Shown here in pieces: positions 1-64,000 of a stretch of 64,000 nt of DNA. Source of the DNA: Candidatus Omnitrophota bacterium (GTDB lineage: Bacteria > Omnitrophota > Gorgyraeia > 2-02-FULL-51-18); NCBI GenBank assembly GCA_023247915.1, contig JAHFFN010000002.1, positions 1,202 through 65,201 on the forward strand, given 5' to 3'. How positions within the stretch are numbered: the first letter of the stretch is position 1; the number at the start of each line of letters is the position of its first letter. A program made the position numbers and the translations under genes. The notes beneath the pieces are model-generated. The model searched no databases, was not told the DNA's origin, and saw only the letters and a program-made list of their open reading frames with translations.

Positions 1-23
1 GAGAAGCTAAGCTAAGACATTAT

Positions 24-3000
24 GTGAGAATGGCTTCAATTCCTGTGACTCTGATTTTATTTTCGGGAGTAGCCCATCTTTTTGGTTTTTCTTTCTTACA
101 GATGGGTCTCCATAATGCCGGCGTCGGCGCCTTGCCATTTGCTCAATCTACTCATTGGGCGGGAGTTCTTGCGGGAATTCTTTTTGACCCGATTTGGCAC
201 ACTCTCCTACAGTCTTTGACTGTCCAAGGAATCCTCTCACCGTTTTTAACGGTATTTGTCCGGAGTTATGCGGCAAAGAATAAAGACAACCGGAACGCAC
301 TGTTTGACCAACGGTTGCTTCAGTCAGAAAATCTTCCAAAACGGCTTGGCTTGGAGATTCCCAGTAATATCCGCTGGAGCTGGGATGCCAATGAAATCAT
401 CAGATTTCTTCAAAACCCTCCGGCCGGTTTGTCCGATGAACAACTTTCCAATCTAAAACAGATTTTGTACCTGGTGTTGGCGTATGACCAGAGACAATAC
501 GCATGGCAGGCAAAAGTGATTCGAGCCACGGATATCCAGAGACAGCAGATTAAAGCGCTTATTATAGAGGATGTTGCGAGAAAGAGAGGTCCTCCGAATC
601 AATCAGAGATGAAAGTCGTTTCATTGGTGGTCGATGAATTAAAGAGCCAAGCTCGTGTTAAAACAATCGGCGGTGGAGATATTTGGAAAGGTTTAGGAAA
701 ATCATGGGCTTCCATGTGGATTGTGAACATCGAAATCACTACTTTCCTGCATCAGTTAGGTTTATTTGATGAAGCCGTTTCTTATTGGTTGGGCGTGAAA
801 TTAAACCTGATACGTATTGGTGAATTTGTCGAAGGTGCCAGCCACGGTCATTCCAGCCATTTTGAATCCGGAAGTTTCCTGGATACTTTTGTGAAGCCTG
901 TGGATGCCGGCGGTTATGGCGGTATGCTTGGACTTTTTCAAGGTTTAGTAAGAGATATCCAGTCGATTGGTAATTCTACCGAAGCACTTCATAACACTGT
1001 CCAATGGGCACAGAATATATTTGCTCGATTCACAGAACGCAGTTCCGATGAAGAAGAGCGTGTGAGAAACCAGACCAATCAAGAAGCTATTTTAGATGTG
1101 AATGCTAGAAAAGCTGCTGAAAAAGCCGAGGTTGAAGCAGAGAAAGAGAAGAAGAGAGTGGCGGATGAACAAGCCGCCAAGAAGGCCGACGACGAACAAA
1201 AAGCCAAAATGGAAGCCGAGGCGGAACAAAAGAGAATCGCAGATGCGAAAGCTAAGGTTGAACTGGACGCCAAGATGGCCGCGGATGCTAAGCGCGCGGC
1301 TGATGAAAAGACTGCCCAAGAAGCCAAGGAAGAAATTTTAAGAAAAGAGACCGAGCAAGCGGCTGCCGTCAAAAAAGCCGCTGAAGAAAAAGCAGCCGCA
1401 GATGCCAAAGCCAAAGAAGACATTTTGAAAGCGGAAGCCGAAGCCGCCAGAAAAGCGCAAGAAGCGAAGGCTGCCCAAGAAGCCAAAATAGCGGCCGAGC
1501 AAGCGGTGGAGGCCAAGCGCATTGCCGATGAAAAAGCGGCTCAAGAGGCTAAAGAAAAGGCCGAAAAATCAAAAAATCCTATTGATAAGGGCATTGAAGA
1601 TCTACAGCAGAAAATCAAAGTTATCCGCGAACTCCGTAAGTCTAACCAAATTCCAGCCGCGGAAGCGATCAAACAAATCGATCAAATCTTGAAAGAGATG
1701 GAGAAGCTCCGCAAGTCTTCCAATACTTCCGGTGTTTTGCCTGCCAATACGCCGGTGATGGTGGCTGCGCTCATGAATTCAACCGGCGTTCTTTCCGTGC
1801 CCGCAGAAGAAACGAACGATAAGCTTGCGGCGCTCGAAGCCGAAGCAAAACAACTTCGTGAAGAAGCCGTCAAAGCCGATGAGGAAGAGAAGGCTAAAGA
1901 AGCTTTTGTTGCCTACGTCGAACCTTTCACTAAAGATTCTGTGAAATTAGCTCGCGAAGTGAAGCAGTTAAAAGATTCCGTCGAAACGCCAGCGACTCCG
2001 GAAATTCGCGAGAATCTTAAGAAGAGAATCATTGGTATTATGATCGCCGAAGGCGTGGTCAACGGCGTGAATTCCGACGAGTACAAAGCCGCCAAGCTGA
2101 TGTTTGAGAAAAAATATTCCGGCAAAAAGAACCCGGTGATGGGTTCCGCTGATTTTGAGTTTTTACCCAAACAGATCGAAAAAGCTTTTAAACAACTTGG
2201 TTACACAAAGCCGCTTAAAGCACAGGAAGCAGAAAGAAACAGGATTGCCCAAGAAGTTCAAGCCGAGCAAAGATCCAAACGTTTAGCGGAACTTGCGGCA
2301 ATTGAAAAAGAAGCCAACGAGCTTCGAGAAGCGGCTCGTAAGGAAGACGCTGAACAGTCTGCTGCCAATCAAGCCAAAGTAAAAGCGGACGCAGAAGCCA
2401 ATAAAAATGGCGAAAAAGCTATCGCGGCCATAGGGGAGAAAGTTAAAGCCCAAAAAGAAAAAACCACTCAAGAAGAAGAGGCGAGGAAGAAAGCCGCCGC
2501 CGAAGCCGCCAAAAAAGCAGTCGATAAACAAGCGAAGCTGAAGGCCGAGCTTAAAGATTTAAAAAAAGAAGACATTAAGGCTTCCGAAAAAGCGAACAGA
2601 CTGCTCGGCAAAAAGGGTTACGACGCCGCCGAAGCTAAAGTCTCCGAAATTCATGCCCGGATGCAACAAGTAGAGATGCAGTTAGCGGCTTCCGGTTCCG
2701 GTGGAACAGTTTCAGGTGCTGGCCCCGGCCCCGGAAAACCTGTCGAAGAAGTTAAAACGCCCGCGCCTGTTGTTCCTGTCACCACGCCTGCGAAAGCAAA
2801 CACCACCACAGAGCCTCCTCAAGAAGAAAAAGTTTCAAAACCTGCTCCAGTAGCGAATGTGACTCCAGCTAAAACAGGAGAAGATCGCTCCGTCGAAATT
2901 CGCCGCGAAAGTAATGAATCCAAAGCCAAACAGCTCGCGGAACAAGCGGATCTGGTATTTGATTTCACTTATAGAGTGGTCGATAAAAACGGCCACGAAG

Positions 3001-6000
3001 TTCCCGTTCAGTTTTTGGAAGATAAAGGCTTTTTCAGTCCTTCTACTGTTCTCGCAGATGCCAAGCCGAATGACACACGAATTACTCATATCCGTGTCGG
3101 TAATAAAACCTATCGATTGGAAGAACTCTCCAAATTCGACAAAGACGGTTTTCAATTTCAGGTGAAATATACCGGTCGCGGAAATTCGGAATGGAAAGAT
3201 GAAGATTTCGAAAAAATCCGCATCCAGACAAAATTGAAAGGTACCGATTTCAGCCATATGGCAATCGATGAATTTGTTTCACGTTACATCGATCAAAATA
3301 TCGAACGGCGCATGGAATTAAATAAAGTCCAAATGGAAAAGCTGGGAATCAAAAAAGTCGCTTATCAGCGCATCGGACCTCGCGTCTCAGCAGTGGCGGG
3401 AGGGATGGAACATTTTACGTTGTCCGTGGAATTTAGTTTTGATTCTCATACAAGAGCATCCATCAAGGCTCAGAAAGAGGCGTTAAATTTTGCCTACGAA
3501 AAAGTATCTGTCACCACTTCGGATCTTCGCAAAGAAGCCAAGGCTTTGTACCTGAAACTTTGGAATCAGCGGCGTGCTTATGATGAGACTCTTGAACTTT
3601 GGCGCAAAACCTCGGAGCGTACCGAAGAGGACAAAACAGCCCGTCGTAGCGCTAATACTCAAAATCAAGACTTGCTGTATGAAGCCAAAACAGCGGAGAC
3701 TCTGGAAAACGAATATAAAAAGATGGTGGATCTCCAATCAACAATCAAGGAGCGTTTTGGACTTTCAGATCCGACTTATTTTGATTCTTGGGTGATTGGC
3801 ACAAATCCCCAGACGCTTGAAAACCTCAAAACTAATCCTGCGCAAACCAATGCTCATCAAACCCAATTAGCTGCCGCTCAAGTCAAAATTGACAAAGCTT
3901 CAGAACCTACCGCCGGCCGTCCGCGTTACAGTGCCGGAGTGGCTCTCGGAGGTTTTTGGCGCCACCAGGGAGGTGGAGCGACGGTGTATGCCAACCTGGA
4001 AATTTATGACTTTGGTTACACTAAGAACGCCAGAGAAACCGCCAAGGTCACGACGGATATTGATACGGCTCGTTTGGCGGCCGAGGTGATGAGACGTTCT
4101 TATGACATCCAACGTCAAGGCGCTGCTTTAGAGGATCTCAAAACACAGCTTGAAGAAAAACAAAAAGCGCTTGAAAAAGCGGAGTCTATTCGTCGGGCGA
4201 CGGCGCAAGGCGAAAGCATCGGCGTCTTGAATGAAACCCGCCAGCAAGCGGAGTTGACGGCTTATGGCTTAAGGCAGGAAATTGCTCGCCTTGAAGAAAT
4301 GACGGCTATTCTTGAAATTACAAAAGACAGAGAAAGCGCCAAACCTGCCAAGCCGGCCGATCCCAGTCTCCAAAATTTAAATTTTGAAGCGATTTTGACG
4401 CTTTCACAGAAAAATGTGTCGACGCCCGCGTCTCGAGGAGATCTAGAAAAGATCCGCAAGGCCTCCGGTTCTTTCCAAGAGCTTCAAACGGCGCTTTCCG
4501 CCCATCATAATGTCTGGCTATTAGAGGAAGCGAGACTTCAAGAAGACTTTATGCGTAGTGCCGGCATGGCTCGAGTCAAAGAATCCAACCCTCGTCTTTT
4601 CCTGACGGTACAGGCGCAGGTCGGCACCATCCAATACGTGACGGGTGGACTGATGCTGGAATGGACTAATTTTCAAAGAGAAAGAAACAAACACTTGAAG
4701 GCTATGGCGGAACTCGGCCCCCAGGCCGCCGCCAAGGCGCGTGAAGCTTTGGAAAGCCTATATAAGGAAGAACTTTATCGAGCAGGCCTTGAACACTATT
4801 CCATCCAGGCGGCCATGAAAACTCTCGAAGACAATATTAAAATCCTGGAAAAAAATCTGAGTGACATCAATGACGGCAAACATTCGTCTTTGGCGGTGAT
4901 GGAAGCCGAATTACTTCTCATGCAAGCCCAAAGCCTTTTAAAGCATTACAAATTTACCGCACAAATGACAGAACTTCGCATCAAAGAGCTCTCCGGGCTT
5001 TCTCCGGAGGAGCAAATCAGCCTCGCCGTCTCTCCTTCTACAACGACTCTTGAGACAGGTTTACCTGGCTATCATTCTGGCGCCAATGTGGAACGCGCTA
5101 ATCTTGTTCTAAAATTCGCCGAAGAAGAAGTTAAAGCCGCCAAAGCCAGACAAGGGATTAAATCGGCGGTAGGAGTGGGTTGGCCGACCGGGCTGATTGT
5201 TGATGTCAGTCAATTTTTAAATCGGGGTCTTTTTGAACCGGTTTTGAATCTCGCCAGAATCAAGACAGCCCGCCAAGAAACTCAGAAAAATTGGCAGATC
5301 ATGAGTGAGATTTCAAGAATTGACGCGCAAATGTCGGTGACTCAAGCTCAAAAAACTCAAGAACTGAGACTTTTTGAACTTCGCCAAGCCAAAGATTCGT
5401 CTGAAAAACTTCTGGTGGAAGTGAGTCGCATTTTGAATAACCTGGATCAGGAGATTCAAGAAACTCAGCAAAACATTGTGACCAGACCGGAAGATTTGAA
5501 TAATCTTTTGATCGAGCGCAATCATTATCTATGGTTTATGGATACTTTGAAATTACAAGGTATCGAAGCGGGCACACTTTTGGCGGCAGAAGAAAAAAAT
5601 CAACCGGCTCCTCAAGAGCAAAAAGTGCTGGTTGTGCCGACTCTTGCCCAGGCAATGGATCGATTGTCGGAAAATCCTCAAATCAAATCCCAAAGAGAAA
5701 AAATTGCACAGGAAAAACGTCGTCCCGGCGCCATTACTTGGGTAGATTCTACGGCAACTTTCCGGGTGAATTACGGCCTCATGGCGGAGACCCCGGGTCG
5801 CGATACGATGCAGAAAGTAATGAATCAAGAAGCCGGCATGCATATTCCTGCCGGTTCCCCGATCGGACTTTTTACTCTTAACGATGTATTGGTAGGACAG
5901 GAAAGAGAATATTTTAATAAGTCCACCAAGAAAGTGGAAGGGCAGGGAGGGATTCGCGCTGACGCCGGCTTGGAAGCGACGATTGATCTTTTTACCGGTG

Positions 6001-9000
6001 CAAGAAGGCAATCGGCTGTGTGGGTGCAAGCCCAGGCGGAAATGGTTGCCAATGAAGCGCTGATCGCGCAAGCCACAGCCATGAATGATTTATGGCACGA
6101 TCAGGAAGCGGAATATAAAGGCATTGTTTGGACTGTCCAAGAAATTCGCGATCTCAAAGCTCAGAGAGACGCTGAAAAATCAAATCCATTGGCCGATGCG
6201 GGCCGTGTCCGGGAACTGGACAGAAATATAGACAATCACCAGATAGAGCTTGCCAAACGCAAAGCAAATTTTGCGCTTCGCCAACAACATCTGTCTTTTG
6301 CCATGACCGGCGTGCCGGGCGTGAAGGTGGTTATTCCCTCACTCGACATTGAAGCGATTGAAGAAAAGGTCGAAAAAGATCCGCGTTTGAGTCTTCAGGA
6401 ATCTCCGGCACAGGAAACTCTCAACAATACACGGGAACTCGGACGAAATCTTGCTCTGTGGGGTGTGGAAGACACCGGGAATAGAACTCAGTTGAGTATC
6501 CGCGCTGAGGAAAATGCCAATCGCATCGCGCGGAAAGCGGTCAAACATTTGACGGTGGGCGCCGCTGATTCCATCCAAATCTACAAGGAAATCACCGCCG
6601 ATCAGCAATTTCTTTACAATAAGCAAAAGAATGGCACGACACGCGTTGTGGGGCAAGGCACTTTCCAGACTCATGAAAACACCAAGGTCGCGCGTTACAA
6701 TTTTTCGGAAGGAACTTTGCCCGCGTATACTAAGGCCACTCTGTTTAACACCGCGGATCGATTCGATAAAAAACAAGCGGACAAGCGTACGGAAAACGCG
6801 AAGCTTTGGGCGGTACGTGAAAAAGACCGCGTGACCCGCGAAATGAACGGGCTCATTTCGGATTACAATCATGCGGTGTCCATGCTGGACATCGCGATTG
6901 ATAAGTACGAGAGCAACAAAGCTGCCAAACAGATGACAGATACTTCCCCTGAAAATTACTCCACTTCGGAAATTATTGCGGCCAATGAAGCCTACTATGG
7001 CGCCGCCCAAAGTTTGGAAGTTTACCACGCCGATTTCCTCAAAGCGCAAGATCACATCGATACCAAAATACTTTTTTACACCAATAATCAGAGACGATTA
7101 AAAGATGTGTTGGGCGACCGCCAACCGCTGGCACAACCTTCCGCCGAAAGCCGCGCTGATAAAATCAGCCAAGAGTTTATCGTTAAAGAAAAACAAGCCA
7201 AAGCGGAGAGAGCCGTCAAACCTTCAGCTCCTATCGTTGAACAACCCAGAATTCCCACCGTGCATGAATATGAGAAAGCCAGAAGAAATGTCGTATTCGC
7301 TGAAAACGAATTTTTAGCGGCTCTTCAAAGAGGCTATAACCGTGTGGGCGCGGTGCGCGGTTTTGGAGACTATGATGTGAAAGATCAGGGTAAACCCGGT
7401 CAATTTTATTACGCGGTGGAAGTAGAGCGCTCCGAAGCGGATGGTAGTTTTAAGATCGTGAGATTTTTCGAAAACGCTCCTGACGCCGCCAAAGCCTACG
7501 AATCCAATCTCACGGACGCTGATAAAAAAATCATCGAAGAAGGCAAAAACCCATGGCCTTTCGAAAGCCGCCAACTTTCAAAGAATAATTTTGTTTTAAG
7601 ATATTTTCTCGCGGTAAAGATGGATCCTTCCAAAGAAGGAGCCGTCACCAAGGGGTATTCGGATCCCAAAGATCTTCCGCGACTGGTGTCCGAAGTTTCG
7701 TTTACCAGTGAACAGCAAAAAGAAGAGTATAAAAACATGAGCCCCGAGAAGCGTCGCCTGAACGACATCGTCGGCATCAATGAAGAGATGGGTAAATTTT
7801 GGCAATTTGCCAGAAATTCTCAAAAATTCATCACCAACAAAATTATAGATCAAGAGGATTATGAAAAAGCCGCGAAAGAGTATAAAAAGTGGCTTGAAGA
7901 CAAGAAAAATGGTGGCGCCGTCGGAGAAAATCCATTCAACAAAGTGCCGGAGATTAAATTTGGCACCGGCCTGGCGTTTCGTTCCAAAGATAAAGTAATT
8001 CCTCTCGGGCTAAAACAAGAAGCGTTGAAAGATGAACTTTCTTTCCGTGACGGTGGAGCCCTGATCCCAACCTCCGAAAAAATACCCAATCAACCGCTCG
8101 TGACCGCGGCAGATTACTCCAAATCCCGCGAAACACTGGAGACTCACTTAGGGAATCTTGTAGATCGTCTTGAGGAGGAATCTCGAAAGGAGAATCCGGA
8201 TAGCAAGCGGGTGGCTTTGATTCTCGAGGAGCTACACAAAGCTTCGGACAACAATGTGATTCACAACGCGGACGGTACGGTGGAAGTTATCCGTTACGGT
8301 TTGATTCACGCGCGCAAGCATCTGGAAGAAATGAAGGACATTTTCCGTCGGCAAACAGGATTAACAGAGCCGCAATTCAATGAAGCGTTGACGGATATGT
8401 TTGGGCATGAAGCTGTTAAAAATCCGTCCGGCGAACAGCTTCAGGATTTGGTGGATAGAGAAAGTAAAGTAGAAATCAAAAAGACACTTATTTTAGGCAA
8501 AGAAGCCGACGGCAAATCAAAAGAAGATTCTTTTGGACGCGTCTGGGTTTTGACGGAGCCCAGTAAAGGTCGGCCGGCCAGAGTCGAAGTTTATAATGCG
8601 CTCGGCGAACTGCGATCCATGTATGGTGAGGTGGATCCGGCCAGCATTTCGGTGGATGCGCCATCCGGAAAGGTTACATTCAAACACAATAAAAGATCCG
8701 AAGTGGTCAAACGCGATCCCGCTACCCGCGAGATTTTATTCACTCAATCCTATGAAGCCGATGAAAACGGCGTAGAACATCCGTCCGGATACGGAGTGGG
8801 AATAGGAAGAGACGCTCAGGGTCAGCTCCAGATGCAAGATCACACCTTGTTTCAAGACGCCGATGGCAATTACTTTGATAAAGACGGCAACACCCTCAAA
8901 GAAAGTGAGCTCAAGCCGGATTTTAGTAACGCGCTCGCAACCTCAATTTTAAATACCTTGGATCTGATCTCCGGCAATGCCTCTGAACAACGTGAGATTT

Positions 9001-12000
9001 TGGCGGACGGAGCGTCAATTCTCAGGGTAAGAAAGTATGGAAAAGTTGAATATCCCGATGAACCGACTTCGGTCGATATTTTTTATATTTCAGCTGATGG
9101 GTCTGTTAAGCGGCTTGACGGACATAGCGAGGCAGTGGCTCACGATGACAAGGGCAATATCATTAGCCAAAATACCACTCTTTTGTATGACGGTCGCGGT
9201 CAACCGGTGCTGGATCGAAGCGGAAACCAAGCCTCTTTTACTATTTTAGAAACCCATTCTCCGGCCGGGCATCTTTTAAAACAGGAAATTCCCGATAGGG
9301 ACTCCAAAGTTGAAGGTTCGAAAATCGTTCTCAAATCGGATCCTACCCAAGAAGGCAATAAAACTCTCATTGAAGTAAAGTACAAAAACGGACACAAAAC
9401 AGAGAGCAATCGTTTCCATGTCAAAACAGAGAATCAGTGGCCGCATCTCTCCCGGTCTATCCCAAGAGGTTTTAGTAAAGAAGGTTTGGCGATTGTAGAA
9501 GAAATAGAATTTGTTCAAAAGACGGATGCGGCCGGCAATTTAGTGAATCAAGAAGTTTCGCATCGTTTCGATTTCTTTGATTCCATGGGTCTTCTCCGGA
9601 GACAAGAATATCCCGCCGAAGGTGGCAAAAAAGTCACCACGATCGCTTATGCGTTCGGCCGTCGGATTTCCAGTGAACAGAGATTTGTCGCTACGGACGG
9701 TTCCAGTCGTCTTCTTTCTCAAGGACAAACGGAGACTTATGATGTGGACGGAAACGCCATCGTCCAAGCCAAATTTTACGCGGCAGATGAAATCACCGTC
9801 ATTCGAAACGAAAAAGTGCTTTGCGAACCTTCCGGTCGTCAGCATGTGATCACCAAAGCCCGTTTTGACGGGAAACAGGTGGACAGTGTGGTGATGAATG
9901 ACCTTGAAATTGGAGTAGCCGCCCCATCTTATCTCATTAATCTCGACCCTTCTCAGCCTATTGCGGTTGACTATTCAAAAACTGCGGCGAACGTGACGCT
10001 TCTGAGTGAAAGCGAACATGGAAAGTCCCTGCAAATCGATCCTCTAAAAACGGATGGAAATTCAACCGGCAAGATAAAATTTGTTTCCATTGACTCGGAT
10101 GGTGTCTCCGCTCCTCTGACGCCTGTTTTTAAATCCGGCACCAAAGAAATTGATTATTTCACCGGTTCGGTGAATCCTCTTCTTAAAAAGGGAGATACAT
10201 CCCCGGCCAAACGCTGGAATGTCGAAGCTAATCAATTAGAAGGTTCTCCTTTAGCTAATCTTGAAGTTTTTAGAGGATCTGCTGAGACGGGAATGATTCT
10301 AAAAGCCCAGCCTTTAGGAAATACTGAAAATCCCAAAGGCACCCCCAAATTCGATGCTATTGATCTTACGGGCGACCGGACTTCTTTAACGCCGGTTTTT
10401 AAAGCGGGTACCAAGGAGATTGATTATTTCACCGGCGTACCCACGCCGCTTCTTAAGGAGAAAGATAAATCTCAAGCCCAGCGCTGGAATGATGAAACTC
10501 ATCAGTTTGAGGGTCCTGTCTTGAGTAATCTCGAAGTCACCTCAGGATCTGCTTCAGCGGGGATGATTTTAAAAATCCAACCAGTGGATGATAAAAACAA
10601 ACCCAATCAACAAAAAACGCGTGAATTTATTTTTGCGGATGGAAGTTCCTCGCCAGTGATTAAAATTGGCGATTTGTATTTGGTTCAAATCGGCGAACTC
10701 GAATTAAATAAACCCGTAGACATGTACCCAGTAGACGTCAAGACGGCTCATTTGGATCAGACCGTTGTTTTCGCGACAGTCACTCTTTTGGAAAAAAATT
10801 CGGATGGTTCCATGCGGGTGCGTATTCAAGCGACGGACGCCGTAAAAACCGATAATTTTAAAGGCTCGGCTCTTGAAATTTCTCTGACTCCAAAGTACCA
10901 CATCAGTAAAAAAATCAGAGAATGGAGTCGGTACGGGCATTCTTACAAATCCATTGAAGTGAATGATGGAGAAAAATCCGATCTTGTGGGATATGAAGTT
11001 CCTGTTTCTTCCACTTTATTTATTGATGGCAAGGAATACAGTTCCGTTGCATTTCTTGCGCCTATGACTTTAAAACAAGTTTTAGGTAAAGACGGTTTTT
11101 CAGCGATACCAGCAGGCGATAAAAAAGCACTTACGCAGAAGGGGATTAGCGAAGAAACAGCACTGCAACCAGCTGTGACCACCTTAAAAGATAGTCATCT
11201 TTCTTGGACGGATTATCGGATCCCTGGAGATGAAGACGCGAGGATTATTCTTACTCAAAGCTCAAACACCAAGGTTCTTTCAGTGGATTGGGATGAACAG
11301 GGGGATGTCACTCATAGCTATTCTATCGCGGCTGACGGACAAATTGTGGAAGAGGCTTTCGCGAGCGAAAAAATCACTCTAAAGAGTTTCCTTGATCTTT
11401 TTCCAAACACGGAAGAATCCGAGCAGATTAAAAAAGAAGTGACCACCCAATGGGAGAAGCAATTCGGTCTGACTCTTACATCCAAAGTTCCTGTGATTCA
11501 AAAAGCCCCATGGAAAATGATTCAGGATGGCGATGGAAAAATGAAATTTCAGCGGCCGGAATGGATCAGCCGAAATTTAAAATCCATCATGGATAAGACA
11601 GATCTTATCTTTAGGCTTCCTCAAGATCCTTCGAAAACGAGTTTAGGTTTTGTGAATCGTAATCCCAAGACGACTATTTTAGGAGCTACCTCCGAGGATG
11701 GAGACGGGGACATTACCATCAATCGTTTGTGGGTGAAAAATAGAGCTCCTCAAGGAATCGTTCCTGAAAGCGTGACGCTCCTTGGACATGTCAGCCATGC
11801 TCGGGATTCTCAAGTGGTTCGAAAAGTGTTTAGCCGTGAAAATAGTGACAACACAGGAACTATTTATACTATTTCCGGGGATCCTCTAAAAGTCGAAGAA
11901 GAGCGGTTTTTTGACGGGCCGCTTATCCGGGATAGACGTTATCACGTGCCCCATTTTATCGCGGAAATTCCTATGTTTGTCCGGCCAGATCGTCTGGAAG

Positions 12001-15000
12001 ATGTGTTTTATCAGCAAGGGGTTGGCTATGAAAGACCAGCTTATTCCAAGTATCTAGAAATTAAGTCCGATAAAGAGGGAAACGCGGTTTTGGATGCAGA
12101 CGGTCTTCCCATCATTGTCGATAAGGGTTATCCCGTGAAGTTTTGGACTAAAGTCGCTATTTTGGGTGATCCCAATGGAAGATACTATGTTCACGAAGCG
12201 TGGGTTCGGGATCCGATGGTGAAACCCATGCTCTTCGACAAAGGCAAAGTATTCACCCTAGACCTAGGCCGTGGAAAAAAAGAAGAGATTTTAATGCTGG
12301 GTCGTATTCGCCATATACGCTTCTATTTGAATGTAAAAGGAGAATATATGGGTGAGGAAGAGATCGAAGATCCCTTGGCCAGCCCTTGGTATTATGTCGC
12401 CGGTTTTGGCATCTTAATCGTGGCTCTTCTTACTCTTTTTGGATACCACATAAGAAGAAAAGGGCAAGGTATTTTGGACGATTTCCGAAAAAAGGCTTAC
12501 GACAAACTTCCAACTACTAATGGACAGAGTCGATCTGCTTCCACCACTTCCCAAGCAGCGCGTTTATCGGTGAATCGGTATAGCCCGGAGAACGATTTCT
12601 TCCAGAACGTAACTTCCAATTTATCTCAACTTCATGGCCGTATGACGGTTCCCCCCAGTGCCGACCAAAATTATTGGGCTTTCCTAGGGGAACGTAACTT
12701 GACGAGCTTAGCTGAAACCATTTCCCGATGTGAGACGCATATCCGTGACAACGAAGCCAACACGGATCAGACCTTTACCAGCAGAACCATCAACCGGTAC
12801 GAACAGACAATGGACGCTTTGGAAAGTGTCGCGATGACGGTGCAGGTGGCTTTGTACGGCCGGCGTGACCCTAAGGCAGGTTTTGTACGCCGGATGAAAT
12901 TAGGATGGTCTCCGTATCTTTCAGTGAGCGCTTTCACGTTGGATGAGATCACTGCCGAAAAAAGACGTTCCGGTGCTGAAATGAAGTTTTTCCGTGAGTG
13001 GCTCCGTCAATCCGGGTTTAAACATGCCGCTGAAGTCGAAAAAATGATGGAAAAGGATCCTATTCTGGCGATCACACTTTTGAGTGTCGCTGAAGACGAA
13101 GCAGAGAAGCATCTCAGAACTACGGGTCGCAATGCCCGGTATTATCTGGCCTATCAGTATCTTTTTGAGCCTATTCTGGAAAACAAAGTAAAACCTGTTA
13201 AAACTATTGAGGCTTTTGCCAAAAAGCGTGAAGAGATTGCGGTATTTTACGACACCCAGTATGAGTTCTTTACGACACGGCCTTACTATTACACCAAAGA
13301 TAAAAGAATCACGTATGAAGACATTGACGATCGTTTTAAAAATGAAACAGCTATTAATAATTTTTTTAAGGTAGCTGGGGATCGTAAGGAAGGAGCCGCT
13401 TATCTTAAGCAATTAAGAGATAAGGAAAAGCGTTTATTAGATCCTGAGAAAAACCCGGAACTCAAAGAAATGAAACGTCGACAGGAGTTGTTTGAGCGGG
13501 AATCCAAGGACAAAGGCTTCTTTTATAAGTTATTCAAAGGAATCTCCCGCGATAGAGACCCGGTTTTCAAGCGTCGGGTTAAGAAATATTCCGAAGAATT
13601 AGATGCGCTACGAAAAGAAATCGCGACGGTACAGAAACAAATTGTCAAAGGATTGAAACCGACGCTTCCTGGTTTTTCCAATCGCTCTAGATTTGGATTA
13701 GCTTTCTTGGGGGGCGTCGTCGCGGCGCTTACGGTTGGTGGAATGGCGATGTTATACACCGGCACGGCGATTGCTCTTACCATCGGTGGAGTTGCCGCTC
13801 TCGCTACAGCTTTCCTGATTCTTTTGATTACGGCTGTCATGAAGAATATGCCTAAAGACCGTATCGGCCCTGGCTTTTTTGCAAATCTTTGGATGCCAAT
13901 CTCGACTTATGGGTTCTCGGTTTTGGCGATGGTGATCACACCCTTCTTTTTCCACTGGGTGACGAGTTACGTGCTTTTAATGCTTATCTCCATCTCTCTG
14001 AGCATCCTATTTTCTTTTGTCGCGAGAATGATCATGGTGTATCTCAATAAAGTAGAAGTTCAAAGAGGGGTCGGAGAAAATGAAACTCAAGCCAAAGCAG
14101 TAGAAACCCCCGCAGTTTTTTGGCGCTTTTTCCATTGGACTTTTATCTCTTCATTTTTCACCAATTTCTGGCTTGGACTGTGGAATTCTCAAGTTCTTTT
14201 AACATTTTTTAAGGTTGGTACTTTTGGTGCGATCGCTTTCCATTTTACGCCGTTGGCGTTGATGCAAATCATGGTAACAGCCGTGACTCCTTTCGCGGTG
14301 GCTTATGCGGTCATTACCTTGATGTCCTGGGAAGAGGGTAAAAAGAAGGGTGTTGGCCAGGCCGGAACAATTGAAAAAGCCGAAATGCATTTTGAGGAAG
14401 CCAGAGAACATTATCGCAGTCTCTCAAACGAAATGATTCGTTCTGATGTCCCAACGGCAGAAGAAACAGTGCGTTTAGACACTGTTTATAACGCGGTATG
14501 GAATCGGAGTCTTGATTCGATGGTGAGACTTGGTGAAATAAACCAATCTGCCGCCAAATGGTTGAAAGGATGGGCTTTGACGGGTACCGCTTGTACGCTT
14601 GGTACCCCTAGACCGGCCGATGCAAAAATCGAAGAAGAAGCTGAAGAGCGTGTCCAACGCTTTGTCGAGGGTTGGCTGATGAATTTACCTCCAGTTTTAT
14701 GGTGGGAGTATCAGATGCCGGTAGCGTTTATGGGTACGGCATTCAATGAGTCTCTGCATTGGGATCGGAATATTCTCCAATCGGTAGAGAAAGGCGGAGA
14801 AGCTACTAATCTCAATAAATTTATTGAAGAGTACAATCCGGAGTGGAATATTTTTGTGGATGAGTACTTACCCGCTCACCTTTTGGGAAATAGGGTGCTG
14901 ACGGCGGCGGATCGTGCCGCACTCAAGGGATTAAGAGGAAAAAATGGTGTTCCAGATCATTTGTTTGTCCGTGATGATTTGATGATGCTTATCGAAAAAT

Positions 15001-18000
15001 TTGTGAATGATAGAGCTTGGAATGTGGGTCGATCCATCGCGGATCTGGAAAAATGCCGTCAAGGCTGGGTGGATATCGCGAGTGTGATGTTTTATGACGC
15101 CACCCCAGCTCAGATCGATCAACTCGTTGATACGCGAGTTCAACTCTTTATGAATTATGAAGGCTATAATTTTGCCGCCAAACCGGAAGATAGAAAAAAT
15201 ATGGATCGCGTGTTAAGAGAGAATCCTCACGTCGAAGCTTGGTGGGACAACAAAGTGTATCGGGGAGGGGTCACGGATTCTTTTGTGGTGGCAACGACTG
15301 GTGGGTTAAAAGTAGAAGGCAAGCACTTGCCTGGAGGTAAGACTCCTGGTCAGGGAGGCGCTTTACCCGCTATTTGGGGCAGCCAGCTTTTTATTACGGA
15401 CGCGAATGTCTCTTATGACGCCGAAGAAGTTTTTAGAATGCCCTATGCTTTTACCGGAATCAGTGAATTTAATCTAGACAGTGTCGATTATATTTTATTC
15501 GGTGAAAAAATATTTCCGAAAAAGTTTTCATTGCCAGGATGGGGTTATGCTTCCGCGGACGAAGCTTGGACGGGTCCAGTCCAGCGCTTTTTGGGAATGA
15601 TGCTCTCCGTTTTCTTCTATGGGCACAATGCCGTGACTTACCGCGCTTTATTCCAGGGAGTTAACGGCGCTCCCCATGATTATCCCAGCGAAGACATTAT
15701 CTTTGGTTTGATGCTGTGGCTTCTTGGGTATAAAACCAGCCACGAGGAAACCGTGCGAGCTGGTAAATCCAGACCGACCTCGACCATAGGTAATAACGCT
15801 CCTTACGGAAAATATCCTGCCGGTGCGGCGGATTTGGCACGCATCCTAGGGAAGGTTTTGCGCAGTAAACAATTTTCATTGGGTCAGAAACTTCTCCTTA
15901 TTTTCACACTAGCCTTTTATTTTAGAAAAATATTGGTAGTGGGAATTCTTTACACAATTCTTAATTGGGTTGTGTATGCCGGTATCAGCGGCTATGTCGC
16001 ATTTCCTTGGCTTTTAGCGTTAGGGATTCTTGGACTTTTAGTCAGCCAAGCCATCACGACTCAAGGTTGGATGAGCTTGGTTGAAAAATACGGCCGCGCG
16101 AGAGGAACGCTCAAATACATTTATTATGCGCCGATTAATTATTATCTTTTTGTCGGTTACATCATTGTTTATGCCGTTAGTTTTATTATTGGTCTTCTGG
16201 GCTTTGCTAAATTTCCAATTACTCAAAAAATTCTCGATACCGGCTGGATAAAATTTGATGAAATTTATAAAAGAGTTGAAGCGAAGGCTTATGGCGCCAG
16301 ACTGGCGTCCAATAAATTTTCAGGGCTGGTTCGTCAATGGTTGGGACTGACACCCGACTGGCGTTATGATCTCAAGGACAAAACTCTCTATGAATCAAGG
16401 CTAATTTTGTGGTCGACAGTGGTGGGGGCGATTATTTCTACCATACTCATTATCATGCCGGATTCGCTGGCGCATGGCGTGGATTTAAAAACATGGCTAT
16501 GGGCTGTTCCTCAGTATGGTTTGCCGATGATCGCCGCTTTTTGTACTTGGGTGACTGTCCGTGTAGACCATGTACGGGAGAAAAAAGTTCTCCGTGTATT
16601 TCAAGAGCTATTTCCTGAAGATCTTTCCAAGATTTCCAGAGAAAAACTATCCATTCTTTTCAACATCTCTCTTTTGCCACCCATTTTTGGGAGCATTTTC
16701 ATCTGGAGATCGGCTGGGCTCTTGTGGTCTGCTTTTTATATGGGTGTTCCATTCGCTTCTCTCTACGCTCTCATCTATGCCCAACCTATTTTAGATTTAA
16801 AAATCATGAAGTATCGTGTGCCCAAGCTCGCGATTCTTGGATTGATCGGCGGTACGGCCGCTATTTTGACTTCAATCAGTGCCTGGGGGCTTTTAACAGC
16901 TTGGTTGATTGCGGTAGTGTATGTTGAGATTATTTACAAACCGCTAAGAAAATATGTGCTTCCTTTTGGGACTCCCGAGTTTGAGCAAAAGATGAAACAA
17001 ACACTTTTGACTGACCGGAAACTCGAAGAGGGCATGGAACCTTTTCGCCAGGTCTATGCTTTTTCAAAAGAAATTGCCGCCATGGAAACAGATTTAGGTT
17101 CGGATAATGCCAAATCCGCTGAACTGGCTTCTCTTGAAAAATCACATTTGCTTTTAAGATCTTCTGAAGAACTAGCTTCGATCGCAAGTGATCGCGGCGT
17201 CGCTTTGAATCAACTGAAGCCTAGTGATAAGTACCGGACGGCTCCCGAGGCGATCACAGCATTTTCAGAGTCTATCGATCTCAGGACGGCTTTAGCACAA
17301 AAATCGACGGCGGATCGGGAAAGAATCGTCCATCTAGTTCAAAGACATTTTGACATTGATTTAAGAAATGCGCTTAAACCTGAAGAGCTCGATGTTCTTG
17401 CGCACACCGGTTTATTTTATGATCGTGAAGGGCGTCTGAGGACAGCCTCTGAAATACTCGACGCGTTTGATCAGTTATTGAATACGATGCAAATTCTACC
17501 GAGAGCCGTGAATGAACTTGGCGAGGCGAAATCGAGCCAGGTGAAAAAATTCCTTTTAGGCGCTCTGGGAATCGATCTGGAGCATTTAAAGCCGGAAGAT
17601 ATTGGCAAAATAGTTTCCACCGGCATTTGTTATGACCCCCAGGATCCCAATCCAAGAGACCCACAACTTCTTTCCAGCCACACCATCGCGGATCGTCTGC
17701 ATCAAGCCATTAGTTTCTCCGAAGCGCTTTCCGCAAAGCCAAACCAAACTCAAATCCGCGCTTTTGTGATAGATCTTTTTGAAAGAAACGGTGAAGACGG
17801 TATTGACCTGTCTAAAGAAGATCTCAGCGCTGAAAAATCCGCGCAGCTTTTTGAAAAAGGGTTTATGACGGACAGCCTGGGCCATCTCAGAACAGCCGGC
17901 CAAATGATTGATTTTGTAGATAGTTTATCTCGATTTGATGGAGAAGTGGCCGCTCTTCCTGAAAAAGATCGCGATAAGGTAAAAGATTTTATGAAAAATG

Positions 18001-21000
18001 TGTTCAAAATAGAAATCAAGGGAGACGTCAAAAAAGATTGGCCGTTTCCGGCAATTATCGCCTACAGCCATGCCGAACTTTTCATCAATACGGATGGAAG
18101 TTTCATTCCTTCAACCGCATTTGTCAATCGCTTGAAAGGCCTCTCCATTTTGTATGACGAAATTGATTCTCATACCAACGGCAAGATGGTAATGGATCTT
18201 TTCAAGACAGGTGTGAAGCTTAATCATGGACGTTATCTATTTGATGAGCATGGACAGTTGCGTACCGTGGAAGACTTGCTGGATCAGGTCAATGAATATT
18301 TTATTAAGCAAATGCCGGTGGCTATCAAATCACATCCGGATCCGAAGCTTATTAATAATTATGCGGCAGGATTTTTTGGTGACAAGAAGGCCAAGGGACA
18401 AAGCTTAGCCGATGAAAATGTGACCTCGGCAGGTGTCAGCGCTCTCAATAGTGAAGATATTCTTTTAGATGAAGACGGACGTTTTCGCGCGCCTTCGGAA
18501 ATCGTGGATCTTTTATACGAAAAAGCAGTCGCAAAAGAATTGGCGCCTAAATTAAAGGTGGCGGTCAGCCGCCACGCGGAACGAGAAGAGTTGGTGCCTG
18601 CCTTCCAAGACGTATTGGGAATCAAGGTTAATTCAGGTATGACCGCCGACGCAGTGCTTGTTTTAGCTTCAAATCCTGATTATCAAAGTCGTTTGCAAAA
18701 TCATTTAGGCTCTGTTGTAGGACAAGTGCTTCGGAGTGATGTGCCGGCGCTCTGTTTTGCGGATCCGGAGCCGGGCATGGGTGGTGGCGCTGCTATCGGA
18801 CATGCGCTTAGCCGTTTTGACAATGAGTTGAGTTCTTTGGCGATTCGTTATCCGCATCTGGCAGGTCGAAAGCTTGAAGATTTGAATCTAGTGATCATTG
18901 ATGCTCGAGAAGAAATGCCGCATTTTTCCGGCACTCTCATCGAAGGAGCTGGGGCTCTCATGCCTTTGCCGGTGCCTCTTAAGAATGGAAATCCAGCCAG
19001 AATCATCGATCTTCAACTCCAGACAGCTTATATGTATACGCGTACGATTGAGCATCTTGGTCAAAGAGGCGGGCTTGTGGTTATGAGAGGGGATGAGTTC
19101 AAGATTTCTGAACCAAAATTAAAAGAAGGTGTGAATTATATTTCACAATCTCCTGATCCTCAAGAACCCATTAGCGCTACGATTACTTTTTCCAACCCTT
19201 CAAAATATGGGCATTTCTTAGGTGGTCTCATGGATTTGGATGCTAGATCTAATCTCAGACACACTAGTTTTTATGATTTTTGTCAAGAAAGTGGCCGCCA
19301 TGGCACACCCATTCGTTCTCTTGAAACAGCCGAAAATCGTTCTTTTGCTATTCGTTGGGATAGCAATGCTACTTGGTTTGACGGCATCCAAAAGAAACCT
19401 TGGGACAGTCGAGTCGCGATGAAAGTGCTTGGCAGAAAATCTTTAATGGCCAGCACCAGTAACAAGACAGCACTATTATCCGAAAATGTAATGCTTCTAG
19501 CTTCATTGATAGGGCGCAATAACCGCATTGGCGCTAATTCTGCTATTTGGTACTCAGCGCTCGATTCTTCATCTATTATCGGGTCTTCTTCCGTGCTTTA
19601 CCGTGTCCGCGGCAAGGTGGATATGTCTTATCAAGGTCGTGTGTTGGAAAATGTATTTTTGGGTTTTGCTCCGGTGTGGGATAGAGAATCAGGGGATGTC
19701 CGCTCGGCGGTAATTTTTTCAGGTTTAAGAGATGTATTGCCCTCTCATCAACCCGTCGCCTCTGCTGATGCTTTAATTTTTGGAAAGCCTTATTCCGATA
19801 TCATTGCTCGTGGTGGCATGCAAGTGGATCCGGCGGTATCGAGTGACGATGTAGAGATGTGGCCGATGATTGACGCAGGACAATTCCATACGGATCTCAT
19901 CAAGTGGATGGCTACCGGAGAAAGTGCTCCTCAAGCCTACCGTCAGGCCAAGAAAGTTTCTTTAAATCAAATCAGAGCCGGCCTTCCCTCGGTTGAACCT
20001 AACACCCCGAGGAACGCTCCATGGGGATCTCAGATGGGTCTTTTGTTCTGGAAGCAAGGTTTGATCGGAACCCACAAGGTCTATGCTTGGGGGCTTTATT
20101 CGCAAGCGGTCGAAAAAGACTCCAAGACACAGGCGGCTCGTTTAGCTTCTAAAGAAACACCTCAACTGATACAGGTAAGTGTGGAAGGCGGAGTTCCAAA
20201 ATTGGAAGGCAATATGATTGGCGTGGCAAGTCTTTCCCCGGATATTCGTAGCAGTATTTACGGAAGAAATTTGCATGAAGATCTGGACGGAGACCCTCGC
20301 TACGGTGAAAGATTGGATGGTAGTGTTCCTATGGAAAGAGTTTCCCTTAGTAACGTAATTTTGGAAGTGAATCTATTGGATGGCGGTCTCGGCCTTAACG
20401 TTGGTCGAAAATTATATCTTATTAAAACAAGAAAAATAACCGATAGAAACGAAGGTGCTAAAGGGACGGATCTGGGTCGGCATGTCGATGTCACAGTGAT
20501 TGATCAAGATACAAACGAAGAAATAGAAATTAAAGATGTGTTTGTCAGTTTTGCCGAAATTAAACTACTAAACGCGATCGCTCGCATGGAAGAAAATAAA
20601 TACGCGGGACTTGTTTACAACGCGTTGGTGAGCGCTGAATCAATCGGTTCTTACCAAGATCTTTTTGAAACTGACATTTATATTTTGGACAGAGTGAACC
20701 CTAGTATTCCTGCAGATCAAAAAAGAACCTATGCGCAAATTGTCAAAGAAATGAAAGCGCGTGGACTTGATTTCAAAATGGCGGATCCTGAGGTGGAAAT
20801 AGCAATCCCCACTCGAAATTTTACTACCGGTGACTTAAGTGTGGATGTCACAGGTCCCGGAGGACATGGCCGCGCCGGTTTGGATTTGGTTGTGGGACCC
20901 TATTTCGATAATTCGTTGATGGCAGATTGGAATAGAGGGCTGACCCACATAGCTCTTTTTAACAACGGGGATGGTGTAATGAATACTACCGATGACGTGA

Positions 21001-24000
21001 CTATCCGGTGGATGATAGACCAAAACATCCCCGTGGTGATGGGAACCACCGAAAAGACAGACATGGATCGCAAGGGAGGCAATTTAGGACTTCAGGTTGA
21101 TTTTGATGCCGTGAAAAGTCTTTTAGAGCAGACAGAGACTCCGCTGGATCCTCATGATCGTGCTATCTTGACAAATCTTTTGCAGACAAAAAACCTGGAA
21201 GCGCTTATTGAAATGGATAGTTTAAAAGAACAGCATGTGCGATTTAAAATTACCAATCTTGCGATTCTTCGTCAAATACTGATTCCTCAAATTGAGGAAT
21301 TGGCACAAGCCAGACTCGGCGGTCCGGATCAAATGAAAACTTTCCAAAGCTACGGACTTCCGGGAGGGCAAGGTGAGGTAAGACAGCAGGATTTTAATAC
21401 GAACAATGTGGGGGTAAATAAAACACTTTTACACCGGTATATGAAGGAACTAGTTGCGCGTGGAATCGTAACAGAAGAAGAGCTTTTCAAAATCATCAGT
21501 CCTGACATGATGGCCAAGGATCCTAAATTTGCCAATGGCAATTGGTATGGCATTCTTGAGGGCGCCATGGGATCCACTCTCTTGGCGTTTGGAAAATGGG
21601 TCGCCCAAAACCGGAAAGCTCAAGCGCTTTTGAAAGAAATGTTCGGGGTGGATCACTTGATCTACAAAAATTTCTACCGATCGAATACCAGTCACCCTAG
21701 ATTAAAAGAGCTGATGGCGCAAGGATGGAAGATTTATACCCGCGCCGATATTTTTACGCCTACCAAAGGATCGACGGATCATACGATTCAGACGGAATTG
21801 TTGGATTTCTTTAGTTTTGACACCAAACGATGGATATTAAAGGCCAATCAACCGGATCGTGATCCGCCCTTCATGGAAATTCCGGGACAGTTGTCGCCTT
21901 TCACCACAGCCGCGGATGAGTATCTTTCTGAAGTCGAGAATGTGGCCACGATTTTAAGAGGGTGCGGCATTCAATTTTTACGCCGCTTAGCCTATACCGG
22001 TGCCGGGATCGCTTGTGTGGCAGGCAGTCTTTTAGAAGGGGATGTGGAAATTTATATCACCAAAGAAACTAAGGATCCGGTGACTCCGGTTGATTTAACG
22101 GGACTGCCCTATAGAAATCAATTGCCTCAGGACGCCGATGGCCGCATTCATTTAAAAAATATTTTTGTGCGTGTGGATAAATATGGAGTCTTGACCTGGA
22201 TGCCGATTTTTGCTGAGCGTTTACAAAGAATCACAAAATCAAAATGGTTTCAGATGAACGCGAAAGATTGGCCCCAAGACATTCAAGCATTGTTTGATTC
22301 TAATAATCCCCAAGCGGTTGTCGGTTTAGCTGAGGCGATGAAAAGTAAATTTAGCGAGCTCAAAAAAACATCCACTCCTCCTACGGAAATACAAAAAGCT
22401 TACGACGAGATGGAGCATTTTCTCGCCTTGTTTGATTCGACCAGTAGCACCGGTGCGCGTCTTACAGAACCTTATTCAGATACAAAAATTATTGAAACGT
22501 TTAGGCGGCAATCAGAGGAAACAGCCGCTCTGCTTCCGGGTATTCTTACGGCTAAGAAGGCAGTGGAAGAAGCAACTAAGCTAGCAACTCCGATTTCTCC
22601 GGAAATAGTGGCTCAGGCGGCGCAAAAGACGCCCCTTCGGTATTCTTTTTATAGTGTTCCTAACAGAAGACATCCTCGAGGGATTTTTTCTCTTCAGGAA
22701 AATCCTGAGCGAGCCGGCAGAAGACCTTCTCAGTATGCGGGGGCAGGTACTTTCCAACCTTTCAACCCTAGTGGTTTCCATTATGGCAAGATTCCTCCTC
22801 ATGAACTGGTGTATGAAACCAAAGTTGAAGGTGTCCAGGCTAGCATTGTGACTAATGTGAGCCCCTTCGGCGAATCACACTTTTTGGTGGTTCCGGACAG
22901 ACAGAAAAATCTTCCTCAATATTTAGACGACCAAAGATACATCAGGCTTGCGTTGGGTATCCTCAAGAAAACCGAACGTGCCAATTTAAAATTTGGATTT
23001 AACAGCTTTGGAGGATTTGGATCCATTAATAATTTCCACTTGCAAGGTTTCTTCTATGGGGGCGATGGAGCTGACCCTGTTCAGTGGCAAAATCACGGGC
23101 GGTTACCGGTGGAAATGACAGGTCGTACACCCATCTATAACGAAAATGGAGTGGTTGTCTCAAAAGTTGCGAACTACCCCGCCAACGCACTGGCGTTTAG
23201 TTCGAAGAATATAGAGGCTCTTTCAGAGAAAATCATGCAATACATCACTATTTTAAATCAAAGTGATTTTGAGGAGGGTGGCGTTGTCAAGAAAGGTATT
23301 CCTTATAATATTTTATTCACCGACAACGAGGTGATAGTGATGCCCCGTCATTATGAATTTTCCAATGAATTTGGCGGCGGAACAGCGGTTTTAGAAATGT
23401 CCGGAGAGTTCATTATTACGGATCCGGCCATTATGGATAAGATTCAAGAAAAAAATATTTGGGATGAATTAGCAAGAACCACTATTCCTAAGGAACGGTT
23501 TGATCAAACAGTGGAGCAATGGCTTTTAGGTGTTAAAGGTAAAGGAGCAAGATTAGCCTCGAATACCTCGCGTGAGGAGATGCATCATATGCTTCAACGA
23601 GGACTCAAAAAATCAATGGAATCAATTAAAAAATCGGCGTGGGAAGAATTAGAAAAACCGGGCGCCACCCCTTCTAATGATGTGCTTATTATCACGGCTT
23701 CTACTGAAGCTCAAGCAGAACTTTATCGTAGACATGTGGAGTCCGTGCGCGGACTTTCGATTAGAAAAGACCAAGTGGTTTTGGTCATGGCAGATCCTTT
23801 AGATGAAGCTAAAAAAGGTCAACGGATTGGAAACGCGAGAGCTGTCAGCTATTCCTTGAGTGTTCTTTCGGATAGATGGTCTGATCTTCAAAGAGACAAC
23901 CCGCCTTTAAGAAATGTAGATTTTAATAAAGCCGTGATTACCATTATCCCCGCCGGCGGTCTTTCCTCCAGGTTTCCTTTGGGACTTCAGGCCGGATCAA

Positions 24001-27000
24001 AAATGCTTACAAAACTACCTATTTTCTTGCCTTTTGTCGGTCGGGTTTCAGAGAAAAAGAAAGCCGCCACTCTTTTTGATTTAGCGCTTCTATTTGGATA
24101 CCGGTTTGCTCAGAAACTGCGAAGTGAGGGGCGTGCAGGAATTGTGCATTTGGCCTCCGATTCGATTCTTATAACACCGGAACCTGTTATTTATAATGGC
24201 GTTACGATGTATGTAGCCCCTGGTACCGTGGAAGGCGCAGAAAGCCGTTTGGGTGTCACTTATGCGGATCCTGAAACTCGACTCGCTCGTATTTTTTACG
24301 AAAAACCAAATCAAGGAGAGATGGAAAAAGATGTGATCTTGAATAGTAGCCATACACTCAAAGAAAGACATCTAAGGCAACTTCGAGTTAATTCGGCGAC
24401 ATGGGTTTGGAGCCAAGAAGACGCAGAGCAACATCGGGTATATATTGAGGCGCTTAAAAATTTTGAAGAGTTTATTCAAGATCGGAAAAAAAGAGGAATT
24501 CCTGTATTTGAGGTAGATATTTCTCGTGAGTTTTTTACCCCACTCACGGCCAATTTGGAAGAATATTTACGCAGAAAAGGGGCTCTTACCGCCCCCCAAA
24601 AAGATTTTTACACGGATGTGTATGCTTATGTCACAAAAAATTTCCCTCCAAAAATTTATATCCCTCATTTTGACCCGCTTGAATCTTTTTATGAGGATTT
24701 GGGAACTCCGAAGCATTTCTGGAGCGTTGTCATGGCGGGTAATCATGTCAGACTTCCAGTGGAAGATGTTTTGGCAAGCGTACTCGGCTTGGAATCTTCC
24801 ACGAATGCCCAGATGGCTGTAACGGCTCGGAGAACTCGAGGAAGAGTCATTGATTCGATTGTAGGCGAAGACGCTGTGTTGGGTTCGAACTCTATTGTTA
24901 TAGACAGCACGCTTCTTGACAACTCGAATGTGGGTAAGGGCGCTATCGTTATAGGGTTAAAAAAGGCTCGCGTCAGCACTAACAATAATACGCTTTTAAT
25001 TCAGGTTCCCGTCGCTTATTTGGGTAAAAAAGATATGTCGGCATTTATTTATGCCGGCCGCGAGATTTTGACGGGTGTGATCAGTGATAAACATACCACG
25101 CTATTCCATCGCCAGGCCAAAGCATTGATCGCTAGCTGGACGGATCCTAGCGGAAATTCCTTAATGAAAACATTGCATATAGATGGTTATGACGATTGGT
25201 CACTTTTAGATTTGCCTATTTGGCCTGTGGCAGAAGTTTTCAATACAAGACTTATCAATTGGATGAATACCAGCAGAGAAGCTACTATGGAATATATCAA
25301 TGCCCCCAAAGTTTCCTTAAGAGAGATACTCAGCACTGTTGATTTTAATCGTATCGGTCAGGCATCTTCACAAGCTGCCAGACTATCATCCGAAAATTTC
25401 ACTAACTTTGTTCCGGATCTTTTGTATGGAAAGCGAATAGTTTTTGACGCGGGTACCCGTGAATTTCAATTTAAAATTACAAGAGATCTATTTGAAAAAA
25501 TTCAATCTCTGGGGGGCGGAACAGTTTACATTTCTTATCTCAATCCAAAAGGTGTTAAAAATTGGGTCGAAAAAGAGATTCAAACAATTCAATTAATCGA
25601 CGACGTTTATAAAATAGCATTGCCGGAAGGCGTAAACGATTTTACTTTATGTGTTAAAGCGGGCACTCAAGAATTTTGGCTTGAGCATAATATTCGAGCA
25701 GTTACAAGAGATCAATTGGTGTCGATTGGCCAAACCCCGTTCGAAGGACTTGAGTTTGAGGGCGCGAATATAGCAATAAGCCAAAAAGATCAGCAAATAA
25801 CTTTACCCGCAGACAGAGTACTCCGAGTGATTGCAAAGTTTGGTCGCAACCCGAAAACCGGTGAAAAGGGATTCCAAGATCCGGACAGAAATATCCAGGT
25901 TATTTTACACTATTTTGATCGTGGCTTAAAAACTTGGCGTAATTCACCCACGGTATTTGTAAGACAAACTTCCGGGCAGTATTACTTTGATGCTACGGTG
26001 CCGGAGAGCGCTGAACAAATAACCTTTGCTGTCTCTCCTTACGGTCGCATCATTAGCGCCACTGATTCTGACTCCGATCATGACAAATGGTTAGGGACAA
26101 ATTTGACGGTTGTCCAGCAGGCGGGAGCTCGCCTTTCCCAAGAAGAAACCATCCAACGAATCAAAGCTTCCGGGGCGGGAATTCTTACGGGGAATCAGGC
26201 TCAAGCATTTTCAAATACCGAATTCCTGGTGGCTACGAATAATTTGGCTGCTGTGGAGTCGTTGGATGTCGCGGCGCCGGTGAAACCCGTGTTTGCGTTA
26301 AATTTTGACGATATGTCCGTTTCCAATTTAAATCTGGATACAATTTTCGCGACCACGAGACTTTCTGACCTGACAATTCAAAGAATGTTGAAGAAGAAGC
26401 CGGAACTTGTTATTTTCCAGAAAGTGCCCGCTGTGAGTGCAACTAACGCAAACAAAGCCGACATTTTAAATCAAATTCAGACACAAATTAATCAAGCTCG
26501 TGCGGCTGGAGCCAAGGGAGTCAATCTCACTTATCAAATCTCAGTTCAAGAGCTCAAAGAGATCGCCGATAGAAATAAAGACATGCTGATCGCTGTGACC
26601 GGGGTGTCCGAGCGGGAGCTCCCGCTTGTCTATAGAATCGCTGAAAACGTGATTCCTTTTGTGACACCGGGATCCGTTGAGATGCTTCAAGAATTGTCCC
26701 CTTTGGAAAATATCGAAACAGTTTTGCGGAGAGAACTGTCCCATATTGATATTTTCGGAACCGCTTTCCTGTACGAACAAGGCATTACCCATCATTTGAT
26801 TGATTTCAAAAAACGATCCAACATGAGAGCTTGGTCGGCAGAAAAACTCGACGCAGACCCGGACGGCAGAACTCTGGAAAAGAAGATTAAGATTGTTACT
26901 ATTGAAGCATTTCGTTATGAGATTCTAATTCAATCAGAATACAACGATAAGATTTTTAAAGGGTATAAAGTCGATATTTTTCCTTACGATGCCTTAAGTC

Positions 27001-29117
27001 TGACCAGCCTCACCGGCAGAAAATCAATTTATTCCATGACCGTGCCCTTTGTCCCGGTGGACAACCCTCTTCCGCTTCATCTATCGGAAGCGATTCAACA
27101 CATCCGGAATAACCCCACCAACCCGGAACAAGCCGTCAAAGATCTGATCAGTTTATCGACAGGCGAGGCTAGACAAGTGTTTACCAATGGTTCTTTGCCG
27201 GCGATCATTGGTTTTATTGCGTTTGTGTCACCCAAATCACTCAGCAAAATCCGAAATTGGAATCCAGAAATCGTCGATTATTTACAAACACAAATAAACC
27301 TTGAAGATTTGATAGAGGTGTTTGTTCAGGGCAAAATAACCTCTTATCAGACAACCAAGCCCAACACCGGCATTGCGCTATCCCGTAATCTGCCGGACGG
27401 AAGAAAAGTATTTGGGGTGTTTAATTTTGCTCCTCAAAATGATCAAATTGTGGATGGAAAAGCTTGGTTTGAGGTGTTGCAGACACCCGAGCAATTACTT
27501 CCTCAAGGCCAAGAATTGATAGCACATAAGACCTACAATTGGGTCGAAGGCAAGTTTTATGACTCTTTTCATACATTTGAGAGCTTAAGGCAAAATCGCT
27601 GGCGCATTGGAGTTCCCGTGGAATTGATGACGGGCGAGAGACCTTGGCATTTCCAATGGCTTGAATTCAGACCCGCTCCTACAAATGGAGCCGCCGCCCG
27701 TCTTGCAGGCTTGGGTAATCTGGTAGCAGGCGTTGTTGGAATTTCCATTCTTCTTGGGGAGTGGGTGGCAGAACAATTAGCCAAGCAAACTCAAAAAGTG
27801 ACTGCCCAGAAAACTCAGCCCACGGTTGAGATACAAACGGCGCCCATTCAACAGATTTCAAAAATTGTGGTGGGGATTGTTCAGAAAGAAGGAATGCCTT
27901 TTGAACACCAGGAACACACCATTACCCAATGGCTCAGAGACCCCATGAATCATAGCGAAGAGTTTGCCGAGCAATTTCAGTTTGTTCGTGTTGACGATAC
28001 GGATGCGGCGAAGCGGGCATTTGTGGAACAACATCAAAACGCGCTGGCGGTTGTGCAGATTAATGTGCCGGCTAGTGAGGAAAACAGAGGTGAAATCCTC
28101 GAGCTTTTGATGAAAGCTTTTAGTGCTCGCCAAGAAAAATTAACCAGACAGTTGGCTCAGGCGGACGTTGTTTTGAAATTTTTAAGCGAAAACATTCAAA
28201 ATCCTAAGCATCATCTTCCAATCAGCATTTTACGTTCAGAGCTTCTGGCGTTATCTCGTCAATTCCCAGAACCACGTCCTTATCGTCAGGTTTATAACCA
28301 TGGAATTGTGTTGGTGAATGGTTCTTCTGAAGTGAAAGTGAGAGCTTCCGCTGAAAACGTCGCCCGTTCCATTAGCGGAGGGTTAACTGCTTCGGACGAA
28401 ACCGAAGCGCTTTCAACCATTCTTTCTGTGACGGAACAGATCGCCGATCAGGCTCAGTCGGGTGTTGGCGGCGCCAAAGGCCAGGGAAGTGAATGGATCG
28501 TTAAATTAATTAAATCCGTTCGTTCTGAGATTGAAAGAATGACCTCTGAATTTGCGGCTCCTGCGAATGGCGGCGTGTACACCTTGGTCACGCACGATAG
28601 CTTGTTTGCCGATGGCGCTAACTATGCCAAAGAAATCAAACGCTTTAAAGATGAAATTAAAGCCAAGCAAGATCGTGGGCAACTTCGAAATGTGACATTC
28701 CGCCACGTGCTCTTAATCACCGATGCGGATAAAGCCTATCTTTCCGGGAAGCTCCAAGGTCAATTTGATGAGGTAGTGATGGCTATTGGAGTGACCGATG
28801 TTGCTGAAATCCGCCAACATTACGGCACGATGCTGGGTAATCATTTTGTGATTGAGTCCGCTTCCGGTTCTCATGGTTTAACGATCGAAGCGTCCGATAA
28901 ACAAGCAGTGATAATCCAGCTTAAAGCCGGTGCCTCGTCTTACAAGATGCATAATGCCACCGCCGCGATTGCCTTGAAACCGAATGCGCAAGAGATTCAT
29001 TTCCCAGGTCTTTCAGGATCGGGCAATAGCTTTATATTCGAAGGTATTTTCACAAGAATCATGGAGTTGGTACGAAAGGCGCAGGACAACCTGACGACGG
29101 TTGGAAGCTCGGCCTAA
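24..29117 (+). CDS. giant multidomain envelope-spanning protein (9,697 aa); proposed trans-envelope glycan synthesis/export protein
   Basis: A single frame runs 29,094 nt with no stop. Every other-frame ORF inside it is under 240 aa and looks like an antisense or low-complexity shadow. Recognisable family motifs occur in this frame along its whole length (see sub-features). The start is GTG at 24 or ATG at 30. Codons 3-23 (GAA GCT AAG CTA AGA CAT TAT) contain no in-frame stop, so the true start could lie upstream of the window. Confidence 0.9.
   Translation: [9697 protein letters not shown]
36..110 (+). other. N-terminal signal-anchor helix of the giant protein with TonB/TolA-like S-x3-H-x6-L signature
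   Basis: The translation reads [29 protein letters not shown], a short basic N-terminus followed by a hydrophobic helix. S14 (nt 63-65), H18 (75-77) and L25 (96-98) match three of the four positions of the SHLS motif of TonB/TolA anchors; the fourth position is Leu29. Confidence 0.5.
1080..1580 (+). repeat. Ala/Glu/Lys-rich low-complexity helical tract (TolA domain II-like) inside the giant CDS; a second tract lies at ~2210-2650
   Basis: The translation reads [65 protein letters not shown]...[15 protein letters not shown]/AAR codon periodicity also generates spurious Ala/Ser-rich antisense ORFs (1079-1522, 1092-1319, 1338-1544). Confidence 0.7.
3260..7080 (+). other. array of roughly six TolC / outer-membrane efflux protein (OEP)-like repeats inside the giant CDS
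   Basis: Successive ~170-240-aa segments each show a short beta-like Gly/aromatic stretch followed by long heptad-like helices typical of OEP repeats. Examples are [31 protein letters not shown]...[42 protein letters not shown] and [44 protein letters not shown]...IKERFGL. Approximate segment starts are nt 3260, 3900, 4380, 5090, 5630 and 6340. Counted by eye only. Confidence 0.5.
10068..10607 (+). repeat. 2 x 270-nt (90-aa) in-frame tandem repeat inside the giant CDS
   Basis: Unit 1 (10068-10337) reads [83 protein letters not shown]. Unit 2 (10338-10607) reads [83 protein letters not shown]. The period is exactly 270 nt. Confidence 0.85.
12387..12446 (+). other. second transmembrane helix of the giant protein (return to the cytoplasm)
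   Basis: [20 protein letters not shown] is followed immediately by HIRRKGQ (positive-inside rule). No convincing hydrophobic helix is seen between aa ~90 and this point. Confidence 0.7.
13690..16230 (+). other. polytopic GT48 (FKS1 / callose synthase)-like glucan synthase module: TM cluster, ~500-aa cytoplasmic catalytic region, TM cluster
   Basis: The TM clusters lie at ~13690-14330 and ~15880-16230. The central region carries [36 protein letters not shown] (15328-15445), [13 protein letters not shown] (from 15614), PSEDIIFG (15687-15707) and GKSRPTS (~15763). These are collinear with the remembered GT48 blocks [37 protein letters not shown] / [12 protein letters not shown] / LSEDIFAG / GKGRDVG. 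The comparison is from memory, not computed. Confidence 0.5.
17180..18540 (+). repeat. six to seven degenerate ~70-90-aa protein repeats inside the giant CDS
   Basis: The recurring core is D-x-x-G-x-[LF]-R-[TA]-x-x-[EQ]-[IL]-[ILV]-D. Instances are [57 protein letters not shown] and [19 protein letters not shown]. Weaker copies are [37 protein letters not shown] and [18 protein letters not shown]. Confidence 0.55.
18700..19700 (+). other. fucokinase-N-type NDP-sugar pyrophosphorylase-like domain 1 (degenerate) with left-handed beta-helix tail
   Basis: [18 protein letters not shown] resembles the DP..riGSGGATLnAL block, and [11 protein letters not shown] resembles the vwV.stD.ll block. A hexapeptide-like run follows: [32 protein letters not shown]. 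The glycine-rich GG.s.R.P block is not conserved ([11 protein letters not shown]). Confidence 0.45.
20330..21700 (+). other. UDPGP-family UTP-sugar-1-phosphate uridylyltransferase (UGPase-like) domain
   Basis: [11 protein letters not shown] (20375-20405) matches the LNGGLGTSMG block. [13 protein letters not shown] matches P.[18 protein letters not shown] matches fvsN.DNLga.vD. [14 protein letters not shown] (21049-21090) matches t.Kt.aD.KGG. Confidence 0.6.
22640..23500 (+). other. GDP-L-galactose / GDP-D-glucose phosphorylase (VTC2/GDPGP1)-like HIT-superfamily domain
   Basis: [23 protein letters not shown] (22851-22900) and [21 protein letters not shown] (22995-23057) are collinear with the remembered VTC2 blocks INVSPIEYGHVLLIP....LPQ and GYNSLGAFATINHLHFQAYY. 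The first His of H-x-H-x-Q is Asn here; the second (nucleophile) His is retained. Confidence 0.65.
23680..24990 (+). other. fucokinase-N-type GDP-sugar pyrophosphorylase-like domain 2 with left-handed beta-helix tail
   Basis: Matching blocks are [21 protein letters not shown]...VVLVMADP...[38 protein letters not shown] and [11 protein letters not shown]. A hexapeptide-like run follows: [39 protein letters not shown]. Confidence 0.6.
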
Positions 29118-29133
29118 GCAGCACAAGTTTTAG

Positions 29134-29229
29134 AACCACATTTCGCGTGGGGAGCAGTTCTTCACAAAAAGAACTGTCTAGCCAAAACCGATCCCCCGGA
29201 CCTCACGCGAAATGTGGTTTTATTTTTTA
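29134..29229 (+). terminator. compound rho-independent terminator after the giant gene
   Basis: A perfect 16-bp inverted repeat, AACCACATTTCGCGTG (29134-29149) / CACGCGAAATGTGGTT (29204-29219), encloses an inner 8-bp hairpin CAGTTCTT (29155-29162) / AAGAACTG (29169-29176). The T-tract TTATTTTTT follows. Confidence 0.7.
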
Positions 29230-29236
29230 AGCGTCA

Positions 29237-29265
29237 TTTACAATTCCCTCCACGTGTACGATAAT
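29237..29265 (+). promoter_or_regulatory. sigma70-like promoter candidate for the exbB-like operon
   Basis: TTTACA (29237-29242), a 17-nt spacer and GATAAT (29260-29265) are followed by the RBS GGAGAGGGG (29304-29312) and ATG at 29319. This assumes the E. coli-like consensus applies to this organism. Confidence 0.4.
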
Positions 29266-29318
29266 AATAGTAAGAGATTCGCTTGTTTTTAACCTAAAAT
29301 TTTGGAGAGGGGCTAACA

Positions 29319-29960
29319 ATGTCACATTTTCAAAGCCAGGCTATGTCTTTATGGGAATTGATTGTCTCCGGCGGGTATTGCATGATTTTTCAGGGGCTCT
29401 TGTCGGTGGCGGCGGTCGCCTTGATCATTCATCACTTTAGAATCGTGAAACCTGACAAGCTTGTGCCGGTGGATTTCTCGGAAAATCTTATTTCATTACT
29501 TCAAAAAAAACAGGTTGAAAAGGCCTCCGCGATTTGCCGCCAACAGCAAAATCTTATTTCTGCTATCACCTTAAGTGTGCTCGGCCGGATATCCAAAGGA
29601 AAGCTCACGCCGGCTCAGATTGAGAGCACGGTGCAGGTGGAGGGGAAAACACATACCGAGAAACTCTGGCAAAACCTGACGTATCTGGGTGATATTGCGG
29701 TGATTGCGCCGCTGGTGGGTCTTTTAGGCACGATTTTGGGCATGATCAGCGCTTTTCACTATTTCAAGGCCGGCTCCATTCATCCGGGCATTTTGACCCA
29801 GGGTCTAGCCAAGGCGATGATCAACACCGTTTTTGGGCTCATTGTCGCGGTGCTTTGCTTAGTTTTTTATTCGTATTTCCGTGGGAAGGTTAGCGCGACC
29901 GTGACTCGGGCTGAGACCGTGGTTTCCGACATCGTCCAAGCGTTATCCGCCACGTCATGA
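29319..29960 (+). CDS. MotA/TolQ/ExbB-family proton channel
   Basis: 213 aa with three hydrophobic helices and the family block LTYLGDIAVIAPLVGLLGTILGMISAF...GLAKAMINTVFGLIVAV. It has a good RBS, and its stop overlaps the next start (ATGA). Confidence 0.9.
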   Translation: MSHFQSQAMSLWELIVSGGYCMIFQGLLSVAAVALIIHHFRIVKPDKLVPVDFSENLISLLQKKQVEKASAICRQQQNLISAITLSVLGRISKGKLTPAQIESTVQVEGKTHTEKLWQNLTYLGDIAVIAPLVGLLGTILGMISAFHYFKAGSIHPGILTQGLAKAMINTVFGLIVAVLCLVFYSYFRGKVSATVTRAETVVSDIVQALSATS

Positions 29961-30376
29961 TTAATTTTAAGCAAAGCGAATCCGTCCGATCCCTGCCGCC
30001 GGTTCAGGTGGTCGCGCTGATCGACATTCTTTTTGTCACACTCTCATTTTTCATGGCAATGTTCCTGCACTTTAATTTTGAATCCGAACTGGGCATTTCC
30101 GTGCCGCAGGCCAGCTCCTCCGCAGAAGCCAAAGAGGCTTTTCAGGAAATCGTGATCAATGTATCGCGCGACGGCCTGATTGTGGTCAATCAAAAAACAC
30201 TGAGTCCGGAACAACTAGCGTCGCTTCTACAGAAAACAGCCGAGATTTATCCGGCGCAGTCGGTAGTCGTGCGCGCGGATCAAAAAACTTATCATGAATC
30301 GGTGGTGCGAGTTTTGGATATTTGCGCAAAGGCAAAAATTTGGAATATCTCATTTGCCACAATGAAAGAAAAATAA
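29957..30376 (+). CDS. ExbD/TolR-family biopolymer transport protein
   Basis: 139 aa. The N-terminal anchor VQVVALIDILFVTLSFFMAMFL is typical of ExbD/TolR. It is translationally coupled to the upstream channel gene. Confidence 0.9.
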   Translation: MINFKQSESVRSLPPVQVVALIDILFVTLSFFMAMFLHFNFESELGISVPQASSSAEAKEAFQEIVINVSRDGLIVVNQKTLSPEQLASLLQKTAEIYPAQSVVVRADQKTYHESVVRVLDICAKAKIWNISFATMKEK

Positions 30377-32418
30377 GTTTGCGCGGGATTTTTTTGACGG
30401 CAATCCTCCTGATGTCCGGATTCGCGTGGGCGGAGGAAGCACAGAAACCAGTTTCAGGGACTCTCGATTTCGCCGATGGCCTTTATTCGCGCAAAATGTA
30501 CGGCTCGGCGGCCAGCGAATACGAAAAATTCATTCAAAGCAATCCTGAAACGACGGATGCGGTCGAAGCCTCCGTGGCCTATTTCCGCTTGGCGGATTCT
30601 TATTATTTTCTAAAGAAATACCCGGAGGCGATCCGTTATTTTGAAGCATTTCGCAGCAAATTCCCCCAAGACTCAAAAAGCCCCGCCGCTCTTTTTCGAA
30701 TCGGCACGGCTCAGTATTATCTTGAAAATTACCCGGCCGCCGAACGCGATTTTTTAGAAGTCATTAAAAATGAGGCGACACCCGATTTAAAAAGCGGTTC
30801 TTTTTTTTATTTGGCCAAGATCTATCAATCCCGCGGCAAATTGGATAAAGCCGTCTGGCGACTGGAGAAATTGATTCAAAAATATCCCGACACCGAATAC
30901 GCGGTGTACGCGGAGCTTTTGGCGGGGGATATTTATTATTTCAAAAAGAAATATCCCGAAGCGAAGGCTTTTTATCAAAAAGCTCTTTCAGGGAATGGAG
31001 ATTATCTGGCGAAAAGCCCCATGCGTTTCGACATCAATAACACTTTCGCGGTGTTGGCGTATGAGACCAAGGATCCGGAATCGGCGTTGGCGAGTCTGGC
31101 CAAGACGTTGCAAGATCCGCAGGCGCCCGAGGCAGTGAAACTCAAGGCCTCGACGATTCAGACGTATATCCGCGCGGAGGCATTCAGGGAAAATGGCCGA
31201 TTTGAGGAAGCGCTGGCCGGCTATGAGGAAGTATTAAAAACCAAAGACACGATTTATTTTAAGCCGTCGCTGTATCAAGCGGGTTTTTTAAGTTTAAAAC
31301 TCAAAAAAAATGATCAGGCTCGTCAATACCTGTCCGCTTATATTCAAGCGTATCCGATAAGCAGTGAGGCGGGGCGCGCGTCTCTTGAAAAGATTCAAAT
31401 CGATTTGGACGAAGAAAAATTCAGCGACGCCGTTCAAGGTGCCGCCGCGTTTTTGGAGAAATACCCTCAAAGCGCTTTCCGGGACGTGGCGCTTTACCGG
31501 CAGGCGATGGGTTTGATGGGTCTTAAGGATTTTAATGCCGCCGCTCCGGTATTTGAACAATTGATCACCGAATTCAAATCTTCGACGCTTTATCCGGAAG
31601 CTTTGTATGGCGCGGCCGCGGGTTTTGACAGTGTCGGGCAAATAGAAAAAGCGATCGGCTATTACGAACCATTCACGCAAACGTATCCCTCGCACGCGTT
31701 GTATCCCGACGCGATCTTGCGTTTGGGTTTTTTGTATGTTCAGGAGAAAAATTATGAAAAAGCGGCAAGACTGTATGAAGATATTCTCCTCAACAAGCCG
31801 AATATCACCGTCGAGTCTGACACCGCTTTTTGGGTGATCCGTTACAATTTGGATCACAGCCGCTATGAGCCGATGAAAGCCATCCTTCAGACGCTTCCGA
31901 AGCGCTATCCCGAGGAAACGCTGATGCATGAGACGGATTTTTTTATCGGTGAGAGTTTGATGGGCTTAAAAAATTATACGGAGGCCGCCAAATACTACGC
32001 CAAGTCCGTCGAGGACAAGGCGGATGGGAAGTACGCGCCGCACGCGTTTTTAGGAATGGGTGTGATCGCGTCCTTGGCCGGAAACCTGGAGGAGGCCGAA
32101 AAATGTTTTGTGGGCGCGCTTCAGTCTCAAAATGACGTGGCGTTGGCGCTCCGGGCGCGTTTTGAGATCGCTAATTTAAAGTTAAAGCGCGGCAATTTAG
32201 ACGAAGCCGCCAAAGCGTTTATGCATGTGGCAATTTTATACGATGACGAGAAATATTGCGCGCCCGCTCTTTTTAAAGCAGGGGAATGTTTTACCAAATT
32301 AGGCAATGACAATGACGCGAAAGAGGCTTTTAAGGAATTAACCAATCGTTATCCCAAAAGTAATTGGACTCACCGCGCGGAATCTTTTTTAAAGAAATTT
32401 GGAGCCAAACATGTTTGA
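30322..32418 (+). CDS. secreted tetratricopeptide-repeat (TPR) protein
   Basis: TPR-like A/Y/F periodicity runs throughout (e.g. AAKYYAKSVE, AYFRLADSYYFLKKYPEAIRYFE). The ORF-track start is TTG at 30322. An in-frame TTG at 30379, directly after the ExbD stop, would give a clean signal peptide (M)RGIFLTAILLMSGFAWA and is the more likely start. Confidence 0.85.
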   Translation: MRKGKNLEYLICHNERKISLRGIFLTAILLMSGFAWAEEAQKPVSGTLDFADGLYSRKMYGSAASEYEKFIQSNPETTDAVEASVAYFRLADSYYFLKKYPEAIRYFEAFRSKFPQDSKSPAALFRIGTAQYYLENYPAAERDFLEVIKNEATPDLKSGSFFYLAKIYQSRGKLDKAVWRLEKLIQKYPDTEYAVYAELLAGDIYYFKKKYPEAKAFYQKALSGNGDYLAKSPMRFDINNTFAVLAYETKDPESALASLAKTLQDPQAPEAVKLKASTIQTYIRAEAFRENGRFEEALAGYEEVLKTKDTIYFKPSLYQAGFLSLKLKKNDQARQYLSAYIQAYPISSEAGRASLEKIQIDLDEEKFSDAVQGAAAFLEKYPQSAFRDVALYRQAMGLMGLKDFNAAAPVFEQLITEFKSSTLYPEALYGAAAGFDSVGQIEKAIGYYEPFTQTYPSHALYPDAILRLGFLYVQEKNYEKAARLYEDILLNKPNITVESDTAFWVIRYNLDHSRYEPMKAILQTLPKRYPEETLMHETDFFIGESLMGLKNYTEAAKYYAKSVEDKADGKYAPHAFLGMGVIASLAGNLEEAEKCFVGALQSQNDVALALRARFEIANLKLKRGNLDEAAKAFMHVAILYDDEKYCAPALFKAGECFTKLGNDNDAKEAFKELTNRYPKSNWTHRAESFLKKFGAKHV

Positions 32419-34180
32419 TCAAGAAAAGCCTTTTTATCAAAAAGAATGGGTCTCCTCGACGCTTTGGTCGGTAGGAATCCATTTCGTATTTCTTTTGGCC
32501 GCTTTTTTTATTCATTTTCATGATTTTATCGATAAACCCAACAAAGAACTTTTGGAATTTCGTTTAAATAAGGTGCAGTCAAACCCCGCGTCGGCTGAAA
32601 AAGGGTCTGGGGATAATTCCGGCTCGCCGGGGCCGGGTCCGGAAGCCGTGCGTTTTTCCCAGAAAAAACCTTCGGAAGGATTAAAAGCTTTATCTGCCCA
32701 AAGGCGTTTTGTGGAAGAAAAAAGTGACACGGAAATGCTTCAACAAGAGCCGATGGAAAACACGCTTGTGCCCGCCGCGTCTTCTTCCAGGAATCTAGAC
32801 ACCATTATTTTTGAGAACGAAAAAGAAAAATCCTCCAAAAAATTTCAAATCAAGCAAACCTCCATCAGTGATTACTATCAAAAGGACGCGGAAAAAAGTA
32901 TCAAAGCGGTGTCGCCCAGCGGAGAAGGGTTGATGCGCAGTCTCTCCAAGTCCTTGGGAAAAGTTCAGTGGGATTCTCCGGGAAATATGGCGGTGGATCC
33001 CGAGGAAGGGATGCCCGGTTTTACACCGACCTCCGGTTCCGGCGGCAGTGGTAACGGCACGGGTCATGGGTTTGGCACCGGCTCCGGAGAAGGCCTTGGG
33101 CTTGGGGAGGGCATCGGAGGCTCCGGCCGCGGTTCTTCCAAATACGAAGCGCTCGATACGTTTATGGATATTGAAGTCGTGACTTATCAGGATCCATCCG
33201 ACAATCAAAAATATTTCAGAATAAAAATATTCCCCAAAAAAGACAGCAACGCTTTTCATGTGATGCCCAAAGAACTTTTATTCGCGATCGATTGTTCGCT
33301 GAGTATTTCTAAAGACCGTCTTGAGGAATTTAAAAAGGGGATTAGTTTTTGTCTGGCTCATTTAAATTCCGGAGATCTGTTTAACATCATCGCGTTTAAA
33401 GATGAAGCGGTTTTATTTTCTCCCGAATCGATTCCCGCCACCCCCGAGTCGGTGAAACGCGCCGAGCGATTTGTGATGGATTTGACGCCTTCAAAACAAA
33501 CGGATGTGTATGGCGCGATCAATCGAATCGTCAAGATGCCGCAGACCCGCGAGCCTTCCGACATTATGCTCTTATCCGATGGGAGACCCACCTACGGAGT
33601 GGTGGACGCGCGTGAGCTTTTAAACGCGATTACCCGTGTGAATCAAAAAGTTCGTCCCGTATTCGCTTATTCCGGCGGCGCCAAGGTAAACCGTTATTTG
33701 CTTGATTTTATTTCATATCAAAATCGCGGCTGGTCGGAATACATTAAAAATCGCGGCGACATCAGCCGGGGACTCAAAGAGTTTTACGCGAAAATAAAAG
33801 ACCCTATCTTTCTGCATTTGAAATACCGGTTAAATGGGTTGGATGAAAAGGAGATTTATCCGAAATCGCTGCCTGATTTTTACGCGAACGCGGAATTCAC
33901 GCTTTACGGCTCTTACGCGAAAGAGGATGAATTTTCCATGCAGTTGTTGGGGGACATTGACGGAAAAACCAAGGAGCTTATTTTTTCCCGTGTTTTATCC
34001 CAAGCCAAAAAGGGAACTGCCGACGTGATGAAGGGCTATGCGTTCAATAAAATCTATTATTTGATCAATCGTGTGACGATTGAGGGCAATCGCCCCGAAC
34101 TTCTTCAGGAAATCCAAGAATTGAGCCGGCGTTATGGGATTCAGACGCCTTATTCCCCCGAGCTCCAAAAGCTCGATTAA
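32411..34180 (+). CDS. membrane-anchored von Willebrand factor A (VWA) domain protein with TonB-like S-x3-H anchor
   Basis: ATG at 32411 is preceded by GGAG (32401-32404) and overlaps the TPR stop (ATGTTTGA); the ORF track begins at TTG 32399. The anchor is TLWSVGIHFVFLLAAFFIHF. A Gly/Ser-rich linker follows, then a VWA fold with the MIDAS-like motif LLFAIDCSLSIS and later IMLLSDGRPTYG. Confidence 0.8.
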   Translation: MFDQEKPFYQKEWVSSTLWSVGIHFVFLLAAFFIHFHDFIDKPNKELLEFRLNKVQSNPASAEKGSGDNSGSPGPGPEAVRFSQKKPSEGLKALSAQRRFVEEKSDTEMLQQEPMENTLVPAASSSRNLDTIIFENEKEKSSKKFQIKQTSISDYYQKDAEKSIKAVSPSGEGLMRSLSKSLGKVQWDSPGNMAVDPEEGMPGFTPTSGSGGSGNGTGHGFGTGSGEGLGLGEGIGGSGRGSSKYEALDTFMDIEVVTYQDPSDNQKYFRIKIFPKKDSNAFHVMPKELLFAIDCSLSISKDRLEEFKKGISFCLAHLNSGDLFNIIAFKDEAVLFSPESIPATPESVKRAERFVMDLTPSKQTDVYGAINRIVKMPQTREPSDIMLLSDGRPTYGVVDARELLNAITRVNQKVRPVFAYSGGAKVNRYLLDFISYQNRGWSEYIKNRGDISRGLKEFYAKIKDPIFLHLKYRLNGLDEKEIYPKSLPDFYANAEFTLYGSYAKEDEFSMQLLGDIDGKTKELIFSRVLSQAKKGTADVMKGYAFNKIYYLINRVTIEGNRPELLQEIQELSRRYGIQTPYSPELQKLD

Positions 34181-34220
34181 AGTTTTGCCAGAGATAAATC
34201 AATAGTATACTATTAGGCTT

Positions 34221-35345
34221 ATGAATAACTCTAAGCCGCCCAAAATCCTGGAGTTAACAACTCACCTAAATGTAGGCGGTATCTCGACTTATATCTTCGA
34301 GTCGGCCGCGGAACTTCAAAAAAATGGTTTTGAGATTTGTGTTTTGTCGGCGGGCGGAGAGTTGGAGGGGCTTTTTGCCGAACATGGGATTCGAACCGTT
34401 TCTTTTCCATTTAGAACAAAAAGCATTTTAAGCCCGCGTCTTTGGAGCTGTTTTCCAAAGATTTTAAAATTTGTCCGGGAAGAAAAATTTGATTGTATAC
34501 ACGCGCATACGCGTGTGACTCAAGTGCTCGCTCATTTTTTATCGTTTCTTTCAGGTGTCCCGTATGTGAGCACTTCGCATGGGTTTTATCGCCGCCGCTT
34601 CGGAAGGAAAATTTTCCCCTCCTGGGGTCGTCGCGTGATCGCGATTAGTTCCCTAGTGGCCGAAGAGCTTGAGAAGACGCATGAGGTAGCCCATTCAAAA
34701 ATACGGGTCATTTTTAACGGACTCAATGTCGCTGGCCGCCGGAAAAAAATATTAGAACAAAATCCTTCGGAGATTCGTCGGAAACTTGGGATTCCTGAAA
34801 ATAGTTTTGTGATCGGGTCCATTTCAAGGCTTGTTGAGGATAAAGGTCACCGTTATTTGGTGGAAGCGGTGGGAAAGCTCAAGAAAAAATTTCCCCAAGT
34901 ATTTCTTTTGATTGTAGGGGAGGGCCGCGAAAAAGCGGCTCTCGAACGTTTAGCCAAAAAGGCGGGACTTGAAAAGCAATCGCTTTTTATCGCGTCCGCG
35001 GTGGATATTTCAGAGTTTTTGTCCGTGATGGACGTATTTGTGCATCCAGCGACTTTTCGTGAGGGCTTTGGTTTGGCGATGCTTGAGGCGATGATCGCGA
35101 AAGTGCCTGTCATTGCGACGAATATCTGGTCTATCAATACCATTTTAAGAGACCGGATTAACGGTTTTCTCGTGGAGCCAAAAAATGCGTCAGCCATTGA
35201 AGAAGCACTGCGTTTTGTGATCCAAACTCCGGAAATGGCCGGGGAGGTTGCGCAAAATGCCTATGAGTTGGCCGCCCAAAATTATTCTGTTGAGCGGATG
35301 GCCAGGGAGATGGGAACAGTTTACAAAGAAGTGATAAGAAAATGA
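34221..35345 (+). CDS. GT4-family (GT-B) glycosyltransferase
   Basis: 374 aa with the E-x7-E region HPATFREGFGLAMLEAMIAKVPVIATN, typical of group 1 glycosyltransferases. Confidence 0.9.
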   Translation: MNNSKPPKILELTTHLNVGGISTYIFESAAELQKNGFEICVLSAGGELEGLFAEHGIRTVSFPFRTKSILSPRLWSCFPKILKFVREEKFDCIHAHTRVTQVLAHFLSFLSGVPYVSTSHGFYRRRFGRKIFPSWGRRVIAISSLVAEELEKTHEVAHSKIRVIFNGLNVAGRRKKILEQNPSEIRRKLGIPENSFVIGSISRLVEDKGHRYLVEAVGKLKKKFPQVFLLIVGEGREKAALERLAKKAGLEKQSLFIASAVDISEFLSVMDVFVHPATFREGFGLAMLEAMIAKVPVIATNIWSINTILRDRINGFLVEPKNASAIEEALRFVIQTPEMAGEVAQNAYELAAQNYSVERMAREMGTVYKEVIRK

Positions 35346-37300
35346 GTGAATTAAAAGAAAAAAAACTGAAAGATATGAATGTGGCGGTGTTTGAGAGCCG
35401 TCACGCGAAAACATTGTGCGATTTGATTCGTTTAAGCGGCGGCAACGCGGTGTCGGCGCCTTCTCTCAAAGAAGTGCCTCTTGAAAATAATCCCCAAGTT
35501 TTCTCATTTGCCGAAAAACTTTTTGCGGGTGAAATAGATTTATTGATTCTTTTGACCGGCGTCGGTGCTCGCGCGCTTTTAAGCGTTTTGGAAACACGCT
35601 ATCCCAAGGAGCAAATCCTCGAAGCGTTCCGGAAAATCAAAATCGTCCCTCGCGGCCCCAAACCAGTGCGCGTTTTAAACGAATGGCAGGTTCCTTACGC
35701 GTTTACGGTTCCTGAGCCAAATACCTGGGTAGAACTTCTTGAAACCTTAAGCCAAAACAAAGCGATGATTTCTCTCCAAGGCTGTCGCGTGGCTGTGCAG
35801 GAATACGGAGTCGAAAACACGGAGCTTTTAGAGGGTTTGAAGCATCGTGGAGCGCAGGTTTTAAAAGTGCCTGTTTATCGTTGGGAGCTTCCGGATGACT
35901 TGGAGCCGCTAAAAACAACGATTGAAGATATGATCGCGGGCAATATTCAAGTAGCCCTCTTCACAACCGCGGTACAGGTGACACATCTTTTCCAGGTCGC
36001 CAAACAAATGGGTTTAGAGACTCTGCTTGAACGCGCTTTTTCTAATCTAGTAGTAGCCTCTGTCGGTCCCGATTGTTCCAAGGCCATTGCCGCGTATGGC
36101 ATCCGGGTGGATATCGAACCGGAAAGCCCGAAGATGGGTCCTCTGGTGCAAGGCGTCGCGGAAAAAGCAAAATTAATTTTTGAAAGTAAAAAAAAGGCGG
36201 GGACTTCTTTAGAAAAATCCTGTGCCACGGAAGTGCTCGATACGGTTTTAAGAATCACCCGAGACGAATCTTGGGACGAAACGCCCTTTATCAAGGCCTG
36301 CCGCTTGCAAAAAACATCGTTCACGCCGGTTTGGTTGATGCGCCAGGCGGGGCGTTACATGACGGATTACCGGCAAATCCGAGAAAAACACGCCTTTTTA
36401 GATATTTGTAAAAATAAGGATTTGGTGACGGAAATTACCGTGACTGCCCAAGAAAAAATCCACGCGGACGCGGCAATTATTTTTTCTGACATTCTTTTAA
36501 TGGCGGAGGCGTTTGGTTTGGGTTTGGATTATTTGAAGGGTGACGGGCCTTCGATCAAAAAAGCGATTCGTTCCAAAGAAGATGTTCAAGCCTTGCCTCA
36601 AATCAATCCTGAAGAATCACTTTCTTATGTGATGCAAGCGATACGCCAGACGCGTCAGAGTCTCAAGCCAAATATTCCGCTCATCGGTTTTGCCGGCGCG
36701 CCTTTCACGCTGGCTTCCTATATGATCGAAGGAGGCTCGTCCAAAGATTTTGAGCGCACGAAAAAATTAATGCACTCCGATACCGGGATTTGGGAGGATT
36801 TGATGGAGAAGATTACACGCGCGACGGCCAAATATTTGAATGCCCAGGTAAAGGCGGGAGTTCAGGCGGTACAGCTTTTTGACAGTTGGGCGGGTTGTTT
36901 ATCAGCGGAAGAATACGAACGTTATGTTTATCCTTATTCTTCCCGGTTGATCGCTTCCGTGGACAAGCGCGTGCCTCTGATTCATTTTGGCACCGGCACC
37001 GGAAAGTTTATCGGACTCTTCAGCCGCGCGGGCGGGGATGTGATCGGTGTGGATCATCGCATTTCGATCGGGGATGCCTGGAAAAAAATTGGTTATGACA
37101 AAGCGGTTCAAGGCAATTTAGACCCGACGATTTTGGTGAAGGGTTCCTTAAAAGACATTGAAAAAGGCGTGCGCGCCATTTTTCACGAAGTCGGTAGTCG
37201 CCCCGGCCACATTTTCAATCTCGGCCACGGCGTGCTTCTCGAAACTCCCCTTGAAAACGTCATTGCGCTGGTAGACATGGTGCATGAATTCTCCCGATAA
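35342..37300 (+). CDS. hemE: fused uroporphyrinogen-III synthase (HemD) / uroporphyrinogen decarboxylase (HemE)
   Basis: The N-terminal ~290 aa is HemD-like with a two-lobe repeat (VAVFESRHAKTL...LLILLTGVGARALL; VAVQEYGVENTELLEGLKHRGAQVLKVPVYRW). The C-terminal ~350 aa begins with the HemE signature PVWLMRQAGRYMTDYR. Confidence 0.85.
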   Translation: MSELKEKKLKDMNVAVFESRHAKTLCDLIRLSGGNAVSAPSLKEVPLENNPQVFSFAEKLFAGEIDLLILLTGVGARALLSVLETRYPKEQILEAFRKIKIVPRGPKPVRVLNEWQVPYAFTVPEPNTWVELLETLSQNKAMISLQGCRVAVQEYGVENTELLEGLKHRGAQVLKVPVYRWELPDDLEPLKTTIEDMIAGNIQVALFTTAVQVTHLFQVAKQMGLETLLERAFSNLVVASVGPDCSKAIAAYGIRVDIEPESPKMGPLVQGVAEKAKLIFESKKKAGTSLEKSCATEVLDTVLRITRDESWDETPFIKACRLQKTSFTPVWLMRQAGRYMTDYRQIREKHAFLDICKNKDLVTEITVTAQEKIHADAAIIFSDILLMAEAFGLGLDYLKGDGPSIKKAIRSKEDVQALPQINPEESLSYVMQAIRQTRQSLKPNIPLIGFAGAPFTLASYMIEGGSSKDFERTKKLMHSDTGIWEDLMEKITRATAKYLNAQVKAGVQAVQLFDSWAGCLSAEEYERYVYPYSSRLIASVDKRVPLIHFGTGTGKFIGLFSRAGGDVIGVDHRISIGDAWKKIGYDKAVQGNLDPTILVKGSLKDIEKGVRAIFHEVGSRPGHIFNLGHGVLLETPLENVIALVDMVHEFSR

Positions 37301-38234
37301 AGCGGTTTTGCTGATTGGATTTGGGGGGCCAAAAAGCCTCTCAGAGACGCGGCCGTTTCTTGAACATGTGCTGCAAGGCGTTAACATTCCCGAAGAACGT
37401 TTTAAGGAAGTCCTGCACCACTATGAAGTGATTGGCGGGGTCTCTCCTTATATTGGATACACTGAAAAACAGAAATCAGCGCTTGAGGCACAACTTCAAA
37501 ATGAAAATATCTCGATGCCTGTATGGGCAGGCTATCGTCATTCCAAACCTTTCTTTAGGGATATTTTTTTAGAATTAAAAGCCAAGGGCATTCAAAAAGT
37601 GATCGGGTTTGTTCTGTCGCCGCTACGGTCTTATTCCAGTTTTGGTAAATACACGGAAGCTGTGGAGGTTGGGCGTAAGGAAGCCGGGGCGGAGGGAATG
37701 GAGATTGTTTACACAGAACCATTTTATCTCAATCCCTTATTTATCGAAGCGCAGGCGGACAGAATCAAAGAAACCATAGCGTCGATTCCCAAAGAAGAAG
37801 CAGAGAAAACATTTTTTATTTTTTCGGCACATTCCATTCCTGTTGAAATTGATCGTAGGGGTGACCCGGGCGGACACGAGACCCGCCCCTACAGCGAACA
37901 ATTCAAAATGACGGCCGCGTTGATCTGCGAAACATTGGGAATTAAGGATTGGGCGGTGGCTTATCAAAGCCGCAGCGGAAACCCCCGTGACCCTTGGCTG
38001 GAACCCAGCGTCGAAGAGGCGATGGAGCGGATTGACCGGAAGCTTTTTAAGAATGTGCTCGTGACGCCCTCCGGATTTTTATGCGATAATGTGGAGGTGT
38101 TGTACGACCTGGATATCGAGGCCAAAGAAAAAGCCCGGCAGTTGGGGCTTGGCTATTTTCGAGCCAAAACGGTGATGGATCACCCCAAGTTTATTGCACT
38201 CATGGCAACTTTAGTCAAAAAAACGAGAGGTTAA
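37284..38234 (+). CDS. hemH: ferrochelatase
   Basis: Family blocks are AVLLIGFGGP, HHYEVIGGVSPY, FSAHSIPV and YQSRSGNPRDPWLEPS. It overlaps the hemDE stop by 17 nt. Confidence 0.9.
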   Translation: MNSPDKAVLLIGFGGPKSLSETRPFLEHVLQGVNIPEERFKEVLHHYEVIGGVSPYIGYTEKQKSALEAQLQNENISMPVWAGYRHSKPFFRDIFLELKAKGIQKVIGFVLSPLRSYSSFGKYTEAVEVGRKEAGAEGMEIVYTEPFYLNPLFIEAQADRIKETIASIPKEEAEKTFFIFSAHSIPVEIDRRGDPGGHETRPYSEQFKMTAALICETLGIKDWAVAYQSRSGNPRDPWLEPSVEEAMERIDRKLFKNVLVTPSGFLCDNVEVLYDLDIEAKEKARQLGLGYFRAKTVMDHPKFIALMATLVKKTRG

Positions 38235-38237
38235 ACA

Positions 38238-38840
38238 ATGAAATTATTTTGCTTTCCCAGGTCCGGCAATTCCCGTGAGGTAAAGATTGTGCTCGCGGAG
38301 AAAAACATCTCTTATGAGCCCATCAATGTGCATGGCGATCCGGCAATCAAGGAATCTCCGGAGTTTAAAAAAGCCAGCCCTCAAGGCAAAGTTCCCGCGA
38401 TTATCGACGGGGATGTTTATATGTCGGAAGCTTTTTTGATCAATCAGTATTTGGATAAAAAATATCCGGCGCCGGCTCTGATGCCCAAAGATGAAAAAAC
38501 ACAGCAAGCCATTATTCAATTTGTCTCGCAGATTGATAAAAAAATGGTGTTGAATATCGGACTTTTGGTCATCGAGTGTCTCTTAAAGCCCAAAGATCAA
38601 CAACGTGAGGATTTTAAGGTGGCCAAACGCGCGGAAGTGGTGGAAGGTCTCCGGGAGCTCGATCGGATGGTGGAAGAGAAAGACTATTTGTTTGGAGATT
38701 TCTCACTGGCGGATGTCGCCGTGACACCGCATATTTCCGCGCTCCCTATTTTGGGTACGGGGATTCCCGCAGAATTTAAAAACGCCACCGCCTGGTTTGA
38801 ACGCATCAAAGCCCGGCCGAGTTTCAAAGCCTCTGCTTGA
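38238..38840 (+). CDS. glutathione S-transferase family protein
   Basis: 200 aa. The thioredoxin-like N-domain carries GKVPAIIDGDVYMSEAFLINQYLDKKYP, followed by a helical C-domain. Confidence 0.8.
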   Translation: MKLFCFPRSGNSREVKIVLAEKNISYEPINVHGDPAIKESPEFKKASPQGKVPAIIDGDVYMSEAFLINQYLDKKYPAPALMPKDEKTQQAIIQFVSQIDKKMVLNIGLLVIECLLKPKDQQREDFKVAKRAEVVEGLRELDRMVEEKDYLFGDFSLADVAVTPHISALPILGTGIPAEFKNATAWFERIKARPSFKASA

Positions 38841-40006
38841 ATTTTGAACTTCTGATAGAAAAAACCGCTTTTGGCGGTGAGGGAATCGGCCATGTGGACG
38901 GCAAGACTTGCTTTGTCGAGGGGGCTCTCCCGGGTGAGAAAGTCGAAGTTCGTCTTCTCCAGGATAAAAAAAATTTCTTAAGAGCCAAAATCGTTAAGAT
39001 TTTAAACGCTTCTCCGGAGCGCATTCAAGAGCCTTGCGCTTATATTCGTTCCTGTGGAGGCTGTCAGTACCAGCACGTGACTTACGCGGGCGAACTCAAA
39101 ATCAAGGAAGCTCAGGTCAAAGAAGCGCTGCGGTATTTGACGTCCTCTGATCCGTCTGTGATGAAGCCCATCGTTGCCTCCCCCAAAGAATACCGTTATC
39201 GCAACAGCGTGACTTTGCACGCGTTTTCGGATCCTCCGCCAAAAAATGCTGCGCCACTGGCGTTTTTTGGCCGTGATAATGTTTCTAAAGTCGTCATCAA
39301 GGACTGTCTTTTGGTGGATGAGGGGCTAAAACCTGTTTTTGGTGAGAAATTCAGGATTAAATCACCCAAAACAAAGATCAGTTTCAAACTTTCAGAAAAA
39401 GGAGAGATATTTTCGGACGCCGCTTCTCAGTTTTTTCGGGTTCGGGTCGATGACCGTCTTTTAATGGCTGGCTCCGAAGGTTTTTTCCAAAATAATTTAG
39501 AAGTCACCGCGCAAATCGCCAAAAAAGTGTCCGAAAAAATTTCTCTCATGAAACCCGGCGTTTTTTTTGACCTTTATGCGGGCGTGGGAACTTTTTCTGT
39601 TTTGAGCGCCGCCTCCGTCCCCAAAATTTACGCCATCGAAGAGAGTAAACCCAGTCTCGACGCGCTTCGCATGAATAAAGAAGAAAACAAATTAGCTTCT
39701 TTGGAAATCATCCCCGGCCGCGTCGAAAAAGTATTTCCTGATTTTTTTAAAAAAAATCCTTCGGAAAATACCGTTTTGTTTCTAGATCCTCCGCGCCAAG
39801 GGCTAGGCGGCGACTTGCCCGGATTTTTAGCGGAAGCGGAGGGGATCAAAGGGCTTCTGTACCTGTCTTGCGACCTCATGACACTGGCGCGTGACCTTAA
39901 AACGATTTTATCTAAAGGCCGTTATCGCTTGGAAGAAGTGATCCCTTTTGATATGTTTCCACACACCAAACATATCGAAGTTTTAGCGGTTTTGGTTCGC
40001 TCTTAA
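38837..40006 (+). CDS. TRAM-domain 23S rRNA (uracil-C5)-methyltransferase, RlmD/RumA family
   Basis: TTG start overlaps the GST stop. The N-terminal TRAM domain reads GGEGIGHVDGKTCFVEGALPGEKVEV. The Fe-S cysteines are CAYIRSCGGCQYQH. A SAM-MTase core (FFDLYAGVGTFS, LDPPRQG) follows. Confidence 0.85.
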   Translation: MNFELLIEKTAFGGEGIGHVDGKTCFVEGALPGEKVEVRLLQDKKNFLRAKIVKILNASPERIQEPCAYIRSCGGCQYQHVTYAGELKIKEAQVKEALRYLTSSDPSVMKPIVASPKEYRYRNSVTLHAFSDPPPKNAAPLAFFGRDNVSKVVIKDCLLVDEGLKPVFGEKFRIKSPKTKISFKLSEKGEIFSDAASQFFRVRVDDRLLMAGSEGFFQNNLEVTAQIAKKVSEKISLMKPGVFFDLYAGVGTFSVLSAASVPKIYAIEESKPSLDALRMNKEENKLASLEIIPGRVEKVFPDFFKKNPSENTVLFLDPPRQGLGGDLPGFLAEAEGIKGLLYLSCDLMTLARDLKTILSKGRYRLEEVIPFDMFPHTKHIEVLAVLVRS

Positions 40007-40064
40007 GTCGCTTTTTTGCTATATTGATTGTGAAGTTAGATATTTTTTAACCAGCGAGGGGCTC

Positions 40065-41924
40065 ATGGAACTTTTAAAAGGCAAAGACAATGTCGAGAAA
40101 GCTAAATCCTTAGAAGTCGCCGAAGATGCCCGCGAAGAACAGTGGAAACACCCCAGTTTTGTCAGCGATCTTTTTACCGGCAAAATCCAATGGGGCATGA
40201 TTTTTCCTTTTCCTGAACAGTCCGCCGACGATAAAAAAATCGGCGATGACTATCTCAAAAAACTCGAACCTTTTTTAAAAAATAATCTAGACGCCGACGC
40301 GGTCGATCGCACGGGTTTGATTCCGGACTCTGTCATGAAGGGACTGGCGGAGTTGGGCTGTTTTGGCATGAAAATCCCCAAAGAATACGGGGGACTGGGC
40401 TTTTCCCAGATCAATTACAATCGCGCGGTAGCCATGGTTGCCAGTCATTGCGGCTCCACTGCGGTGCTTTTATCCGCCCACCAAAGTATTGGCGTGCCTC
40501 AGCCTCTCAAAATGTTTGGAACGCCCGAACAAAAGAAAAAATATCTTCCTCTATTTTCAAAAGGCGCTGTTTCAGCCTTCGCGTTGACCGAACCGGAAGT
40601 AGGATCGGATCCCGCCAAGATGAGCACCACGGCGACTCCTACCGAAGACGGCAATCATTATCTGATTAATGGAAAAAAACTCTGGTGCACCAATGGAACC
40701 ATCGCGGATGTGCTTGTGGTGATGGCCAAAACGCCTCCAAAAATTGTAAAAGGCAAAGAAAAGACGCAAATCACCGCGTTTATTGTTGAAAAAGGAATGC
40801 CGGGTTTTGAAGTGTTGCATCGTTGCAGTTTTATGGGTCTTAAGGGCATTCAAAATGGGTTGCTTGAGTTTAAAAATGTAAAGGTTCCCAAAGAAAACAT
40901 TATTTTAGGATTAGGGCAGGGACTTAAGTTGGCTCTGGTGACTCTGAATACCGGCCGTTTGACAGTGCCGGCCGCTTGTACCGCGATGGCCAAGAAGTCG
41001 CTGGTTATCGCCCGCGATTGGTCTAATAAACGCGTGCAGTGGGGCGCTCCCATTGGCCAGCATGAGGCGGTGACCGCTAAGATTTCGATGATGGCGGCGA
41101 TGACATTCGCAATGGATTCTGTCACGTGGCTGACGTCGGCGATGGCGGATCAGGGAAAAGCGGACATTCGTTTGGAAGCGGCGATGGCCAAGCTTTTTTG
41201 CACCGAAGCGTCGTGGCGTATCGCGGATGACTCGGTTCAGATTCGCGGTGGCCGTGGTTATGAAACGGCGGATTCGCTGAAAGGGCGCGGCGAGGAGCCT
41301 ATCCCGGTCGAACGTTTTATGCGTGATTGCCGTATCAATCTGATTATTGAAGGTACGAGTGAAATCATGCGGCTTTTTATCGCTCGCGAAGCGATGGATC
41401 CGCATTTACGGAGAATTTTCCCGATCATGAGTCCCAAAACACCGCTAGGCCAAAAACTTTCGATGGCGGTCTCCGCGTTTGCTTTTTATACGTTTTGGTA
41501 CCCGAGACAGTGGATGTATTTGTCCCGCTGGCGCAATCACACCAAGGTTTCCGGCGCGATTCGCACGCATATTCGTTTTATTGAAAAGACCAGTCATAAA
41601 CTCGCTCGCGAACTTTTCCATGCGATGGCGATTCATCAAGAGGGGCTTGAAAAGCGTCAACAGCTTTTGGCGCGCTTTGTGAATATTGGCACCGATCTTT
41701 TCGCGATGGCGGCTTCTTGTTCGCGCGCGGCGCATCTTTTAGGCCAAACACCTTCGGATCGAGGGCCGGAAGAGCTGGCGGATCTTTTCTGCAAAGAAGC
41801 CACGCTTCGCATCAAACGCGAATTTCATGCCCAGCGTGAAAATGATGACAAGATGATTTATAAAATCGGCCGCAAAATGCTGGAAGGCAAGTATCAGTGG
41901 CTGGAGACTGGGATTGTCCGCTAA
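40065..41924 (+). CDS. acyl-CoA dehydrogenase family protein (long form with C-terminal extension)
   Basis: 619 aa with ACAD blocks FALTEPEVGSDPAKMSTTA, KLWCTNG and IRGGRGYE. RBS GAGGGG precedes the ATG. Confidence 0.9.
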   Translation: MELLKGKDNVEKAKSLEVAEDAREEQWKHPSFVSDLFTGKIQWGMIFPFPEQSADDKKIGDDYLKKLEPFLKNNLDADAVDRTGLIPDSVMKGLAELGCFGMKIPKEYGGLGFSQINYNRAVAMVASHCGSTAVLLSAHQSIGVPQPLKMFGTPEQKKKYLPLFSKGAVSAFALTEPEVGSDPAKMSTTATPTEDGNHYLINGKKLWCTNGTIADVLVVMAKTPPKIVKGKEKTQITAFIVEKGMPGFEVLHRCSFMGLKGIQNGLLEFKNVKVPKENIILGLGQGLKLALVTLNTGRLTVPAACTAMAKKSLVIARDWSNKRVQWGAPIGQHEAVTAKISMMAAMTFAMDSVTWLTSAMADQGKADIRLEAAMAKLFCTEASWRIADDSVQIRGGRGYETADSLKGRGEEPIPVERFMRDCRINLIIEGTSEIMRLFIAREAMDPHLRRIFPIMSPKTPLGQKLSMAVSAFAFYTFWYPRQWMYLSRWRNHTKVSGAIRTHIRFIEKTSHKLARELFHAMAIHQEGLEKRQQLLARFVNIGTDLFAMAASCSRAAHLLGQTPSDRGPEELADLFCKEATLRIKREFHAQRENDDKMIYKIGRKMLEGKYQWLETGIVR

Positions 41925-41929
41925 CGGCT

Positions 41930-42484
41930 ATGTCGAAAAAAGCGGTGGTTTTACTAGCGGAAGGATTTGAGGAAATCGAGGCGGTCACACCGATCGATAT
42001 CTTGCGCCGCGCGGGTGTGGAAGTAACCATCGCGGGACTTGGAAGTCTTGAAGTGACCGGTGCTAAAGGAATCACCCTTAAAGCGGATATTGAGCTTGAA
42101 AAGTACAAGGAATTGCCCGATGCGGTGATTTTACCCGGGGGTTCTCAAGGCGCCTCCAATCTTGGGCATTCGGAGGCGGTTCGGGCATTGCTCTTACGAA
42201 TGAACGAAAATCAAAAAATTATTGCCGCCATTTGCGCGGCACCTGCCATGACATTGGTGAAGCCAGGCATTTTAAATGGAAAAACAGCCACATGCTACCC
42301 GGGCTATGAAAAAAATTTCACTGCCAGCACCCGTTTTAGCGAAGCCAGAGTGGTGAAAGACGGTCGCGTGATCACAAGCCGTGGACCGGGAACGGCCTTG
42401 GAGTTTTCTCTGGAACTCGTGCGTCAGCTGGTGGATGAAGCCACGGCTGAAACCATTCTTCAAAAAACACTCGCCAAAGTCTAA
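41930..42484 (+). CDS. DJ-1/PfpI (ThiJ/YajL) family protein
   Basis: MSKKAVVLLAEGFEEIEAVTPIDILRRAG plus the nucleophile elbow IAAICAAPA. ATG 41930 follows the upstream stop (41922-41924); the ORF-track start at 41897 would overlap it. Confidence 0.85.
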   Translation: MSKKAVVLLAEGFEEIEAVTPIDILRRAGVEVTIAGLGSLEVTGAKGITLKADIELEKYKELPDAVILPGGSQGASNLGHSEAVRALLLRMNENQKIIAAICAAPAMTLVKPGILNGKTATCYPGYEKNFTASTRFSEARVVKDGRVITSRGPGTALEFSLELVRQLVDEATAETILQKTLAKV

Positions 42485-42487
42485 CCA

Positions 42488-43411
42488 GTGGCCGCCCTCG
42501 AAAACGTTTTTTCATGGTCCAAATCCCGGGACGAACAATTCACCGAATGTCAGCGGAAATATTATTACGATAAATACGCCTCCTGGGGCGGCTGGGATAA
42601 AAACGCGCCCACCCCGATGCGCATGGCTTATGTTCTAAAAAATCTAAAAAACCGTTGGGCCTGGAAAGGCGAAACGGTGCATCACATGATTGAGCAAGTG
42701 TTAAAGGCTATGCGCAGTGGGGAAGTGATTCCATTTGAGACGGCCAAGGAACAGCTCAGCCAAACCATGCGCGCCAATTATAAATCCTCCAAAGCCAAAA
42801 AACATTGGGAAGACCCCAAACGGAATCTGGGGCTGTTTGAAATGGAGTACGCCAAGGACATTGATGATAAAACTTGGAAAGAATTTCACGACAGCTCCGT
42901 AGAGTGCCTTAAAAATTTTTATTCCTCAAGTCTCTATCAAGAATTGCTCAAAGAAGACAAAAAATCCTGGCTCATCATCGAAGATTTGGAAGAATTTGAA
43001 TTTGACGGCGCCAAAGTGTATGTGAAGCTTGATTTTGCCCGTAGAAAAAACGGGAAAATAGAAATTTTTGATTGGAAAACAGGCAAAGATGACGGGCAGG
43101 CGGCCGCGGTGCAAATTGGCACCTACGCGATGTACGCGATGCGAAAATGGGACGAACCACTGGAAAATATCCGCGCGTTTCTTTTTAATCTGGGTTCAGT
43201 CTCGCCGGTGGCCAGCGAACAAACAGTAAGCCAAAAATTAATCAATGAGACGCTTTTAACCATGTCCGCCAGCATCAAAAAAATGCGAGCGCTTCTTTCC
43301 AATCCGGATAAAAATATTCCCCTACCTGCCGCGCAATTTAAGTTTACCGACAATGAACGACTCTGCAATTACTGCAATTTTTATAAAATCTGCGAAAAAT
43401 ACTCTAAATAA
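42488..43411 (+). CDS. PD-(D/E)XK nuclease superfamily protein (RecB/Cas4-like with Cys cluster)
   Basis: The N-terminal Cys context is FTECQRKYYYDKY. The D...(D/E)xK core reads KVYVKLDFARRKNGKIEIFDWKTG. The C-terminal cysteines are CNYCNFYKIC. There is no CRISPR array or other cas gene nearby. Confidence 0.7.
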   Translation: MAALENVFSWSKSRDEQFTECQRKYYYDKYASWGGWDKNAPTPMRMAYVLKNLKNRWAWKGETVHHMIEQVLKAMRSGEVIPFETAKEQLSQTMRANYKSSKAKKHWEDPKRNLGLFEMEYAKDIDDKTWKEFHDSSVECLKNFYSSSLYQELLKEDKKSWLIIEDLEEFEFDGAKVYVKLDFARRKNGKIEIFDWKTGKDDGQAAAVQIGTYAMYAMRKWDEPLENIRAFLFNLGSVSPVASEQTVSQKLINETLLTMSASIKKMRALLSNPDKNIPLPAAQFKFTDNERLCNYCNFYKICEKYSK

Positions 43412-43448
43412 ATCCGTTTTTCTTCCCGCTTTTTAAGCTCTATTTTTG

Positions 43449-43457
43449 TGTTATAAT
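43449..43457 (+). promoter_or_regulatory. extended -10 promoter candidate (TGnTATAAT) for the tusA-like operon
   Basis: TGTTATAAT at 43449-43457 lies in an AT-rich intergenic region 55 nt upstream of ATG 43512. No good -35 hexamer is present. Confidence 0.35.
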
Positions 43458-43511
43458 AAAGCCCTAAGAGTTTTTATATTAATTCTATAAGCCATTTATT
43501 ATCAATAAGTT

Positions 43512-43751
43512 ATGAATAATATAAAGCCGGTTTCATCCTTGGATTGCTCGGGTCATTTATGTCCGGTACCCATTCACATGACGGAAACGAAAATAAAAGA
43601 ACTCTCCGGGGGTCAAATTCTGGAGGTTATTTTCACGGATCCGGGGGCAAAGCCGGATCTCCAAATGTGGTGCCGCGTGAACCGGCATGATTTTTTAGAG
43701 TACCGGAAAGAAAAGGCCAAACATTTTTTGTACATTAAAAAGACGGGATAA
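43512..43751 (+). CDS. TusA/SirA-family sulfurtransferase-like protein
   Basis: 79 aa with the CPxP active-site context LDCSGHLCPVPIHMTETKIKEL. Confidence 0.8.
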   Translation: MNNIKPVSSLDCSGHLCPVPIHMTETKIKELSGGQILEVIFTDPGAKPDLQMWCRVNRHDFLEYRKEKAKHFLYIKKTG

Positions 43752-43754
43752 AGA

Positions 43755-44723
43755 ATGAATCAGGGACTTGAGAAAAATATTAAGAAGGCGGTGGCCGCGA
43801 TCCGAAAGGCCAAAAAAATCGCGGTGATCGCGCATAAAAATCCTGACGGAGATACGATCGGGTGTCTTTTGGCGTTGGGGCTTGTGTTTTTAGGCATGGG
43901 GAAAAAAGTAAACCTGCTTTGCCAGGACGCGGTGCCGACGCGCTATCAATTTTTGCCGGGCAGTGAGCTTGTGCTTTCTCGAGTTCATGAAAAGCCGGAT
44001 CTGGCGATCTCGGTGGATTGCGGCAGTATTTCTCAGTTGGGGCTGATGGCGAATATTTTTTGCTCGGCGCCGAATACGATTCAAATCGATCATCATGATT
44101 TTGGAGAGGCGTACGGGAAAATCCAAGTGGTCGAGCCGGAAGCGGCGGCTGTCGGAGAAGTCGCGTATGAAATTATCGAAGCCTTGGGGATCAAAATTTC
44201 TCAAAGTATCGCGCTCTGTCTTTTAACCTCGATTGTCGTGGATACTGGCTCCTTTCGTTTTTCGAATATTCGCGCCAAGACTTTTGACATCTGCTCAAAG
44301 CTCGTCAAAACCGGAGTCGATCTTCAGGCTTTGATTGAAGACGCCTATTGGCGCCGAAGCCGGGAAGTGGCTAAACTCACCGGGTATTGTCTTCAAAACA
44401 CCTCTTTTTCTAAGGGCGGCGAGATTGCTTGGGCGGTGTTGAATCAAAAAAATTTCAAACAATTCTCCGCAGGGCTTTCCGACGCGGATGAGGTGGCGGA
44501 TGAACTTCGTTCTATCGAGGGCGTCAAAATCTCAGCACTTTTTCGGGAAACCCCGACCAAAAAGTTTCGTGTCAGTTTGCGCTCTAATTACGGAATCAAC
44601 GTCGCCAATGTGGCCAAGCGTTTTGGCGGCGGCGGGCATCACAATTCCGCCGGCTGCAGCATCGCGAGCACAGACCGGGAATTAAAAAAATTGTTGGGCG
44701 AACTGGAAAAGTTGGTTCACTAG
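43755..44723 (+). CDS. nrnA: DHH/DHHA1 phosphoesterase (NrnA-like oligoribonuclease/pAp phosphatase)
   Basis: DHH motifs are IAHKNPDGDTIGCLLAL, ISVDCGS and IDHHDF. The DHHA1 motif is GGGGHHNSAG. Confidence 0.8.
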   Translation: MNQGLEKNIKKAVAAIRKAKKIAVIAHKNPDGDTIGCLLALGLVFLGMGKKVNLLCQDAVPTRYQFLPGSELVLSRVHEKPDLAISVDCGSISQLGLMANIFCSAPNTIQIDHHDFGEAYGKIQVVEPEAAAVGEVAYEIIEALGIKISQSIALCLLTSIVVDTGSFRFSNIRAKTFDICSKLVKTGVDLQALIEDAYWRRSREVAKLTGYCLQNTSFSKGGEIAWAVLNQKNFKQFSAGLSDADEVADELRSIEGVKISALFRETPTKKFRVSLRSNYGINVANVAKRFGGGGHHNSAGCSIASTDRELKKLLGELEKLVH

Positions 44724-44728
44724 AGATT

Positions 44729-45946
44729 ATGAAGCACATCGTGATTATCCCGGATGGTATGGGAGACAAACCGGTGGCGGCGCTCGGAGGGAAAACGCCG
44801 CTGGAGGCCGCCTCGACCCCCAATATGGATTATTTCGCGTCCCGCGGAATCATCGGTCTGAGCCGGAACATCCCCGATGGCTATGTTCCGGGGACGGATA
44901 TTGGTTGTATGAGTGTTTTTGGCTACGATCCCACCAAATACTTCACAGGCCGCGGGCCTTTGGAAGCGGCTGAGCACGGCATTGATCTTAAAGAAAATGA
45001 GATCGCCTTTCGCTGTAATCTTGTGACCACCGAAGGGGAGTTGTTAAAAGATTTTAGCGCCGATCATATTTCCACTCAGGAAGCCAAGCAGCTTTTAGAA
45101 CCCTTTAGCGCCGAAATCAAAAAAATTTACGGCCAGAAAGTCCGCTTTTATCCCGGTCATGGCACCGGCTATCGCAATCTCATGATTTGCGAGGATCCGG
45201 ATCGTACGTTGGACAAGGTTCGTTGCACGCCTCCGCATGACATCATGGGGAAAAAATACGCCGATTACTTGCCACAAGGAAATGCGGCCGGACTTCTTTT
45301 GGATCTCATGACGCGCTCGGAAAACTTTTTTAAAAATCATCCGGTCAATCGCAAACGCGTTCAAAACGGTAAAAGCCAGGCCAGCCGCATTTGGCTTTGG
45401 GGGCAAGGGTTTCCTCCGTCTTTTCCTTCTTATTATCAGCGTTATGGGTTTCATGGCGCGGTGATCACGGCGGTGGATTTGGTGAAAGGCATGGCGATTC
45501 ACGCGGGATTGGATGTGATCAAGGTTCCGGGAGTTACCGGTTATTTTGACACCAATTATGTGGGGAAAGCCGAATACGCGATCAACGCGTTGCGTAGCCG
45601 TGATTTTGTCGTGATTCATATTGAGTCCACCGATGAAGCCGGCCATATCGGGGATCCTCAACTTAAAATCAAAGCGATTGAGGATGTGGATCGCTTGGTA
45701 CTGGGGACGCTTCGCGCGGGGTTATCCGAATTTAAAGATTATAAAATTATGCTGATGCCGGATCATTTTACCTGTGTTGAGACGAGGACACATTCCAGTG
45801 ATGCGGTGCCGTTTTTTATTTATTCCACTCAAGATGAAAAAAACGGCGACAAAAAATTTTCAGAAACCACAGCCGCTTATTCGGGCGTTAAAATTTTAGA
45901 AGGACATACGGCGATGGATTTTTTTATAGGCGCCGCCAAATGCTGA
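44729..45946 (+). CDS. apgM: cofactor-independent phosphoglycerate mutase, archaeal-type (ApgM family)
   Basis: MKHIVIIPDGMGDKPVAALGGKTPLEAASTPNMD, plus the metal-site blocks HIESTDEAGHIGD and MPDHFT. Confidence 0.85.
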   Translation: MKHIVIIPDGMGDKPVAALGGKTPLEAASTPNMDYFASRGIIGLSRNIPDGYVPGTDIGCMSVFGYDPTKYFTGRGPLEAAEHGIDLKENEIAFRCNLVTTEGELLKDFSADHISTQEAKQLLEPFSAEIKKIYGQKVRFYPGHGTGYRNLMICEDPDRTLDKVRCTPPHDIMGKKYADYLPQGNAAGLLLDLMTRSENFFKNHPVNRKRVQNGKSQASRIWLWGQGFPPSFPSYYQRYGFHGAVITAVDLVKGMAIHAGLDVIKVPGVTGYFDTNYVGKAEYAINALRSRDFVVIHIESTDEAGHIGDPQLKIKAIEDVDRLVLGTLRAGLSEFKDYKIMLMPDHFTCVETRTHSSDAVPFFIYSTQDEKNGDKKFSETTAAYSGVKILEGHTAMDFFIGAAKC

Positions 45947-47058
45947 TTGTGGGGGCGGGGTTCGCGGGACTTTCGACCGCGTATCACTTGGCCAAGAATG
46001 GCGTTAAAAATATCGTGGTTCTCGAAAAAGAAAACAAGCTCGGGGGGCATGCGTCCGGCCGGAACGCGGGGATGATACGGCAGGCGGTCGCGGATCCGGC
46101 GCTGGCGGTCATGGCGATCGAGGGCGCGCAGGCTTTAAGAAAGGCTGAAGCCAATGGGTGGAATCTGGATTATTCCCAGACAGGCGCGCTCTTTCTTTCG
46201 GATGCCCAAGGGAAGAAGGGGCTTGAGGCGATTCGACGCACCCTGACCTCACAAAAAGTTCGTTCTTTATATCTTAGCCAGGCACAAGGCGCTAAACGCG
46301 TCCGCATTCTTTCAGGAGCGGATTTTTCGACGGCTCTTTTTTGTCCGTCCGACGCGAAATTGGATATTGAAAAGTTACTGCGTGCGTTTTTGTCCCAGTT
46401 AAAAAAAATGAATGTTCGTATCCTTTTAGGGCATGAAATTTTAAGCGTGAAAAAAAACGGGCGCTTGTTTAAGATTAGAACCGGGCGCGCGGTGTTTGAA
46501 AGTGAGATTCTTGTGAATGCCGCCGGGGCTTGGGCGACATCTTTAGCGCAAATGGCGGGCGCTTCGCGAATGCCGCTCAAAGCGTATCGCCGGCATTTGT
46601 TCGAGAGTTCGGGGTTTAAAGATTTTAAGAGCACTTGGCCGTATGTATGGCATTTGGATCAAAATTTTTATTTTAGACCGCTCAAAAAAGAGCTTCTTTT
46701 GAGTCCTTGTGATAAAACTTTATGCAAGGTTGGCAGGCATTCGAAAAATCAAAGCGGTGAGGCGATTGACCCAAGCCTCAAGCAACAGCTTTTAAAAAAA
46801 ATGAGTCGGTTTTCGTCGAATTTTAAGGATTTAAAGCTGGGTAAAGCCAAATCAGGGCTTCGAACCATGGCCCCGGACGGACGTTTTGTGATCGGCCAGG
46901 ATCCGAAACTTTCCGGATTTTACTGGGCGGCGGGTCTTGGCGGGCATGGGGTGACAACCAGTTTTTCCGTCGGCCGTTTGACGGCGGATTTGATTTTAGA
47001 AAAAAAAGTGGATGCCGGTTTGGCGGCCGCGTTGTCACCGCGGCGTTTTAAAATTTAG
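45940..47058 (+). CDS. FAD-dependent oxidoreductase (DAO family)
   Basis: The N-terminal Rossmann motif is IVGAGFAGLSTAYHLAKNG...VLEKE, and the C-terminal block is GLGGHGVT. The substrate is not assignable. Confidence 0.75.
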   Translation: MLIVGAGFAGLSTAYHLAKNGVKNIVVLEKENKLGGHASGRNAGMIRQAVADPALAVMAIEGAQALRKAEANGWNLDYSQTGALFLSDAQGKKGLEAIRRTLTSQKVRSLYLSQAQGAKRVRILSGADFSTALFCPSDAKLDIEKLLRAFLSQLKKMNVRILLGHEILSVKKNGRLFKIRTGRAVFESEILVNAAGAWATSLAQMAGASRMPLKAYRRHLFESSGFKDFKSTWPYVWHLDQNFYFRPLKKELLLSPCDKTLCKVGRHSKNQSGEAIDPSLKQQLLKKMSRFSSNFKDLKLGKAKSGLRTMAPDGRFVIGQDPKLSGFYWAAGLGGHGVTTSFSVGRLTADLILEKKVDAGLAAALSPRRFKI

Positions 47059-47067
47059 GAGAACAGG

Positions 47068-47868
47068 ATGTTACCCAAAGTAGATTATCACATGCACACG
47101 CCGCTCTGCGGCCATGCGGTCGGAGAACCTTCCGAATACGTGGAGCAGGCCTTGAAAGTAGGGCTTTCTGAAATTGGTTTTTCGGATCACGCGCCTTTGG
47201 TTTCTCATGAAGACGCGCGTTACACGATGAATCACCGGCAGTTGCCGCTTTATCATGAAATGATGGATCGCGTCTGTAAGAAATATCCTAAGTTTACGAT
47301 CAAAATCGGCATTGAGGCCGACTATATTCCCGGCTTTGAGAGCCAGACCAAGGCGATTGTGGACGCTTATCCGTATGATTTTGTGATCGGGTCGATTCAC
47401 TTTATTGATGCGTGGGCTTTTGACGATCCTGATGAGCAGATCAAGTGGAAGGATAAGAACATCGACCAGGTGTACCGAGACTATTATAAACTGCTTCGCA
47501 TGTCCGCCGAGTCCGGTCTTTATGACATCTTGGGGCATGTGGATCTGGTGAAAAAATTTGGGCATCGTCCTGAAAGCGATATGCGGGAAGAGATACAAAA
47601 GACCGCTCAGGTTTTTAAAAAATCAGGCATTACGGTGGAGATCAACACCTCAGGTCTCCGGAAACCCGTAAAAGAAATTTACCCGGCGTTGTCCGTATTA
47701 AAAATTTATCGGGAGGCCGGGGTGCCGATCACTTTTTCTTCGGATTCTCATGACCCGAAAGACGTGGGTCGGGACTATGACAAAGCCTATGCGCTCGCCA
47801 AAGAGGCAGGGTATACGGAGTACAATGTGTTTAAGAAACGTAAAATTGAAAGAGTGGAAAAGTTATGA
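47068..47868 (+). CDS. PHP-domain histidinol-phosphatase (HisJ/HisK family)
   Basis: VDYHMHTPLCGHAVGEP, GFSDHAP, IGSIHF, LGHVDL and the C-terminal SSDSH. RBS GGAG precedes the start. Confidence 0.8.
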   Translation: MLPKVDYHMHTPLCGHAVGEPSEYVEQALKVGLSEIGFSDHAPLVSHEDARYTMNHRQLPLYHEMMDRVCKKYPKFTIKIGIEADYIPGFESQTKAIVDAYPYDFVIGSIHFIDAWAFDDPDEQIKWKDKNIDQVYRDYYKLLRMSAESGLYDILGHVDLVKKFGHRPESDMREEIQKTAQVFKKSGITVEINTSGLRKPVKEIYPALSVLKIYREAGVPITFSSDSHDPKDVGRDYDKAYALAKEAGYTEYNVFKKRKIERVEKL

Positions 47869-48275
47869 CATCACCCATTATCAACACTTCAGGTATTGAC
47901 CATGTCGCGTTAAGCGTTCGGGACTTGGAAAAGTCTTTGGAGTTTTACACGAAAGTGATCGGGTTAAAAATATCTGACAGGGAATACCAGAAGCCGGGCA
48001 CTGAATATTTTCTCGATTGCGGCACTTCGCTTATCGGGTTGATTCAAGGCAACCCCGCCGATGGAGCTCACTTGCTTCAAGACGGCGGACTGGGGGGTAA
48101 TCATGTCTCTTTCCGGGTGGAGACCAAGGACTTTGATAAATTTTGCGAAGCACTTAAAAATCAAGGCGTCATTATCACGTACATGAAAAAGCGTGAACGG
48201 TCTTGGTCTTTGTATTTTTTGGATCCGGATGGAAATAAATTGGAAATCACCGCTTGGCCGTTGGAAGACAAATAG
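47865..48275 (+). CDS. VOC/glyoxalase-family protein
   Basis: 136 aa with IDHVALSVRDLEKSLEFYTKVIGL...NHVSFRV...DPDGNKLEI, typical of the vicinal oxygen chelate fold. Confidence 0.8.
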   Translation: MTSPIINTSGIDHVALSVRDLEKSLEFYTKVIGLKISDREYQKPGTEYFLDCGTSLIGLIQGNPADGAHLLQDGGLGGNHVSFRVETKDFDKFCEALKNQGVIITYMKKRERSWSLYFLDPDGNKLEITAWPLEDK

Positions 48276-48281
48276 GGGGAA

Positions 48282-48749
48282 ATGATGGCATTACCAAAAG
48301 AAGGGGCGAAGGCGCCGGATTTTAATTTGGAAGCAAGTCATGGGAAAAAAGTATCGCTAAAAGATTTAAAAGGACAGAGAATCGTTCTTTATTTCTATCC
48401 CAAAGATGATACCCCGGGATGCACGGTGGAGGCCTGCGCGTTTAGAGACACCATAAAGAAAATTGAGAAAACCGATACGATTGTTTTAGGTGTGAGCCCC
48501 GACAATACCGCGTCACATAACAAATTTATCGATAAATTTAAATTACCGTTTCTTCTTTTAAGCGATCCCGACAAAAAGGTTTGCGAAGCCTACGGCGTCT
48601 GGGTCGAGAAGAGTATGTACGGCAAAAAATACATGGGCGTCGCCCGCACCACCTTCATCATCTCCAAAGACGGCAAACTCGAAAAAATCTACGAAAAAGT
48701 CAAACCCGAAGGCCACGCAGAAGAGATCCTGCAATATTTGAATGGTTAA
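48282..48749 (+). CDS. bcp: thioredoxin-dependent peroxiredoxin Bcp
   Basis: GQRIVLYFYPKDDTPGCTVEACAFRD contains the peroxidatic Cys motif. 155 aa. Confidence 0.9.
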   Translation: MMALPKEGAKAPDFNLEASHGKKVSLKDLKGQRIVLYFYPKDDTPGCTVEACAFRDTIKKIEKTDTIVLGVSPDNTASHNKFIDKFKLPFLLLSDPDKKVCEAYGVWVEKSMYGKKYMGVARTTFIISKDGKLEKIYEKVKPEGHAEEILQYLNG

Positions 48750-49080
48750 AATTATATTTAAGGGTGAAAAAACCATAGAAGTTCCAAAGGGAACAACCAT
48801 TCTCGAGGCGGCGATGGAACATGGGGTCGCTCTGTACCATACTTGTGGAGGGAATTGTTCTTGTAGCACGTGTCATGTGCGCGTGTTAAGCGGCGCCGAA
48901 AATCTATCGGTTATGTCCTTGGAAGAAGCACAGGTGCTGGATTCTTTTGATTTAAAATCTCCGATTCGGCTTGGTTGCCAATCAGAGGTGTTAAGAGCCG
49001 AAGTGGAAGTCGAAATTCCCTCGCGTTCAAAAGAGCCAAGACCTAATAAAACACCACCTGTTCCAGATTCTCATGACTAA
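48742..49080 (+). CDS. 2Fe-2S ferredoxin
   Basis: The cysteine ligands are in TCGGNCSCSTCHV plus the downstream LGCQ. 112 aa, overlapping both neighbours. Confidence 0.8.
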   Translation: MVKIIFKGEKTIEVPKGTTILEAAMEHGVALYHTCGGNCSCSTCHVRVLSGAENLSVMSLEEAQVLDSFDLKSPIRLGCQSEVLRAEVEVEIPSRSKEPRPNKTPPVPDSHD

Positions 49081-50050
49081 TTCCAACCCCCCTTTCATCG
49101 GAGTAGCATCGCTAGCTTTATCACTCGCGGTCAATACGGCTATTTTTCATACGATAGACCAGTCTTTTCATCCTAATAAACAAGAAGCTAAGAAAATTGA
49201 ACAAAAAATGGTTCAACTTCAAAAAAATACGCGTCATAATAAATTGGAATTTACCTTTGTTGAAGCGCCGCCGCAGAAAATTTTAAGTAAGCCGTCTCCA
49301 CAAGCCAAGCATATCGCCGCTCATGACGCTGTGAATCAAGACTTAGCAAAAATAAAGCCCATTGTCGATGGAGATCCTTCCATCAAGAATCAAGCCATCA
49401 TGGATCAGCTGAGGCAAATGCAGGCAAGCGCTGTTCCGTCGCCACCTACACCGGCTTCGCAAGCCGTTCAAGCATCTCAAGCGGCTCCCGAGCATAAAGC
49501 GACCCCAGAAAAAGAATCAACGAAAGCCGAAACACCTTCAGATATTCCGTCCATCGTTAAACCCATAGAAGAAACTAAGAAAGTTGAAGAAAAACCCTCG
49601 GAGGCTAAGCCCGAACAAACTCCTCAGAAAGCCCAGGCGGCTTCTCCTGGATCTACCGGCGGCGATCGGATCACAACACAAGAATTCTCTAGGAGTAAAT
49701 CCTCTGGTGCTAAAATTTATGGAATGACTTCCTTTGAGGCGACCGGATCTGGGATGGGTGTTTACATGAAGAATTTAAAAGAAAAAATTTGGGCTGTTTG
49801 GTTCCCAAACGTCTCTTTCAAATACCCGCAGGATTTTCATACGGCAGATGTTGTGATTGGATTTGTTTTGGATAGCAAAGGAGATGTGAAAATCCTTCAA
49901 GTCTTAGAAGATGGCGGCAACCCCACTTTCGCAGGTTATTGTCTCGACTCCATCCAAAAAGCCGGAAACTTTGGCCCACTCTCCCAAGAAATCATTGCCC
50001 TCCTCGGAAAAGAAGAGTTAGAAATCAAATTCGCCTTCCACTATCGGTAA
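49073..50050 (+). CDS. TonB-family protein (N-terminal anchor, Pro/Ala/Lys-rich spacer, TonB-C-like domain)
   Basis: The hydrophobic N-terminus is FIGVASLALSLAVNTAIF. A proline-rich spacer (AVPSPPTPASQAVQ...) follows. The C-terminal block YMKNLKEKIWAVWFPNVSF...ADVVIGFVLDSKGDVKILQVLEDGGNPTFAGYCLDSIQKAGNFGPL resembles TonB_C. Confidence 0.6.
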   Translation: MTNSNPPFIGVASLALSLAVNTAIFHTIDQSFHPNKQEAKKIEQKMVQLQKNTRHNKLEFTFVEAPPQKILSKPSPQAKHIAAHDAVNQDLAKIKPIVDGDPSIKNQAIMDQLRQMQASAVPSPPTPASQAVQASQAAPEHKATPEKESTKAETPSDIPSIVKPIEETKKVEEKPSEAKPEQTPQKAQAASPGSTGGDRITTQEFSRSKSSGAKIYGMTSFEATGSGMGVYMKNLKEKIWAVWFPNVSFKYPQDFHTADVVIGFVLDSKGDVKILQVLEDGGNPTFAGYCLDSIQKAGNFGPLSQEIIALLGKEELEIKFAFHYR

Positions 50051-50239
50051 TCTGTAGATCTAGGCGGCGGGTGGCGAGCTTTGCCGGAGCGCGGCGTGTG
50101 AGTGTCGCGCACGCATGGAGATCATAGCTTTTATTCGAAGTGCGCGACGCTCGCATGAGTGAGATTTTCCTCGCAGGGGAAAATCGAACGGCCGCGCGGA
50201 GGCAATGCGAGCCAGGCCCTGCCGCCCGGAAGTGTCTAC

Positions 50240-53681
<3,442 letters not shown>

Positions 53682-53685
<4 letters not shown>

Positions 53686-55526
53686 AAAAGCGCCTCAATC
53701 TGTTGTTTGATTTCTCTAATTTTGAAAGGTTGACCGGTCACACGATTGTAGCCGACGGCGTGAACACCTTCGTATTCTCCGCGAATCAACAGCAAAAGCT
53801 GACCCATATTGATTTCAGGAATCAGGACTTTGTCGAAATTTTTTAAAATACTGCCAAGATTTTTTGGGAAAGGATTGATGTAATGAAGATGACAATGCGA
53901 AACTCCCTTGCCTTCCAGCTGCATTTCTTCAACGGCTGCGCGCACGGAACCGAAAGTACCGCCCCAGCTAAGAACCAGCAATTTTCCTTTATCCGCACCA
54001 AACACTTCCGCCAGGGGAATGTCATTGGCGATCCCGCGGATTTTATCGCGGCGAAGCTCGGTCATGCGGTGGTGATTGGCCGCGTCATAACTGACGGCAC
54101 CGGTTTTATCCGCTTTTTCAATGCCGCCGATGCGATGTTCAAGCCCTGGTGTGCCGGGGATCGCCCACGGACGCGCCAATGTTTTTTCATCGCGCACAAA
54201 AGGTAAAAAGGGACCGTCACCTTCTTTTTTGGTGACTTGTTTCACCTGGATTTTTTTTAATTCAGAAATTTCGGGAAGTTTCCAAGGCTCGGCGCCGTTG
54301 GCAATGTAGCCGTCCGATAGAAAAAAGACGGGCGTCATGTATTTGGTGGCGATGCGAATCGCTTCTAAAATCATATCAAAACAATTGGAAGGGGTTGAGG
54401 CCGCCAACACGACCAGCGGTGAATCGCCATTACGGCCAAACATCACCTGAAGCAAATCCGACTGCTCTGTTTTTGTGGGGAGACCCGTCGACGGACCGCC
54501 ACGTTGGATATTTAGAATCACCAGCGGCAATTCCACCATGATGGCTAGATTAATCATTTCCGATTTCAGACAAACACCGGGGCCGCTGGTCGCGGTGACG
54601 CCGATTTGTCCGCCGAAAGAGGCGCCCAAAGCCGCGCCGCAAGCGGCGATCTCATCTTCCGCTTGAAAAGTCGCGACATTGAAATTTTTGCGATACGAAA
54701 GCTGGTGGAGAATGTCGCTGGCCGGTGTGATCGGGTAGGTGCCGTAAAAAATCTGTTTGCCGGTGAGTTCCGAGGCGGCGACTAGGCCTAGCGCCGTCGC
54801 TTCATTGCCGGTAATCTTGCGATAAGAGCCAGGGAGAATATTTTCCGCTTTCTTGACGGTATAACGCGCGATCGCGGTTTCGGTAATGTCGCCGAAATTA
54901 TACCCGGCCTTGAGCGCCATGATATTCGCCTCGGCGATTTCAGGTTTTTTGGCAAATTTATCTTTGGTCCATTCGATCGTATGATCGAGAGAGCGGCCGT
55001 ACATCCAAAACAAAAGTCCTAGTGCGAAATAATTTTTGCAACGATCCATTTCCGAAGATTTGATTTTGGATTCGGAGAGCGCATTTTTAGTGAGTGTTGA
55101 AAAAGGAACTTTTTTAATCGCAAAATCTTTGAGGGAATTATCTTCAAGTGGATTGGACTTCCATCCGGCTTTTTTTAAATTATCTTCCGTGAAAGAGTCG
55201 GAATTAGCGATCAGGAGACCGCCCTTCACTAAATCGTTGATATTTACTTTGAGTGCCGCGGGATTCATGACCACGAGCACATCCGGCGCATCACCGGCGG
55301 TGTAAACCTCTTTGCGGCTGAATTGAATCTGGAAGCTTGAGACGCCCGGAAGCGTGCCTTGGGGCGCGCGAATTTCCGCCGGAAAATCCGGCAGTGTCGC
55401 GATGTCATTGCCCATCATCGCCGAAGTATCGGTGAGCTGATCGCCGGTCAACTGCATGCCGTCGCCGGAGTCTCCGGCGATACGGATAATAACGGAATCG
55501 ACTTCTTTCTGAACAAGATTAGCCAT
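53682..55526 (-). CDS. korA: 2-oxoacid:ferredoxin oxidoreductase alpha subunit (fused gamma+alpha type)
   Basis: 614 aa. The gamma-like N-terminus reads IRIAGDSGDGMQLTG. The alpha core has GNEATALGLVAA, YPITPASDIL and LQVMFGRNGDSP. A 4-nt overlap joins it to korB. Confidence 0.9.
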
Positions 55527-55531
55527 ATTTT

Positions 55532-56011
55532 TTAACCACCTTCAATCGTGCTATGAATTTGATCTGCTTTAGGAGGCAAGTTAAAGACCCCCGTGGGAAA
55601 CAATTCTGACAAAAAGGAGACAATGGTGCGTATCGACAAAATTCCTGAAACTTGTCCAAAATCATCGACTAGAGGCACGTGACGGATATTAAATTGAAAC
55701 ATCGCGTTGAGCGCGTCGCCGACGGTGTCCGATTTTTTCAGCGTGTGGACATCTTTGCGCATGTATTTATTGACGGGCTCCGTCAAGGAAACCCCGTCTT
55801 TAAGCACATTCATCAAGACTTCGCGCTCGGTAAACATGCCTACAACTTTCGAATGCTCGTCCGCGATTACAATATAACCCGCTTTTTCGCTGTGCATGAG
55901 ATCCAAGGCTTCTTGGAGGGAAATCGTCGGGAGAGCCATCACGAGCTTAGGCCTTAAGATTTGGTAAATTTTGGTATCTTTTAAAATCTCTTCAATAGAT
56001 TTTGAGGGCAT
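55532..56011 (-). CDS. stand-alone CBS-domain-pair protein
   Basis: 159 aa with two CBS units (LVMALPTISLQEALDLMHSEKAGYIVIAD...VVGMFTEREVL; DVHTLKKSDTVGDALNAMFQFNIRHVPLVD...ILSIRTIVSFL). It is the first gene of the minus-strand operon. Confidence 0.85.
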   Translation of the reverse strand: MPSKSIEEILKDTKIYQILRPKLVMALPTISLQEALDLMHSEKAGYIVIADEHSKVVGMFTEREVLMNVLKDGVSLTEPVNKYMRKDVHTLKKSDTVGDALNAMFQFNIRHVPLVDDFGQVSGILSIRTIVSFLSELFPTGVFNLPPKADQIHSTIEGG

Positions 56012-56090
56012 AGCTAATCCTTACATTTGGGAAAAGTCATTATAGCATAAACCATGGCACAAATCATGATTTCTAGGTAGAATACGGCTC

Positions 56091-57266
56091 ATGGCTACCG
56101 ATGAACGAATGATCAAAAAACTAAGCGAATTTGGTGATGGTTTTAAGCACCATCACGAAAACTATGCCGTCTCCGATATCTCTAAGATACGGGAGACAGG
56201 GGGGATATGGGAATTGGACGGTGTTTCCTTCCATTTTCCCGAGCATTTTGGTTTTTGCTATGGGGTCGATAAAGCCATCGACATGGTCTTTGAGACCTGC
56301 GCCCGCTTCCAAGGGGAGCGTATTTTTTTGACCGACCAATTAATCCATAACCCCTATATTAACAACAAGTTAACAGAAAAAGGGGTGTCCTATCTCAAGC
56401 GGGATAGCCAAAATCTTTTGATTTGTGACCAGCTTCGCGCTGGGGATAAAGTCGTCGTTTCGGCCTTTGGGACGGATTTCCGGGACATCAAGGCTTTGAG
56501 AGAAAAAGGCGTTACCATCGTGGATTCGACCTGCGGCGCGATTATCAATGTTTGGAAGCGGGTCGAAGGCTATGCCAAAAAAGGGTTTATTACCATCATG
56601 CATGGCAAGCGCAATCACGAGGAAACGCGCGCGACCGTTTCCCAAGCGGTGAAAGAGGGGGGTCTTTACATCACCATTGAGAACAAAACGGAGGCGCGGG
56701 AGCTGGCGCTTGTGATTTTGGGTCAAATCAGTGAAAAAGAATTTTTAGCCAAATACCCAACAGCTTCCCCGGCCGGGTTTTCATTTGATACGGCCACTTG
56801 CAAAATGGGCATGGCCAATCAAACGACGATGTTGAAGGGGGAGTCACTCGAGATTCAGGATATTTTAAGAAAGGCGTTTATCGAGCGTTACGGCGAAGAA
56901 GCCACGCGCGAGCGTTTTCGCAGTTTTGACACGATTTGCGGTGCGACCCAGGATCGGCAGGATGCCTTAAGAAAACTTTTGAATACCAAACTTGATTTGG
57001 TGTTGATTGTCGGGGGATTTAATAGTTCCAACACAACGCATTTGGCGGAGATCGCCTGGAATCGACTGCCGATTTTCCACATCGAAGGCGAGGCGGATAT
57101 TTTATCGAAAACGCAGATCCGCGCGCGTAATCCTCAGACAAGCGCAGTTTCCGTCGAGACAGATTGGTTTCCTAAAAATTTAAAAAATGTGGGAATCACT
57201 TCGGGCGCTTCTACGCCGGATGTGACGCTTTTGGAAATTATACGGAAGATTTGCGAACTGAAATAA
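56091..57266 (+). CDS. ispH: 4-hydroxy-3-methylbut-2-enyl diphosphate reductase (IspH/LytB), long form
   Basis: FGFCYGVDKAIDM, STCGAIINVWKRVE, HGKRNHEETRAT, MANQTTM, DTICGATQDRQDA and VGGFNSSNTTHL match the IspH blocks, including the three Fe-S cysteines. The N-terminal extension is ~45 aa. Confidence 0.9.
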   Translation: MATDERMIKKLSEFGDGFKHHHENYAVSDISKIRETGGIWELDGVSFHFPEHFGFCYGVDKAIDMVFETCARFQGERIFLTDQLIHNPYINNKLTEKGVSYLKRDSQNLLICDQLRAGDKVVVSAFGTDFRDIKALREKGVTIVDSTCGAIINVWKRVEGYAKKGFITIMHGKRNHEETRATVSQAVKEGGLYITIENKTEARELALVILGQISEKEFLAKYPTASPAGFSFDTATCKMGMANQTTMLKGESLEIQDILRKAFIERYGEEATRERFRSFDTICGATQDRQDALRKLLNTKLDLVLIVGGFNSSNTTHLAEIAWNRLPIFHIEGEADILSKTQIRARNPQTSAVSVETDWFPKNLKNVGITSGASTPDVTLLEIIRKICELK

Positions 57267-58827
57267 AGCTCAAGAACACCGCTTCAAAAATCAAAAAGTA
57301 AATCACCCAATTCATTCCGCCGGTTCCGGCGCCGTAACTATGAAGTCCGCGCCCCAAGACAAAATTAACTCCATACCAAGTCATCAGCACCAATTGAAAG
57401 CCTAAAACGGAACTCAGTGCGATCTGGAAATCGCTGATTTTTTTGGCAAATTTAAGATGAATGACAATCAGATACCCAAGAAATGTGATGAGTGCCCACG
57501 TTTCCTTGGGATCCCAGCCCCAGAAACGACCCCAAGACTCGTTGGCCCAGACGCCGCCGAGCACGGTGCCCGTGCCGATCAAAAGAACGCCTAATTGAAT
57601 CACGCGGTAAATCAGATCCGCCGATTCTTTTTCGGCTTTTTTGGAAAAGCGCGTGAATTTATTCAAAAAAAGATGGCGATGTCCCAAACCCATCGCCAAA
57701 CCAAAAGCGCCGTAACTGGAAACAATCGTCATCACGTGAATCGAGAGCCAATAATTGCTCCGGAGCACCGGCACCAACACTTCTAGGCTCGAATCAATCG
57801 GGAGAAGGTCGGCGTAAATCATGATGAACGCACTGACAAGAGAGCCAACCGTGAGCGCCGCGAGATTTTTTTTGATCGCGTAGAAAACCAGCGCGAAGAC
57901 GACAAGCGCCCAGTTCATGAAAATCATGGATTCGTACATATTGGATACCGGCGGGCGACCCAGAACAATAACGCGGGTGAGTATTCCGAAGCTATGGCAC
58001 ACAACAGCCGTGGCCATCAAAATCACTCCCGCGGGGCGTCCCCAAGGTTTGCTCACGAAGGTAAATAAAAGAAACGCGAAAAGATAAAATACCGCCGCCG
58101 CTTCAAAAGGTTTCCAGTGATTATAAAAAACTTCGAGATTTATTTTTGAAAGCGAAAGCTCCGGAGAGCCATTCTTTATTTTTTCAATCCAGTCTTCGGT
58201 TCCGGCTAAAAATTCCGAGTCCTTGGAGCCGTACAGGATAACGATTTTTTTAAAATCAGGCAAAAAGGGTGGATGAAATTCGTAGGGCGACAACCAATCC
58301 GTCCGGCCGGGCACCGGGATAAACTTGAGACTTTCTCCCGACGATAACGCTTCCACGGTTTTGAACTGATTGTAGAGCAGTTCCGCTTTTTGTTGAATGG
58401 CGGTAGGCCGGACATCGGCGTCCCGATTTTTTTTAGCGGCGCGAACCAGTGTTTGTATCGTTTCCGCTTGGGCGGAGAGCTCCTGGTAAGAAAAATAAAC
58501 GCGGGATTTGTCCAAGTTTAATTTTTCTTTGAGCGGTTCAAAATCGATACGGATGAATGAAATGGATTGCGCTGAGAAAGGATTTTTTAAAATCTCCAGC
58601 ATAAAAACAGTCGCGTCTTTTTTCTCCCAGCGTTCTTTTCCGGCGACGAGTTTGAGTGTTTGCTTCGAAAAAGAGCTCAGCGGTTTCAGACGCCCGTTGT
58701 GTTGGATGGGGATTCGTTCGGCGGCCATAAGCGCGTTTGATGCCTCTTTTTGGCAGCCTGCCAGCGAAAATGAAGCTAGGATTAAAATAAAAAACAAAAT
58801 AAATTTTTTAGACATGAGAGCGCGCAT
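57238..58827 (-). CDS. ccsA: system II cytochrome c biogenesis protein CcsA with ~250-aa N-terminal lipoprotein-like extension
   Basis: The WWD heme-handling motif is WANESWGRFWGWDPKETWALITF. The N-terminus MSKKFILFFILILASFSLAGC carries a lipobox (LAGC). The 3' end overlaps the ispH 3' end by 29 nt (convergent). Confidence 0.85.
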   Translation of the reverse strand: MRALMSKKFILFFILILASFSLAGCQKEASNALMAAERIPIQHNGRLKPLSSFSKQTLKLVAGKERWEKKDATVFMLEILKNPFSAQSISFIRIDFEPLKEKLNLDKSRVYFSYQELSAQAETIQTLVRAAKKNRDADVRPTAIQQKAELLYNQFKTVEALSSGESLKFIPVPGRTDWLSPYEFHPPFLPDFKKIVILYGSKDSEFLAGTEDWIEKIKNGSPELSLSKINLEVFYNHWKPFEAAAVFYLFAFLLFTFVSKPWGRPAGVILMATAVVCHSFGILTRVIVLGRPPVSNMYESMIFMNWALVVFALVFYAIKKNLAALTVGSLVSAFIMIYADLLPIDSSLEVLVPVLRSNYWLSIHVMTIVSSYGAFGLAMGLGHRHLFLNKFTRFSKKAEKESADLIYRVIQLGVLLIGTGTVLGGVWANESWGRFWGWDPKETWALITFLGYLIVIHLKFAKKISDFQIALSSVLGFQLVLMTWYGVNFVLGRGLHSYGAGTGGMNWVIYFLIFEAVFLSFISVRKSSV

Positions 58828-58829
58828 TT

Positions 58830-60560
58830 TTAATGTTTCTTTCCGGTAAAAAACGGATGAAAGTAAAAGAGTATTATAACACCGATGAGGATGATGATAG
58901 CCCCCGAGTAGATAAAGCGGATCCCGGGATTTTTCGCGATTGAGAACACGGAGGCTTCGCCTAGAGTCTCATCCTGAATATAGGAAGCTTGGAAAATCCG
59001 GTAACCGTTGTGATCCAGCGGTTTATTCATGGAAATCGTTTTCTCCGCCGATGGGTTTGTCACGACGACATCGCTTTCAAAGGAGGAAGGGCTGGAAGTG
59101 CCGGGATAATCGACTTTACGAAAATCTTTGAGCTTGATTGAAAAAGGAAGTGTCACGCTCTTAGGCTCGAGCGTAATTTTAAAAAGATTTTGATCACTGC
59201 CGAAAATCACAGGTTTCTTTTCCAGAAGCCAAACCCGTTCTTCGGAACCATCGTATCGCCGGATCAAAATCTCAGCGGCGGAGCTTTCGGATTCTTTTTG
59301 CTCTCCAATCTGCTTCAAAACTTTCGCGTGGTCAAAAAGAGAACGAACTTCCACCTGCATGTCCATCCACCCGGTTTTTATTTTTTCATTACGCTCTAAT
59401 TTGTGGAAGGGAACTTTGTCAGGATCTGTGTCGTGCGACGAGCGCACTTGATAGCTCCACTCGTGATTAGGGGTGGTAAAAAAAGTAAGCGAGGGTGTTT
59501 TGGGGGCGTTCCATCCCGGCGGAATGGGCGCGTCTAATTTGACCTCCAAATCAAAAAAGTTGTTAGGTGCCCCGCCTTTCAAAGATTCAAAATCTGGAAA
59601 CAGCATGAATTTGGTGTGATTTTCGCTGTGTTTTTTATCGGAGATTTCAAATTCTACGGCGGGATTAAAGTGAACCTCAACCGGGTCATTGACGAGCACG
59701 CTGTCTTTCACCTTGGCATTTGGCAGATAACGAATGTGAGATAATTTTAAGAAGCTTCCAGGAATCTTAATTTCCTTGGCATTGGGATCCAGTTCCACTT
59801 CAAACGTTTCATTGCTTGTTTTGGAATGAAGCAACAAACGCGGAAGAAGCAGTGTCGGCGCGTCCGGACTTTTGGGCTTGATTTCAAAATGGGCGGGACC
59901 TATCTCTTTGAAATAAGCATTCCGATCAAAGGGGTCTTTTTCGATCAGCACAAATGTTTCGTGAATGCCCATCATTTCGCCAGAGAGTGTCGCTTCCACC
60001 GCGTGGTTGGACGCCTCGGCGGCGGATCCTTCCACCAAACTTTCTTTCTCTCCCGCGTGTTCCAAGAAGCGCGTCACATAAATCTTAAGTCCGGGAATAT
60101 TGAATTTGATTTCACGCGGCTTACCGTTTTTAAAAGGAACCAGATTAATTTCCCGTATTTTAGAATCCTCGTCCACGACTTTGAGCGAATGTCCGTGGAG
60201 CAAGATGCGGTTTTTGGACTCGTCCTCAAAAATCGTCATTTGTCCTTCAATGCCCAAGGTGCGGGACAGGAAAGCGCCGATCAAAAGAGCTAAGATCCCG
60301 ATATGGGTGATCACGAAACCAATATGCTTTTTTTGGAAGGGAAAACGCGTCAACGTGGCGCAAAAAATATTGATCCACACCAGTCCTAAGAAAATATCAA
60401 ACCATCCGGCGTTATAAATCAGATTTTGCGCGAAAGGCGTGCCGTAGACGGACTCCGTGAATGTGGATACCGATAGCAGTATCACGAGCGCCGCAATCAA
60501 AAATAGGGCAAAGTTTAAGGAACCCAGGCGCTTAATGATCGACATAGGACGCTGTTTCAA
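58830..60560 (-). CDS. ccsB: system II cytochrome c biogenesis protein ResB/Ccs1 (CcsB)
   Basis: 576 aa with N-terminal TM helices (LNFALFLIAALVILLSV..., WFDIFLGLVWINIFCATLTRF), a large periplasmic domain and a C-terminal TM. It sits directly upstream of ccsA. The alternative start is M6 (60545). Confidence 0.8.
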   Translation of the reverse strand: MKQRPMSIIKRLGSLNFALFLIAALVILLSVSTFTESVYGTPFAQNLIYNAGWFDIFLGLVWINIFCATLTRFPFQKKHIGFVITHIGILALLIGAFLSRTLGIEGQMTIFEDESKNRILLHGHSLKVVDEDSKIREINLVPFKNGKPREIKFNIPGLKIYVTRFLEHAGEKESLVEGSAAEASNHAVEATLSGEMMGIHETFVLIEKDPFDRNAYFKEIGPAHFEIKPKSPDAPTLLLPRLLLHSKTSNETFEVELDPNAKEIKIPGSFLKLSHIRYLPNAKVKDSVLVNDPVEVHFNPAVEFEISDKKHSENHTKFMLFPDFESLKGGAPNNFFDLEVKLDAPIPPGWNAPKTPSLTFFTTPNHEWSYQVRSSHDTDPDKVPFHKLERNEKIKTGWMDMQVEVRSLFDHAKVLKQIGEQKESESSAAEILIRRYDGSEERVWLLEKKPVIFGSDQNLFKITLEPKSVTLPFSIKLKDFRKVDYPGTSSPSSFESDVVVTNPSAEKTISMNKPLDHNGYRIFQASYIQDETLGEASVFSIAKNPGIRFIYSGAIIILIGVIILFYFHPFFTGKKH

Positions 60561-61128
60561 GCACCACGCGATTGAGTTTGGGAGAAAGTTCCCGGCAGGC
60601 TTTTAAAAAATCATGATCCGCGTTTTCGTCGGCGACATCCGAGACAAGTTTTACGACGGCATAGTCCAAGCCGAAGTTCTCGCAAAAATGCGCCACCGCG
60701 TAAGACTCCATATCGCAGGTGATGGCGCCGTATTTTTTGGCGTAAGGACCATTTTGATAGGGATTTTCCGTCAGAAACCGGTCTTGAGTCAGCATCAATG
60801 TGTTTTTGGAACCCTTCCAATAGGCCGCCGATTTTTTACGGCGAATGAGATTGGGAAATTTCTCAAAAGGTTCTGCGTTGTAGTCTTGCTCGATAAAGGT
60901 GCGGGGCTCGACCACATCGCCAATGCTGAGGTTTTTGGTGAGACCCCCGGCAAAACCAATCAGGAGGATAAATCTTAATTTAGGATATTGTTTTAAAAGT
61001 TTAAAACAGGCTCCGGCCGCTCTAAGTTTTCCCATTCCCGAACAGATCAGAACGCTGTCTTGGCGAGCGAGTTTTTTGCGGTCTAAGGCTTTGTATTCAA
61101 AACTACTTGGACAAATAATGCCGATCAT
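60532..61128 (-). CDS. nucleoside phosphorylase-I family protein (MtnN / futalosine hydrolase-like nucleosidase)
   Basis: 198 aa. MIGIICPSSFEYKAL, ILLIGFAGGL and ITCDMESYAVAHFC are typical PNP_UDP_1 blocks. The precise substrate is not assignable. Confidence 0.65.
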   Translation of the reverse strand: MIGIICPSSFEYKALDRKKLARQDSVLICSGMGKLRAAGACFKLLKQYPKLRFILLIGFAGGLTKNLSIGDVVEPRTFIEQDYNAEPFEKFPNLIRRKKSAAYWKGSKNTLMLTQDRFLTENPYQNGPYAKKYGAITCDMESYAVAHFCENFGLDYAVVKLVSDVADENADHDFLKACRELSPKLNRVVLETASYVDH

Positions 61129-61130
61129 GG

Positions 61131-61661
61131 CTAATAGGTGATCAGAGAATGGACGGGATGTTTTTTGAGCTGAGTACGGCCTTGGAGGCCGGCAAGTTCG
61201 ATTAAGAAATAAATCCCCGCGATTTTCGCGCCGAATTTTTCCACCAAATGCACGGCTGCTTTCACGGTGCCGCCCGTGGCGAGCACATCATCCACAATAA
61301 GGACTTTTGAATTTTTTTTGATCGCGTCCGCGTGGATCTCGACCACCGCTTTTCCATATTCCAAATCGTAGGCCACCTGAAACTTGCGATAGGGGAGCTT
61401 TCCTCCTTTGCGGATAGGCACAAATCCCGCTCCGAGCGCGTACGCCAAGGCCGACCCGAAAATAAATCCGCGCGACTCGATGGAAATCACATAATCAATT
61501 TTTTTAGGCGACAGCGCCACAAAGCGTTGAATGCACTTTTTGAATTTTTTACGGTCTAGAAGGAGGGGAGTGATGTCCCGAAAAAGGATCCCTTTTTTCG
61601 GAAAATCAGGAATCGAGCGGATGCATTTTTTTAATTCTTTCATGGGGATAAGTGTAATCAT
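61131..61661 (-). CDS. apt: adenine phosphoribosyltransferase
   Basis: IRSIPDFPKKGILFRDITPLL, plus the PRPP-binding motif KVLIVDDVLATGGT. Confidence 0.95.
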   Translation of the reverse strand: MITLIPMKELKKCIRSIPDFPKKGILFRDITPLLLDRKKFKKCIQRFVALSPKKIDYVISIESRGFIFGSALAYALGAGFVPIRKGGKLPYRKFQVAYDLEYGKAVVEIHADAIKKNSKVLIVDDVLATGGTVKAAVHLVEKFGAKIAGIYFLIELAGLQGRTQLKKHPVHSLITY

Positions 61662-61721
61662 TTAAACGATAAAAATCTAGATAATTTACGGTATAATTTC
61701 CTATTAAAGGAGTGGTGAATC

Positions 61722-62072
61722 ATGGAAAAAATCACGGTGTATCAAAAGCCGACTTGCACGACTTGCCGGCAGGTCTACGCGGCGCTCAAAGAAAGCGCTG
61801 TTGATTTTGACGCGGTGAATTATTACGTAGACCCGATTTCAAAGTCTAAATTGAAAGAACTCTTGAAAAAAATGAAGATTTCGGCCGAGGAGCTTTTGCG
61901 GAAAAAGGAAGATATCTATAAAACGCTAAAATTGGCCGACAAAAAATTATCCGACGACGAACTGATTGATTTGATGGCGAAGCATCCGGATCTGATTCAA
62001 CGCCCGATCGTTGAAAAGGGAAACAAGGCGATTTTGGCTCGCCCTGCCGAACGTCTTAAGGAGATTCTCTAA
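61722..62072 (+). CDS. ArsC/Spx/MgsR-family thioredoxin-fold protein
   Basis: 116 aa with ITVYQKPTCTTCRQ near the N-terminus and LIQRPIV near the C-terminus. RBS AAAGGAG is at ~61706. Confidence 0.8.
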   Translation: MEKITVYQKPTCTTCRQVYAALKESAVDFDAVNYYVDPISKSKLKELLKKMKISAEELLRKKEDIYKTLKLADKKLSDDELIDLMAKHPDLIQRPIVEKGNKAILARPAERLKEIL

Positions 62073-62082
62073 ACAGGCTTGC

Positions 62083-62571
62083 TTATTTTTTCTTCTTCGC
62101 CTTTTTAGCGGGCGCACTTTTCTTTTTTTTCGGGATCTGACGCGCGGCCATCGTGGCGGCGGCCGACAAAGCAGCGGCGCTGAGTTTGCTTGGAGGTTTG
62201 GGAGCGAGCGCCACCGGAGTCATGAGAGGCGCTTTGGCTTGGCTTTGGCCACCGGATTTGCGTCGGGCAAAACACTCTTTGCAGTAAACCGCGCGGTTTT
62301 CGGAAGGTTTAAAGGGAACTTCACAGACTTTATGGCAATCCGCGCAGATGGCTTCATACAAAACTCTGTCCCGGTGAGGGGGTTGTGTCGTTTCAGGCTT
62401 CTGAAAAGATTTGGGCGCTTCGCCGTTTCCGGAAGGTTTTCCGGCGGTTTGAGCGATGACAGTGCTCAGCTGTTTTTCTATTCCCACCAAACGATCCAGC
62501 AATTTGGCCATCAATCCCTCTAAATAGGGATCGACTTTCACCGCGGCTTTAGATTTTACACTCTTTTTCAT
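62083..62571 (-). CDS. CxxC-x17-CxxC zinc-ribbon-like protein with Lys-rich tail
   Basis: ATG at 62571 is preceded by AAGGAG (complement of 62577-62582). The motif is CADC-HKVCEVPFKPSENRAVY-CKEC (exactly 17 residues between the pairs). The C-terminus is KKKKSAPAKKAKKKK. The longer ORF-track start (62733) runs through the tRNA-fragment region and lacks an RBS. Confidence 0.75.
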   Translation of the reverse strand: MKKSVKSKAAVKVDPYLEGLMAKLLDRLVGIEKQLSTVIAQTAGKPSGNGEAPKSFQKPETTQPPHRDRVLYEAICADCHKVCEVPFKPSENRAVYCKECFARRKSGGQSQAKAPLMTPVALAPKPPSKLSAAALSAAATMAARQIPKKKKSAPAKKAKKKK

Positions 62572-62606
62572 AAAACTCCTTGGCGAGTAAAAATGGTGGC
62601 GTATTT

Positions 62607-62630
62607 TAATGGTGCCGAGGGGCAGAATCG
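62607..62630 (-). repeat. 24-bp exact duplicate of the tRNA-Phe 3' end (att-like direct repeat; partner at 62789-62812)
   Basis: TAATGGTGCCGAGGGGCAGAATCG occurs at 62607-62630 and again at 62789-62812. The second copy covers the T-loop to CCA of tRNA-Phe plus 3 flanking nt. Confidence 0.85.
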
Positions 62631-62791
62631 GCGCCCTCCACTGCGCAAGTCTAGTCGACTCCGTCGACAAGCTTGCTCCGTTCCGGGTCGGCCATTCGCC
62701 GCCTCGATGGTCGTCGATGCACTTTTTGTGCATCGACCTTTATTAAAGCTCGGCGGCTCTATTCGATTCTGCCGAAAGACCGACTAAATAA

Positions 62792-62866
62792 TGGTGCCGA
62801 GGGGCAGAATCGAACTGCCCACGCCTGCCTTTTCAGGGCAGCGCTCTACCACTGAGCTACCTCGGC
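62792..62866 (-). tRNA. tRNA-Phe (anticodon GAA), CCA encoded
   Basis: The reverse complement reads GCCGAGGTAGCTCAGTGGTAGAGCGCTGCCCTGAAAAGGCAGGCGTGGGCAGTTCGATTCTGCCCCTCGGCACCA. It has acceptor GCCGAGG/CCTCGGC, D arm GCTC/GAGC, anticodon stem CTGCC/GGCAG with loop CTGAAAA, and T arm GGCAG-TTCGATT-CTGCC. Confidence 0.95.
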
Positions 62867-62931
62867 ATCAATTAAGAACACGATAGTAGCAGAGCGCATT
62901 TAGAATGTAAATCTTCTAATTGGCTTAAGGA

Positions 62932-63999
62932 ATGCCCGGTGTTAAAATTGACCCCATCGGAAAAAGCTCCATGCTTAAAAAAATAACCTTCTTATTATGC
63001 TCTCTTCTGGTCAGCACCTTTCTTATTTCGGAGGTCTGCTTCCGTGTGTACTTTTCAAGGCATCCCGGCGTGCCCTTTCTCTCAAGCCCCAAGAGAATCA
63101 TCAATAGTTTCTATTATCCTGAACTAAAAACGGTCGACAACAGCACAGAAGAAGACTCTTTTCGCATTTTGATTCTTTCGGGATCCGCTTTTCATAAAAA
63201 TTTTGGAAAGGTGGAAACTTGTCTGTTGGACGGCTTGAATAAAAAAACACATAAAAAAATAAAAATATTTAATTTAGCGATGCCGGCTCAGACTTCCCGG
63301 GACAGTTTTTTTAAATATGAATACCTGAAAGACAAGCCTTTCGATTTGGTGATTTTTTATCATGGTCTCAACGAAGCCAGAGCCAATAATTGCCCCGACT
63401 CGATGTTCCGAGAAGATTATTCCCATTATTCTTGGTACCGGCTGGTCAATCGAAAGACTCGCTATGAAAATAACCGTTTTTTTGTCACGCCGTTCGTGTT
63501 GGATTATATTTTCCAGAACGCAAAAGACCGATTTTTGAAAACGCAGTACGTTCCAAAACATGCCCCGAAAGAAGAATGGATGGATTACGGAAATAAAATT
63601 AAAACGGCGGAGCCTTTCAAGGAAAATCTGACGAGCATTTTAGAAATAGCCAAAACCAAAAACGAAACCGTTCTTTTATTAACCTACGCTTATTATATTC
63701 CGGCAGATTATTCTCTCTCAAAATTCAAAGCAAAGGCTTTGGACTATCAAGCTCATGGGTATCCGATTGAAATATGGGGAAAGCCTGAAAATGCCGAGAA
63801 AGCCATCCAGGCGCACAATCAAGTGGTCAGGGAATTGGCGGTGCAGTATCCGTACGATCTCTTTTTAGACCAAGAGAAGCTCATGGCAAAAAACGGAAAA
63901 TACTACGATGATATTTGTCATTTCTCGCCCAAGGGATCTAAGAAATTTGCGGATAACATCACGGGCGCTATCTTATTTTTAATCAGAAATCTTAAATAG
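62932..63999 (+). CDS. membrane-anchored SGNH/GDSL-like hydrolase family protein
   Basis: The N-terminal anchor is ITFLLCSLLVSTFLISEV. SGNH-like blocks are ILILSGSAF (Ser), VIFYHGLNE (Gly/Asn) and DDICHFS (Asp-x-x-His). The alternative start is M14 (62971). Confidence 0.6.
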   Translation: MPGVKIDPIGKSSMLKKITFLLCSLLVSTFLISEVCFRVYFSRHPGVPFLSSPKRIINSFYYPELKTVDNSTEEDSFRILILSGSAFHKNFGKVETCLLDGLNKKTHKKIKIFNLAMPAQTSRDSFFKYEYLKDKPFDLVIFYHGLNEARANNCPDSMFREDYSHYSWYRLVNRKTRYENNRFFVTPFVLDYIFQNAKDRFLKTQYVPKHAPKEEWMDYGNKIKTAEPFKENLTSILEIAKTKNETVLLLTYAYYIPADYSLSKFKAKALDYQAHGYPIEIWGKPENAEKAIQAHNQVVRELAVQYPYDLFLDQEKLMAKNGKYYDDICHFSPKGSKKFADNITGAILFLIRNLK

Positions 64000-64000
64000 C

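What the first reader, a model, noticed from the sequence alone, without database searches (positions are those of the whole stretch)
24..29117. 29.1-kb uninterrupted ORF encoding a 9,697-aa mosaic protein that appears to span cytoplasm, inner membrane, periplasm and outer membrane
One frame runs from nt 24 to 29117 without a stop, about 45 percent of the window. The translation gives an ordered architecture. It starts with an N-in signal anchor (aa 6-29), two Ala/Glu/Lys-rich helical tracts and about six TolC/OEP-like repeats. A ~1,700-aa beta-rich region with YD-like and tandem repeats follows. Then comes a single TM helix followed by HIRRKGQ (aa ~4122-4149). The last ~5,500 aa alternate polytopic membrane blocks with sugar-nucleotide enzyme domains and a GT48-like glycosyltransferase. 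The topology is self-consistent: everything between TM1 and TM2 would be outside the cytoplasm, and every nucleotide-dependent domain inside. I know of no characterised protein that fuses an outer-membrane-channel-like array, an energy-transducer-like anchor, a processive glucan-synthase-like module and substrate-supply enzymes in one chain. The hypothesis is a single-gene trans-envelope polysaccharide synthesis/export machine. Very large ORFs have been reported in genomes of candidate phyla such as Omnitrophota. The surrounding gene content would be compatible with that, but it does not prove it.
Basis: partly seen in the sequence, partly recalled or inferred. Interest (0 to 1): 0.92.

Follow-up and report, generated by a model that had tools for sequence, protein, structure and literature searches.

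The report
Giant bacterial glucan-synthase-like multi-enzyme membrane protein
The 29-kb open frame is real, but it is only the last 87% of a 33-kb gene for an 11,114-residue membrane protein built around a distant bacterial relative of the fungal/plant beta-glucan synthase, fused to enzymes that make activated sugars; it belongs to a large unnamed family of giant proteins seen so far only in metagenomes.

Summary
The stop-free frame is confirmed, but it is open at the window's left edge. Codon usage is uniform and other assemblies carry identical pieces, so the gene is real.

Supported:
- a GT48 (FKS1-like) synthase core flanked by two TM blocks (profile versus PDB FKS1 E 1e-10; 11 of 13 FKS1 active-site residues kept);
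- a tail of sugar-1-phosphate nucleotidyltransferase-type modules (fucose-pyrophosphorylase-like twice, UDP-glucose pyrophosphorylase-like, HIT-like);
- Ala/Glu/Lys tracts, a tandem ~89-aa repeat, and the TM followed by HIRRKGQ.

Not supported: TolC/OEP identity (sub-threshold only; five long helical hairpins) and YD repeats.

The core has 543 relatives, many of them 2-8-kaa giants, with variable ends.

Also found: a junction motif [AG]ARL[AST], 8 copies against 0.12 expected, shared with relative P0028. ExbB-ExbD lie adjacent, but a strong terminator intervenes.

Verdict: a new variant of the published giant multi-enzyme membrane proteins. A complete trans-envelope machine is not shown.

The parts
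1..29117 (+). 3' 87% of a giant gene. The frame is open from window base 3 and the stop is at 29115-29117. The full gene on the source contig encodes 11,114 aa and starts about 4,227 nt upstream of the window.
36..101 (+). Internal hydrophobic helix (window-ORF aa 5-26) carrying S14-x3-H18. One or two further hydrophobic stretches follow, up to aa 79.
   Evidence: the motif was read directly from the sequence
1041..2723 (+). Two Ala/Glu/Lys-rich helical tracts (aa ~340-900), similar in composition to TolA domain II.
   Evidence: weak NCBIfam TolA match at E 0.12
2721..2882 (+). Pro/Thr/Val-rich spacer (aa 900-953).
   Evidence: read from the sequence
4062..7112 (+). Array of five long alpha-helical hairpins (aa 1347-1437, 1523-1657, 1739-1857, 1984-2094, 2249-2363), separated by stretches the model could not fold.
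9264..10490 (+). Tandem ~89-aa protein repeat in the beta-rich region (aa 3081-3489). There is no repeat at the DNA level.
11043..12383 (+). Juxtamembrane domain (aa 3674-4120), probably extracytoplasmic, conserved in family members P0001, P0012, P0024, P0029, P0070 and P0095.
12396..12452 (+). Single TM helix (aa 4125-4143) followed by HIRRKGQ...RKK, with 6 Lys/Arg in the next 15 residues. Orientation is predicted as outside to inside.
12471..13643 (+). Conserved cytoplasmic domain of unknown function (aa 4150-4540), shared with P0012, P0022, P0024, P0095 and L004.
13698..14324 (+). First polytopic block, about 6 TM helices (aa 4559-4767).
14331..15893 (+). GT48 (FKS1/callose-synthase)-like glycosyltransferase domain (aa 4770-5290). 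It carries GK..Q, D-A-N, E-x-IF, QR, YGH, ED and H-x-E..GK-x-R.
15894..16946 (+). Second polytopic block, 7-10 TM or interface helices (aa 5291-5641). It would form the putative glycan channel together with block 1.
17361..18593 (+). Four copies of a small repeat with the signature D..G.LR[TA]..E..D (aa ~5780-6190). Function unknown.
18645..19973 (+). Nucleotidyltransferase plus left-handed beta-helix module 1, a paralogue of module 2 (aa 6208-6650). Fucose_pyrophosphorylase scores 27.5 bits, below the cutoff.
20325..22187 (+). UDP-glucose pyrophosphorylase (UDPGP)-like module (aa 6768-7388) with LDGGLG...GR and PGGHG loops.
22803..23582 (+). HIT-superfamily module, GalT/Apa2/GDPGP1-like (aa 7594-7853). 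It has NFHLQ in place of HxHxQ.
23673..25328 (+). Fucose-pyrophosphorylase/GlgC-like nucleotidyltransferase plus LbH module 2 (aa 7884-8435). This is the only Pfam hit above its curated cutoff (62.7 bits against 34).
25389..27692 (+). Two modules of unknown function (aa 8456-8700 and 8706-9223), delimited by junction motifs.
27702..29114 (+). Gly-rich hydrophobic helix (aa 9227-9245; weak VIT1 match) and a C-terminal 450-aa region of unknown function.
12555..12569 (+). Junction motif copy 1: AARLS (aa 4178-4182).
16293..16307 (+). Motif copy 2: GARLA (aa 5424-5428). It lies in a basic loop inside TM block 2. The aligned positions are AVRLS in P0001 and GARN in fungal FKS, so this copy may be a feature of the core and not a junction.
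20133..20147 (+). Motif copy 3: AARLA (aa 6704-6708), between module 1 and the UDPGP-like module.
22452..22466 (+). Motif copy 4: GARLT (aa 7477-7481), after the UDPGP-like module.
23544..23558 (+). Motif copy 5: GARLA (aa 7841-7845), between the HIT-like module and module 2.
25374..25388 (+). Motif copy 6: AARLS (aa 8451-8455), directly after module 2.
26124..26138 (+). Motif copy 7: GARLS (aa 8701-8705).
27693..27707 (+). Motif copy 8: AARLA (aa 9224-9228), directly before the hydrophobic helix.
29131..29232 (+). Very stable hairpin followed by a U-run, directly after the stop codon. It looks like an intrinsic terminator.
29319..30376 (+). exbB/tolQ-like (29319-29960) and exbD/tolR-like (29957-30376) genes, with their own promoter-like site at 29237-29265. 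No tonB or tolA gene was found in the window.

Best explanation
The window holds the last 9,697 codons of a genuine, single 11,114-codon bacterial gene. Its product is a giant inner-membrane protein of an unnamed family found widely in metagenomes.

The family's invariant stem is: a juxtamembrane outer domain, one TM, a ~400-aa cytoplasmic domain, ~6 TM, a GT48 (FKS1/callose-synthase)-like GT-A domain, then 7-10 TM.

Shown:
- homology of the core to FKS1;
- retention of 11 of 13 FKS1 active-site residues;
- the TM-GT-TM layout;
- four fused modules of sugar-1-phosphate nucleotidylyltransferase or HIT type, downstream of the core.

Inferred:
- The cytoplasmic tail makes NDP-sugar, most simply UDP-glucose.
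- The core polymerises it and threads the glycan through its own TM channel, as cellulose synthase and FKS1 do.
- The >4,000-aa region upstream of the TM at aa 4125 lies outside the cytoplasm. It consists of Ala/Glu/Lys and Pro-rich spacers, a helical-hairpin array, beta-rich repeats and the conserved juxtamembrane domain. It receives, guides or anchors the polymer in the envelope.
- The recurring [AG]ARL[AST] motif marks the junctions between tail modules, either as linkers or as processing sites.
For: Real gene:
- the frame is free of stops while the other frames hold 295-655;
- codon usage is uniform along the ORF;
- the source contig has an 11,114-aa call that lies inside the contig;
- other assemblies carry identical or near-identical pieces: L002 at 100% DNA identity, a Logan contig with the last 1,903 aa, and P0010 at 99.5% over aa 5371-5782.

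GT48-like core:
- the profile of the giant plus P0001 hits a fungal 1,3-beta-glucan synthase at E 2e-9 in 5.8 billion sequences;
- it hits solved FKS1 (7xe4) at E 1e-10 over GT residues 935-1252, and BcsA at E 2.6e-3;
- E851, K1082, D1102, N1104, E1155, E1173, H1195, E1221, D1222, K1246 and R1248 (residue list from PMC10499315) are conserved in alignment A3;
- TM blocks lie on both sides.

Family:
- 543 relatives at E<=1e-3 and 73 at E<=1e-30, many of 2-7.9 kaa with an internal core;
- the conserved stem is aa ~3600-5650;
- L004 is a further ORF of more than 21 kb with the same core.

Tail enzymes:
- PF07959 at 62.7 bits against a cutoff of 34;
- the UDPGP-like profile hits solved UGPases at E 8e-7;
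- the HIT-like module matches ATP_transf, HIT and DUF4922 across its alignment.

Junction motif:
- 8 copies against 0.12 expected, encoded by varied codons;
- the same motif occurs 6 times in P0028.

Outside-to-inside orientation of the TM at aa 4125-4143: 6 Lys/Arg in its C-terminal flank.
Against: - Pfam Glucan_synthase and Glyco_trans_2_3 are below their curated cutoffs on the giant itself (11.8 and 23.2 bits).
- Two FKS1 active-site positions differ (D1080 to G, K1172 to D).
- Both AlphaFold models failed (pLDDT 42.6 and 32.8), so neither a channel nor any fold is shown.
- The count of TM helices in block 2 is ambiguous (7-10). The cytoplasmic location of the tail therefore rests on its enzyme content and not on a topology prediction.
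- The product sugar and linkage are unknown.
- The first 1,417 aa were not seen.
- There are no expression data.
- The tail of relative L004 carries unrelated domains (transglutaminase, fn3), so 'substrate supply' is not a universal family feature.
Confidence: 0.6

Rival explanations
1. The gene encodes a polyprotein. The product is cut at the recurring [AG]ARL[AST] sites into a membrane synthase and several separate soluble enzymes. The giant chain would be a delivery and stoichiometry device, not the working machine. This is compatible with the enzymology of the best explanation; it differs only on the mature form.
For: - The motif occurs 8 times against 0.12 expected, and only in the part after the TM at aa 4125.
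- Six copies fall in gaps between modules that were delimited independently.
- Synonymous codons differ between copies, so selection acts on the peptide.
- The same motif recurs in the non-homologous tail of P0028 and, as ARM/ARL, in P0012.
- Other members have their own recurring junction words. SSAG occurs in P0001 and also three times in the separate downstream gene of the same locus. SSSP occurs 8 and 6 times in P0016 and P0033.
- West-Roberts et al. propose cleavage of giant proteins but had no cleavage points.
Against: - No protease domain was detected in the visible 9,697 aa.
- One copy lies inside the synthase's TM block, at a position partly conserved in fungal FKS.
- The motif matches no cleavage site known to me.
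- A flexible-linker or docking role explains the same statistics.
- Exact-word scans find such motifs in only a minority of long family members.
Confidence: 0.3
2. One reading: one chain forms a complete trans-envelope polysaccharide machine. It would have an outer-membrane TolC-like duct made of about six OEP repeats, an energy-transducing anchor, an inner-membrane synthase and the substrate-supply enzymes.
For: - Five long helical hairpins lie at the claimed place.
- Near-full-length but very weak OEP matches occur in two of them.
- TolC, VceC and ST50 appear among the non-significant fold hits.
- A helix with S-x3-H is followed by TolA-like Ala/Glu/Lys and Pro-rich spacers.
- exbB-exbD lie directly downstream, and no tonB or tolA gene is in the window.
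Against: - OEP never approaches its cutoff (8-13 bits against 22).
- Three hairpins give nothing.
- There are no internal sequence repeats and no relatives.
- No OMF protein appears among PDB sequence hits even at E 10.
- The fold search has no hit at E<=0.001, and its TM-scores are 0.07-0.2 on a model with pLDDT 43.
- No beta-barrel is shown.
- No TonB_C or TolA_C domain is present.
- The S-x3-H helix is internal, with about 1,417 aa before it.
- A hairpin of -50 kcal/mol plus a U-run, followed by a promoter-like site, separates the giant from exbB.
Confidence: 0.07
3. The protein is a surface attachment or predation protein, like the 'Archaeovorin' giants of Omnitrophota. On this view the large outer region binds or remodels another cell's wall, and the enzymatic parts serve that interaction instead of building the cell's own polymer.
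For: - Published giants combine TM helices, glycosyltransferases and extracellular adhesion-like regions.
- The outer region here is long, repeat-bearing and almost free of cysteine.
- Family tails and heads vary strongly, as is typical for interaction proteins.
Against: - No glycoside hydrolase, peptidase, dockerin, TSP3 or SecA_DEAD domain was found in the visible part.
- The conserved element of the family is the synthase stem, not an adhesin.
- Neighbouring genes encode heme synthesis, cytochrome c biogenesis and acyl-CoA dehydrogenase. That is richer than the reduced metabolism reported for giant-rich Omnitrophota.
- The taxonomy is unresolved.
Confidence: 0.12
4. The long frame is an assembly artefact or a decayed fusion of several genes.
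For: - The data come from a metagenome.
- One database fragment (P0010) joins an unrelated FtsW-like N-terminus to aa 5371-5782, showing that chimeric contigs of this locus exist in other assemblies.
Against: - 9,697 codons (11,114 on the contig) contain no stop, and codon usage and GC1-3 are uniform.
- Other assemblies carry identical pieces: a longer window assembly, the 75.6-kb ENA contig, a Logan contig and k141 contigs.
- Relatives share the same order of stem elements.
Confidence: 0.02

Closest known systems
Fungal FKS1 / plant callose synthase (CAZy GT48), solved structures 7xe4 and 7yuy
   Same: Both have a cytoplasmic GT-A domain between two polytopic TM blocks. Profile-level homology is E 1e-10. 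Eleven of 13 active-site residues are kept, including D1102/N1104 (D-A-N), E1221/D1222 (ED) and K1246/R1248.
   Different: The giant is bacterial. The core is embedded in an 11-kaa chain, with more than 4,000 aa outside the membrane before it and a ~4,000-aa enzyme tail after it. Pfam PF02364 is below its cutoff. D1080 and K1172 are not conserved. The giant has almost no cysteine, whereas Fks1 activity needs two extracellular disulfides. As far as I know, no characterised bacterial GT48 exists, and none turned up in the library search.
Bacterial cellulose synthase system BcsA-BcsB-BcsC
   Same: It uses a processive inner-membrane synthase whose TM domain is the export channel, plus periplasmic and TPR/outer-membrane partners that guide the polymer across the envelope. 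There is weak profile similarity to BcsA (E 2.6e-3). A TPR/YfiO-like gene lies two genes downstream of the giant.
   Different: The Bcs parts are separate proteins and belong to GT2. In the giant, the outer parts are fused to the synthase and show no detectable similarity to BcsB or BcsC. No PilZ/c-di-GMP module was found.
Giant multi-enzyme membrane proteins of Omnitrophota (West-Roberts et al. 2023, 'Archaeovorins'; Nielsen & Lui 2026, class 1 'multi-enzyme metabolic clusters')
   Same: The protein is at least 10 kaa, with about 17 or more TM helices (their median at >=10 kaa is 16). It carries several unrelated enzyme families, including sugar-metabolism modules, and most of it is invisible to Pfam.
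   Different: Those papers do not mention a GT48/glucan-synthase core, ExbB or junction motifs. No SecA_DEAD, C39/S8 peptidase, starch-synthase or GT1 modules were seen here. Membership of Omnitrophota is untested.
TolA / TonB with ExbB-ExbD (TolQ-TolR) motors
   Same: The giant has a TM helix with S-x3-H, long Ala/Glu/Lys-rich and Pro-rich periplasm-spanning spacers, and exbB-exbD next door.
   Different: The helix is internal and not N-terminal. There is no TonB_C or TolA domain III. The NCBIfam TolA match is only E 0.12 and is driven by composition. A terminator separates the genes.

Membership tests
GT48 (1,3-beta-glucan synthase, FKS/CalS) | Match to Pfam Glucan_synthase (PF02364) at the gathering score | tested here: not met
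   11.8 bits, E 0.067, against a cutoff of 37.2, for aa 5138-5301. The relative P0001 does carry a precomputed PF02364 hit.
GT48 (1,3-beta-glucan synthase, FKS/CalS) | Statistically significant homology of the GT domain to bona fide FKS proteins | tested here: met
   The profile of the giant plus P0001 hits a fungal FKS at E 2e-9 among 5.8e9 sequences and PDB FKS1 at E 1e-10 over residues 935-1252.
GT48 (1,3-beta-glucan synthase, FKS/CalS) | Conserved active-site residues (E851, D1080, K1082, D1102, N1104, E1155, K1172, E1173, H1195, E1221, D1222, K1246, R1248 of S. cerevisiae Fks1) | tested here: met
   Eleven of 13 are identical in alignment A3 and the HMMER alignment. D1080 becomes G and K1172 becomes D (residue list).
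GT48 (1,3-beta-glucan synthase, FKS/CalS) | GT domain sandwiched between polytopic TM regions that form the glucan channel | tested here: inconclusive
   Hydropathy shows about 6 TM before and 7-10 after the GT domain. The structure model failed (pLDDT 32.8), so no channel is shown.
GT48 (1,3-beta-glucan synthase, FKS/CalS) | Makes beta-1,3-glucan from UDP-glucose | not testable with these tools
   This needs an enzyme assay. A fused UDPGP-like module is suggestive only.
TolC / outer membrane factor (Pfam OEP) | Two OEP repeats per protomer detectable by PF02321 | tested here: not met
   E 0.09 (13 bits against a cutoff of 22) for the tile, and E 2.3 and 3.1 for two separate hairpin segments. 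Three other hairpins give no hit.
TolC / outer membrane factor (Pfam OEP) | Fold: long alpha-hairpins continuous with a beta-barrel | tested here: inconclusive
   The model has pLDDT 42.6. It shows five long hairpins but the stretches between them are unfolded. Foldseek gives no hit at E<=0.001, and TolC-family entries appear only at E 0.4-1.6 with TM-score at most 0.2.
TonB / TolA energy transducers | N-terminal TM anchor with the S-x3-H (SHLS-type) motif | tested here: inconclusive
   S14-x3-H18 is present in the helix at aa 5-26, but the helix is internal, with about 1,417 aa before it. The motif definition comes from my own knowledge.
TonB / TolA energy transducers | C-terminal TonB_C or TolA domain III | tested here: not met
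   No such Pfam or NCBIfam match anywhere in the 9,697 aa.
TonB / TolA energy transducers | Genetic linkage to exbB/exbD (tolQ/tolR) | tested here: met
   MotA_ExbB at E 1.3e-25 and ExbD (PF02472) lie directly downstream. However, a terminator-like hairpin and a separate promoter-like site intervene.
Rhs / YD-repeat proteins | Repeated YD motifs detectable by Pfam RHS_repeat | tested here: not met
   No RHS/YD family appears at E<=1 in any tile.
Sugar-1-phosphate nucleotidylyltransferases | Match above the curated cutoff to a nucleotidyltransferase family | tested here: met
   PF07959 Fucose_pyrophosphorylase scores 62.7 bits against a cutoff of 34, covering profile positions 4-415 of 418. The UDPGP-like profile hits solved UDP-glucose pyrophosphorylases at E 8e-7.
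Published giant multi-enzyme membrane proteins (Nielsen & Lui class 1) | At least 10,000 aa, TM-anchored, with several distinct enzyme families and none dominating by copy number | tested here: met
   11,114 aa, about 17 hydrophobic helices, and GT48-like, UDPGP-like, HIT-like and two PF07959-like modules.
Published giant multi-enzyme membrane proteins (Nielsen & Lui class 1) | Encoded by a member of phylum Omnitrophota | not testable with these tools
   The source genome is absent from the genome collection. The neighbours' protein clusters carry no names.
Archaeovorin-type giants (West-Roberts et al.) | SecA_DEAD domain and N-terminal C39/S8 peptidase, with GT, methyltransferase, glycoside hydrolase and NUDIX content | tested here: inconclusive
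   None of these was found in the visible 9,697 aa. The N-terminal 1,417 aa could not be read.

The most novel reading that the evidence does not exclude
One polypeptide physically spans the Gram-negative envelope. A TolA-like S-x3-H helix would couple it to the adjacent ExbB-ExbD proton motor. The helical-hairpin array would form a TolC-like duct from a single chain. The GT48-like core, fed by its own fused NDP-sugar factories, would extrude a glucan through that duct. The ARL junction motifs would be the first readable 'cleavage code' of a bacterial giant polyprotein.
Probability: 0.06. Interest if true: 0.9.

Novelty: new variant of a known kind. Interest (0 to 1): 0.6.

Why it matters
- GT48 synthases are the echinocandin target in fungi and make callose in plants. 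They are regarded as eukaryotic enzymes. A populous bacterial family with a GT48-like core, here fused to its presumed substrate-supply enzymes, bears on the origin of that enzyme class and on unknown bacterial envelope polymers.
- The conserved stem gives a handle for classifying hundreds of otherwise dark giant ORFs.
- The recurring junction motifs (ARL here and in P0028; SSAG and SSSP in other members) address a gap stated in the giant-gene literature: nobody knows where, or whether, these chains are cut. That question becomes directly testable by proteomics.

Tried and rejected
- **Whole-protein and N-half searches.** The N-terminal half timed out.
- **aa 1150-2450.** No homologue was found, no internal sequence repeats, and nothing relevant in PDB sequences even at E 10.
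- **Structure prediction.** AlphaFold2 on aa 1200-2399 as a single sequence gave pLDDT 42.6. On the GT core with a 3-row alignment it gave pLDDT 32.8. Both models are unusable. No fold search was run on the second.
- **NCBIfam.** A scan of all tiles gave essentially nothing.
- **Genome collection.** The scan with the core alignment matched 75 patterns but confirmed no relative. An exact 40-mer from the window start gave 0 hits. The upstream 4.25 kb and the organism therefore remain unknown.
- **Source contigs.** The DNA of the ENA and Logan source contigs could not be fetched because the files are too large.
- **Sample accessions.** They do not appear in the paper library.
- **Metagenome scan.** The first attempt, with an 11-row alignment, was too diverse for the pattern generator. 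The 4-row version gave one locus.
- **HIT-like profile.** No PDB sequence match. The profile of the two paralogous nucleotidyltransferase modules matched only the LbH region of gamma-carbonic anhydrases, weakly.
- **DNA-level explanations.** There are no DNA tandem repeats in the ORF. A DNA-level explanation of the ARL motif was rejected because the codons differ between copies.
- **Co-transcription with exbBD.** Judged unlikely because of the terminator-like hairpin.
- **Generality of junction motifs.** An unbiased exact 4-mer scan shows that such motifs are not universal in the family.

Full report
**1. The observation**

The ORF listing gives 24..29117, 9,697 aa, and the translation has a single terminal stop. 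Over the same span the other five frames contain 295-655 stops. In-frame codon usage correlates 0.68-0.87 with 20 neighbouring genes in each of ten 1,000-codon segments, against at most 0.37 for shifted frames, and GC1/GC2 match the neighbours. This is coding sequence, with no compositional seam that would suggest a chimeric join.

The start is wrong, however. There is no in-frame stop between window base 3 and the GTG at 24. Looking up the adjacent ExbB protein by exact sequence found the same neighbourhood on a 75,564-bp ENA contig. There the upstream gene's product is 11,114 residues and ends at the same distance (202 nt) from exbB. A second look-up near the right end of the window shows that this contig stops at window coordinate ~62,379. 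It therefore reaches ~13.2 kb to the left of base 1. The gene start, ~4,227 nt left of base 1, lies well inside the contig.

So the window cuts off the first ~1,417 codons, and the real gene is 33.3 kb. The 'N-in signal anchor' at aa 6-29 is an internal helix. Pieces from other assemblies are identical or nearly so: L002 and L003 at 100% DNA identity, a Logan contig with the last 1,903 aa, and P0010 at 99.5% over aa 5371-5782.

**2. Anatomy (window-ORF numbering)**

Hydropathy gives the following hydrophobic helices:

| Residues | Feature |
|---|---|
| aa 6-24 | helix; one or two weaker hydrophobic stretches follow, up to aa 79 |
| aa 80-4124 | nothing hydrophobic |
| aa 4125-4143 | strong single helix; its C-flank HIRRKGQ...RKK has 6 Lys/Arg in 15 residues |
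| aa 4559-4767 | about six helices |
| aa 5291-5641 | seven to ten helices |
| aa 9227-9245 | one Gly-rich helix |

- *aa ~340-900* are 18-20% Ala, 13-15% Lys and 14% Glu, with internal similarity. A Pro/Thr/Val-rich spacer follows at aa 900-953.
- *aa 1150-2450* have no detectable relatives and no internal sequence repeats. A single-sequence AlphaFold2 model is poor overall (pLDDT 42.6). It places five long helical hairpins, with local pLDDT up to ~80, at aa 1347-1437, 1523-1657, 1739-1857, 1984-2094 and 2249-2363.
- *aa 3081-3489* contain a tandem ~89-aa repeat (E 7e-19), with no repeat at the DNA level.
- *Pfam and NCBIfam* see almost nothing in the first 4,500 aa.

**3. The core**

A search with the C-terminal half found a single relative among 5.8 billion proteins. 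This is P0001, 6,585 aa, which carries a precomputed Glucan_synthase (PF02364) hit. It aligns to aa 4700-5402 at E 5e-50.

A two-sequence profile of this region gave:
- a fungal 1,3-beta-glucan synthase at E 2e-9;
- solved yeast FKS1 structures (7xe4, 7yuy) at E 1e-10 over GT-domain residues 935-1252;
- BcsA at E 2.6e-3.

On the giant alone, Pfam scores stay below their cutoffs: Glyco_trans_2_3 at E 6.7e-5 and Glucan_synthase at E 0.067.

The active-site list for Fks1 comes from its cryo-EM paper (PMC10499315). Using it with the three-way alignment A3 and the HMMER alignment, the giant keeps E851, K1082, D1102, N1104, E1155, E1173, H1195, E1221, D1222, K1246 and R1248. D1080 and K1172 are replaced.

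The domain lies between the two TM blocks, as in FKS1 and cellulose synthases. I conclude that this is a distant but probably active GT48-like processive synthase. A structure model built from the only three rows I was allowed to use failed (pLDDT 32.8), so the channel is inferred and not shown.

**4. The family**

An exhaustive HMMER search of 1.84 billion representatives with the core profile found 543 proteins at E<=1e-3, 285 at E<=1e-10 and 73 at E<=1e-30. Many are 2,000-7,900 aa long, with the core in the interior.

BLAST of the giant against the best 150 shows a conserved stem at aa ~3600-5650: juxtamembrane outer domain, TM, ~400-aa cytoplasmic domain, six TM, GT domain, TM block. Everything before ~aa 2400 is unique. 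The tail modules are shared patchily: the UDPGP-like module with P0012 and P0036, and the HIT-like module with P0001 and P0008.

A metagenome scan returned one more locus, L004. Its whole 20,954 nt are a single open frame running off both ends, with the same stem (E 8e-108) but a different tail containing transglutaminase and fn3 domains.

The family therefore has a conserved synthase stem with variable heads and tails. Neither of the two giant-gene preprints mentions glucan synthase, PF02364, ExbB or TolC. A library search for bacterial GT48 found nothing relevant.

**5. The tail**

- *aa 7884-8435* match Fucose_pyrophosphorylase over nearly the whole model at 62.7 bits, against a cutoff of 34. 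There is a weak GlgC match as well.
- *aa 6208-6650* are a paralogue of that module at 27.5 bits.
- *aa 6768-7388*, aligned with the P0012 and P0036 segments, match solved UDP-glucose pyrophosphorylases at E 8e-7. The module shows the LDGGLG...GR and PGGHG loops.
- *aa 7594-7853* belong with the P0001 and P0008 segments that hit ATP_transf, HIT and DUF4922. P0001's copies are annotated GDPGP1_C.

All four are enzymes of nucleotide-sugar chemistry, which fits a substrate-supply role and a cytoplasmic location. About 1,250 aa at the C-terminus and ~550 aa after the TM block remain unassigned. The latter contain four copies of a D..G.LRT repeat.

**6. Junction motif**

[AG]ARL[AST] occurs eight times against 0.12 expected (maximum 3 in 500 shuffles). 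All copies lie after the TM at aa 4125, and they are encoded by different synonymous codons. Six copies fall in the gaps between modules that were delimited independently. One copy (aa 5424) sits in a basic loop of the core, where P0001 has AVRLS and fungal FKS has GARN, so it may be a core feature.

The same motif occurs six times in P0028 (0.12 expected), whose tail is not BLAST-similar to the giant's tail. It also occurs as ARM/ARL in P0012.

Other members have their own words:
- SSAG three times in P0001 and three more times in the separate 2,493-aa gene that follows it;
- SSSP eight and six times in P0016 and P0033.

An exact-word scan shows this is not universal in the family. West-Roberts et al. 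proposed cleavage of giant proteins but noted that cleavage points were unknown. These motifs are candidates, although a linker role fits the data equally well, and no protease domain is visible in the part I could read.

**7. Surroundings**

A hairpin of -50.4 kcal/mol (z = -8.1; 0 of 200 shuffles as stable) followed by a U-run sits directly after the stop codon. A promoter-like site (10 of 12 matches) and a Shine-Dalgarno sequence then precede exbB. Downstream lie:
- ExbB and ExbD;
- a TPR/YfiO-like protein, a VWA protein and a GT4 glycosyltransferase;
- housekeeping genes: a hemD-hemE fusion, ferrochelatase, acyl-CoA dehydrogenase, ThiC, oxoacid:ferredoxin oxidoreductase, ResB/CcsA and LytB.

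No tonB or tolA gene is present in the window. The helix at aa 5-26 carries S-x3-H and is followed by TolA-like and TonB-like spacers. That is suggestive, but the evidence is weak: the helix is internal, there is no TonB_C or TolA C-domain, and the genes are probably not co-transcribed.

The organism could not be named. The heme and cytochrome c biogenesis genes look richer than the reduced metabolism reported for giant-rich Omnitrophota, so that assignment stays open.

**8. The TolC claim**

- Pfam OEP reaches only E 0.09 for the tile, and E 2.3 and 3.1 for two hairpin segments, although each match covers nearly the full model. The other three hairpins give nothing.
- No outer-membrane factor appears among PDB sequence hits even at E 10.
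- Foldseek with the low-confidence model gives no hit at E<=0.001. TolC, VceC and ST50 appear at E 0.4-1.6, alongside F-BAR, spectrin and FadA, with TM-scores of at most 0.2.

The safe statement is 'an array of long alpha-hairpins of unknown fold'.

**9. Verdict**

The gene is real and larger than reported. The start, the TolC and YD identities, the placement of the 'transducer' anchor and the claim of no precedent do not hold.

Membrane-anchored multi-enzyme giants of at least 10 kaa, with a median of 16 TM helices and with sugar-metabolism modules, are a published class. This one is a new variant, defined by a GT48-like synthase stem that is shared by hundreds of metagenomic proteins.

The most likely mechanism is a processive glycan synthase and exporter fed by its own fused NDP-sugar enzymes, with a huge outer domain that handles or anchors the polymer (confidence ~0.6). 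Processing at the junction motifs is an open and testable addition (~0.3). A complete single-chain trans-envelope machine driven by the proton motive force is not excluded but is unlikely (~0.06).

Noticed in passing
window 29131-29232 (+): An unusually long and stable hairpin (-50.4 kcal/mol, z -8.1), with an inner second stem-loop, is followed by UUUUAUUUUUU directly after the giant's stop codon. The simple terminator scan missed it because of its large loop.
   Followed up: yes
window 12555-27707, eight sites; also P0028, P0012, P0001 and L001:19953-27434, P0016, P0033: Short peptide words recur at module junctions and differ between family members. They are [AG]ARL[AST] in the giant and P0028, SSAG in P0001 and in the separate gene that follows it, and SSSP in P0016 and P0033. 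They are candidate linker or processing signals.
   Followed up: partly
window 24-29114 (+), whole ORF: Cysteine is depleted ten-fold. The giant has 11 Cys in 9,697 aa (0.11%), with only one in the first 4,200 aa. The 27 neighbouring genes have 1.10%.
   Followed up: partly
window 17361-18593 (+), aa ~5780-6190: There are four copies of a small repeat with the signature [FL].D..G.LR[TA]..E..D between the TM block and the first nucleotidyltransferase module. No family match was found.
   Followed up: no
window 29319-35345 (+): The gene string exbB, exbD, TPR/YfiO-like, VWA, GT4 glycosyltransferase lies directly downstream of the giant. No tonB or tolA gene occurs anywhere in the window.
   Followed up: partly
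window 35342-37300 (+): A single 652-aa gene fuses uroporphyrinogen-III synthase (HemD) with uroporphyrinogen decarboxylase (HemE). Ferrochelatase follows it.
   Followed up: no
window 52099-53685 (-): The TPP-binding subunit of a 2-oxoacid:ferredoxin oxidoreductase carries C-terminal CBS domains. A separate CBS-only gene lies at 55532-56011.
   Followed up: no
P0010 (453 aa, from another assembly): This database protein joins 41 residues of an unrelated FtsW/RodA-like N-terminus to giant aa 5371-5782 at 99.5% identity. It is probably a chimeric short contig and a caution for fragment-based analyses of this locus.
   Followed up: partly
L004:1-20954 (JGI contig Ga0209340_1000135): All 20,954 nt of this locus form one open frame of 6,984 codons that runs off both ends. 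It is another giant gene with the same synthase stem, but its tail contains transglutaminase-like and fn3 domains.
   Followed up: partly
L001:1-29948 (JGI contig Ga0171657_1000182): P0001 is open to the contig edge and therefore truncated at the 5' end. Only 4 nt after it comes a 2,493-aa gene with NTP_transferase and adenylate-kinase domains, and then a further ORF of more than 766 aa. In this relative the 'tail' is split over several giant genes.
   Followed up: partly
window 50240-52201 (-) versus 52099-53685 (-): The longest ThiC ORF (653 aa, GTG start) overlaps the upstream gene by 103 nt. The ENA annotation calls ThiC at 617 aa, so the true start is probably internal.
   Followed up: no
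window 62795-62866 (-): A single tRNA gene is the only Rfam match in the window.
   Followed up: no

Follow-up and report, generated by a model that had tools for sequence, protein, structure and literature searches.

Why does one short peptide recur at the joints of a giant bacterial protein, and could it mark the places where the chain is cut? The literature leaves open whether the giant proteins of Omnitrophota are cleaved, and West-Roberts et al. (2023 preprint) state that the cut points are unknown; according to published work, this gap blocks even piecewise structure prediction. The window, that is, the whole stretch of 64,000 nucleotides analysed here, encodes such a protein:

3..29117, + strand: giant ORF, its frame open at the 5' edge of the window
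12375..12431 (aa 4118-4136), + strand: transmembrane helix followed by a K/R-rich stretch, from the hydropathy scan
29319..32418, + strand: ExbB, ExbD and TPR genes downstream of the giant ORF, in the same order as after the giant gene of locus L013

The ORF spans 9,697 aa from its first in-frame start (GTG, nt 24) or 9,704 aa from the window edge. The gene call on the source contig gives a full product of 11,114 aa, with 1,417 N-terminal residues beyond those available in the window, and thus within the range of at least 10,000 aa that applies to class 1 Omnitrophota giant proteins. Many distinct enzyme domains are present and none dominates by copy number (GT48-, two fucose-pyrophosphorylase-, UDPGP- and HIT-like), along with at least 15 hydrophobic segments, counted in a hydropathy scan rather than with a dedicated topology predictor. 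Judged from these matches, the giant ORF is a membrane-anchored enzyme chain with a GT48-like synthase, nucleotide-sugar pyrophosphorylase-like modules, a HIT-like phosphorylase and several unassigned modules. We assign it to the large multi-enzyme proteins known from Omnitrophota-like bacteria. With the 'multi-enzyme metabolic cluster' proteins (Nielsen & Lui 2026 preprint, class 1; West-Roberts et al. 2023 preprint) it shares a length of more than 10,000 aa, membrane anchoring, many enzyme domains, a content of sugar-metabolism and HIT modules and a unique sequence with few close relatives, and relatives carrying the same motif are labelled Omnitrophota (P0152). In contrast to the present analysis, those two preprints give domain catalogues and topology, and our text searches of them turned up no recurrent junction peptides. 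No description of such junction motifs was found in the searchable literature.

A sequence-only reading of the window had reported eight copies of a [GA]ARL[AST] pentapeptide. We recovered all eight, in the frame of the giant ORF and at the same positions:

12555..12569, + strand: motif copy 1, AARLS (TSQAARLSVN), 43 aa past a transmembrane helix
16293..16307, + strand: motif copy 2, GARLA (AYGARLASNK), in a ~65-aa loop with a transmembrane helix on each side
20133..20147, + strand: motif copy 3, AARLA (KTQAARLASKE), in-frame motif match
22452..22466, + strand: motif copy 4, GARLT (SSTGARLTEP), aligned with KASSAGE of P0001, ahead of the same module
23544..23558, + strand: motif copy 5, GARLA (KGKGARLASNT), in a low-pLDDT flank (model residues 50-52)
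25374..25388, + strand: motif copy 6, AARLS (SSQAARLSSEN), in a low-pLDDT flank (model residues 660-662)
26124..26138, + strand: motif copy 7, GARLS (QQAGARLSQEE), in-frame motif match
27693..27707, + strand: motif copy 8, AARLA (NGAAARLAGLG), abutting the transmembrane helix at aa 9227-9245 (nt 27702-27758)

The A of ARL falls at aa 4179, 5425, 6705, 7478, 7842, 8452, 8702 and 9225 (ORF numbering). All eight copies have A, S or T after ARL, and the two residues ahead of it are, for copies 1-8, QA, YG, QA, TG, KG, QA, AG and AA. No other real ORF of the window contains the pattern, its two further matches both lying in non-coding frames. By the positive-inside rule, the helix at aa 4118-4136 divides the motif-bearing part from a large N-terminal region presumed to be non-cytoplasmic. 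Within those N-terminal 4178 aa, the sole ARL with small flanks is a TARLA at aa 1349, in a coiled-coil-like context. The transmembrane helices adjoining the sites at aa 4179 and 5425 each precede K/R-rich stretches; the claim that the motif is confined to the cytoplasmic half is plausible but takes the sidedness from such stretches.

From the composition of the protein, 0.14 copies of [GA]ARL[AST] would be expected instead of eight (Poisson P 2.6e-12), and more than three copies were never obtained in 2000 global and 2000 100-aa-local shuffles. To allow for post-hoc choice of the pattern, we ran an unbiased scan over every pattern made of an exact 3-mer between two residue classes (~288,000). 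The top pattern of the whole protein was small-ARL-small, with nine copies versus 0.43 expected (p 8.5e-10). This level was reached in 0/300 local shuffles, the best of which gave 5.6e-8. With a weight matrix derived from the sites, the eight copies reached 26-32 bits and the best position elsewhere only 8 bits; leave-one-out ranks were 8-10. The motif is real and exceptionally enriched, as the sequence-only reading had estimated. S, T, Q, G and A abound in the flanks, and ARL alone occurs only 12 times versus 4.3 expected, as if small-residue-rich linkers simply happened to yield ARL repeatedly. Against such an origin by chance or local composition, the local shuffles never exceeded three copies, the family-wise test gave 0/300 and the motif is replicated in independent proteins, so that we consider this explanation refuted and its probability virtually nil. 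Same-codon pairs among the eight copies numbered 20/84, versus 19.3 expected from the codon usage of the gene (P 0.43). Codon sharing is thus at expectation and conservation or selection acts at the peptide level only, in agreement with the claim that the codons differ between copies. BLASTP self-comparison detected no internal repeats in the giant ORF, and the motif copies are therefore not remnants of duplicated modules.

The copies delimit eight pieces whose sizes are those originally claimed:

12558..16295, + strand: piece 1, 1246 aa, GT48-like membrane glycosyltransferase, homologous to P0001 at aa 4700-5402 (nt 14121-16229)
16296..20135, + strand: piece 2, 1280 aa, transmembrane block, unannotated stretch and fucose-pyrophosphorylase-like domain 1 (~aa 6194-6704)
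20136..22454, + strand: piece 3, 773 aa, weak UDPGP-like match that does not reach the Pfam cut-off
22455..23546, + strand: piece 4, 364 aa, HIT-family / GDP-L-galactose phosphorylase (DUF4922)-like, core at aa 7594-7831
23547..25376, + strand: piece 5, 610 aa, GDP-fucose-pyrophosphorylase-like enzyme (Pfam 3.3e-15; predicted fold)
25377..26126, + strand: piece 6, 250 aa, no assigned function, non-significant CBM53 hint
26127..27695, + strand: piece 7, 523 aa, no assigned function in Pfam and PDB searches
27696..29114, + strand: piece 8, 473 aa, transmembrane helix and C-terminal domain, the latter with its homologue at the C-terminus of P0016

The module labels given from the sequence alone were roughly right. 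That of the second fucose-pyrophosphorylase-like module is solid, its predicted fold matching FKP 9iis (E 1e-16), and the others are mostly weak. The GT48 label is supported only indirectly, by a 25% match over 763 aa to P0001, which carries PF02364; piece 1 itself gave no Pfam match of its own and no significant PDB sequence match. The UDPGP, HIT/ATP_transf and VIT1 matches in the giant ORF all fall below the Pfam cut-offs. Piece 7 had no significant PDB sequence match, and its single-sequence AlphaFold model was unusable (pLDDT 37). The locus of P0016 has the same downstream neighbours as the giant ORF. The free-standing P0030 (582 aa) covers piece 5 end to end, and free-standing HIT-like proteins of ~340 aa cover piece 4. 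By these alignments, the motif copies bound pieces that correspond to whole free-standing proteins elsewhere, and the giant ORF appears to have been built by fusion of formerly independent proteins. In the predicted structure, copies 5 and 6, on the two sides of piece 5, lie in segments with pLDDT <50, which thin alignment coverage may partly cause; the block-mean pLDDT of the core is mostly 60-94. The model also predicts a short helical tendency at the motif (H50-54, H649-665). Both the free-standing counterparts and the two modelled copies bear out the placement of the motif at module junctions.

The window showed no taxonomic marker that could be placed. We then looked at the relatives of the protein, some of which are labelled Omnitrophota (P0152, L007, L008) and others Planctomycetales and Deltaproteobacteria. 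The pre-specified pattern recurred, as GARL[AS], eight times in P0014 (0.11 expected), four times in P0015 (0.03 expected), twice in P0016, twice in the ORF next to P0014 and five times in P0152, where GARLA stands on either side of the DUF4922 module. The organisms bearing it have 46, 52 and 57% GC, and the motif codons differ among them. That five further large proteins have G-A-R-L-[AS] at their module borders is a new finding of this analysis. Conservation in homologues, proposed earlier as a check, is borne out by these five proteins but not throughout the family: GARL[AS] is missing from the proteins most closely related to the HIT module (57-59% identity), one of which has DSAMLG instead; L013, a distant counterpart with a giant gene in the same neighbourhood, has only three in-frame copies in at least 6,900 aa; and other relatives have private motifs at the same positions. 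Scanning genome and metagenome contigs with aa 6705-8451 yielded no direct orthologues for aligning the eight sites, and a metagenome scan with the P0014/P0015 alignment gave no match. A word-indexed protein search with the C-terminal 4,997 aa of the giant ORF returned a single distant match, and a protein search with the C-terminal half of P0014 only unrelated HD-domain proteins.

The private motifs of other relatives are SSPI, GLEE, DAAMLG, DPAAIG, RASASG and GGVIGAMSER, several of them at shared alignment positions, and the motif of one relative is KDGG. In 7/54 long relatives a private junction-type motif passed the same unbiased scan; an eighth match, in P0072, was rejected as a tandem repeat. 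The pyrophosphorylase module is bordered by GARLA in P0014 and P0015, by SSPI in P0005 and by GLEQ in P0003 and P0006. Its C-terminal border aligns within ~10 residues in the giant ORF, P0015 and P0005, and motif copy 6 shares its alignment position with GARLA of P0015 and SSPI of P0005. Motif sites lay within 5 aa of homology-block ends in 21/79 cases, versus 9.4 expected (P 2e-4); this distance test replaced an inside/outside-block test that was non-discriminating because the blocks of multi-module relatives span joints. Module content and order differ strongly among relatives, and in P0005, P0033, P0053 and P0124 conserved N- and C-terminal modules surround variable cargo, with motifs at every border. 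In P0006, one motif copy is placed 10 residues short of the predicted C-terminus, an odd position for a cleavage site if the P0006 ORF is complete. A recurrent motif was not detectable in many family members, among them five loci from named genomes, and fusion is therefore viable without such sites.

The sequence-only reading had left two options for the motif, a protease site or a linker/docking peptide. Since the copies are identical within an organism and different between lineages, a passive linker is excluded, and the data fit cleavage as well as docking. The same combination of uniformity and difference points to recognition by a lineage-specific factor. The most likely reading, at a probability of about 45%, is that [GA]ARL[AST] is cut by a cytoplasmic endoprotease that processes a polyprotein. 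The peptide marks the fusion joints on the presumed cytoplasmic side and would be read by a single trans-acting factor; this factor would be a lineage-specific endoprotease, which would cut the precursor at the motif into its component proteins, as if an operon were expressed as one polyprotein. The cut would fall before Ala, between [GA] and ARL, or after Leu, between ARL and [AST], because a cut anywhere else would leave an N-terminal residue of the kind that makes bacterial proteins unstable. A co-occurring protease, suggested earlier as a check, did not turn up in the 9,697 aa available of the ORF or in any neighbourhood examined. Pfam searches at lenient thresholds found no protease domain in these 9,697 aa, much of which is unannotated, and none in the other genes of the window; the contexts of five relatives contained none consistently. 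C80 (PF11713) or other peptidase matches were absent at E up to 0.01 in the whole ORF part and up to 1 in the unassigned pieces. This outcome, the three copies of L013 and the family members without a motif speak against cleavage.

In viral polyproteins, a virus-specific protease cuts a conserved short site (e.g. picornavirus 3C, potyvirus NIa). As in these, the giant ORF contains several complete proteins, its pieces matching free-standing homologues end to end, and the same short peptide stands at flexible inter-domain joints, variable between lineages and at positions common to homologues. Unlike them, it lies on a cellular chromosome with housekeeping neighbours and has membrane-embedded pieces, no protease was found in cis and cleavage is putative only. 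In MARTX and large clostridial toxins, an internal C80 cysteine protease cuts inter-effector linkers after Leu. These too are very large bacterial proteins with several enzyme modules, and their sites of Leu followed by a small residue are compatible with a cut between ARL and [AST]; all eight copies have this arrangement, as a matter of compatibility only. In contrast to the toxins, the giant ORF has no Peptidase_C80 match, RTX repeats were not seen, its sites would lie on the cytoplasmic side of the producer rather than in a target cell, and the private motifs of several relatives are without Leu. Processing by C39 double-glycine peptidases is proposed for Omnitrophota giant proteins by West-Roberts et al. 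2023. The Gly/Ala directly before ARL could precede such a cut and one relative's motif is KDGG, but the available ORF has no C39 domain and the residue two before ARL is A, Y, T, K or Q rather than Gly, so the giant ORF does not combine this peptidase with Gly-Gly, Gly-Ala or Gly-Ser before a cut. Signal-peptidase, lipobox, rhomboid, self-cleaving Asp-Pro and 2A-like sites were rejected as most copies are without a preceding transmembrane helix, Cys or the needed residues, and the relatives' private motifs do not show these features either. We also discarded an internal translation start, as the motif DNA contains neither a constant start codon nor anything resembling a ribosome-binding sequence.

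The motif could instead be a short linear peptide for docking or recognition that is not cleaved: one common partner would bind it at every joint of an uncut chain. This partner, for instance a chaperone, a membrane scaffold, a modifying enzyme or a hub domain within the giant protein itself, would organise or regulate the tethered enzymes. Everything that suggests recognition in trans (uniformity within an organism, difference between lineages, flexible flanks) fits this equally well, the modelled helical tendency is common in helical docking motifs, no protease was found in the available ORF part or neighbouring genes, and both copy 8, next to a transmembrane helix, and the near-terminal copy of P0006 are awkward for cleavage. 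Yet no candidate partner was identified, release would more simply explain pieces that equal free-standing proteins end to end, and a docking peptide exactly at every joint and nowhere else requires an extra assumption. Rapid motif turnover at all joints together is, moreover, typical of viral polyproteins, in which protease and site co-evolve. On balance, we think an uncleaved docking peptide rather unlikely.

A further rival is that the motif originates as DNA: a short junction that serves the insertion or shuffling of modules, or remains after it, and is translated in frame. It could be a target-site duplication or the core of a site-specific recombination site, with a tolerable linker as the only requirement on the peptide. 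The strong variation in module content and order, with variable cargo bordered by motifs, favours this, as do three private motifs that are conserved as nucleotides over 11-15 nt and no further, with GC-rich third positions in AT-rich genes: same-codon pairs were 50/60 versus 20.6 expected in L011 (GACCCCGCGGCG), 56/90 versus 20.6 in L012 (TCGGCGAGCGG) and 77/140 versus 42.9 (P 4e-4) in L002 (GGCGCCCGGCT). However, the eight copies in the window keep invariant amino acids with codons as random as the usage of the gene permits; were the site functional as DNA, its nucleotides would be conserved, and a neutral scar would have lost its amino acids too. GARLA is moreover retained with differing codons over genomes of 46-57% GC, and no recombinase, inverted-repeat structure or flank conservation was seen at the sites. 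A DNA junction is accordingly improbable.

The motifs provide the first concrete candidate cut or recognition points of such giant proteins, explicit for the giant ORF and at least a dozen relatives. They also suggest an easy computational criterion, namely that private peptides recur where homology blocks end, which could be applied to the thousands of catalogued giant proteins. If cleavage is true, polyprotein processing, otherwise known from viruses and a few toxins, would be a cellular gene-expression strategy in bacteria, and giant ORFs could be annotated as protein sets; if false, the motifs would point all the same to a lineage-specific system that recognises many enzymes together. As a tentative generalisation, Omnitrophota-like bacteria may express enzyme sets as chromosomal polyproteins in which a lineage-specific endoprotease cuts private junction peptides (GARL[AS] in this lineage; SSPI, GLEE, DAAMLG, DPAAIG, RASASG or GGVIGAMSER in others), site and protease specificity changing in step in every giant protein of a genome. 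Under such co-turnover, the nucleotide-identical motifs of some lineages would be the trace of a recent concerted replacement.

The giant protein of the window carries a peptide, [GA]ARL[AST], which the sequence-only reading had described as eight copies placed at module boundaries and occurring far above chance.

Giant ORF and its ARL copies
3-29117, + strand: giant ORF, open at the 5' window edge; 9,697 aa if counted from the earliest in-frame start codon
12555-12569, 16293-16310, 20133-20150, 22452-22466, 23544-23561, 25374-25391, 26124-26138 and 27693-27710, + strand: [GA]ARL[AST] copies, all in frame of the giant ORF

All eight copies were found at these positions, and the pieces that they delimit measure 1246, 1280, 773, 364, 610, 250, 523 and 473 aa, as had been estimated. 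The enrichment held up on shuffling: with 0.14 copies expected, 2000 global and 2000 local shuffles (within 100-aa blocks) contained at most 3. Since the pattern had been picked after inspection of the data, we scanned all patterns of the form residue class/exact tripeptide/residue class and compared them with 300 local shuffles. Of all patterns, small-ARL-small showed the strongest enrichment in the protein (9 occurrences, 0.43 expected, p 8.5e-10), and none of the 300 shuffles matched it with any pattern (best 5.6e-8, median 2e-4). In a 14-position weight matrix, with the extended consensus [ST]x[QG][AG]-ARL-[AS][SQ][NKE], the eight sites scored 26-32 bits and all other positions at most 8 bits. 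Codons do vary between copies (same-codon Arg/Leu pairs, 20/84 versus 19.3 expected from gene usage), and BLASTP self-comparison of the protein found no internal repeats. What is conserved is thus the peptide, and a DNA repeat or duplication remnant is ruled out. Two weak look-alikes in the 1280-aa piece could be decayed junction sites: KS-AEL-AS (aa 5699, window 17118-17126, just after the transmembrane block; 8 bits) and KG-QSL-AD (aa 6126, window 18399-18407, upstream of pyrophosphorylase-like domain 1; 3.6 bits).

To place the motif relative to modules, we relied on homologues and structure prediction. A word-indexed protein search returned one distant relative only, P0001 (6,585 aa), and an exhaustive HMMER search, queried with aa 7380-8559, found 468 proteins, many being multi-modular and 1,000-6,500 aa long. 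Matches to the HIT-like module span query positions ~150-170 to 420-455 and those to the pyrophosphorylase-like module ~480-500 to 1057-1073; the ARL copies lie at 99, 463 and 1073. Free-standing HIT-like proteins of ~340 aa cover the 364-aa piece, and the free-standing protein P0030 (582 aa) corresponds to the whole 610-aa piece end to end, finishing at the next ARL. In an AlphaFold model of aa 7793-8492, based on 13 aligned sequences, the core is confidently predicted and matches FKP (9iis, E 1e-16) in its GDP-fucose pyrophosphorylase part; one ARL copy lies on each side of this core, in segments of pLDDT <50. Across 16 proteins, 21 of 79 motif sites are no more than 5 aa away from where a homology block ends (9.4 expected, P 2e-4). 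Block ends, free-standing homologues and low-pLDDT flanks thus support the proposed placement at boundaries, and with it the motif as a module-joint element.

The motif is robust and reaches well past the window. With [GA]ARL[AST] fixed beforehand, we counted it in the long HMMER matches; three related proteins had several copies, and nearly all the others had zero.

[GA]ARL[AST] in long HMMER matches
P0014, 3,825 aa: 8 copies (GARLA), 0.11 expected
P0015, 1,393 aa: 4 copies, 0.03 expected
P0016, 3,546 aa: 2 copies, 0.10 expected

Two further copies occur in an ORF of 1,453 aa adjoining the P0014 gene (contig in GCA_050731015.1, 57% GC), and five in P0152, a partial protein labelled Candidatus Omnitrophota at NCBI and 78% identical to P0015 over the common stretch. 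GARLA flanks the DUF4922/HIT module of P0152 (at 576 and 947) and the pyrophosphorylase-like module of P0015 (at 220 and 747), and that of P0014 begins exactly at a GARLA. The motif-bearing organisms have 46, 52 and 57% GC, and their motif codons differ. Conservation in homologues thus stands for these proteins but not for many others: in the closest HIT-module relatives, P0029 and P0032 (57-59% identity), the joint lacks ARL, P0032 having DSAMLG instead, and many relatives have no recurrent motif. The latter include five loci from named genomes (labelled Omnitrophota, Planctomycetales and Deltaproteobacteria), all within ORFs of 1,700-4,300 aa. Locus L013 (GCA_016180585.1) has ExbB, ExbD and TPR genes downstream in the same order as the window, and a giant gene whose C-terminal module is homologous; GARL[AST] occurs in frame only three times in that gene. 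The gene (65-20643) comprises three long ORFs, each in its own frame, with overlaps of ~250 nt, which looks like two frameshifts in one giant gene, assembly errors or real. In the middle ORF a linker-like '(K/E)IASRH(E/K)E(G/D)GQA(P/S)SARND' is repeated (8706-9305 and ~9380-9480), one copy directly before GARLA.

Other lineages use private motifs. The all-pattern scan of 54 long relatives gave eight clearly significant cases, one of which (P0072) is a plain tandem repeat, and several more that are suggestive only.

Private motifs of related proteins
P0085: GGVIGAMSER, 7 copies
P0052: RASASG, 6 copies
P0053: DPAA[IV]G, 6 copies
P0054: PPARSATVD, 4 copies
P0124: DAAMLG, 4 copies
P0038: SSPVE, 4 copies
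P0005, P0033: SSP[ILV], 3-5 copies
P0003, P0006: GLE[EQ], 4-5 copies
P0001: K[AS]SS[AS]G, 4 copies

Private motifs and ARL share alignment positions. The N-terminal border of the pyrophosphorylase module is GARLA, SSPI or GLEQ depending on the protein, and its C-terminal border reads ...SVD-FNRIGQASSQAARLS in the window protein, ...SVDQGARLAE in P0015 and ...NIDYRGVNSSPIT in P0005. Ahead of the HIT-like module, KASSAGE of P0001 aligns with STGARLTE of the giant protein. P0005, P0033, P0053 and P0124 have a common N-terminal module (~50% identity) and a C-terminal 'GGIDLN' module; a private motif borders both, but differs among these proteins. Presence, replacement and absence together indicate a motif that one lineage keeps, others have replaced and many lack. 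In the same four proteins, as in P0002 and P0010 (also loci L009 and L011), a signal peptide and a ~360-aa N-terminal module ('LPxPGxMV') and a C-terminal module of 80-110 aa ('GGIDLNxxxLDLQIxRDGNGxPLP') enclose variable enzyme cargo; neither shared module has a Pfam match. P0009 (5,641 aa, locus L007) has the same peptide, MRNLAASLGS, at start and end, which suggests either a tandem copy or a contig with a repeated end around which the ORF wraps.

A passive linker is not expected to be identical at all joints of several proteins per organism and to change from one lineage to another. Such a pattern would be expected if a single trans-acting factor recognised the site and its specificity drifted between lineages. 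With pieces that correspond to whole proteins, flexible sites and an apparently cytoplasmic side, polyprotein processing at the candidate ARL sites is the simplest reading, which we hold tentatively (probability about 0.45). Arg and Leu at the N-terminus make bacterial proteins unstable, and for this reason we place the putative cut between [GA] and ARL or between ARL and [AST], where it would give stable products. Many motifs share the shape small-A-x-aliphatic, then small or acidic (GARL/A, DAAML/G, DPAAI/G, GAM/S, SATV/D; slash, putative cut), a hint that the residue preceding the cut is aliphatic; RASASG, KASSAG and KDGG depart from this shape. The co-occurring protease that had been suggested was not found in the available part of the giant ORF or the window's other genes, nor was anything consistent found near the relatives examined, so cleavage remains putative. 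Locus L011 has a 133-aa retropepsin-like aspartic protease gene (7661-8062, - strand; PF13650 / PF13975) 1.5 kb upstream of P0053, seen once and absent near other relatives examined. That the trans-acting factor would instead dock on an uncleaved peptide seems to us the less likely reading, and chance, against which the shuffles speak, is vanishingly improbable.

Possible recombination at the joints bears on the private motifs, some of which are conserved as DNA too.

Private-motif spans and motif DNA
L011, 11545-18520: GACCCCGCGGCG
L012, 6315-12095: TCGGCGAGCGG
L002, 6457-15810: GGCGCCCGGCT
L009, 11192-22345: GACGCGGCGATG

In these loci, weakly so in L009, nucleotide sharing far exceeds the codon-usage prediction; it does not extend beyond the 11-15 motif nucleotides, and GC-rich third positions contrast with the AT-rich genes. 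The pattern may stem from a recent, concerted exchange of all joints, from a role in recombination or from one at the mRNA level, and it keeps a recombination junction alive for those lineages. The window motif, unlike those of L011, L012 and L002, is conserved as peptide only; its synonymous positions are randomised while the amino acids are invariant, which recombination does not explain, and we consider this reading quite improbable overall.

For polyprotein processing, the closest counterparts in mechanism are viral polyproteins and toxins of the MARTX type. A search of the available ORF part found neither the protease domain that defines MARTX toxins nor that of C39 processing, so we place the giant protein in neither family. 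Its features agree with the class of giant Omnitrophota proteins termed 'multi-enzyme metabolic cluster'. The accessible portions of two preprints on such proteins (Nielsen & Lui 2026; West-Roberts et al. 2023) do not mention junction motifs, and the accessible portion of the latter states that cleavage points are unknown; searches on related terms (polyprotein + Omnitrophota, GARLA, GGIDLN) found nothing relevant.

By way of a neighbouring gene, the window maps to a 75.5-kb ENA metagenome contig (ERZ27296333), on which the annotated product of the giant gene has 11,114 aa. The hydrophobic helices of the giant protein form a block at ~aa 4118-5632, with one further at 9227-9245, and cysteine is nearly absent (window 3-29117; 11 Cys in 9,697 aa, 0.1%). 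Downstream lie genes for ExbB, ExbD, a TPR protein, a VWA protein, a GT4 glycosyltransferase, haem synthesis and other housekeeping functions, which marks the window as cellular chromosome. Among them, HemD (uroporphyrinogen-III synthase) and HemE (uroporphyrinogen decarboxylase) are fused in one 652-aa ORF (window 35342-37300).

What the first reader, a model, noticed from the sequence alone, without database searches (positions are those of the whole stretch)
18700..24990. Four nucleotide-sugar enzyme-like domains fused in series, mostly of eukaryote-associated families
Four domains follow in order. The first is a degenerate fucokinase-N-type pyrophosphorylase-like domain (18700-19700). It has ADPEPGMGGGAAIGHAL, but its Gly-rich loop is not conserved, so it may be non-catalytic. 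The second is a UDPGP/UGPase-like domain (20330-21700; LLDGGLGLNVG, GPGGHG, KTDMDRKGG). The third is a GDP-L-galactose/GDP-D-glucose phosphorylase-like HIT domain (22640-23500; NVSPFGESHFLVVP, GFNSFGGFGSINNFHLQGFFY). Its H-x-H-x-Q motif reads N-F-H-L-Q, keeping the presumed nucleophile His. The fourth is a better-conserved fucokinase-N-type domain (23680-24990; IIPAGGLSSRFP). The VTC2/GDPGP1 and fucokinase-N families are best known from eukaryotes and a few bacteria. Fusing them to a glycosyltransferase suggests on-site supply, or proofreading, of UDP-/GDP-hexose donors. GDPGP1 is thought to remove mis-made GDP-glucose.
Basis: partly seen in the sequence, partly recalled or inferred. Interest (0 to 1): 0.65.

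Follow-up and report, generated by a model that had tools for sequence, protein, structure and literature searches.

The report
Sugar-nucleotide enzyme train on giant glucan synthase
Four sugar-nucleotide enzyme domains really do sit in a row, inside one 9,697-residue bacterial membrane protein whose core resembles fungal beta-1,3-glucan synthase, and a repeated five-residue motif marks every border between them.

Summary
Region 18700-24990 lies inside one ORF (24-29117, 9,697 aa).

The four modules:
- **aa 6201-6703:** a degenerate paralogue of module 4. The Gly-rich loop is lost and PF07959 scores below its cutoff.
- **aa 6709-7476:** a UDPGP-type pyrophosphorylase. The family profile matches solved UGPases at E 9e-21, and all family-invariant residues are present.
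- **aa 7482-7840:** a GDPGP1/VTC2-type HIT phosphorylase. BLASTP to an annotated GDP-D-glucose phosphorylase gives 5e-21. The family-invariant His and the motif Gln are kept.
- **aa 7846-8450:** a fucose-pyrophosphorylase domain (PF07959, E 3e-15, above cutoff).

New context:
- The glycosyltransferase upstream is GT48/FKS1-like (E 7e-21).
- GT48-core relatives in an Omnitrophota MAG and a Planctomycetia MAG both carry the GDPGP1-like module downstream. The Omnitrophota one also carries UDPGP-like modules.
- Every module border carries [GA]ARL[AST]: 8 copies against 0.14 expected.
- Related giant proteins use their own delimiter motifs between sugar-metabolism enzymes.

Best reading: a built-in line that supplies and edits sugar donors for the synthase, possibly processed as a polyprotein. 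Enzyme activities, substrates and cleavage are untested. The case is a new variant of the recently described multi-enzyme giant proteins.

The parts
24..29117 (+). Giant ORF of 9,697 aa that holds everything below. The frame is open back to window base 3, so the 5' end is not proven. A hydrophobic segment at aa 4-22 fits a true N-terminus.
14574..16292 (+). GT48/FKS1-like glycosyltransferase core (aa 4851-5423), flanked by clusters of transmembrane helices. Motifs GKTPGQ, TDAN, SEDI and GKSRP align to FKS1 GKSDNQ, IDAN, NEDI and GKGRD.
   Evidence: Profile A3 against PDB: FKS1 7xe4 E 7.3e-21 in three collinear stretches. Alignment. TM scan. No Pfam hit on its own.
16947..18623 (+). Helical repeat region A1 (aa 5642-6200), about five units with a (F/L)xDxxGxLR(T/A) signature. 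Function unknown. Its first ~200 residues are conserved in GT48-core relatives.
   Evidence: Read directly. BLASTP to L003p/P0005 E about 1e-24 to 1e-26.
18624..20132 (+). Module 1 (A2, aa 6201-6703): degenerate paralogue of module 4. It keeps ADPEPGMGGGAAIGHAL but has lost the AGGxSxRF loop. Probably a pseudo-enzyme.
   Evidence: BLASTP against D 2e-8 and 1e-7, collinear. Full-length alignment. PF07959 30.3 bits, below the cutoff of 34.
20148..22451 (+). Module 2 (B, aa 6709-7476): UDPGP-type sugar-1-phosphate nucleotidyltransferase, catalytic domain plus C-terminal beta-helix. It has a ~60-aa insertion after the KGG motif and a helical tail.
22467..23543 (+). Module 3 (C, aa 7482-7840): GDPGP1/VTC2-type HIT-superfamily NDP-hexose phosphorylase-like domain. 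Motif N-F-H-L-Q at aa 7670-7674, with the family-invariant His at 7672.
23559..25373 (+). Module 4 (D, aa 7846-8450): fucose-pyrophosphorylase (FKP/fucokinase-N type) domain with the Gly-rich loop IIPAGGLSSRFP and a left-handed beta-helix.
   Evidence: PF07959 E 3.3e-15, 56.4 bits above the cutoff of 34, HMM positions 4-415 of 418. TIGR02091 glgC E 8e-6.
12555..12569 (+). Delimiter motif copy 1, AARLS (aa 4178)
16293..16307 (+). Delimiter motif copy 2, GARLA (aa 5424), right after the GT48 core
20133..20147 (+). Delimiter motif copy 3, AARLA (aa 6704), at the border of modules 1 and 2
22452..22466 (+). Delimiter motif copy 4, GARLT (aa 7477), at the border of modules 2 and 3
23544..23558 (+). 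Delimiter motif copy 5, GARLA (aa 7841), at the border of modules 3 and 4
25374..25388 (+). Delimiter motif copy 6, AARLS (aa 8451), at the end of module 4
26124..26138 (+). Delimiter motif copy 7, GARLS (aa 8701)
27693..27707 (+). Delimiter motif copy 8, AARLA (aa 9224), immediately followed by a transmembrane helix (aa 9227-9245)
25389..29114 (+). Three further motif-delimited modules of unknown family: E (aa 8456-8700), F (aa 8706-9223) and G (aa 9229-9697, which starts with a TM helix).
   Evidence: No significant Pfam, NCBIfam or PDB match. Only a weak CBM53 hint for E, E 0.17.

Best explanation
The region encodes four consecutive modules in the predicted cytoplasmic tail of a giant membrane protein whose core is a GT48 (FKS1-like) polysaccharide synthase.

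- Module B is a UDPGP-type pyrophosphorylase. It would make a UDP-hexose, most simply UDP-glucose, from UTP and hexose-1-phosphate.
- Module D is an FKP-N-type pyrophosphorylase. It would make a GDP- or other NDP-sugar.
- Module C is a GDPGP1/VTC2-type HIT enzyme. It would use its conserved histidine to phosphorolyse an NDP-hexose back to hexose-1-phosphate plus NDP. That would edit or recycle the donor pool.
- Module A2 is an inactivated copy of D. It most likely serves as a structural or regulatory partner.

Together they form a built-in line that supplies and quality-controls sugar donors, placed next to the active site of the synthase that consumes them. Each module is bracketed by the pentapeptide [GA]ARL[AST].

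Shown here: the domain families, the retained and lost motifs, the GT48 homology, the motif at every border, and the recurrence of the GT48 and GDPGP1-like combination (plus UDPGP-like modules in one case) in distant relatives.

Inferred: enzyme activity, substrates, cytoplasmic topology, channelling to the synthase, and what the motif does.
For: Family assignments:
- D: PF07959 E 3.3e-15, above the cutoff.
- B: family profile against solved UGPases E 9e-21, and 21/21 members hit PF01704. The window sequence keeps all 24 invariant columns and the UGPase motifs GGLG, GGHG, NGDG, D-x-KGG, FNTN, EGAxG and TPxK.
- C: profile hits PF26216/PF26217 proteins at 4e-40, including a protein that UniRef names GDP-D-glucose phosphorylase 1. 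Direct BLASTP gives 5e-21. Yeast Apa2 (HKHLQ) is the nearest solved structure, E 1e-5, with the invariant His aligned to the second His of that motif.
- A2: a paralogue of D that lacks the Gly-rich loop.

Synthase core: profile against FKS1 gives E 7e-21, with the GK, DAN, ED and GK-R motifs aligned.

Conserved linkage: GT48-core relatives at 40% identity carry a GDPGP1-like domain downstream of the core. In the Omnitrophota MAG (L003) the E-value is 2e-21, followed by two UDPGP-like domains (8.5e-118 and 1.5e-68). In the Planctomycetia MAG (L002) it is 1e-20.

Related trains hold further enzymes of the same pathway: PGM, NDK-like, UDP-glucose dehydrogenase and 6PGL-like.

Hydropathy places all eight motifs and the four modules on the same side of the membrane as the GT domain.
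Against: - No enzyme activity or substrate can be read from sequence.
- B alone is below the Pfam cutoff (18.9 against 22 bits).
- C has Asn in place of the first His of H-x-H-x-Q.
- In D, the upstream motif that A2 keeps as GMGGGAAI reads RIGNARAV. Neither paralogue therefore has both motifs intact (read; the role of that motif rests on my recollection of FPGT/FCSK sequences).
- Module order is not conserved. The window has A2-B-C-D, the Omnitrophota relative has C-B-B, and the closest C relatives (L004, L006) have no B or D nearby.
- No A2/D-type module was found in any relative sampled.
- If the motif is a cleavage site, the enzymes are not tethered to the synthase.
- Both structure models were too poor to inspect active sites.
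Confidence: 0.6

Rival explanations
1. Polyprotein. The giant ORF is a precursor that is cut at each [GA]ARL[AST] site, or translated in pieces. The four modules would then act as separate soluble enzymes and the link to the synthase is only co-expression. This can coexist with the supply-line reading but replaces tethering and channelling.
For: - The window has 8 motif copies against 0.136 expected, and the maximum was 3 in 2,000 shuffles. Codons differ between copies, so selection acts on the peptide.
- Every copy sits at a module border and none lies inside a recognised domain. This holds for 0 of 24 domain instances across nine proteins.
- Relatives carry their own motifs in the same role: G[AS]RL x12, RSEAR x10, RASASG x6, ARSATV x4, R[SA]EVR x22.
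- In L004, modules begin with Met right after the motif. One opens with a canonical Tat signal (RSEVR|MTRREFLRTAG...) and two with a CsrA N-terminus (RSEVR|MLVLSRKVGE).
- In the window, the last motif is followed directly by a TM helix, as a signal anchor would be.
- West-Roberts et al. (bioRxiv 10.1101/2023.11.21.568195) proposed cleavage of Omnitrophota giant proteins but had no cleavage points.
Against: - No protease domain was found in the giant protein.
- The only protease-family gene nearby is an ordinary DJ-1/PfpI gene 12.8 kb downstream.
- No proteomic or N-terminal data exist.
- One site (aa 5424) would split the FKS1-like membrane domain from its last four predicted helices.
- The motif could simply be a favoured linker or a docking peptide.
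Confidence: 0.35
2. Donor synthesis by exchange. The GDPGP1-like module does not edit. It runs as a GalT-like nucleotidyl transferase, or in reverse, and together with B and D builds a less common NDP-sugar for a heteropolymer made by the GT48-like core.
For: HIT-branch enzymes with H-x-H-x-Q (GalT, Apa1/2, VTC2) work through a covalent nucleotidyl-His intermediate that either phosphate or a sugar phosphate can resolve (established knowledge). Two pyrophosphorylase types of different nucleotide preference flank C. The first His of the motif is replaced in all three GT48-linked copies (N, S, S), which suggests a distinct subgroup.
Against: The characterised family members GDPGP1 and VTC2 are phosphorylases, and FKS1-type enzymes use UDP-glucose (both points from my own knowledge). 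Nothing in the sequence indicates a second sugar.
Confidence: 0.2
3. Non-catalytic array. The modules are pseudo-enzymes that bind sugar nucleotides or phosphates and regulate or scaffold the synthase.
For: A2 has clearly lost the Gly-rich loop. D has a degenerate upstream motif. B is divergent enough to fall below the Pfam cutoff. An inactive paralogue that regulates an active pyrophosphorylase is known for GMPPA/GMPPB (from memory).
Against: B keeps every family-invariant residue. C keeps the invariant His, Gln and the other four invariant positions. D keeps the AGGxSSRF loop. Such conservation across relatives at 30-50% identity argues for catalysis.
Confidence: 0.12
4. Chance resemblance or assembly artefact.
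For: Single-sequence scores for B and C are weak. The giant protein was not found in the 5.8-billion-protein collection when the 2,225-aa region or the GT-core alignment was the query.
Against: Profile-level E-values run from 1e-20 to 1e-40. There are 662 relatives in the representative library. The architecture is collinear with independent MAG contigs. Ferrochelatase and its neighbours from this window occur on a 75.5-kb ENA contig with the same gene order. GC content is uniform.
Confidence: 0.02

Closest known systems
Eukaryote-type UDP-glucose pyrophosphorylase (UDPGP family PF01704; solved examples 8c0b, 2i5k, 2oef)
   Same: Module B shares the catalytic domain and the C-terminal beta-helix. 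The motifs GGLG, (P)GHG, N-x-D, K-x-x-D-x-KGG, FNTN, E-x-A-x-G and PVK/PTK are aligned.
   Different: Identity to solved enzymes is low, so the window sequence alone scores below the Pfam cutoff. B has a ~60-aa insertion after KGG and a ~75-aa helical tail. It is embedded in a 9,697-aa protein. It belongs to a distinct bacterial clade that occurs mostly inside very long proteins.
GDP-D-glucose phosphorylase 1 / GDP-L-galactose phosphorylase VTC2 (PF26216/PF26217), with yeast Ap4A phosphorylase Apa2 (4i5t) as the nearest solved structure
   Same: Both halves are homologous over about 280 residues (BLASTP 5e-21). C keeps the invariant His and the Gln of H-x-H-x-Q, and the C-terminal ATP_transf-like half.
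   Different: The first His of the motif is Asn here, and Ser in the other two GT48-linked copies. C is a module of a giant bacterial protein rather than a ~40-kDa cytosolic enzyme. Its substrate is unknown.
FKP / fucokinase N-terminal GDP-fucose pyrophosphorylase domain (PF07959)
   Same: D matches nearly the whole Pfam model above the cutoff. It has the Gly-rich loop and the left-handed beta-helix.
   Different: There is no GHMP-kinase (fucokinase) half. D is duplicated, and one copy (A2) is degenerate. No solved relative was detectable by sequence.
Fungal beta-1,3-glucan synthase FKS1 (GT48; 7xe4) with donor supply by separate or fused enzymes, e.g. the diatom/oomycete UGP/PGM fusion (PMC2173943)
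   Same: The core is a GT48-like catalytic loop between clusters of TM helices. The logic of placing UDP-glucose synthesis next to a membrane glucan synthase is the same. In diatoms a UGP/PGM fusion is proposed to feed the glucan synthase, and some of those metabolic-enzyme fusions may be cleaved after translation.
   Different: Here the synthase and the donor enzymes are on one bacterial polypeptide. A phosphorylase module and a second pyrophosphorylase type are added. There is a ~4,100-aa region N-terminal to the first internal TM helix.
Multi-enzyme metabolic giant proteins of Omnitrophota (Nielsen & Lui, bioRxiv 10.64898/2026.06.07.730766; West-Roberts et al. 10.1101/2023.11.21.568195)
   Same: Many distinct enzyme domains tile one very long polypeptide, with a sugar-metabolism theme (PGM, glycosyltransferases, HIT). 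The closest GT-core relatives include an Omnitrophota MAG.
   Different: Term searches of the two papers found no mention of glucan synthase, pyrophosphorylase, UDP-glucose (second paper only), linker or polyprotein, and the Omnitrophota paper has no mention of cleavage. The window protein is just under their 10-kAA threshold, and its organism is not identified.

Membership tests
UDPGP (PF01704), module B | Score at or above the Pfam gathering cutoff (22 bits) | tested here: not met
   18.9-19.2 bits, E 6e-4, and only HMM positions 193-254 matched.
UDPGP (PF01704), module B | Profile-level homology to solved UGPases across the catalytic and C-terminal domains | tested here: met
   Profile A2 (alignment id) against PDB: 8c0b E 9.1e-21, and 16 UGPase sequences at or below 1e-13. 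21/21 family members hit PF01704, best 2e-20.
UDPGP (PF01704), module B | Catalytic and nucleotide-binding motifs: GGLG loop, GHG, N-x-D, D-x-KGG lysine | tested here: met
   LLDGGLGLNVG, GPGGHG, FNNGDG and KTDMDRKGG are present. All 24 family-invariant columns are kept.
UDPGP (PF01704), module B | UTP + glucose-1-phosphate uridylyltransferase activity | not testable with these tools
   Needs an enzyme assay.
GDPGP1/VTC2 (PF26216, PF26217), module C | Match to the family's Pfam models | not testable with these tools
   The local Pfam copy lacks these models. An annotated GDPGP1 (P0152) gets no hit in it.
GDPGP1/VTC2 (PF26216, PF26217), module C | Significant similarity to annotated family members over both halves | tested here: met
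   BLASTP against P0152 (GDP-D-glucose phosphorylase 1) E 5e-21, 28% identity over 284 aa. The family profile hits 14 PF26216/PF26217 proteins, down to 3.8e-40.
GDPGP1/VTC2 (PF26216, PF26217), module C | H-x-H-x-Q motif | tested here: inconclusive
   The window reads N-F-H-L-Q. The second His is invariant in 25/25 sequences and aligns to the second His of Apa2 HKHLQ, and the Gln is present. The first His is Asn.
GDPGP1/VTC2 (PF26216, PF26217), module C | Phosphorolysis of GDP-hexose | not testable with these tools
   Needs an enzyme assay.
Fucose_pyrophosphorylase (PF07959), module D | Score at or above the gathering cutoff (34 bits) over the full model | tested here: met
   56.4 bits, E 3.3e-15, HMM positions 4-415 of 418.
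Fucose_pyrophosphorylase (PF07959), module D | Gly-rich NTP-transferase loop | tested here: met
   IIPAGGLSSRFP at aa 7974-7985. Its equivalence to the G-x-G-x-R type loop rests on established knowledge.
Fucose_pyrophosphorylase (PF07959), module A2 | Score at or above the gathering cutoff (34 bits) | tested here: not met
   30.3 bits, and only HMM positions 265-391 matched. It is still a clear paralogue of D.
Fucose_pyrophosphorylase (PF07959), module A2 | Gly-rich NTP-transferase loop | tested here: not met
   It aligns as VIIDAREEMPHFSG.
GT48 beta-1,3-glucan synthase (context) | Homology to the FKS1 catalytic region with the GK...DAN...ED...GK-R motifs | tested here: met
   Profile A3 against 7xe4 E 7.3e-21. 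Motifs are at aa 5104-5253.
GT48 beta-1,3-glucan synthase (context) | Pfam Glucan_synthase match for the window sequence alone | tested here: not met
   No Pfam family at E <= 5 for aa 4183-5423 apart from a chance-level hit.
Omnitrophota multi-enzyme giant proteins (Nielsen & Lui 2026) | At least 10,000 aa, many distinct enzyme Pfams on one polypeptide, Omnitrophota host | tested here: inconclusive
   The ORF is 9,697 aa with an unproven 5' end. At least five enzyme-type modules are present. The host is unknown, and the nearest GT-core relatives are an Omnitrophota MAG and a Planctomycetia MAG at 40% identity.

The most novel reading that the evidence does not exclude
Bacterial giant 'enzyme-train' proteins may be true polyproteins with a lineage-specific cleavage or release code. 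The short delimiter peptide would mark where modules are separated: [GA]ARL[AST] here, and R[SA]EVR, RSEAR, RASASG, ARSATV and ASSLG in relatives. One ORF would then deliver a stoichiometric set consisting of a GT48-type glucan synthase, its donor-making and donor-editing enzymes, and exported or regulatory modules (Tat-signal proteins, CsrA). This would supply the missing cleavage points for giant bacterial proteins. It would also show a eukaryote-like glucan toolkit (FKS1-like synthase, eukaryote-type UGPase, GDPGP1, fucokinase-N type domain) assembled in bacteria related to the PVC group or Omnitrophota.
Probability: 0.3. Interest if true: 0.85.

Novelty: new variant of a known kind. Interest (0 to 1): 0.72.

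Why it matters
- **Bacterial GT48:** fungal and plant GT48 glucan/callose synthases are major cell-wall enzymes and drug targets (from my knowledge). My literature searches found no description of bacterial relatives. Here a bacterial FKS1-like core is physically joined to the enzymes that would make and police its sugar donor. That gives a compact, testable model of donor channelling and editing.
- **GDPGP1 context:** in my recollection, the proposed role of GDPGP1 in removing mis-made GDP-glucose rests on limited evidence. Its repeated fusion to a glucan synthase, with a UGPase-like module in two of the three cases, provides a natural context in which to test that role.
- **Delimiter motif:** if it is a processing site, the motif would let giant bacterial proteins be split into their functional units for structure prediction and biochemistry. 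The authors of the giant-gene study said they could not do this for lack of cleavage points.

Tried and rejected
- **The search for homologous proteins:** the whole 2,225-aa region and the GT-core alignment both returned nothing. This was a limit of the word index, because the exhaustive representative search found 662 relatives.
- **Collection scans with window peptides or the GT core:** Genome contigs with window peptides found nothing. The metagenome scan with the GT core found nothing. Alignments A2 and A1 were too diverse for pattern scans.
- **Single-sequence PDB searches:** weak or empty for all four modules. The D+A2 profile found only generic beta-helix proteins and no FKP-type structure.
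- **AlphaFold models:** unusable. C with 15 sequences gave pLDDT 49.8. D with 2 sequences gave pLDDT 34.
- **Foldseek on the C model:** Apa2 ranked first but at E 0.13 and TM 0.29, which is not evidence.
- **Hidden non-standard stops or ribosome-binding sites:** I considered that the giant ORF might be a run of genes with such signals. I rejected this for the window because neighbouring genes use standard stops and the motif codons vary. In L004 the motif DNA is more uniform (CGY KCC GAG GTG CGG) and contains GAGGTG, so internal initiation there is not excluded.
- **Cognate protease:** none was found in the protein. The only candidate in the 35 kb downstream is an ordinary DJ-1/PfpI gene.
- **Literature:** searches for bacterial GT48 or a glucan-synthase/UGPase fusion in Omnitrophota or Planctomycetes found nothing specific.

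Full report
**Setting**

The flagged region (nt 18700-24990) is not a gene of its own. It lies inside a single ORF, nt 24-29117, of 9,697 aa. The frame stays open back to base 3 of the window, so the start is not proven. A hydrophobic segment at aa 4-22 fits a real N-terminus. GC content is even across the window.

The other 35 kb hold ordinary bacterial chromosomal genes. These include ExbB/ExbD, a TPR protein, a VWA protein, a GT4 glycosyltransferase, a HemD-HemE fusion, ferrochelatase, ThiC, IspH and cytochrome c maturation genes. The ferrochelatase and its neighbours occur in the same order on a 75.5-kb contig of an ENA metagenome assembly, ERZ27296333.

**Checking the observation**

- **Domain 4 (D, aa 7846-8450).** Pfam alone settles this one. 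PF07959 (fucose pyrophosphorylase) scores E 3.3e-15 and 56.4 bits against a cutoff of 34, over positions 4-415 of the 418-position model. A weaker glgC match covers the beta-helix part.
- **Domain 1 (A2, aa 6201-6703).** It is a collinear paralogue of D, with two BLASTP segments at 2e-8 and 1e-7 and a full-length alignment. It scores only 30.3 bits on PF07959. The loop 'IIPAGGLSSRFP' of D aligns to 'VIIDAREEMPHFSG'.
- **Domain 2 (B, aa 6709-7476).** It is weak alone (PF01704 E 7e-4; UGPases in PDB E 0.01). An exhaustive search of 1.84 billion representatives with B+C found 662 relatives, 35 of them below 1e-30. A profile of 20 B-type relatives plus the window sequence matches solved eukaryote-type UGPases at 9e-21, over both the catalytic and the C-terminal domains. 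All 21 members hit PF01704. The window sequence keeps all 24 invariant columns and the UGPase motifs.
- **Domain 3 (C, aa 7482-7840).** It gave only sub-threshold HIT and ATP_transf hits at first.
  - Its family profile reaches yeast Ap4A phosphorylase Apa2 at 1e-5, with the invariant His on the second His of HKHLQ.
  - In the large protein collection the profile hits PF26216/PF26217 proteins at about 1e-40. One of them is named GDP-D-glucose phosphorylase 1 by UniRef.
  - Direct BLASTP of the window domain to that protein gives 5e-21.
  - The local Pfam copy lacks those two models, which explains the earlier silence.
  - The window motif reads N-F-H-L-Q. The first His is lost. The invariant His (7672) and the Gln are kept.

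**The glycosyltransferase**

The membrane region upstream has no Pfam hit. A four-sequence profile of aa 4851-5423 and its relatives matches fungal FKS1 at 7e-21 in three collinear pieces. The motifs GK..Q, DAN, (S/N)EDI and GK.R are aligned. The core is therefore GT48-like. From general knowledge, that family makes beta-1,3-glucan from UDP-glucose.

Hydropathy suggests the following layout (inferred):

| Region (aa) | Predicted feature |
|---|---|
| 4-22 | N-terminal anchor |
| 23-4117 | about 4,100 aa outside the membrane |
| 4118-4143 | TM helix |
| about 4559-4767 | first TM cluster |
| 4768-5290 | GT loop |
| about 5291-5641 | second TM cluster |
| 5642-9226 | 3,600-aa tail carrying the four modules, on the same side as the GT loop |
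| 9227-9245 | final TM helix |

**Conserved linkage**

GT-core relatives at 40% identity exist in an Omnitrophota MAG (L003, the same family as P0005) and a Planctomycetia MAG (L002). In both, the whole contig is one open frame.

With family HMMs, L003 shows GT48 core, then A1, then a GDPGP1-like domain (2e-21), then two UDPGP-like domains (8.5e-118 and 1.5e-68). L002 shows a GDPGP1-like domain after the core (1e-20) before its 4.4-kb contig ends.

Their HIT motifs read S-K-H-I-Q and S-L-H-F-Q. As in the window, the first His is replaced and the invariant His and Gln are kept.

The pairing of a GT48-like core with a GDPGP1-like module is therefore conserved in all three proteins. UDPGP-like modules accompany it in two of them. 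Their order is not conserved. No A2/D-type module was seen in any relative sampled.

**The delimiter motif**

The pentapeptide [GA]ARL[AST] occurs eight times, at aa 4178, 5424, 6704, 7477, 7841, 8451, 8701 and 9224. Composition predicts 0.136 copies, and 2,000 shuffles never gave more than 3. Codons differ between copies, so the peptide rather than the DNA is conserved.

Five of the copies are the exact borders of the four modules. All eight lie in the part predicted to be cytoplasmic. The last is followed at once by a TM helix.

Related giant proteins use their own motifs:

| Protein | Motif | Copies |
|---|---|---|
| P0019 | G[AS]RL | 12 |
| P0092 | [GA][AS]RL | 8 |
| P0134 | RSEAR | 10 |
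| P0143 | RASASG | 6 |
| P0145 | ARSATV | 4 |
| P0004 | ASSLG | 6 |
| L004 (open frame of at least 6,374 aa) | R[SA]EVR | 22 |

In nine proteins, none of 24 recognised domains contains a motif copy.

The modules between motifs are mostly enzymes of hexose-phosphate and NDP-sugar metabolism: PGM, UDPGP, NDK-like, UDP-glucose dehydrogenase, 6PGL/GlcN6P-isomerase-like and GDPGP1-like. A methyltransferase and CsrA also occur.

In L004, three modules start with Met directly after the motif. One opens with a textbook Tat signal and two with a CsrA N-terminus. This is the strongest hint that modules are released or separately initiated. It comes from a relative, not from the window.

**Mechanism**

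The best-supported reading is a built-in donor line for the synthase:

- B makes the UDP-hexose.
- D makes a second NDP-sugar.
- C phosphorolyses a wrong or surplus NDP-hexose back to hexose-1-phosphate.
- A2 is an inactive partner of D.

The families, the motifs and the conserved linkage are shown. The substrates, the topology, the channelling and the role of the motif are inferred. The main rival is that the ORF is a polyprotein and the modules work as free enzymes. The two readings differ only in whether the modules stay tethered.

**Novelty**

A 2026 preprint describes 'multi-enzyme metabolic' giant proteins in Omnitrophota with a sugar-metabolism theme. A 2023 preprint proposed cleavage of giant proteins but lacked cleavage points. 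Term searches in both found no mention of glucan synthase, pyrophosphorylase, linker or polyprotein.

The four-domain finding is therefore a new variant of a known kind. The delimiter motif is the part that could be new in kind.

**Limits**

- Both structure predictions failed, so active sites were judged from alignments only.
- The relatives from the representative library could not be used for structure prediction or for context look-ups.

Noticed in passing
window 12555-12569, 16293-16307, 20133-20147, 22452-22466, 23544-23558, 25374-25388, 26124-26138, 27693-27707: The pentapeptide [GA]ARL[AST] recurs 8 times (0.14 expected) exactly at module borders of the giant protein, encoded by varied codons. 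None lies in the first 4,100 aa.
   Followed up: yes
L004 (JGI contig Ga0247727_10000609) nt 2-19123; aa 2598, 2950, 3667 of the open frame: A related open frame of at least 6,374 aa has 22 copies of R[SA]EVR between modules (PGM, four CsrA domains, GDPGP1-like, 6PGL-like). Three modules begin with Met right after the motif: one Tat signal (MTRREFLRTAG...) and two CsrA N-termini. The motif DNA is fairly uniform (CGY KCC GAG GTG CGG) and contains the Shine-Dalgarno-like GAGGTG.
   Followed up: partly
window 14574-16292 (and TM clusters 13698-14324, 15894-16946): The glycosyltransferase core of the giant protein is GT48/FKS1-like (profile E 7e-21) although Pfam finds nothing. Relatives occur in Omnitrophota and Planctomycetia MAGs.
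   Followed up: yes
window 16947-18623: About five helical repeats of ~80-100 aa with a (F/L)xDxxGxLR(T/A)xE(I/L)(L/I)D signature lie between the membrane domain and module 1. No family match.
   Followed up: no
window 25389-29114: Three more motif-delimited modules (E, F, G) have no family assignment. E has a faint CBM53 hint (E 0.17). G starts with a TM helix, so its ~450 C-terminal residues would lie across the membrane.
   Followed up: partly
window 24-12374: The first ~4,100 aa have no Pfam match at all. They include an Ala/Glu/Lys-rich, probably coiled-coil stretch (aa ~340-900) and long beta-rich regions with internal duplications (e.g. aa ~3340-3560).
   Followed up: no
window 23790-23858 versus 18759-18809: The two PF07959-type paralogues have complementary degeneracy. 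A2 keeps 'ADPEPGMGGGAAIGHAL' but loses the AGGxSxRF loop. D keeps the loop but reads 'ADPLDEAKKGQRIGNARAVSYSL' at the first motif. This might point to a heterodimer-like pair.
   Followed up: partly
window 35342-37300: Uroporphyrinogen-III synthase (HemD) and uroporphyrinogen decarboxylase (HemE) are fused in one 652-aa ORF, next to ferrochelatase.
   Followed up: no
P0002 aa 1001-1076 (closest relative of module C, 49% identity): After its GDPGP1-like domain this 1,076-aa protein carries a different, unassigned 680-aa N-terminal region and a tail with 'TGGIDLN'. No B or D module was detected by BLASTP.
   Followed up: no
tools: The local Pfam-A copy lacks PF26216/PF26217 (GDPGP1 N- and C-terminal domains), so a plain Pfam scan cannot recognise module 3. 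The word-indexed protein search failed on the long and the very divergent queries that the exhaustive search solved.
   Followed up: yes
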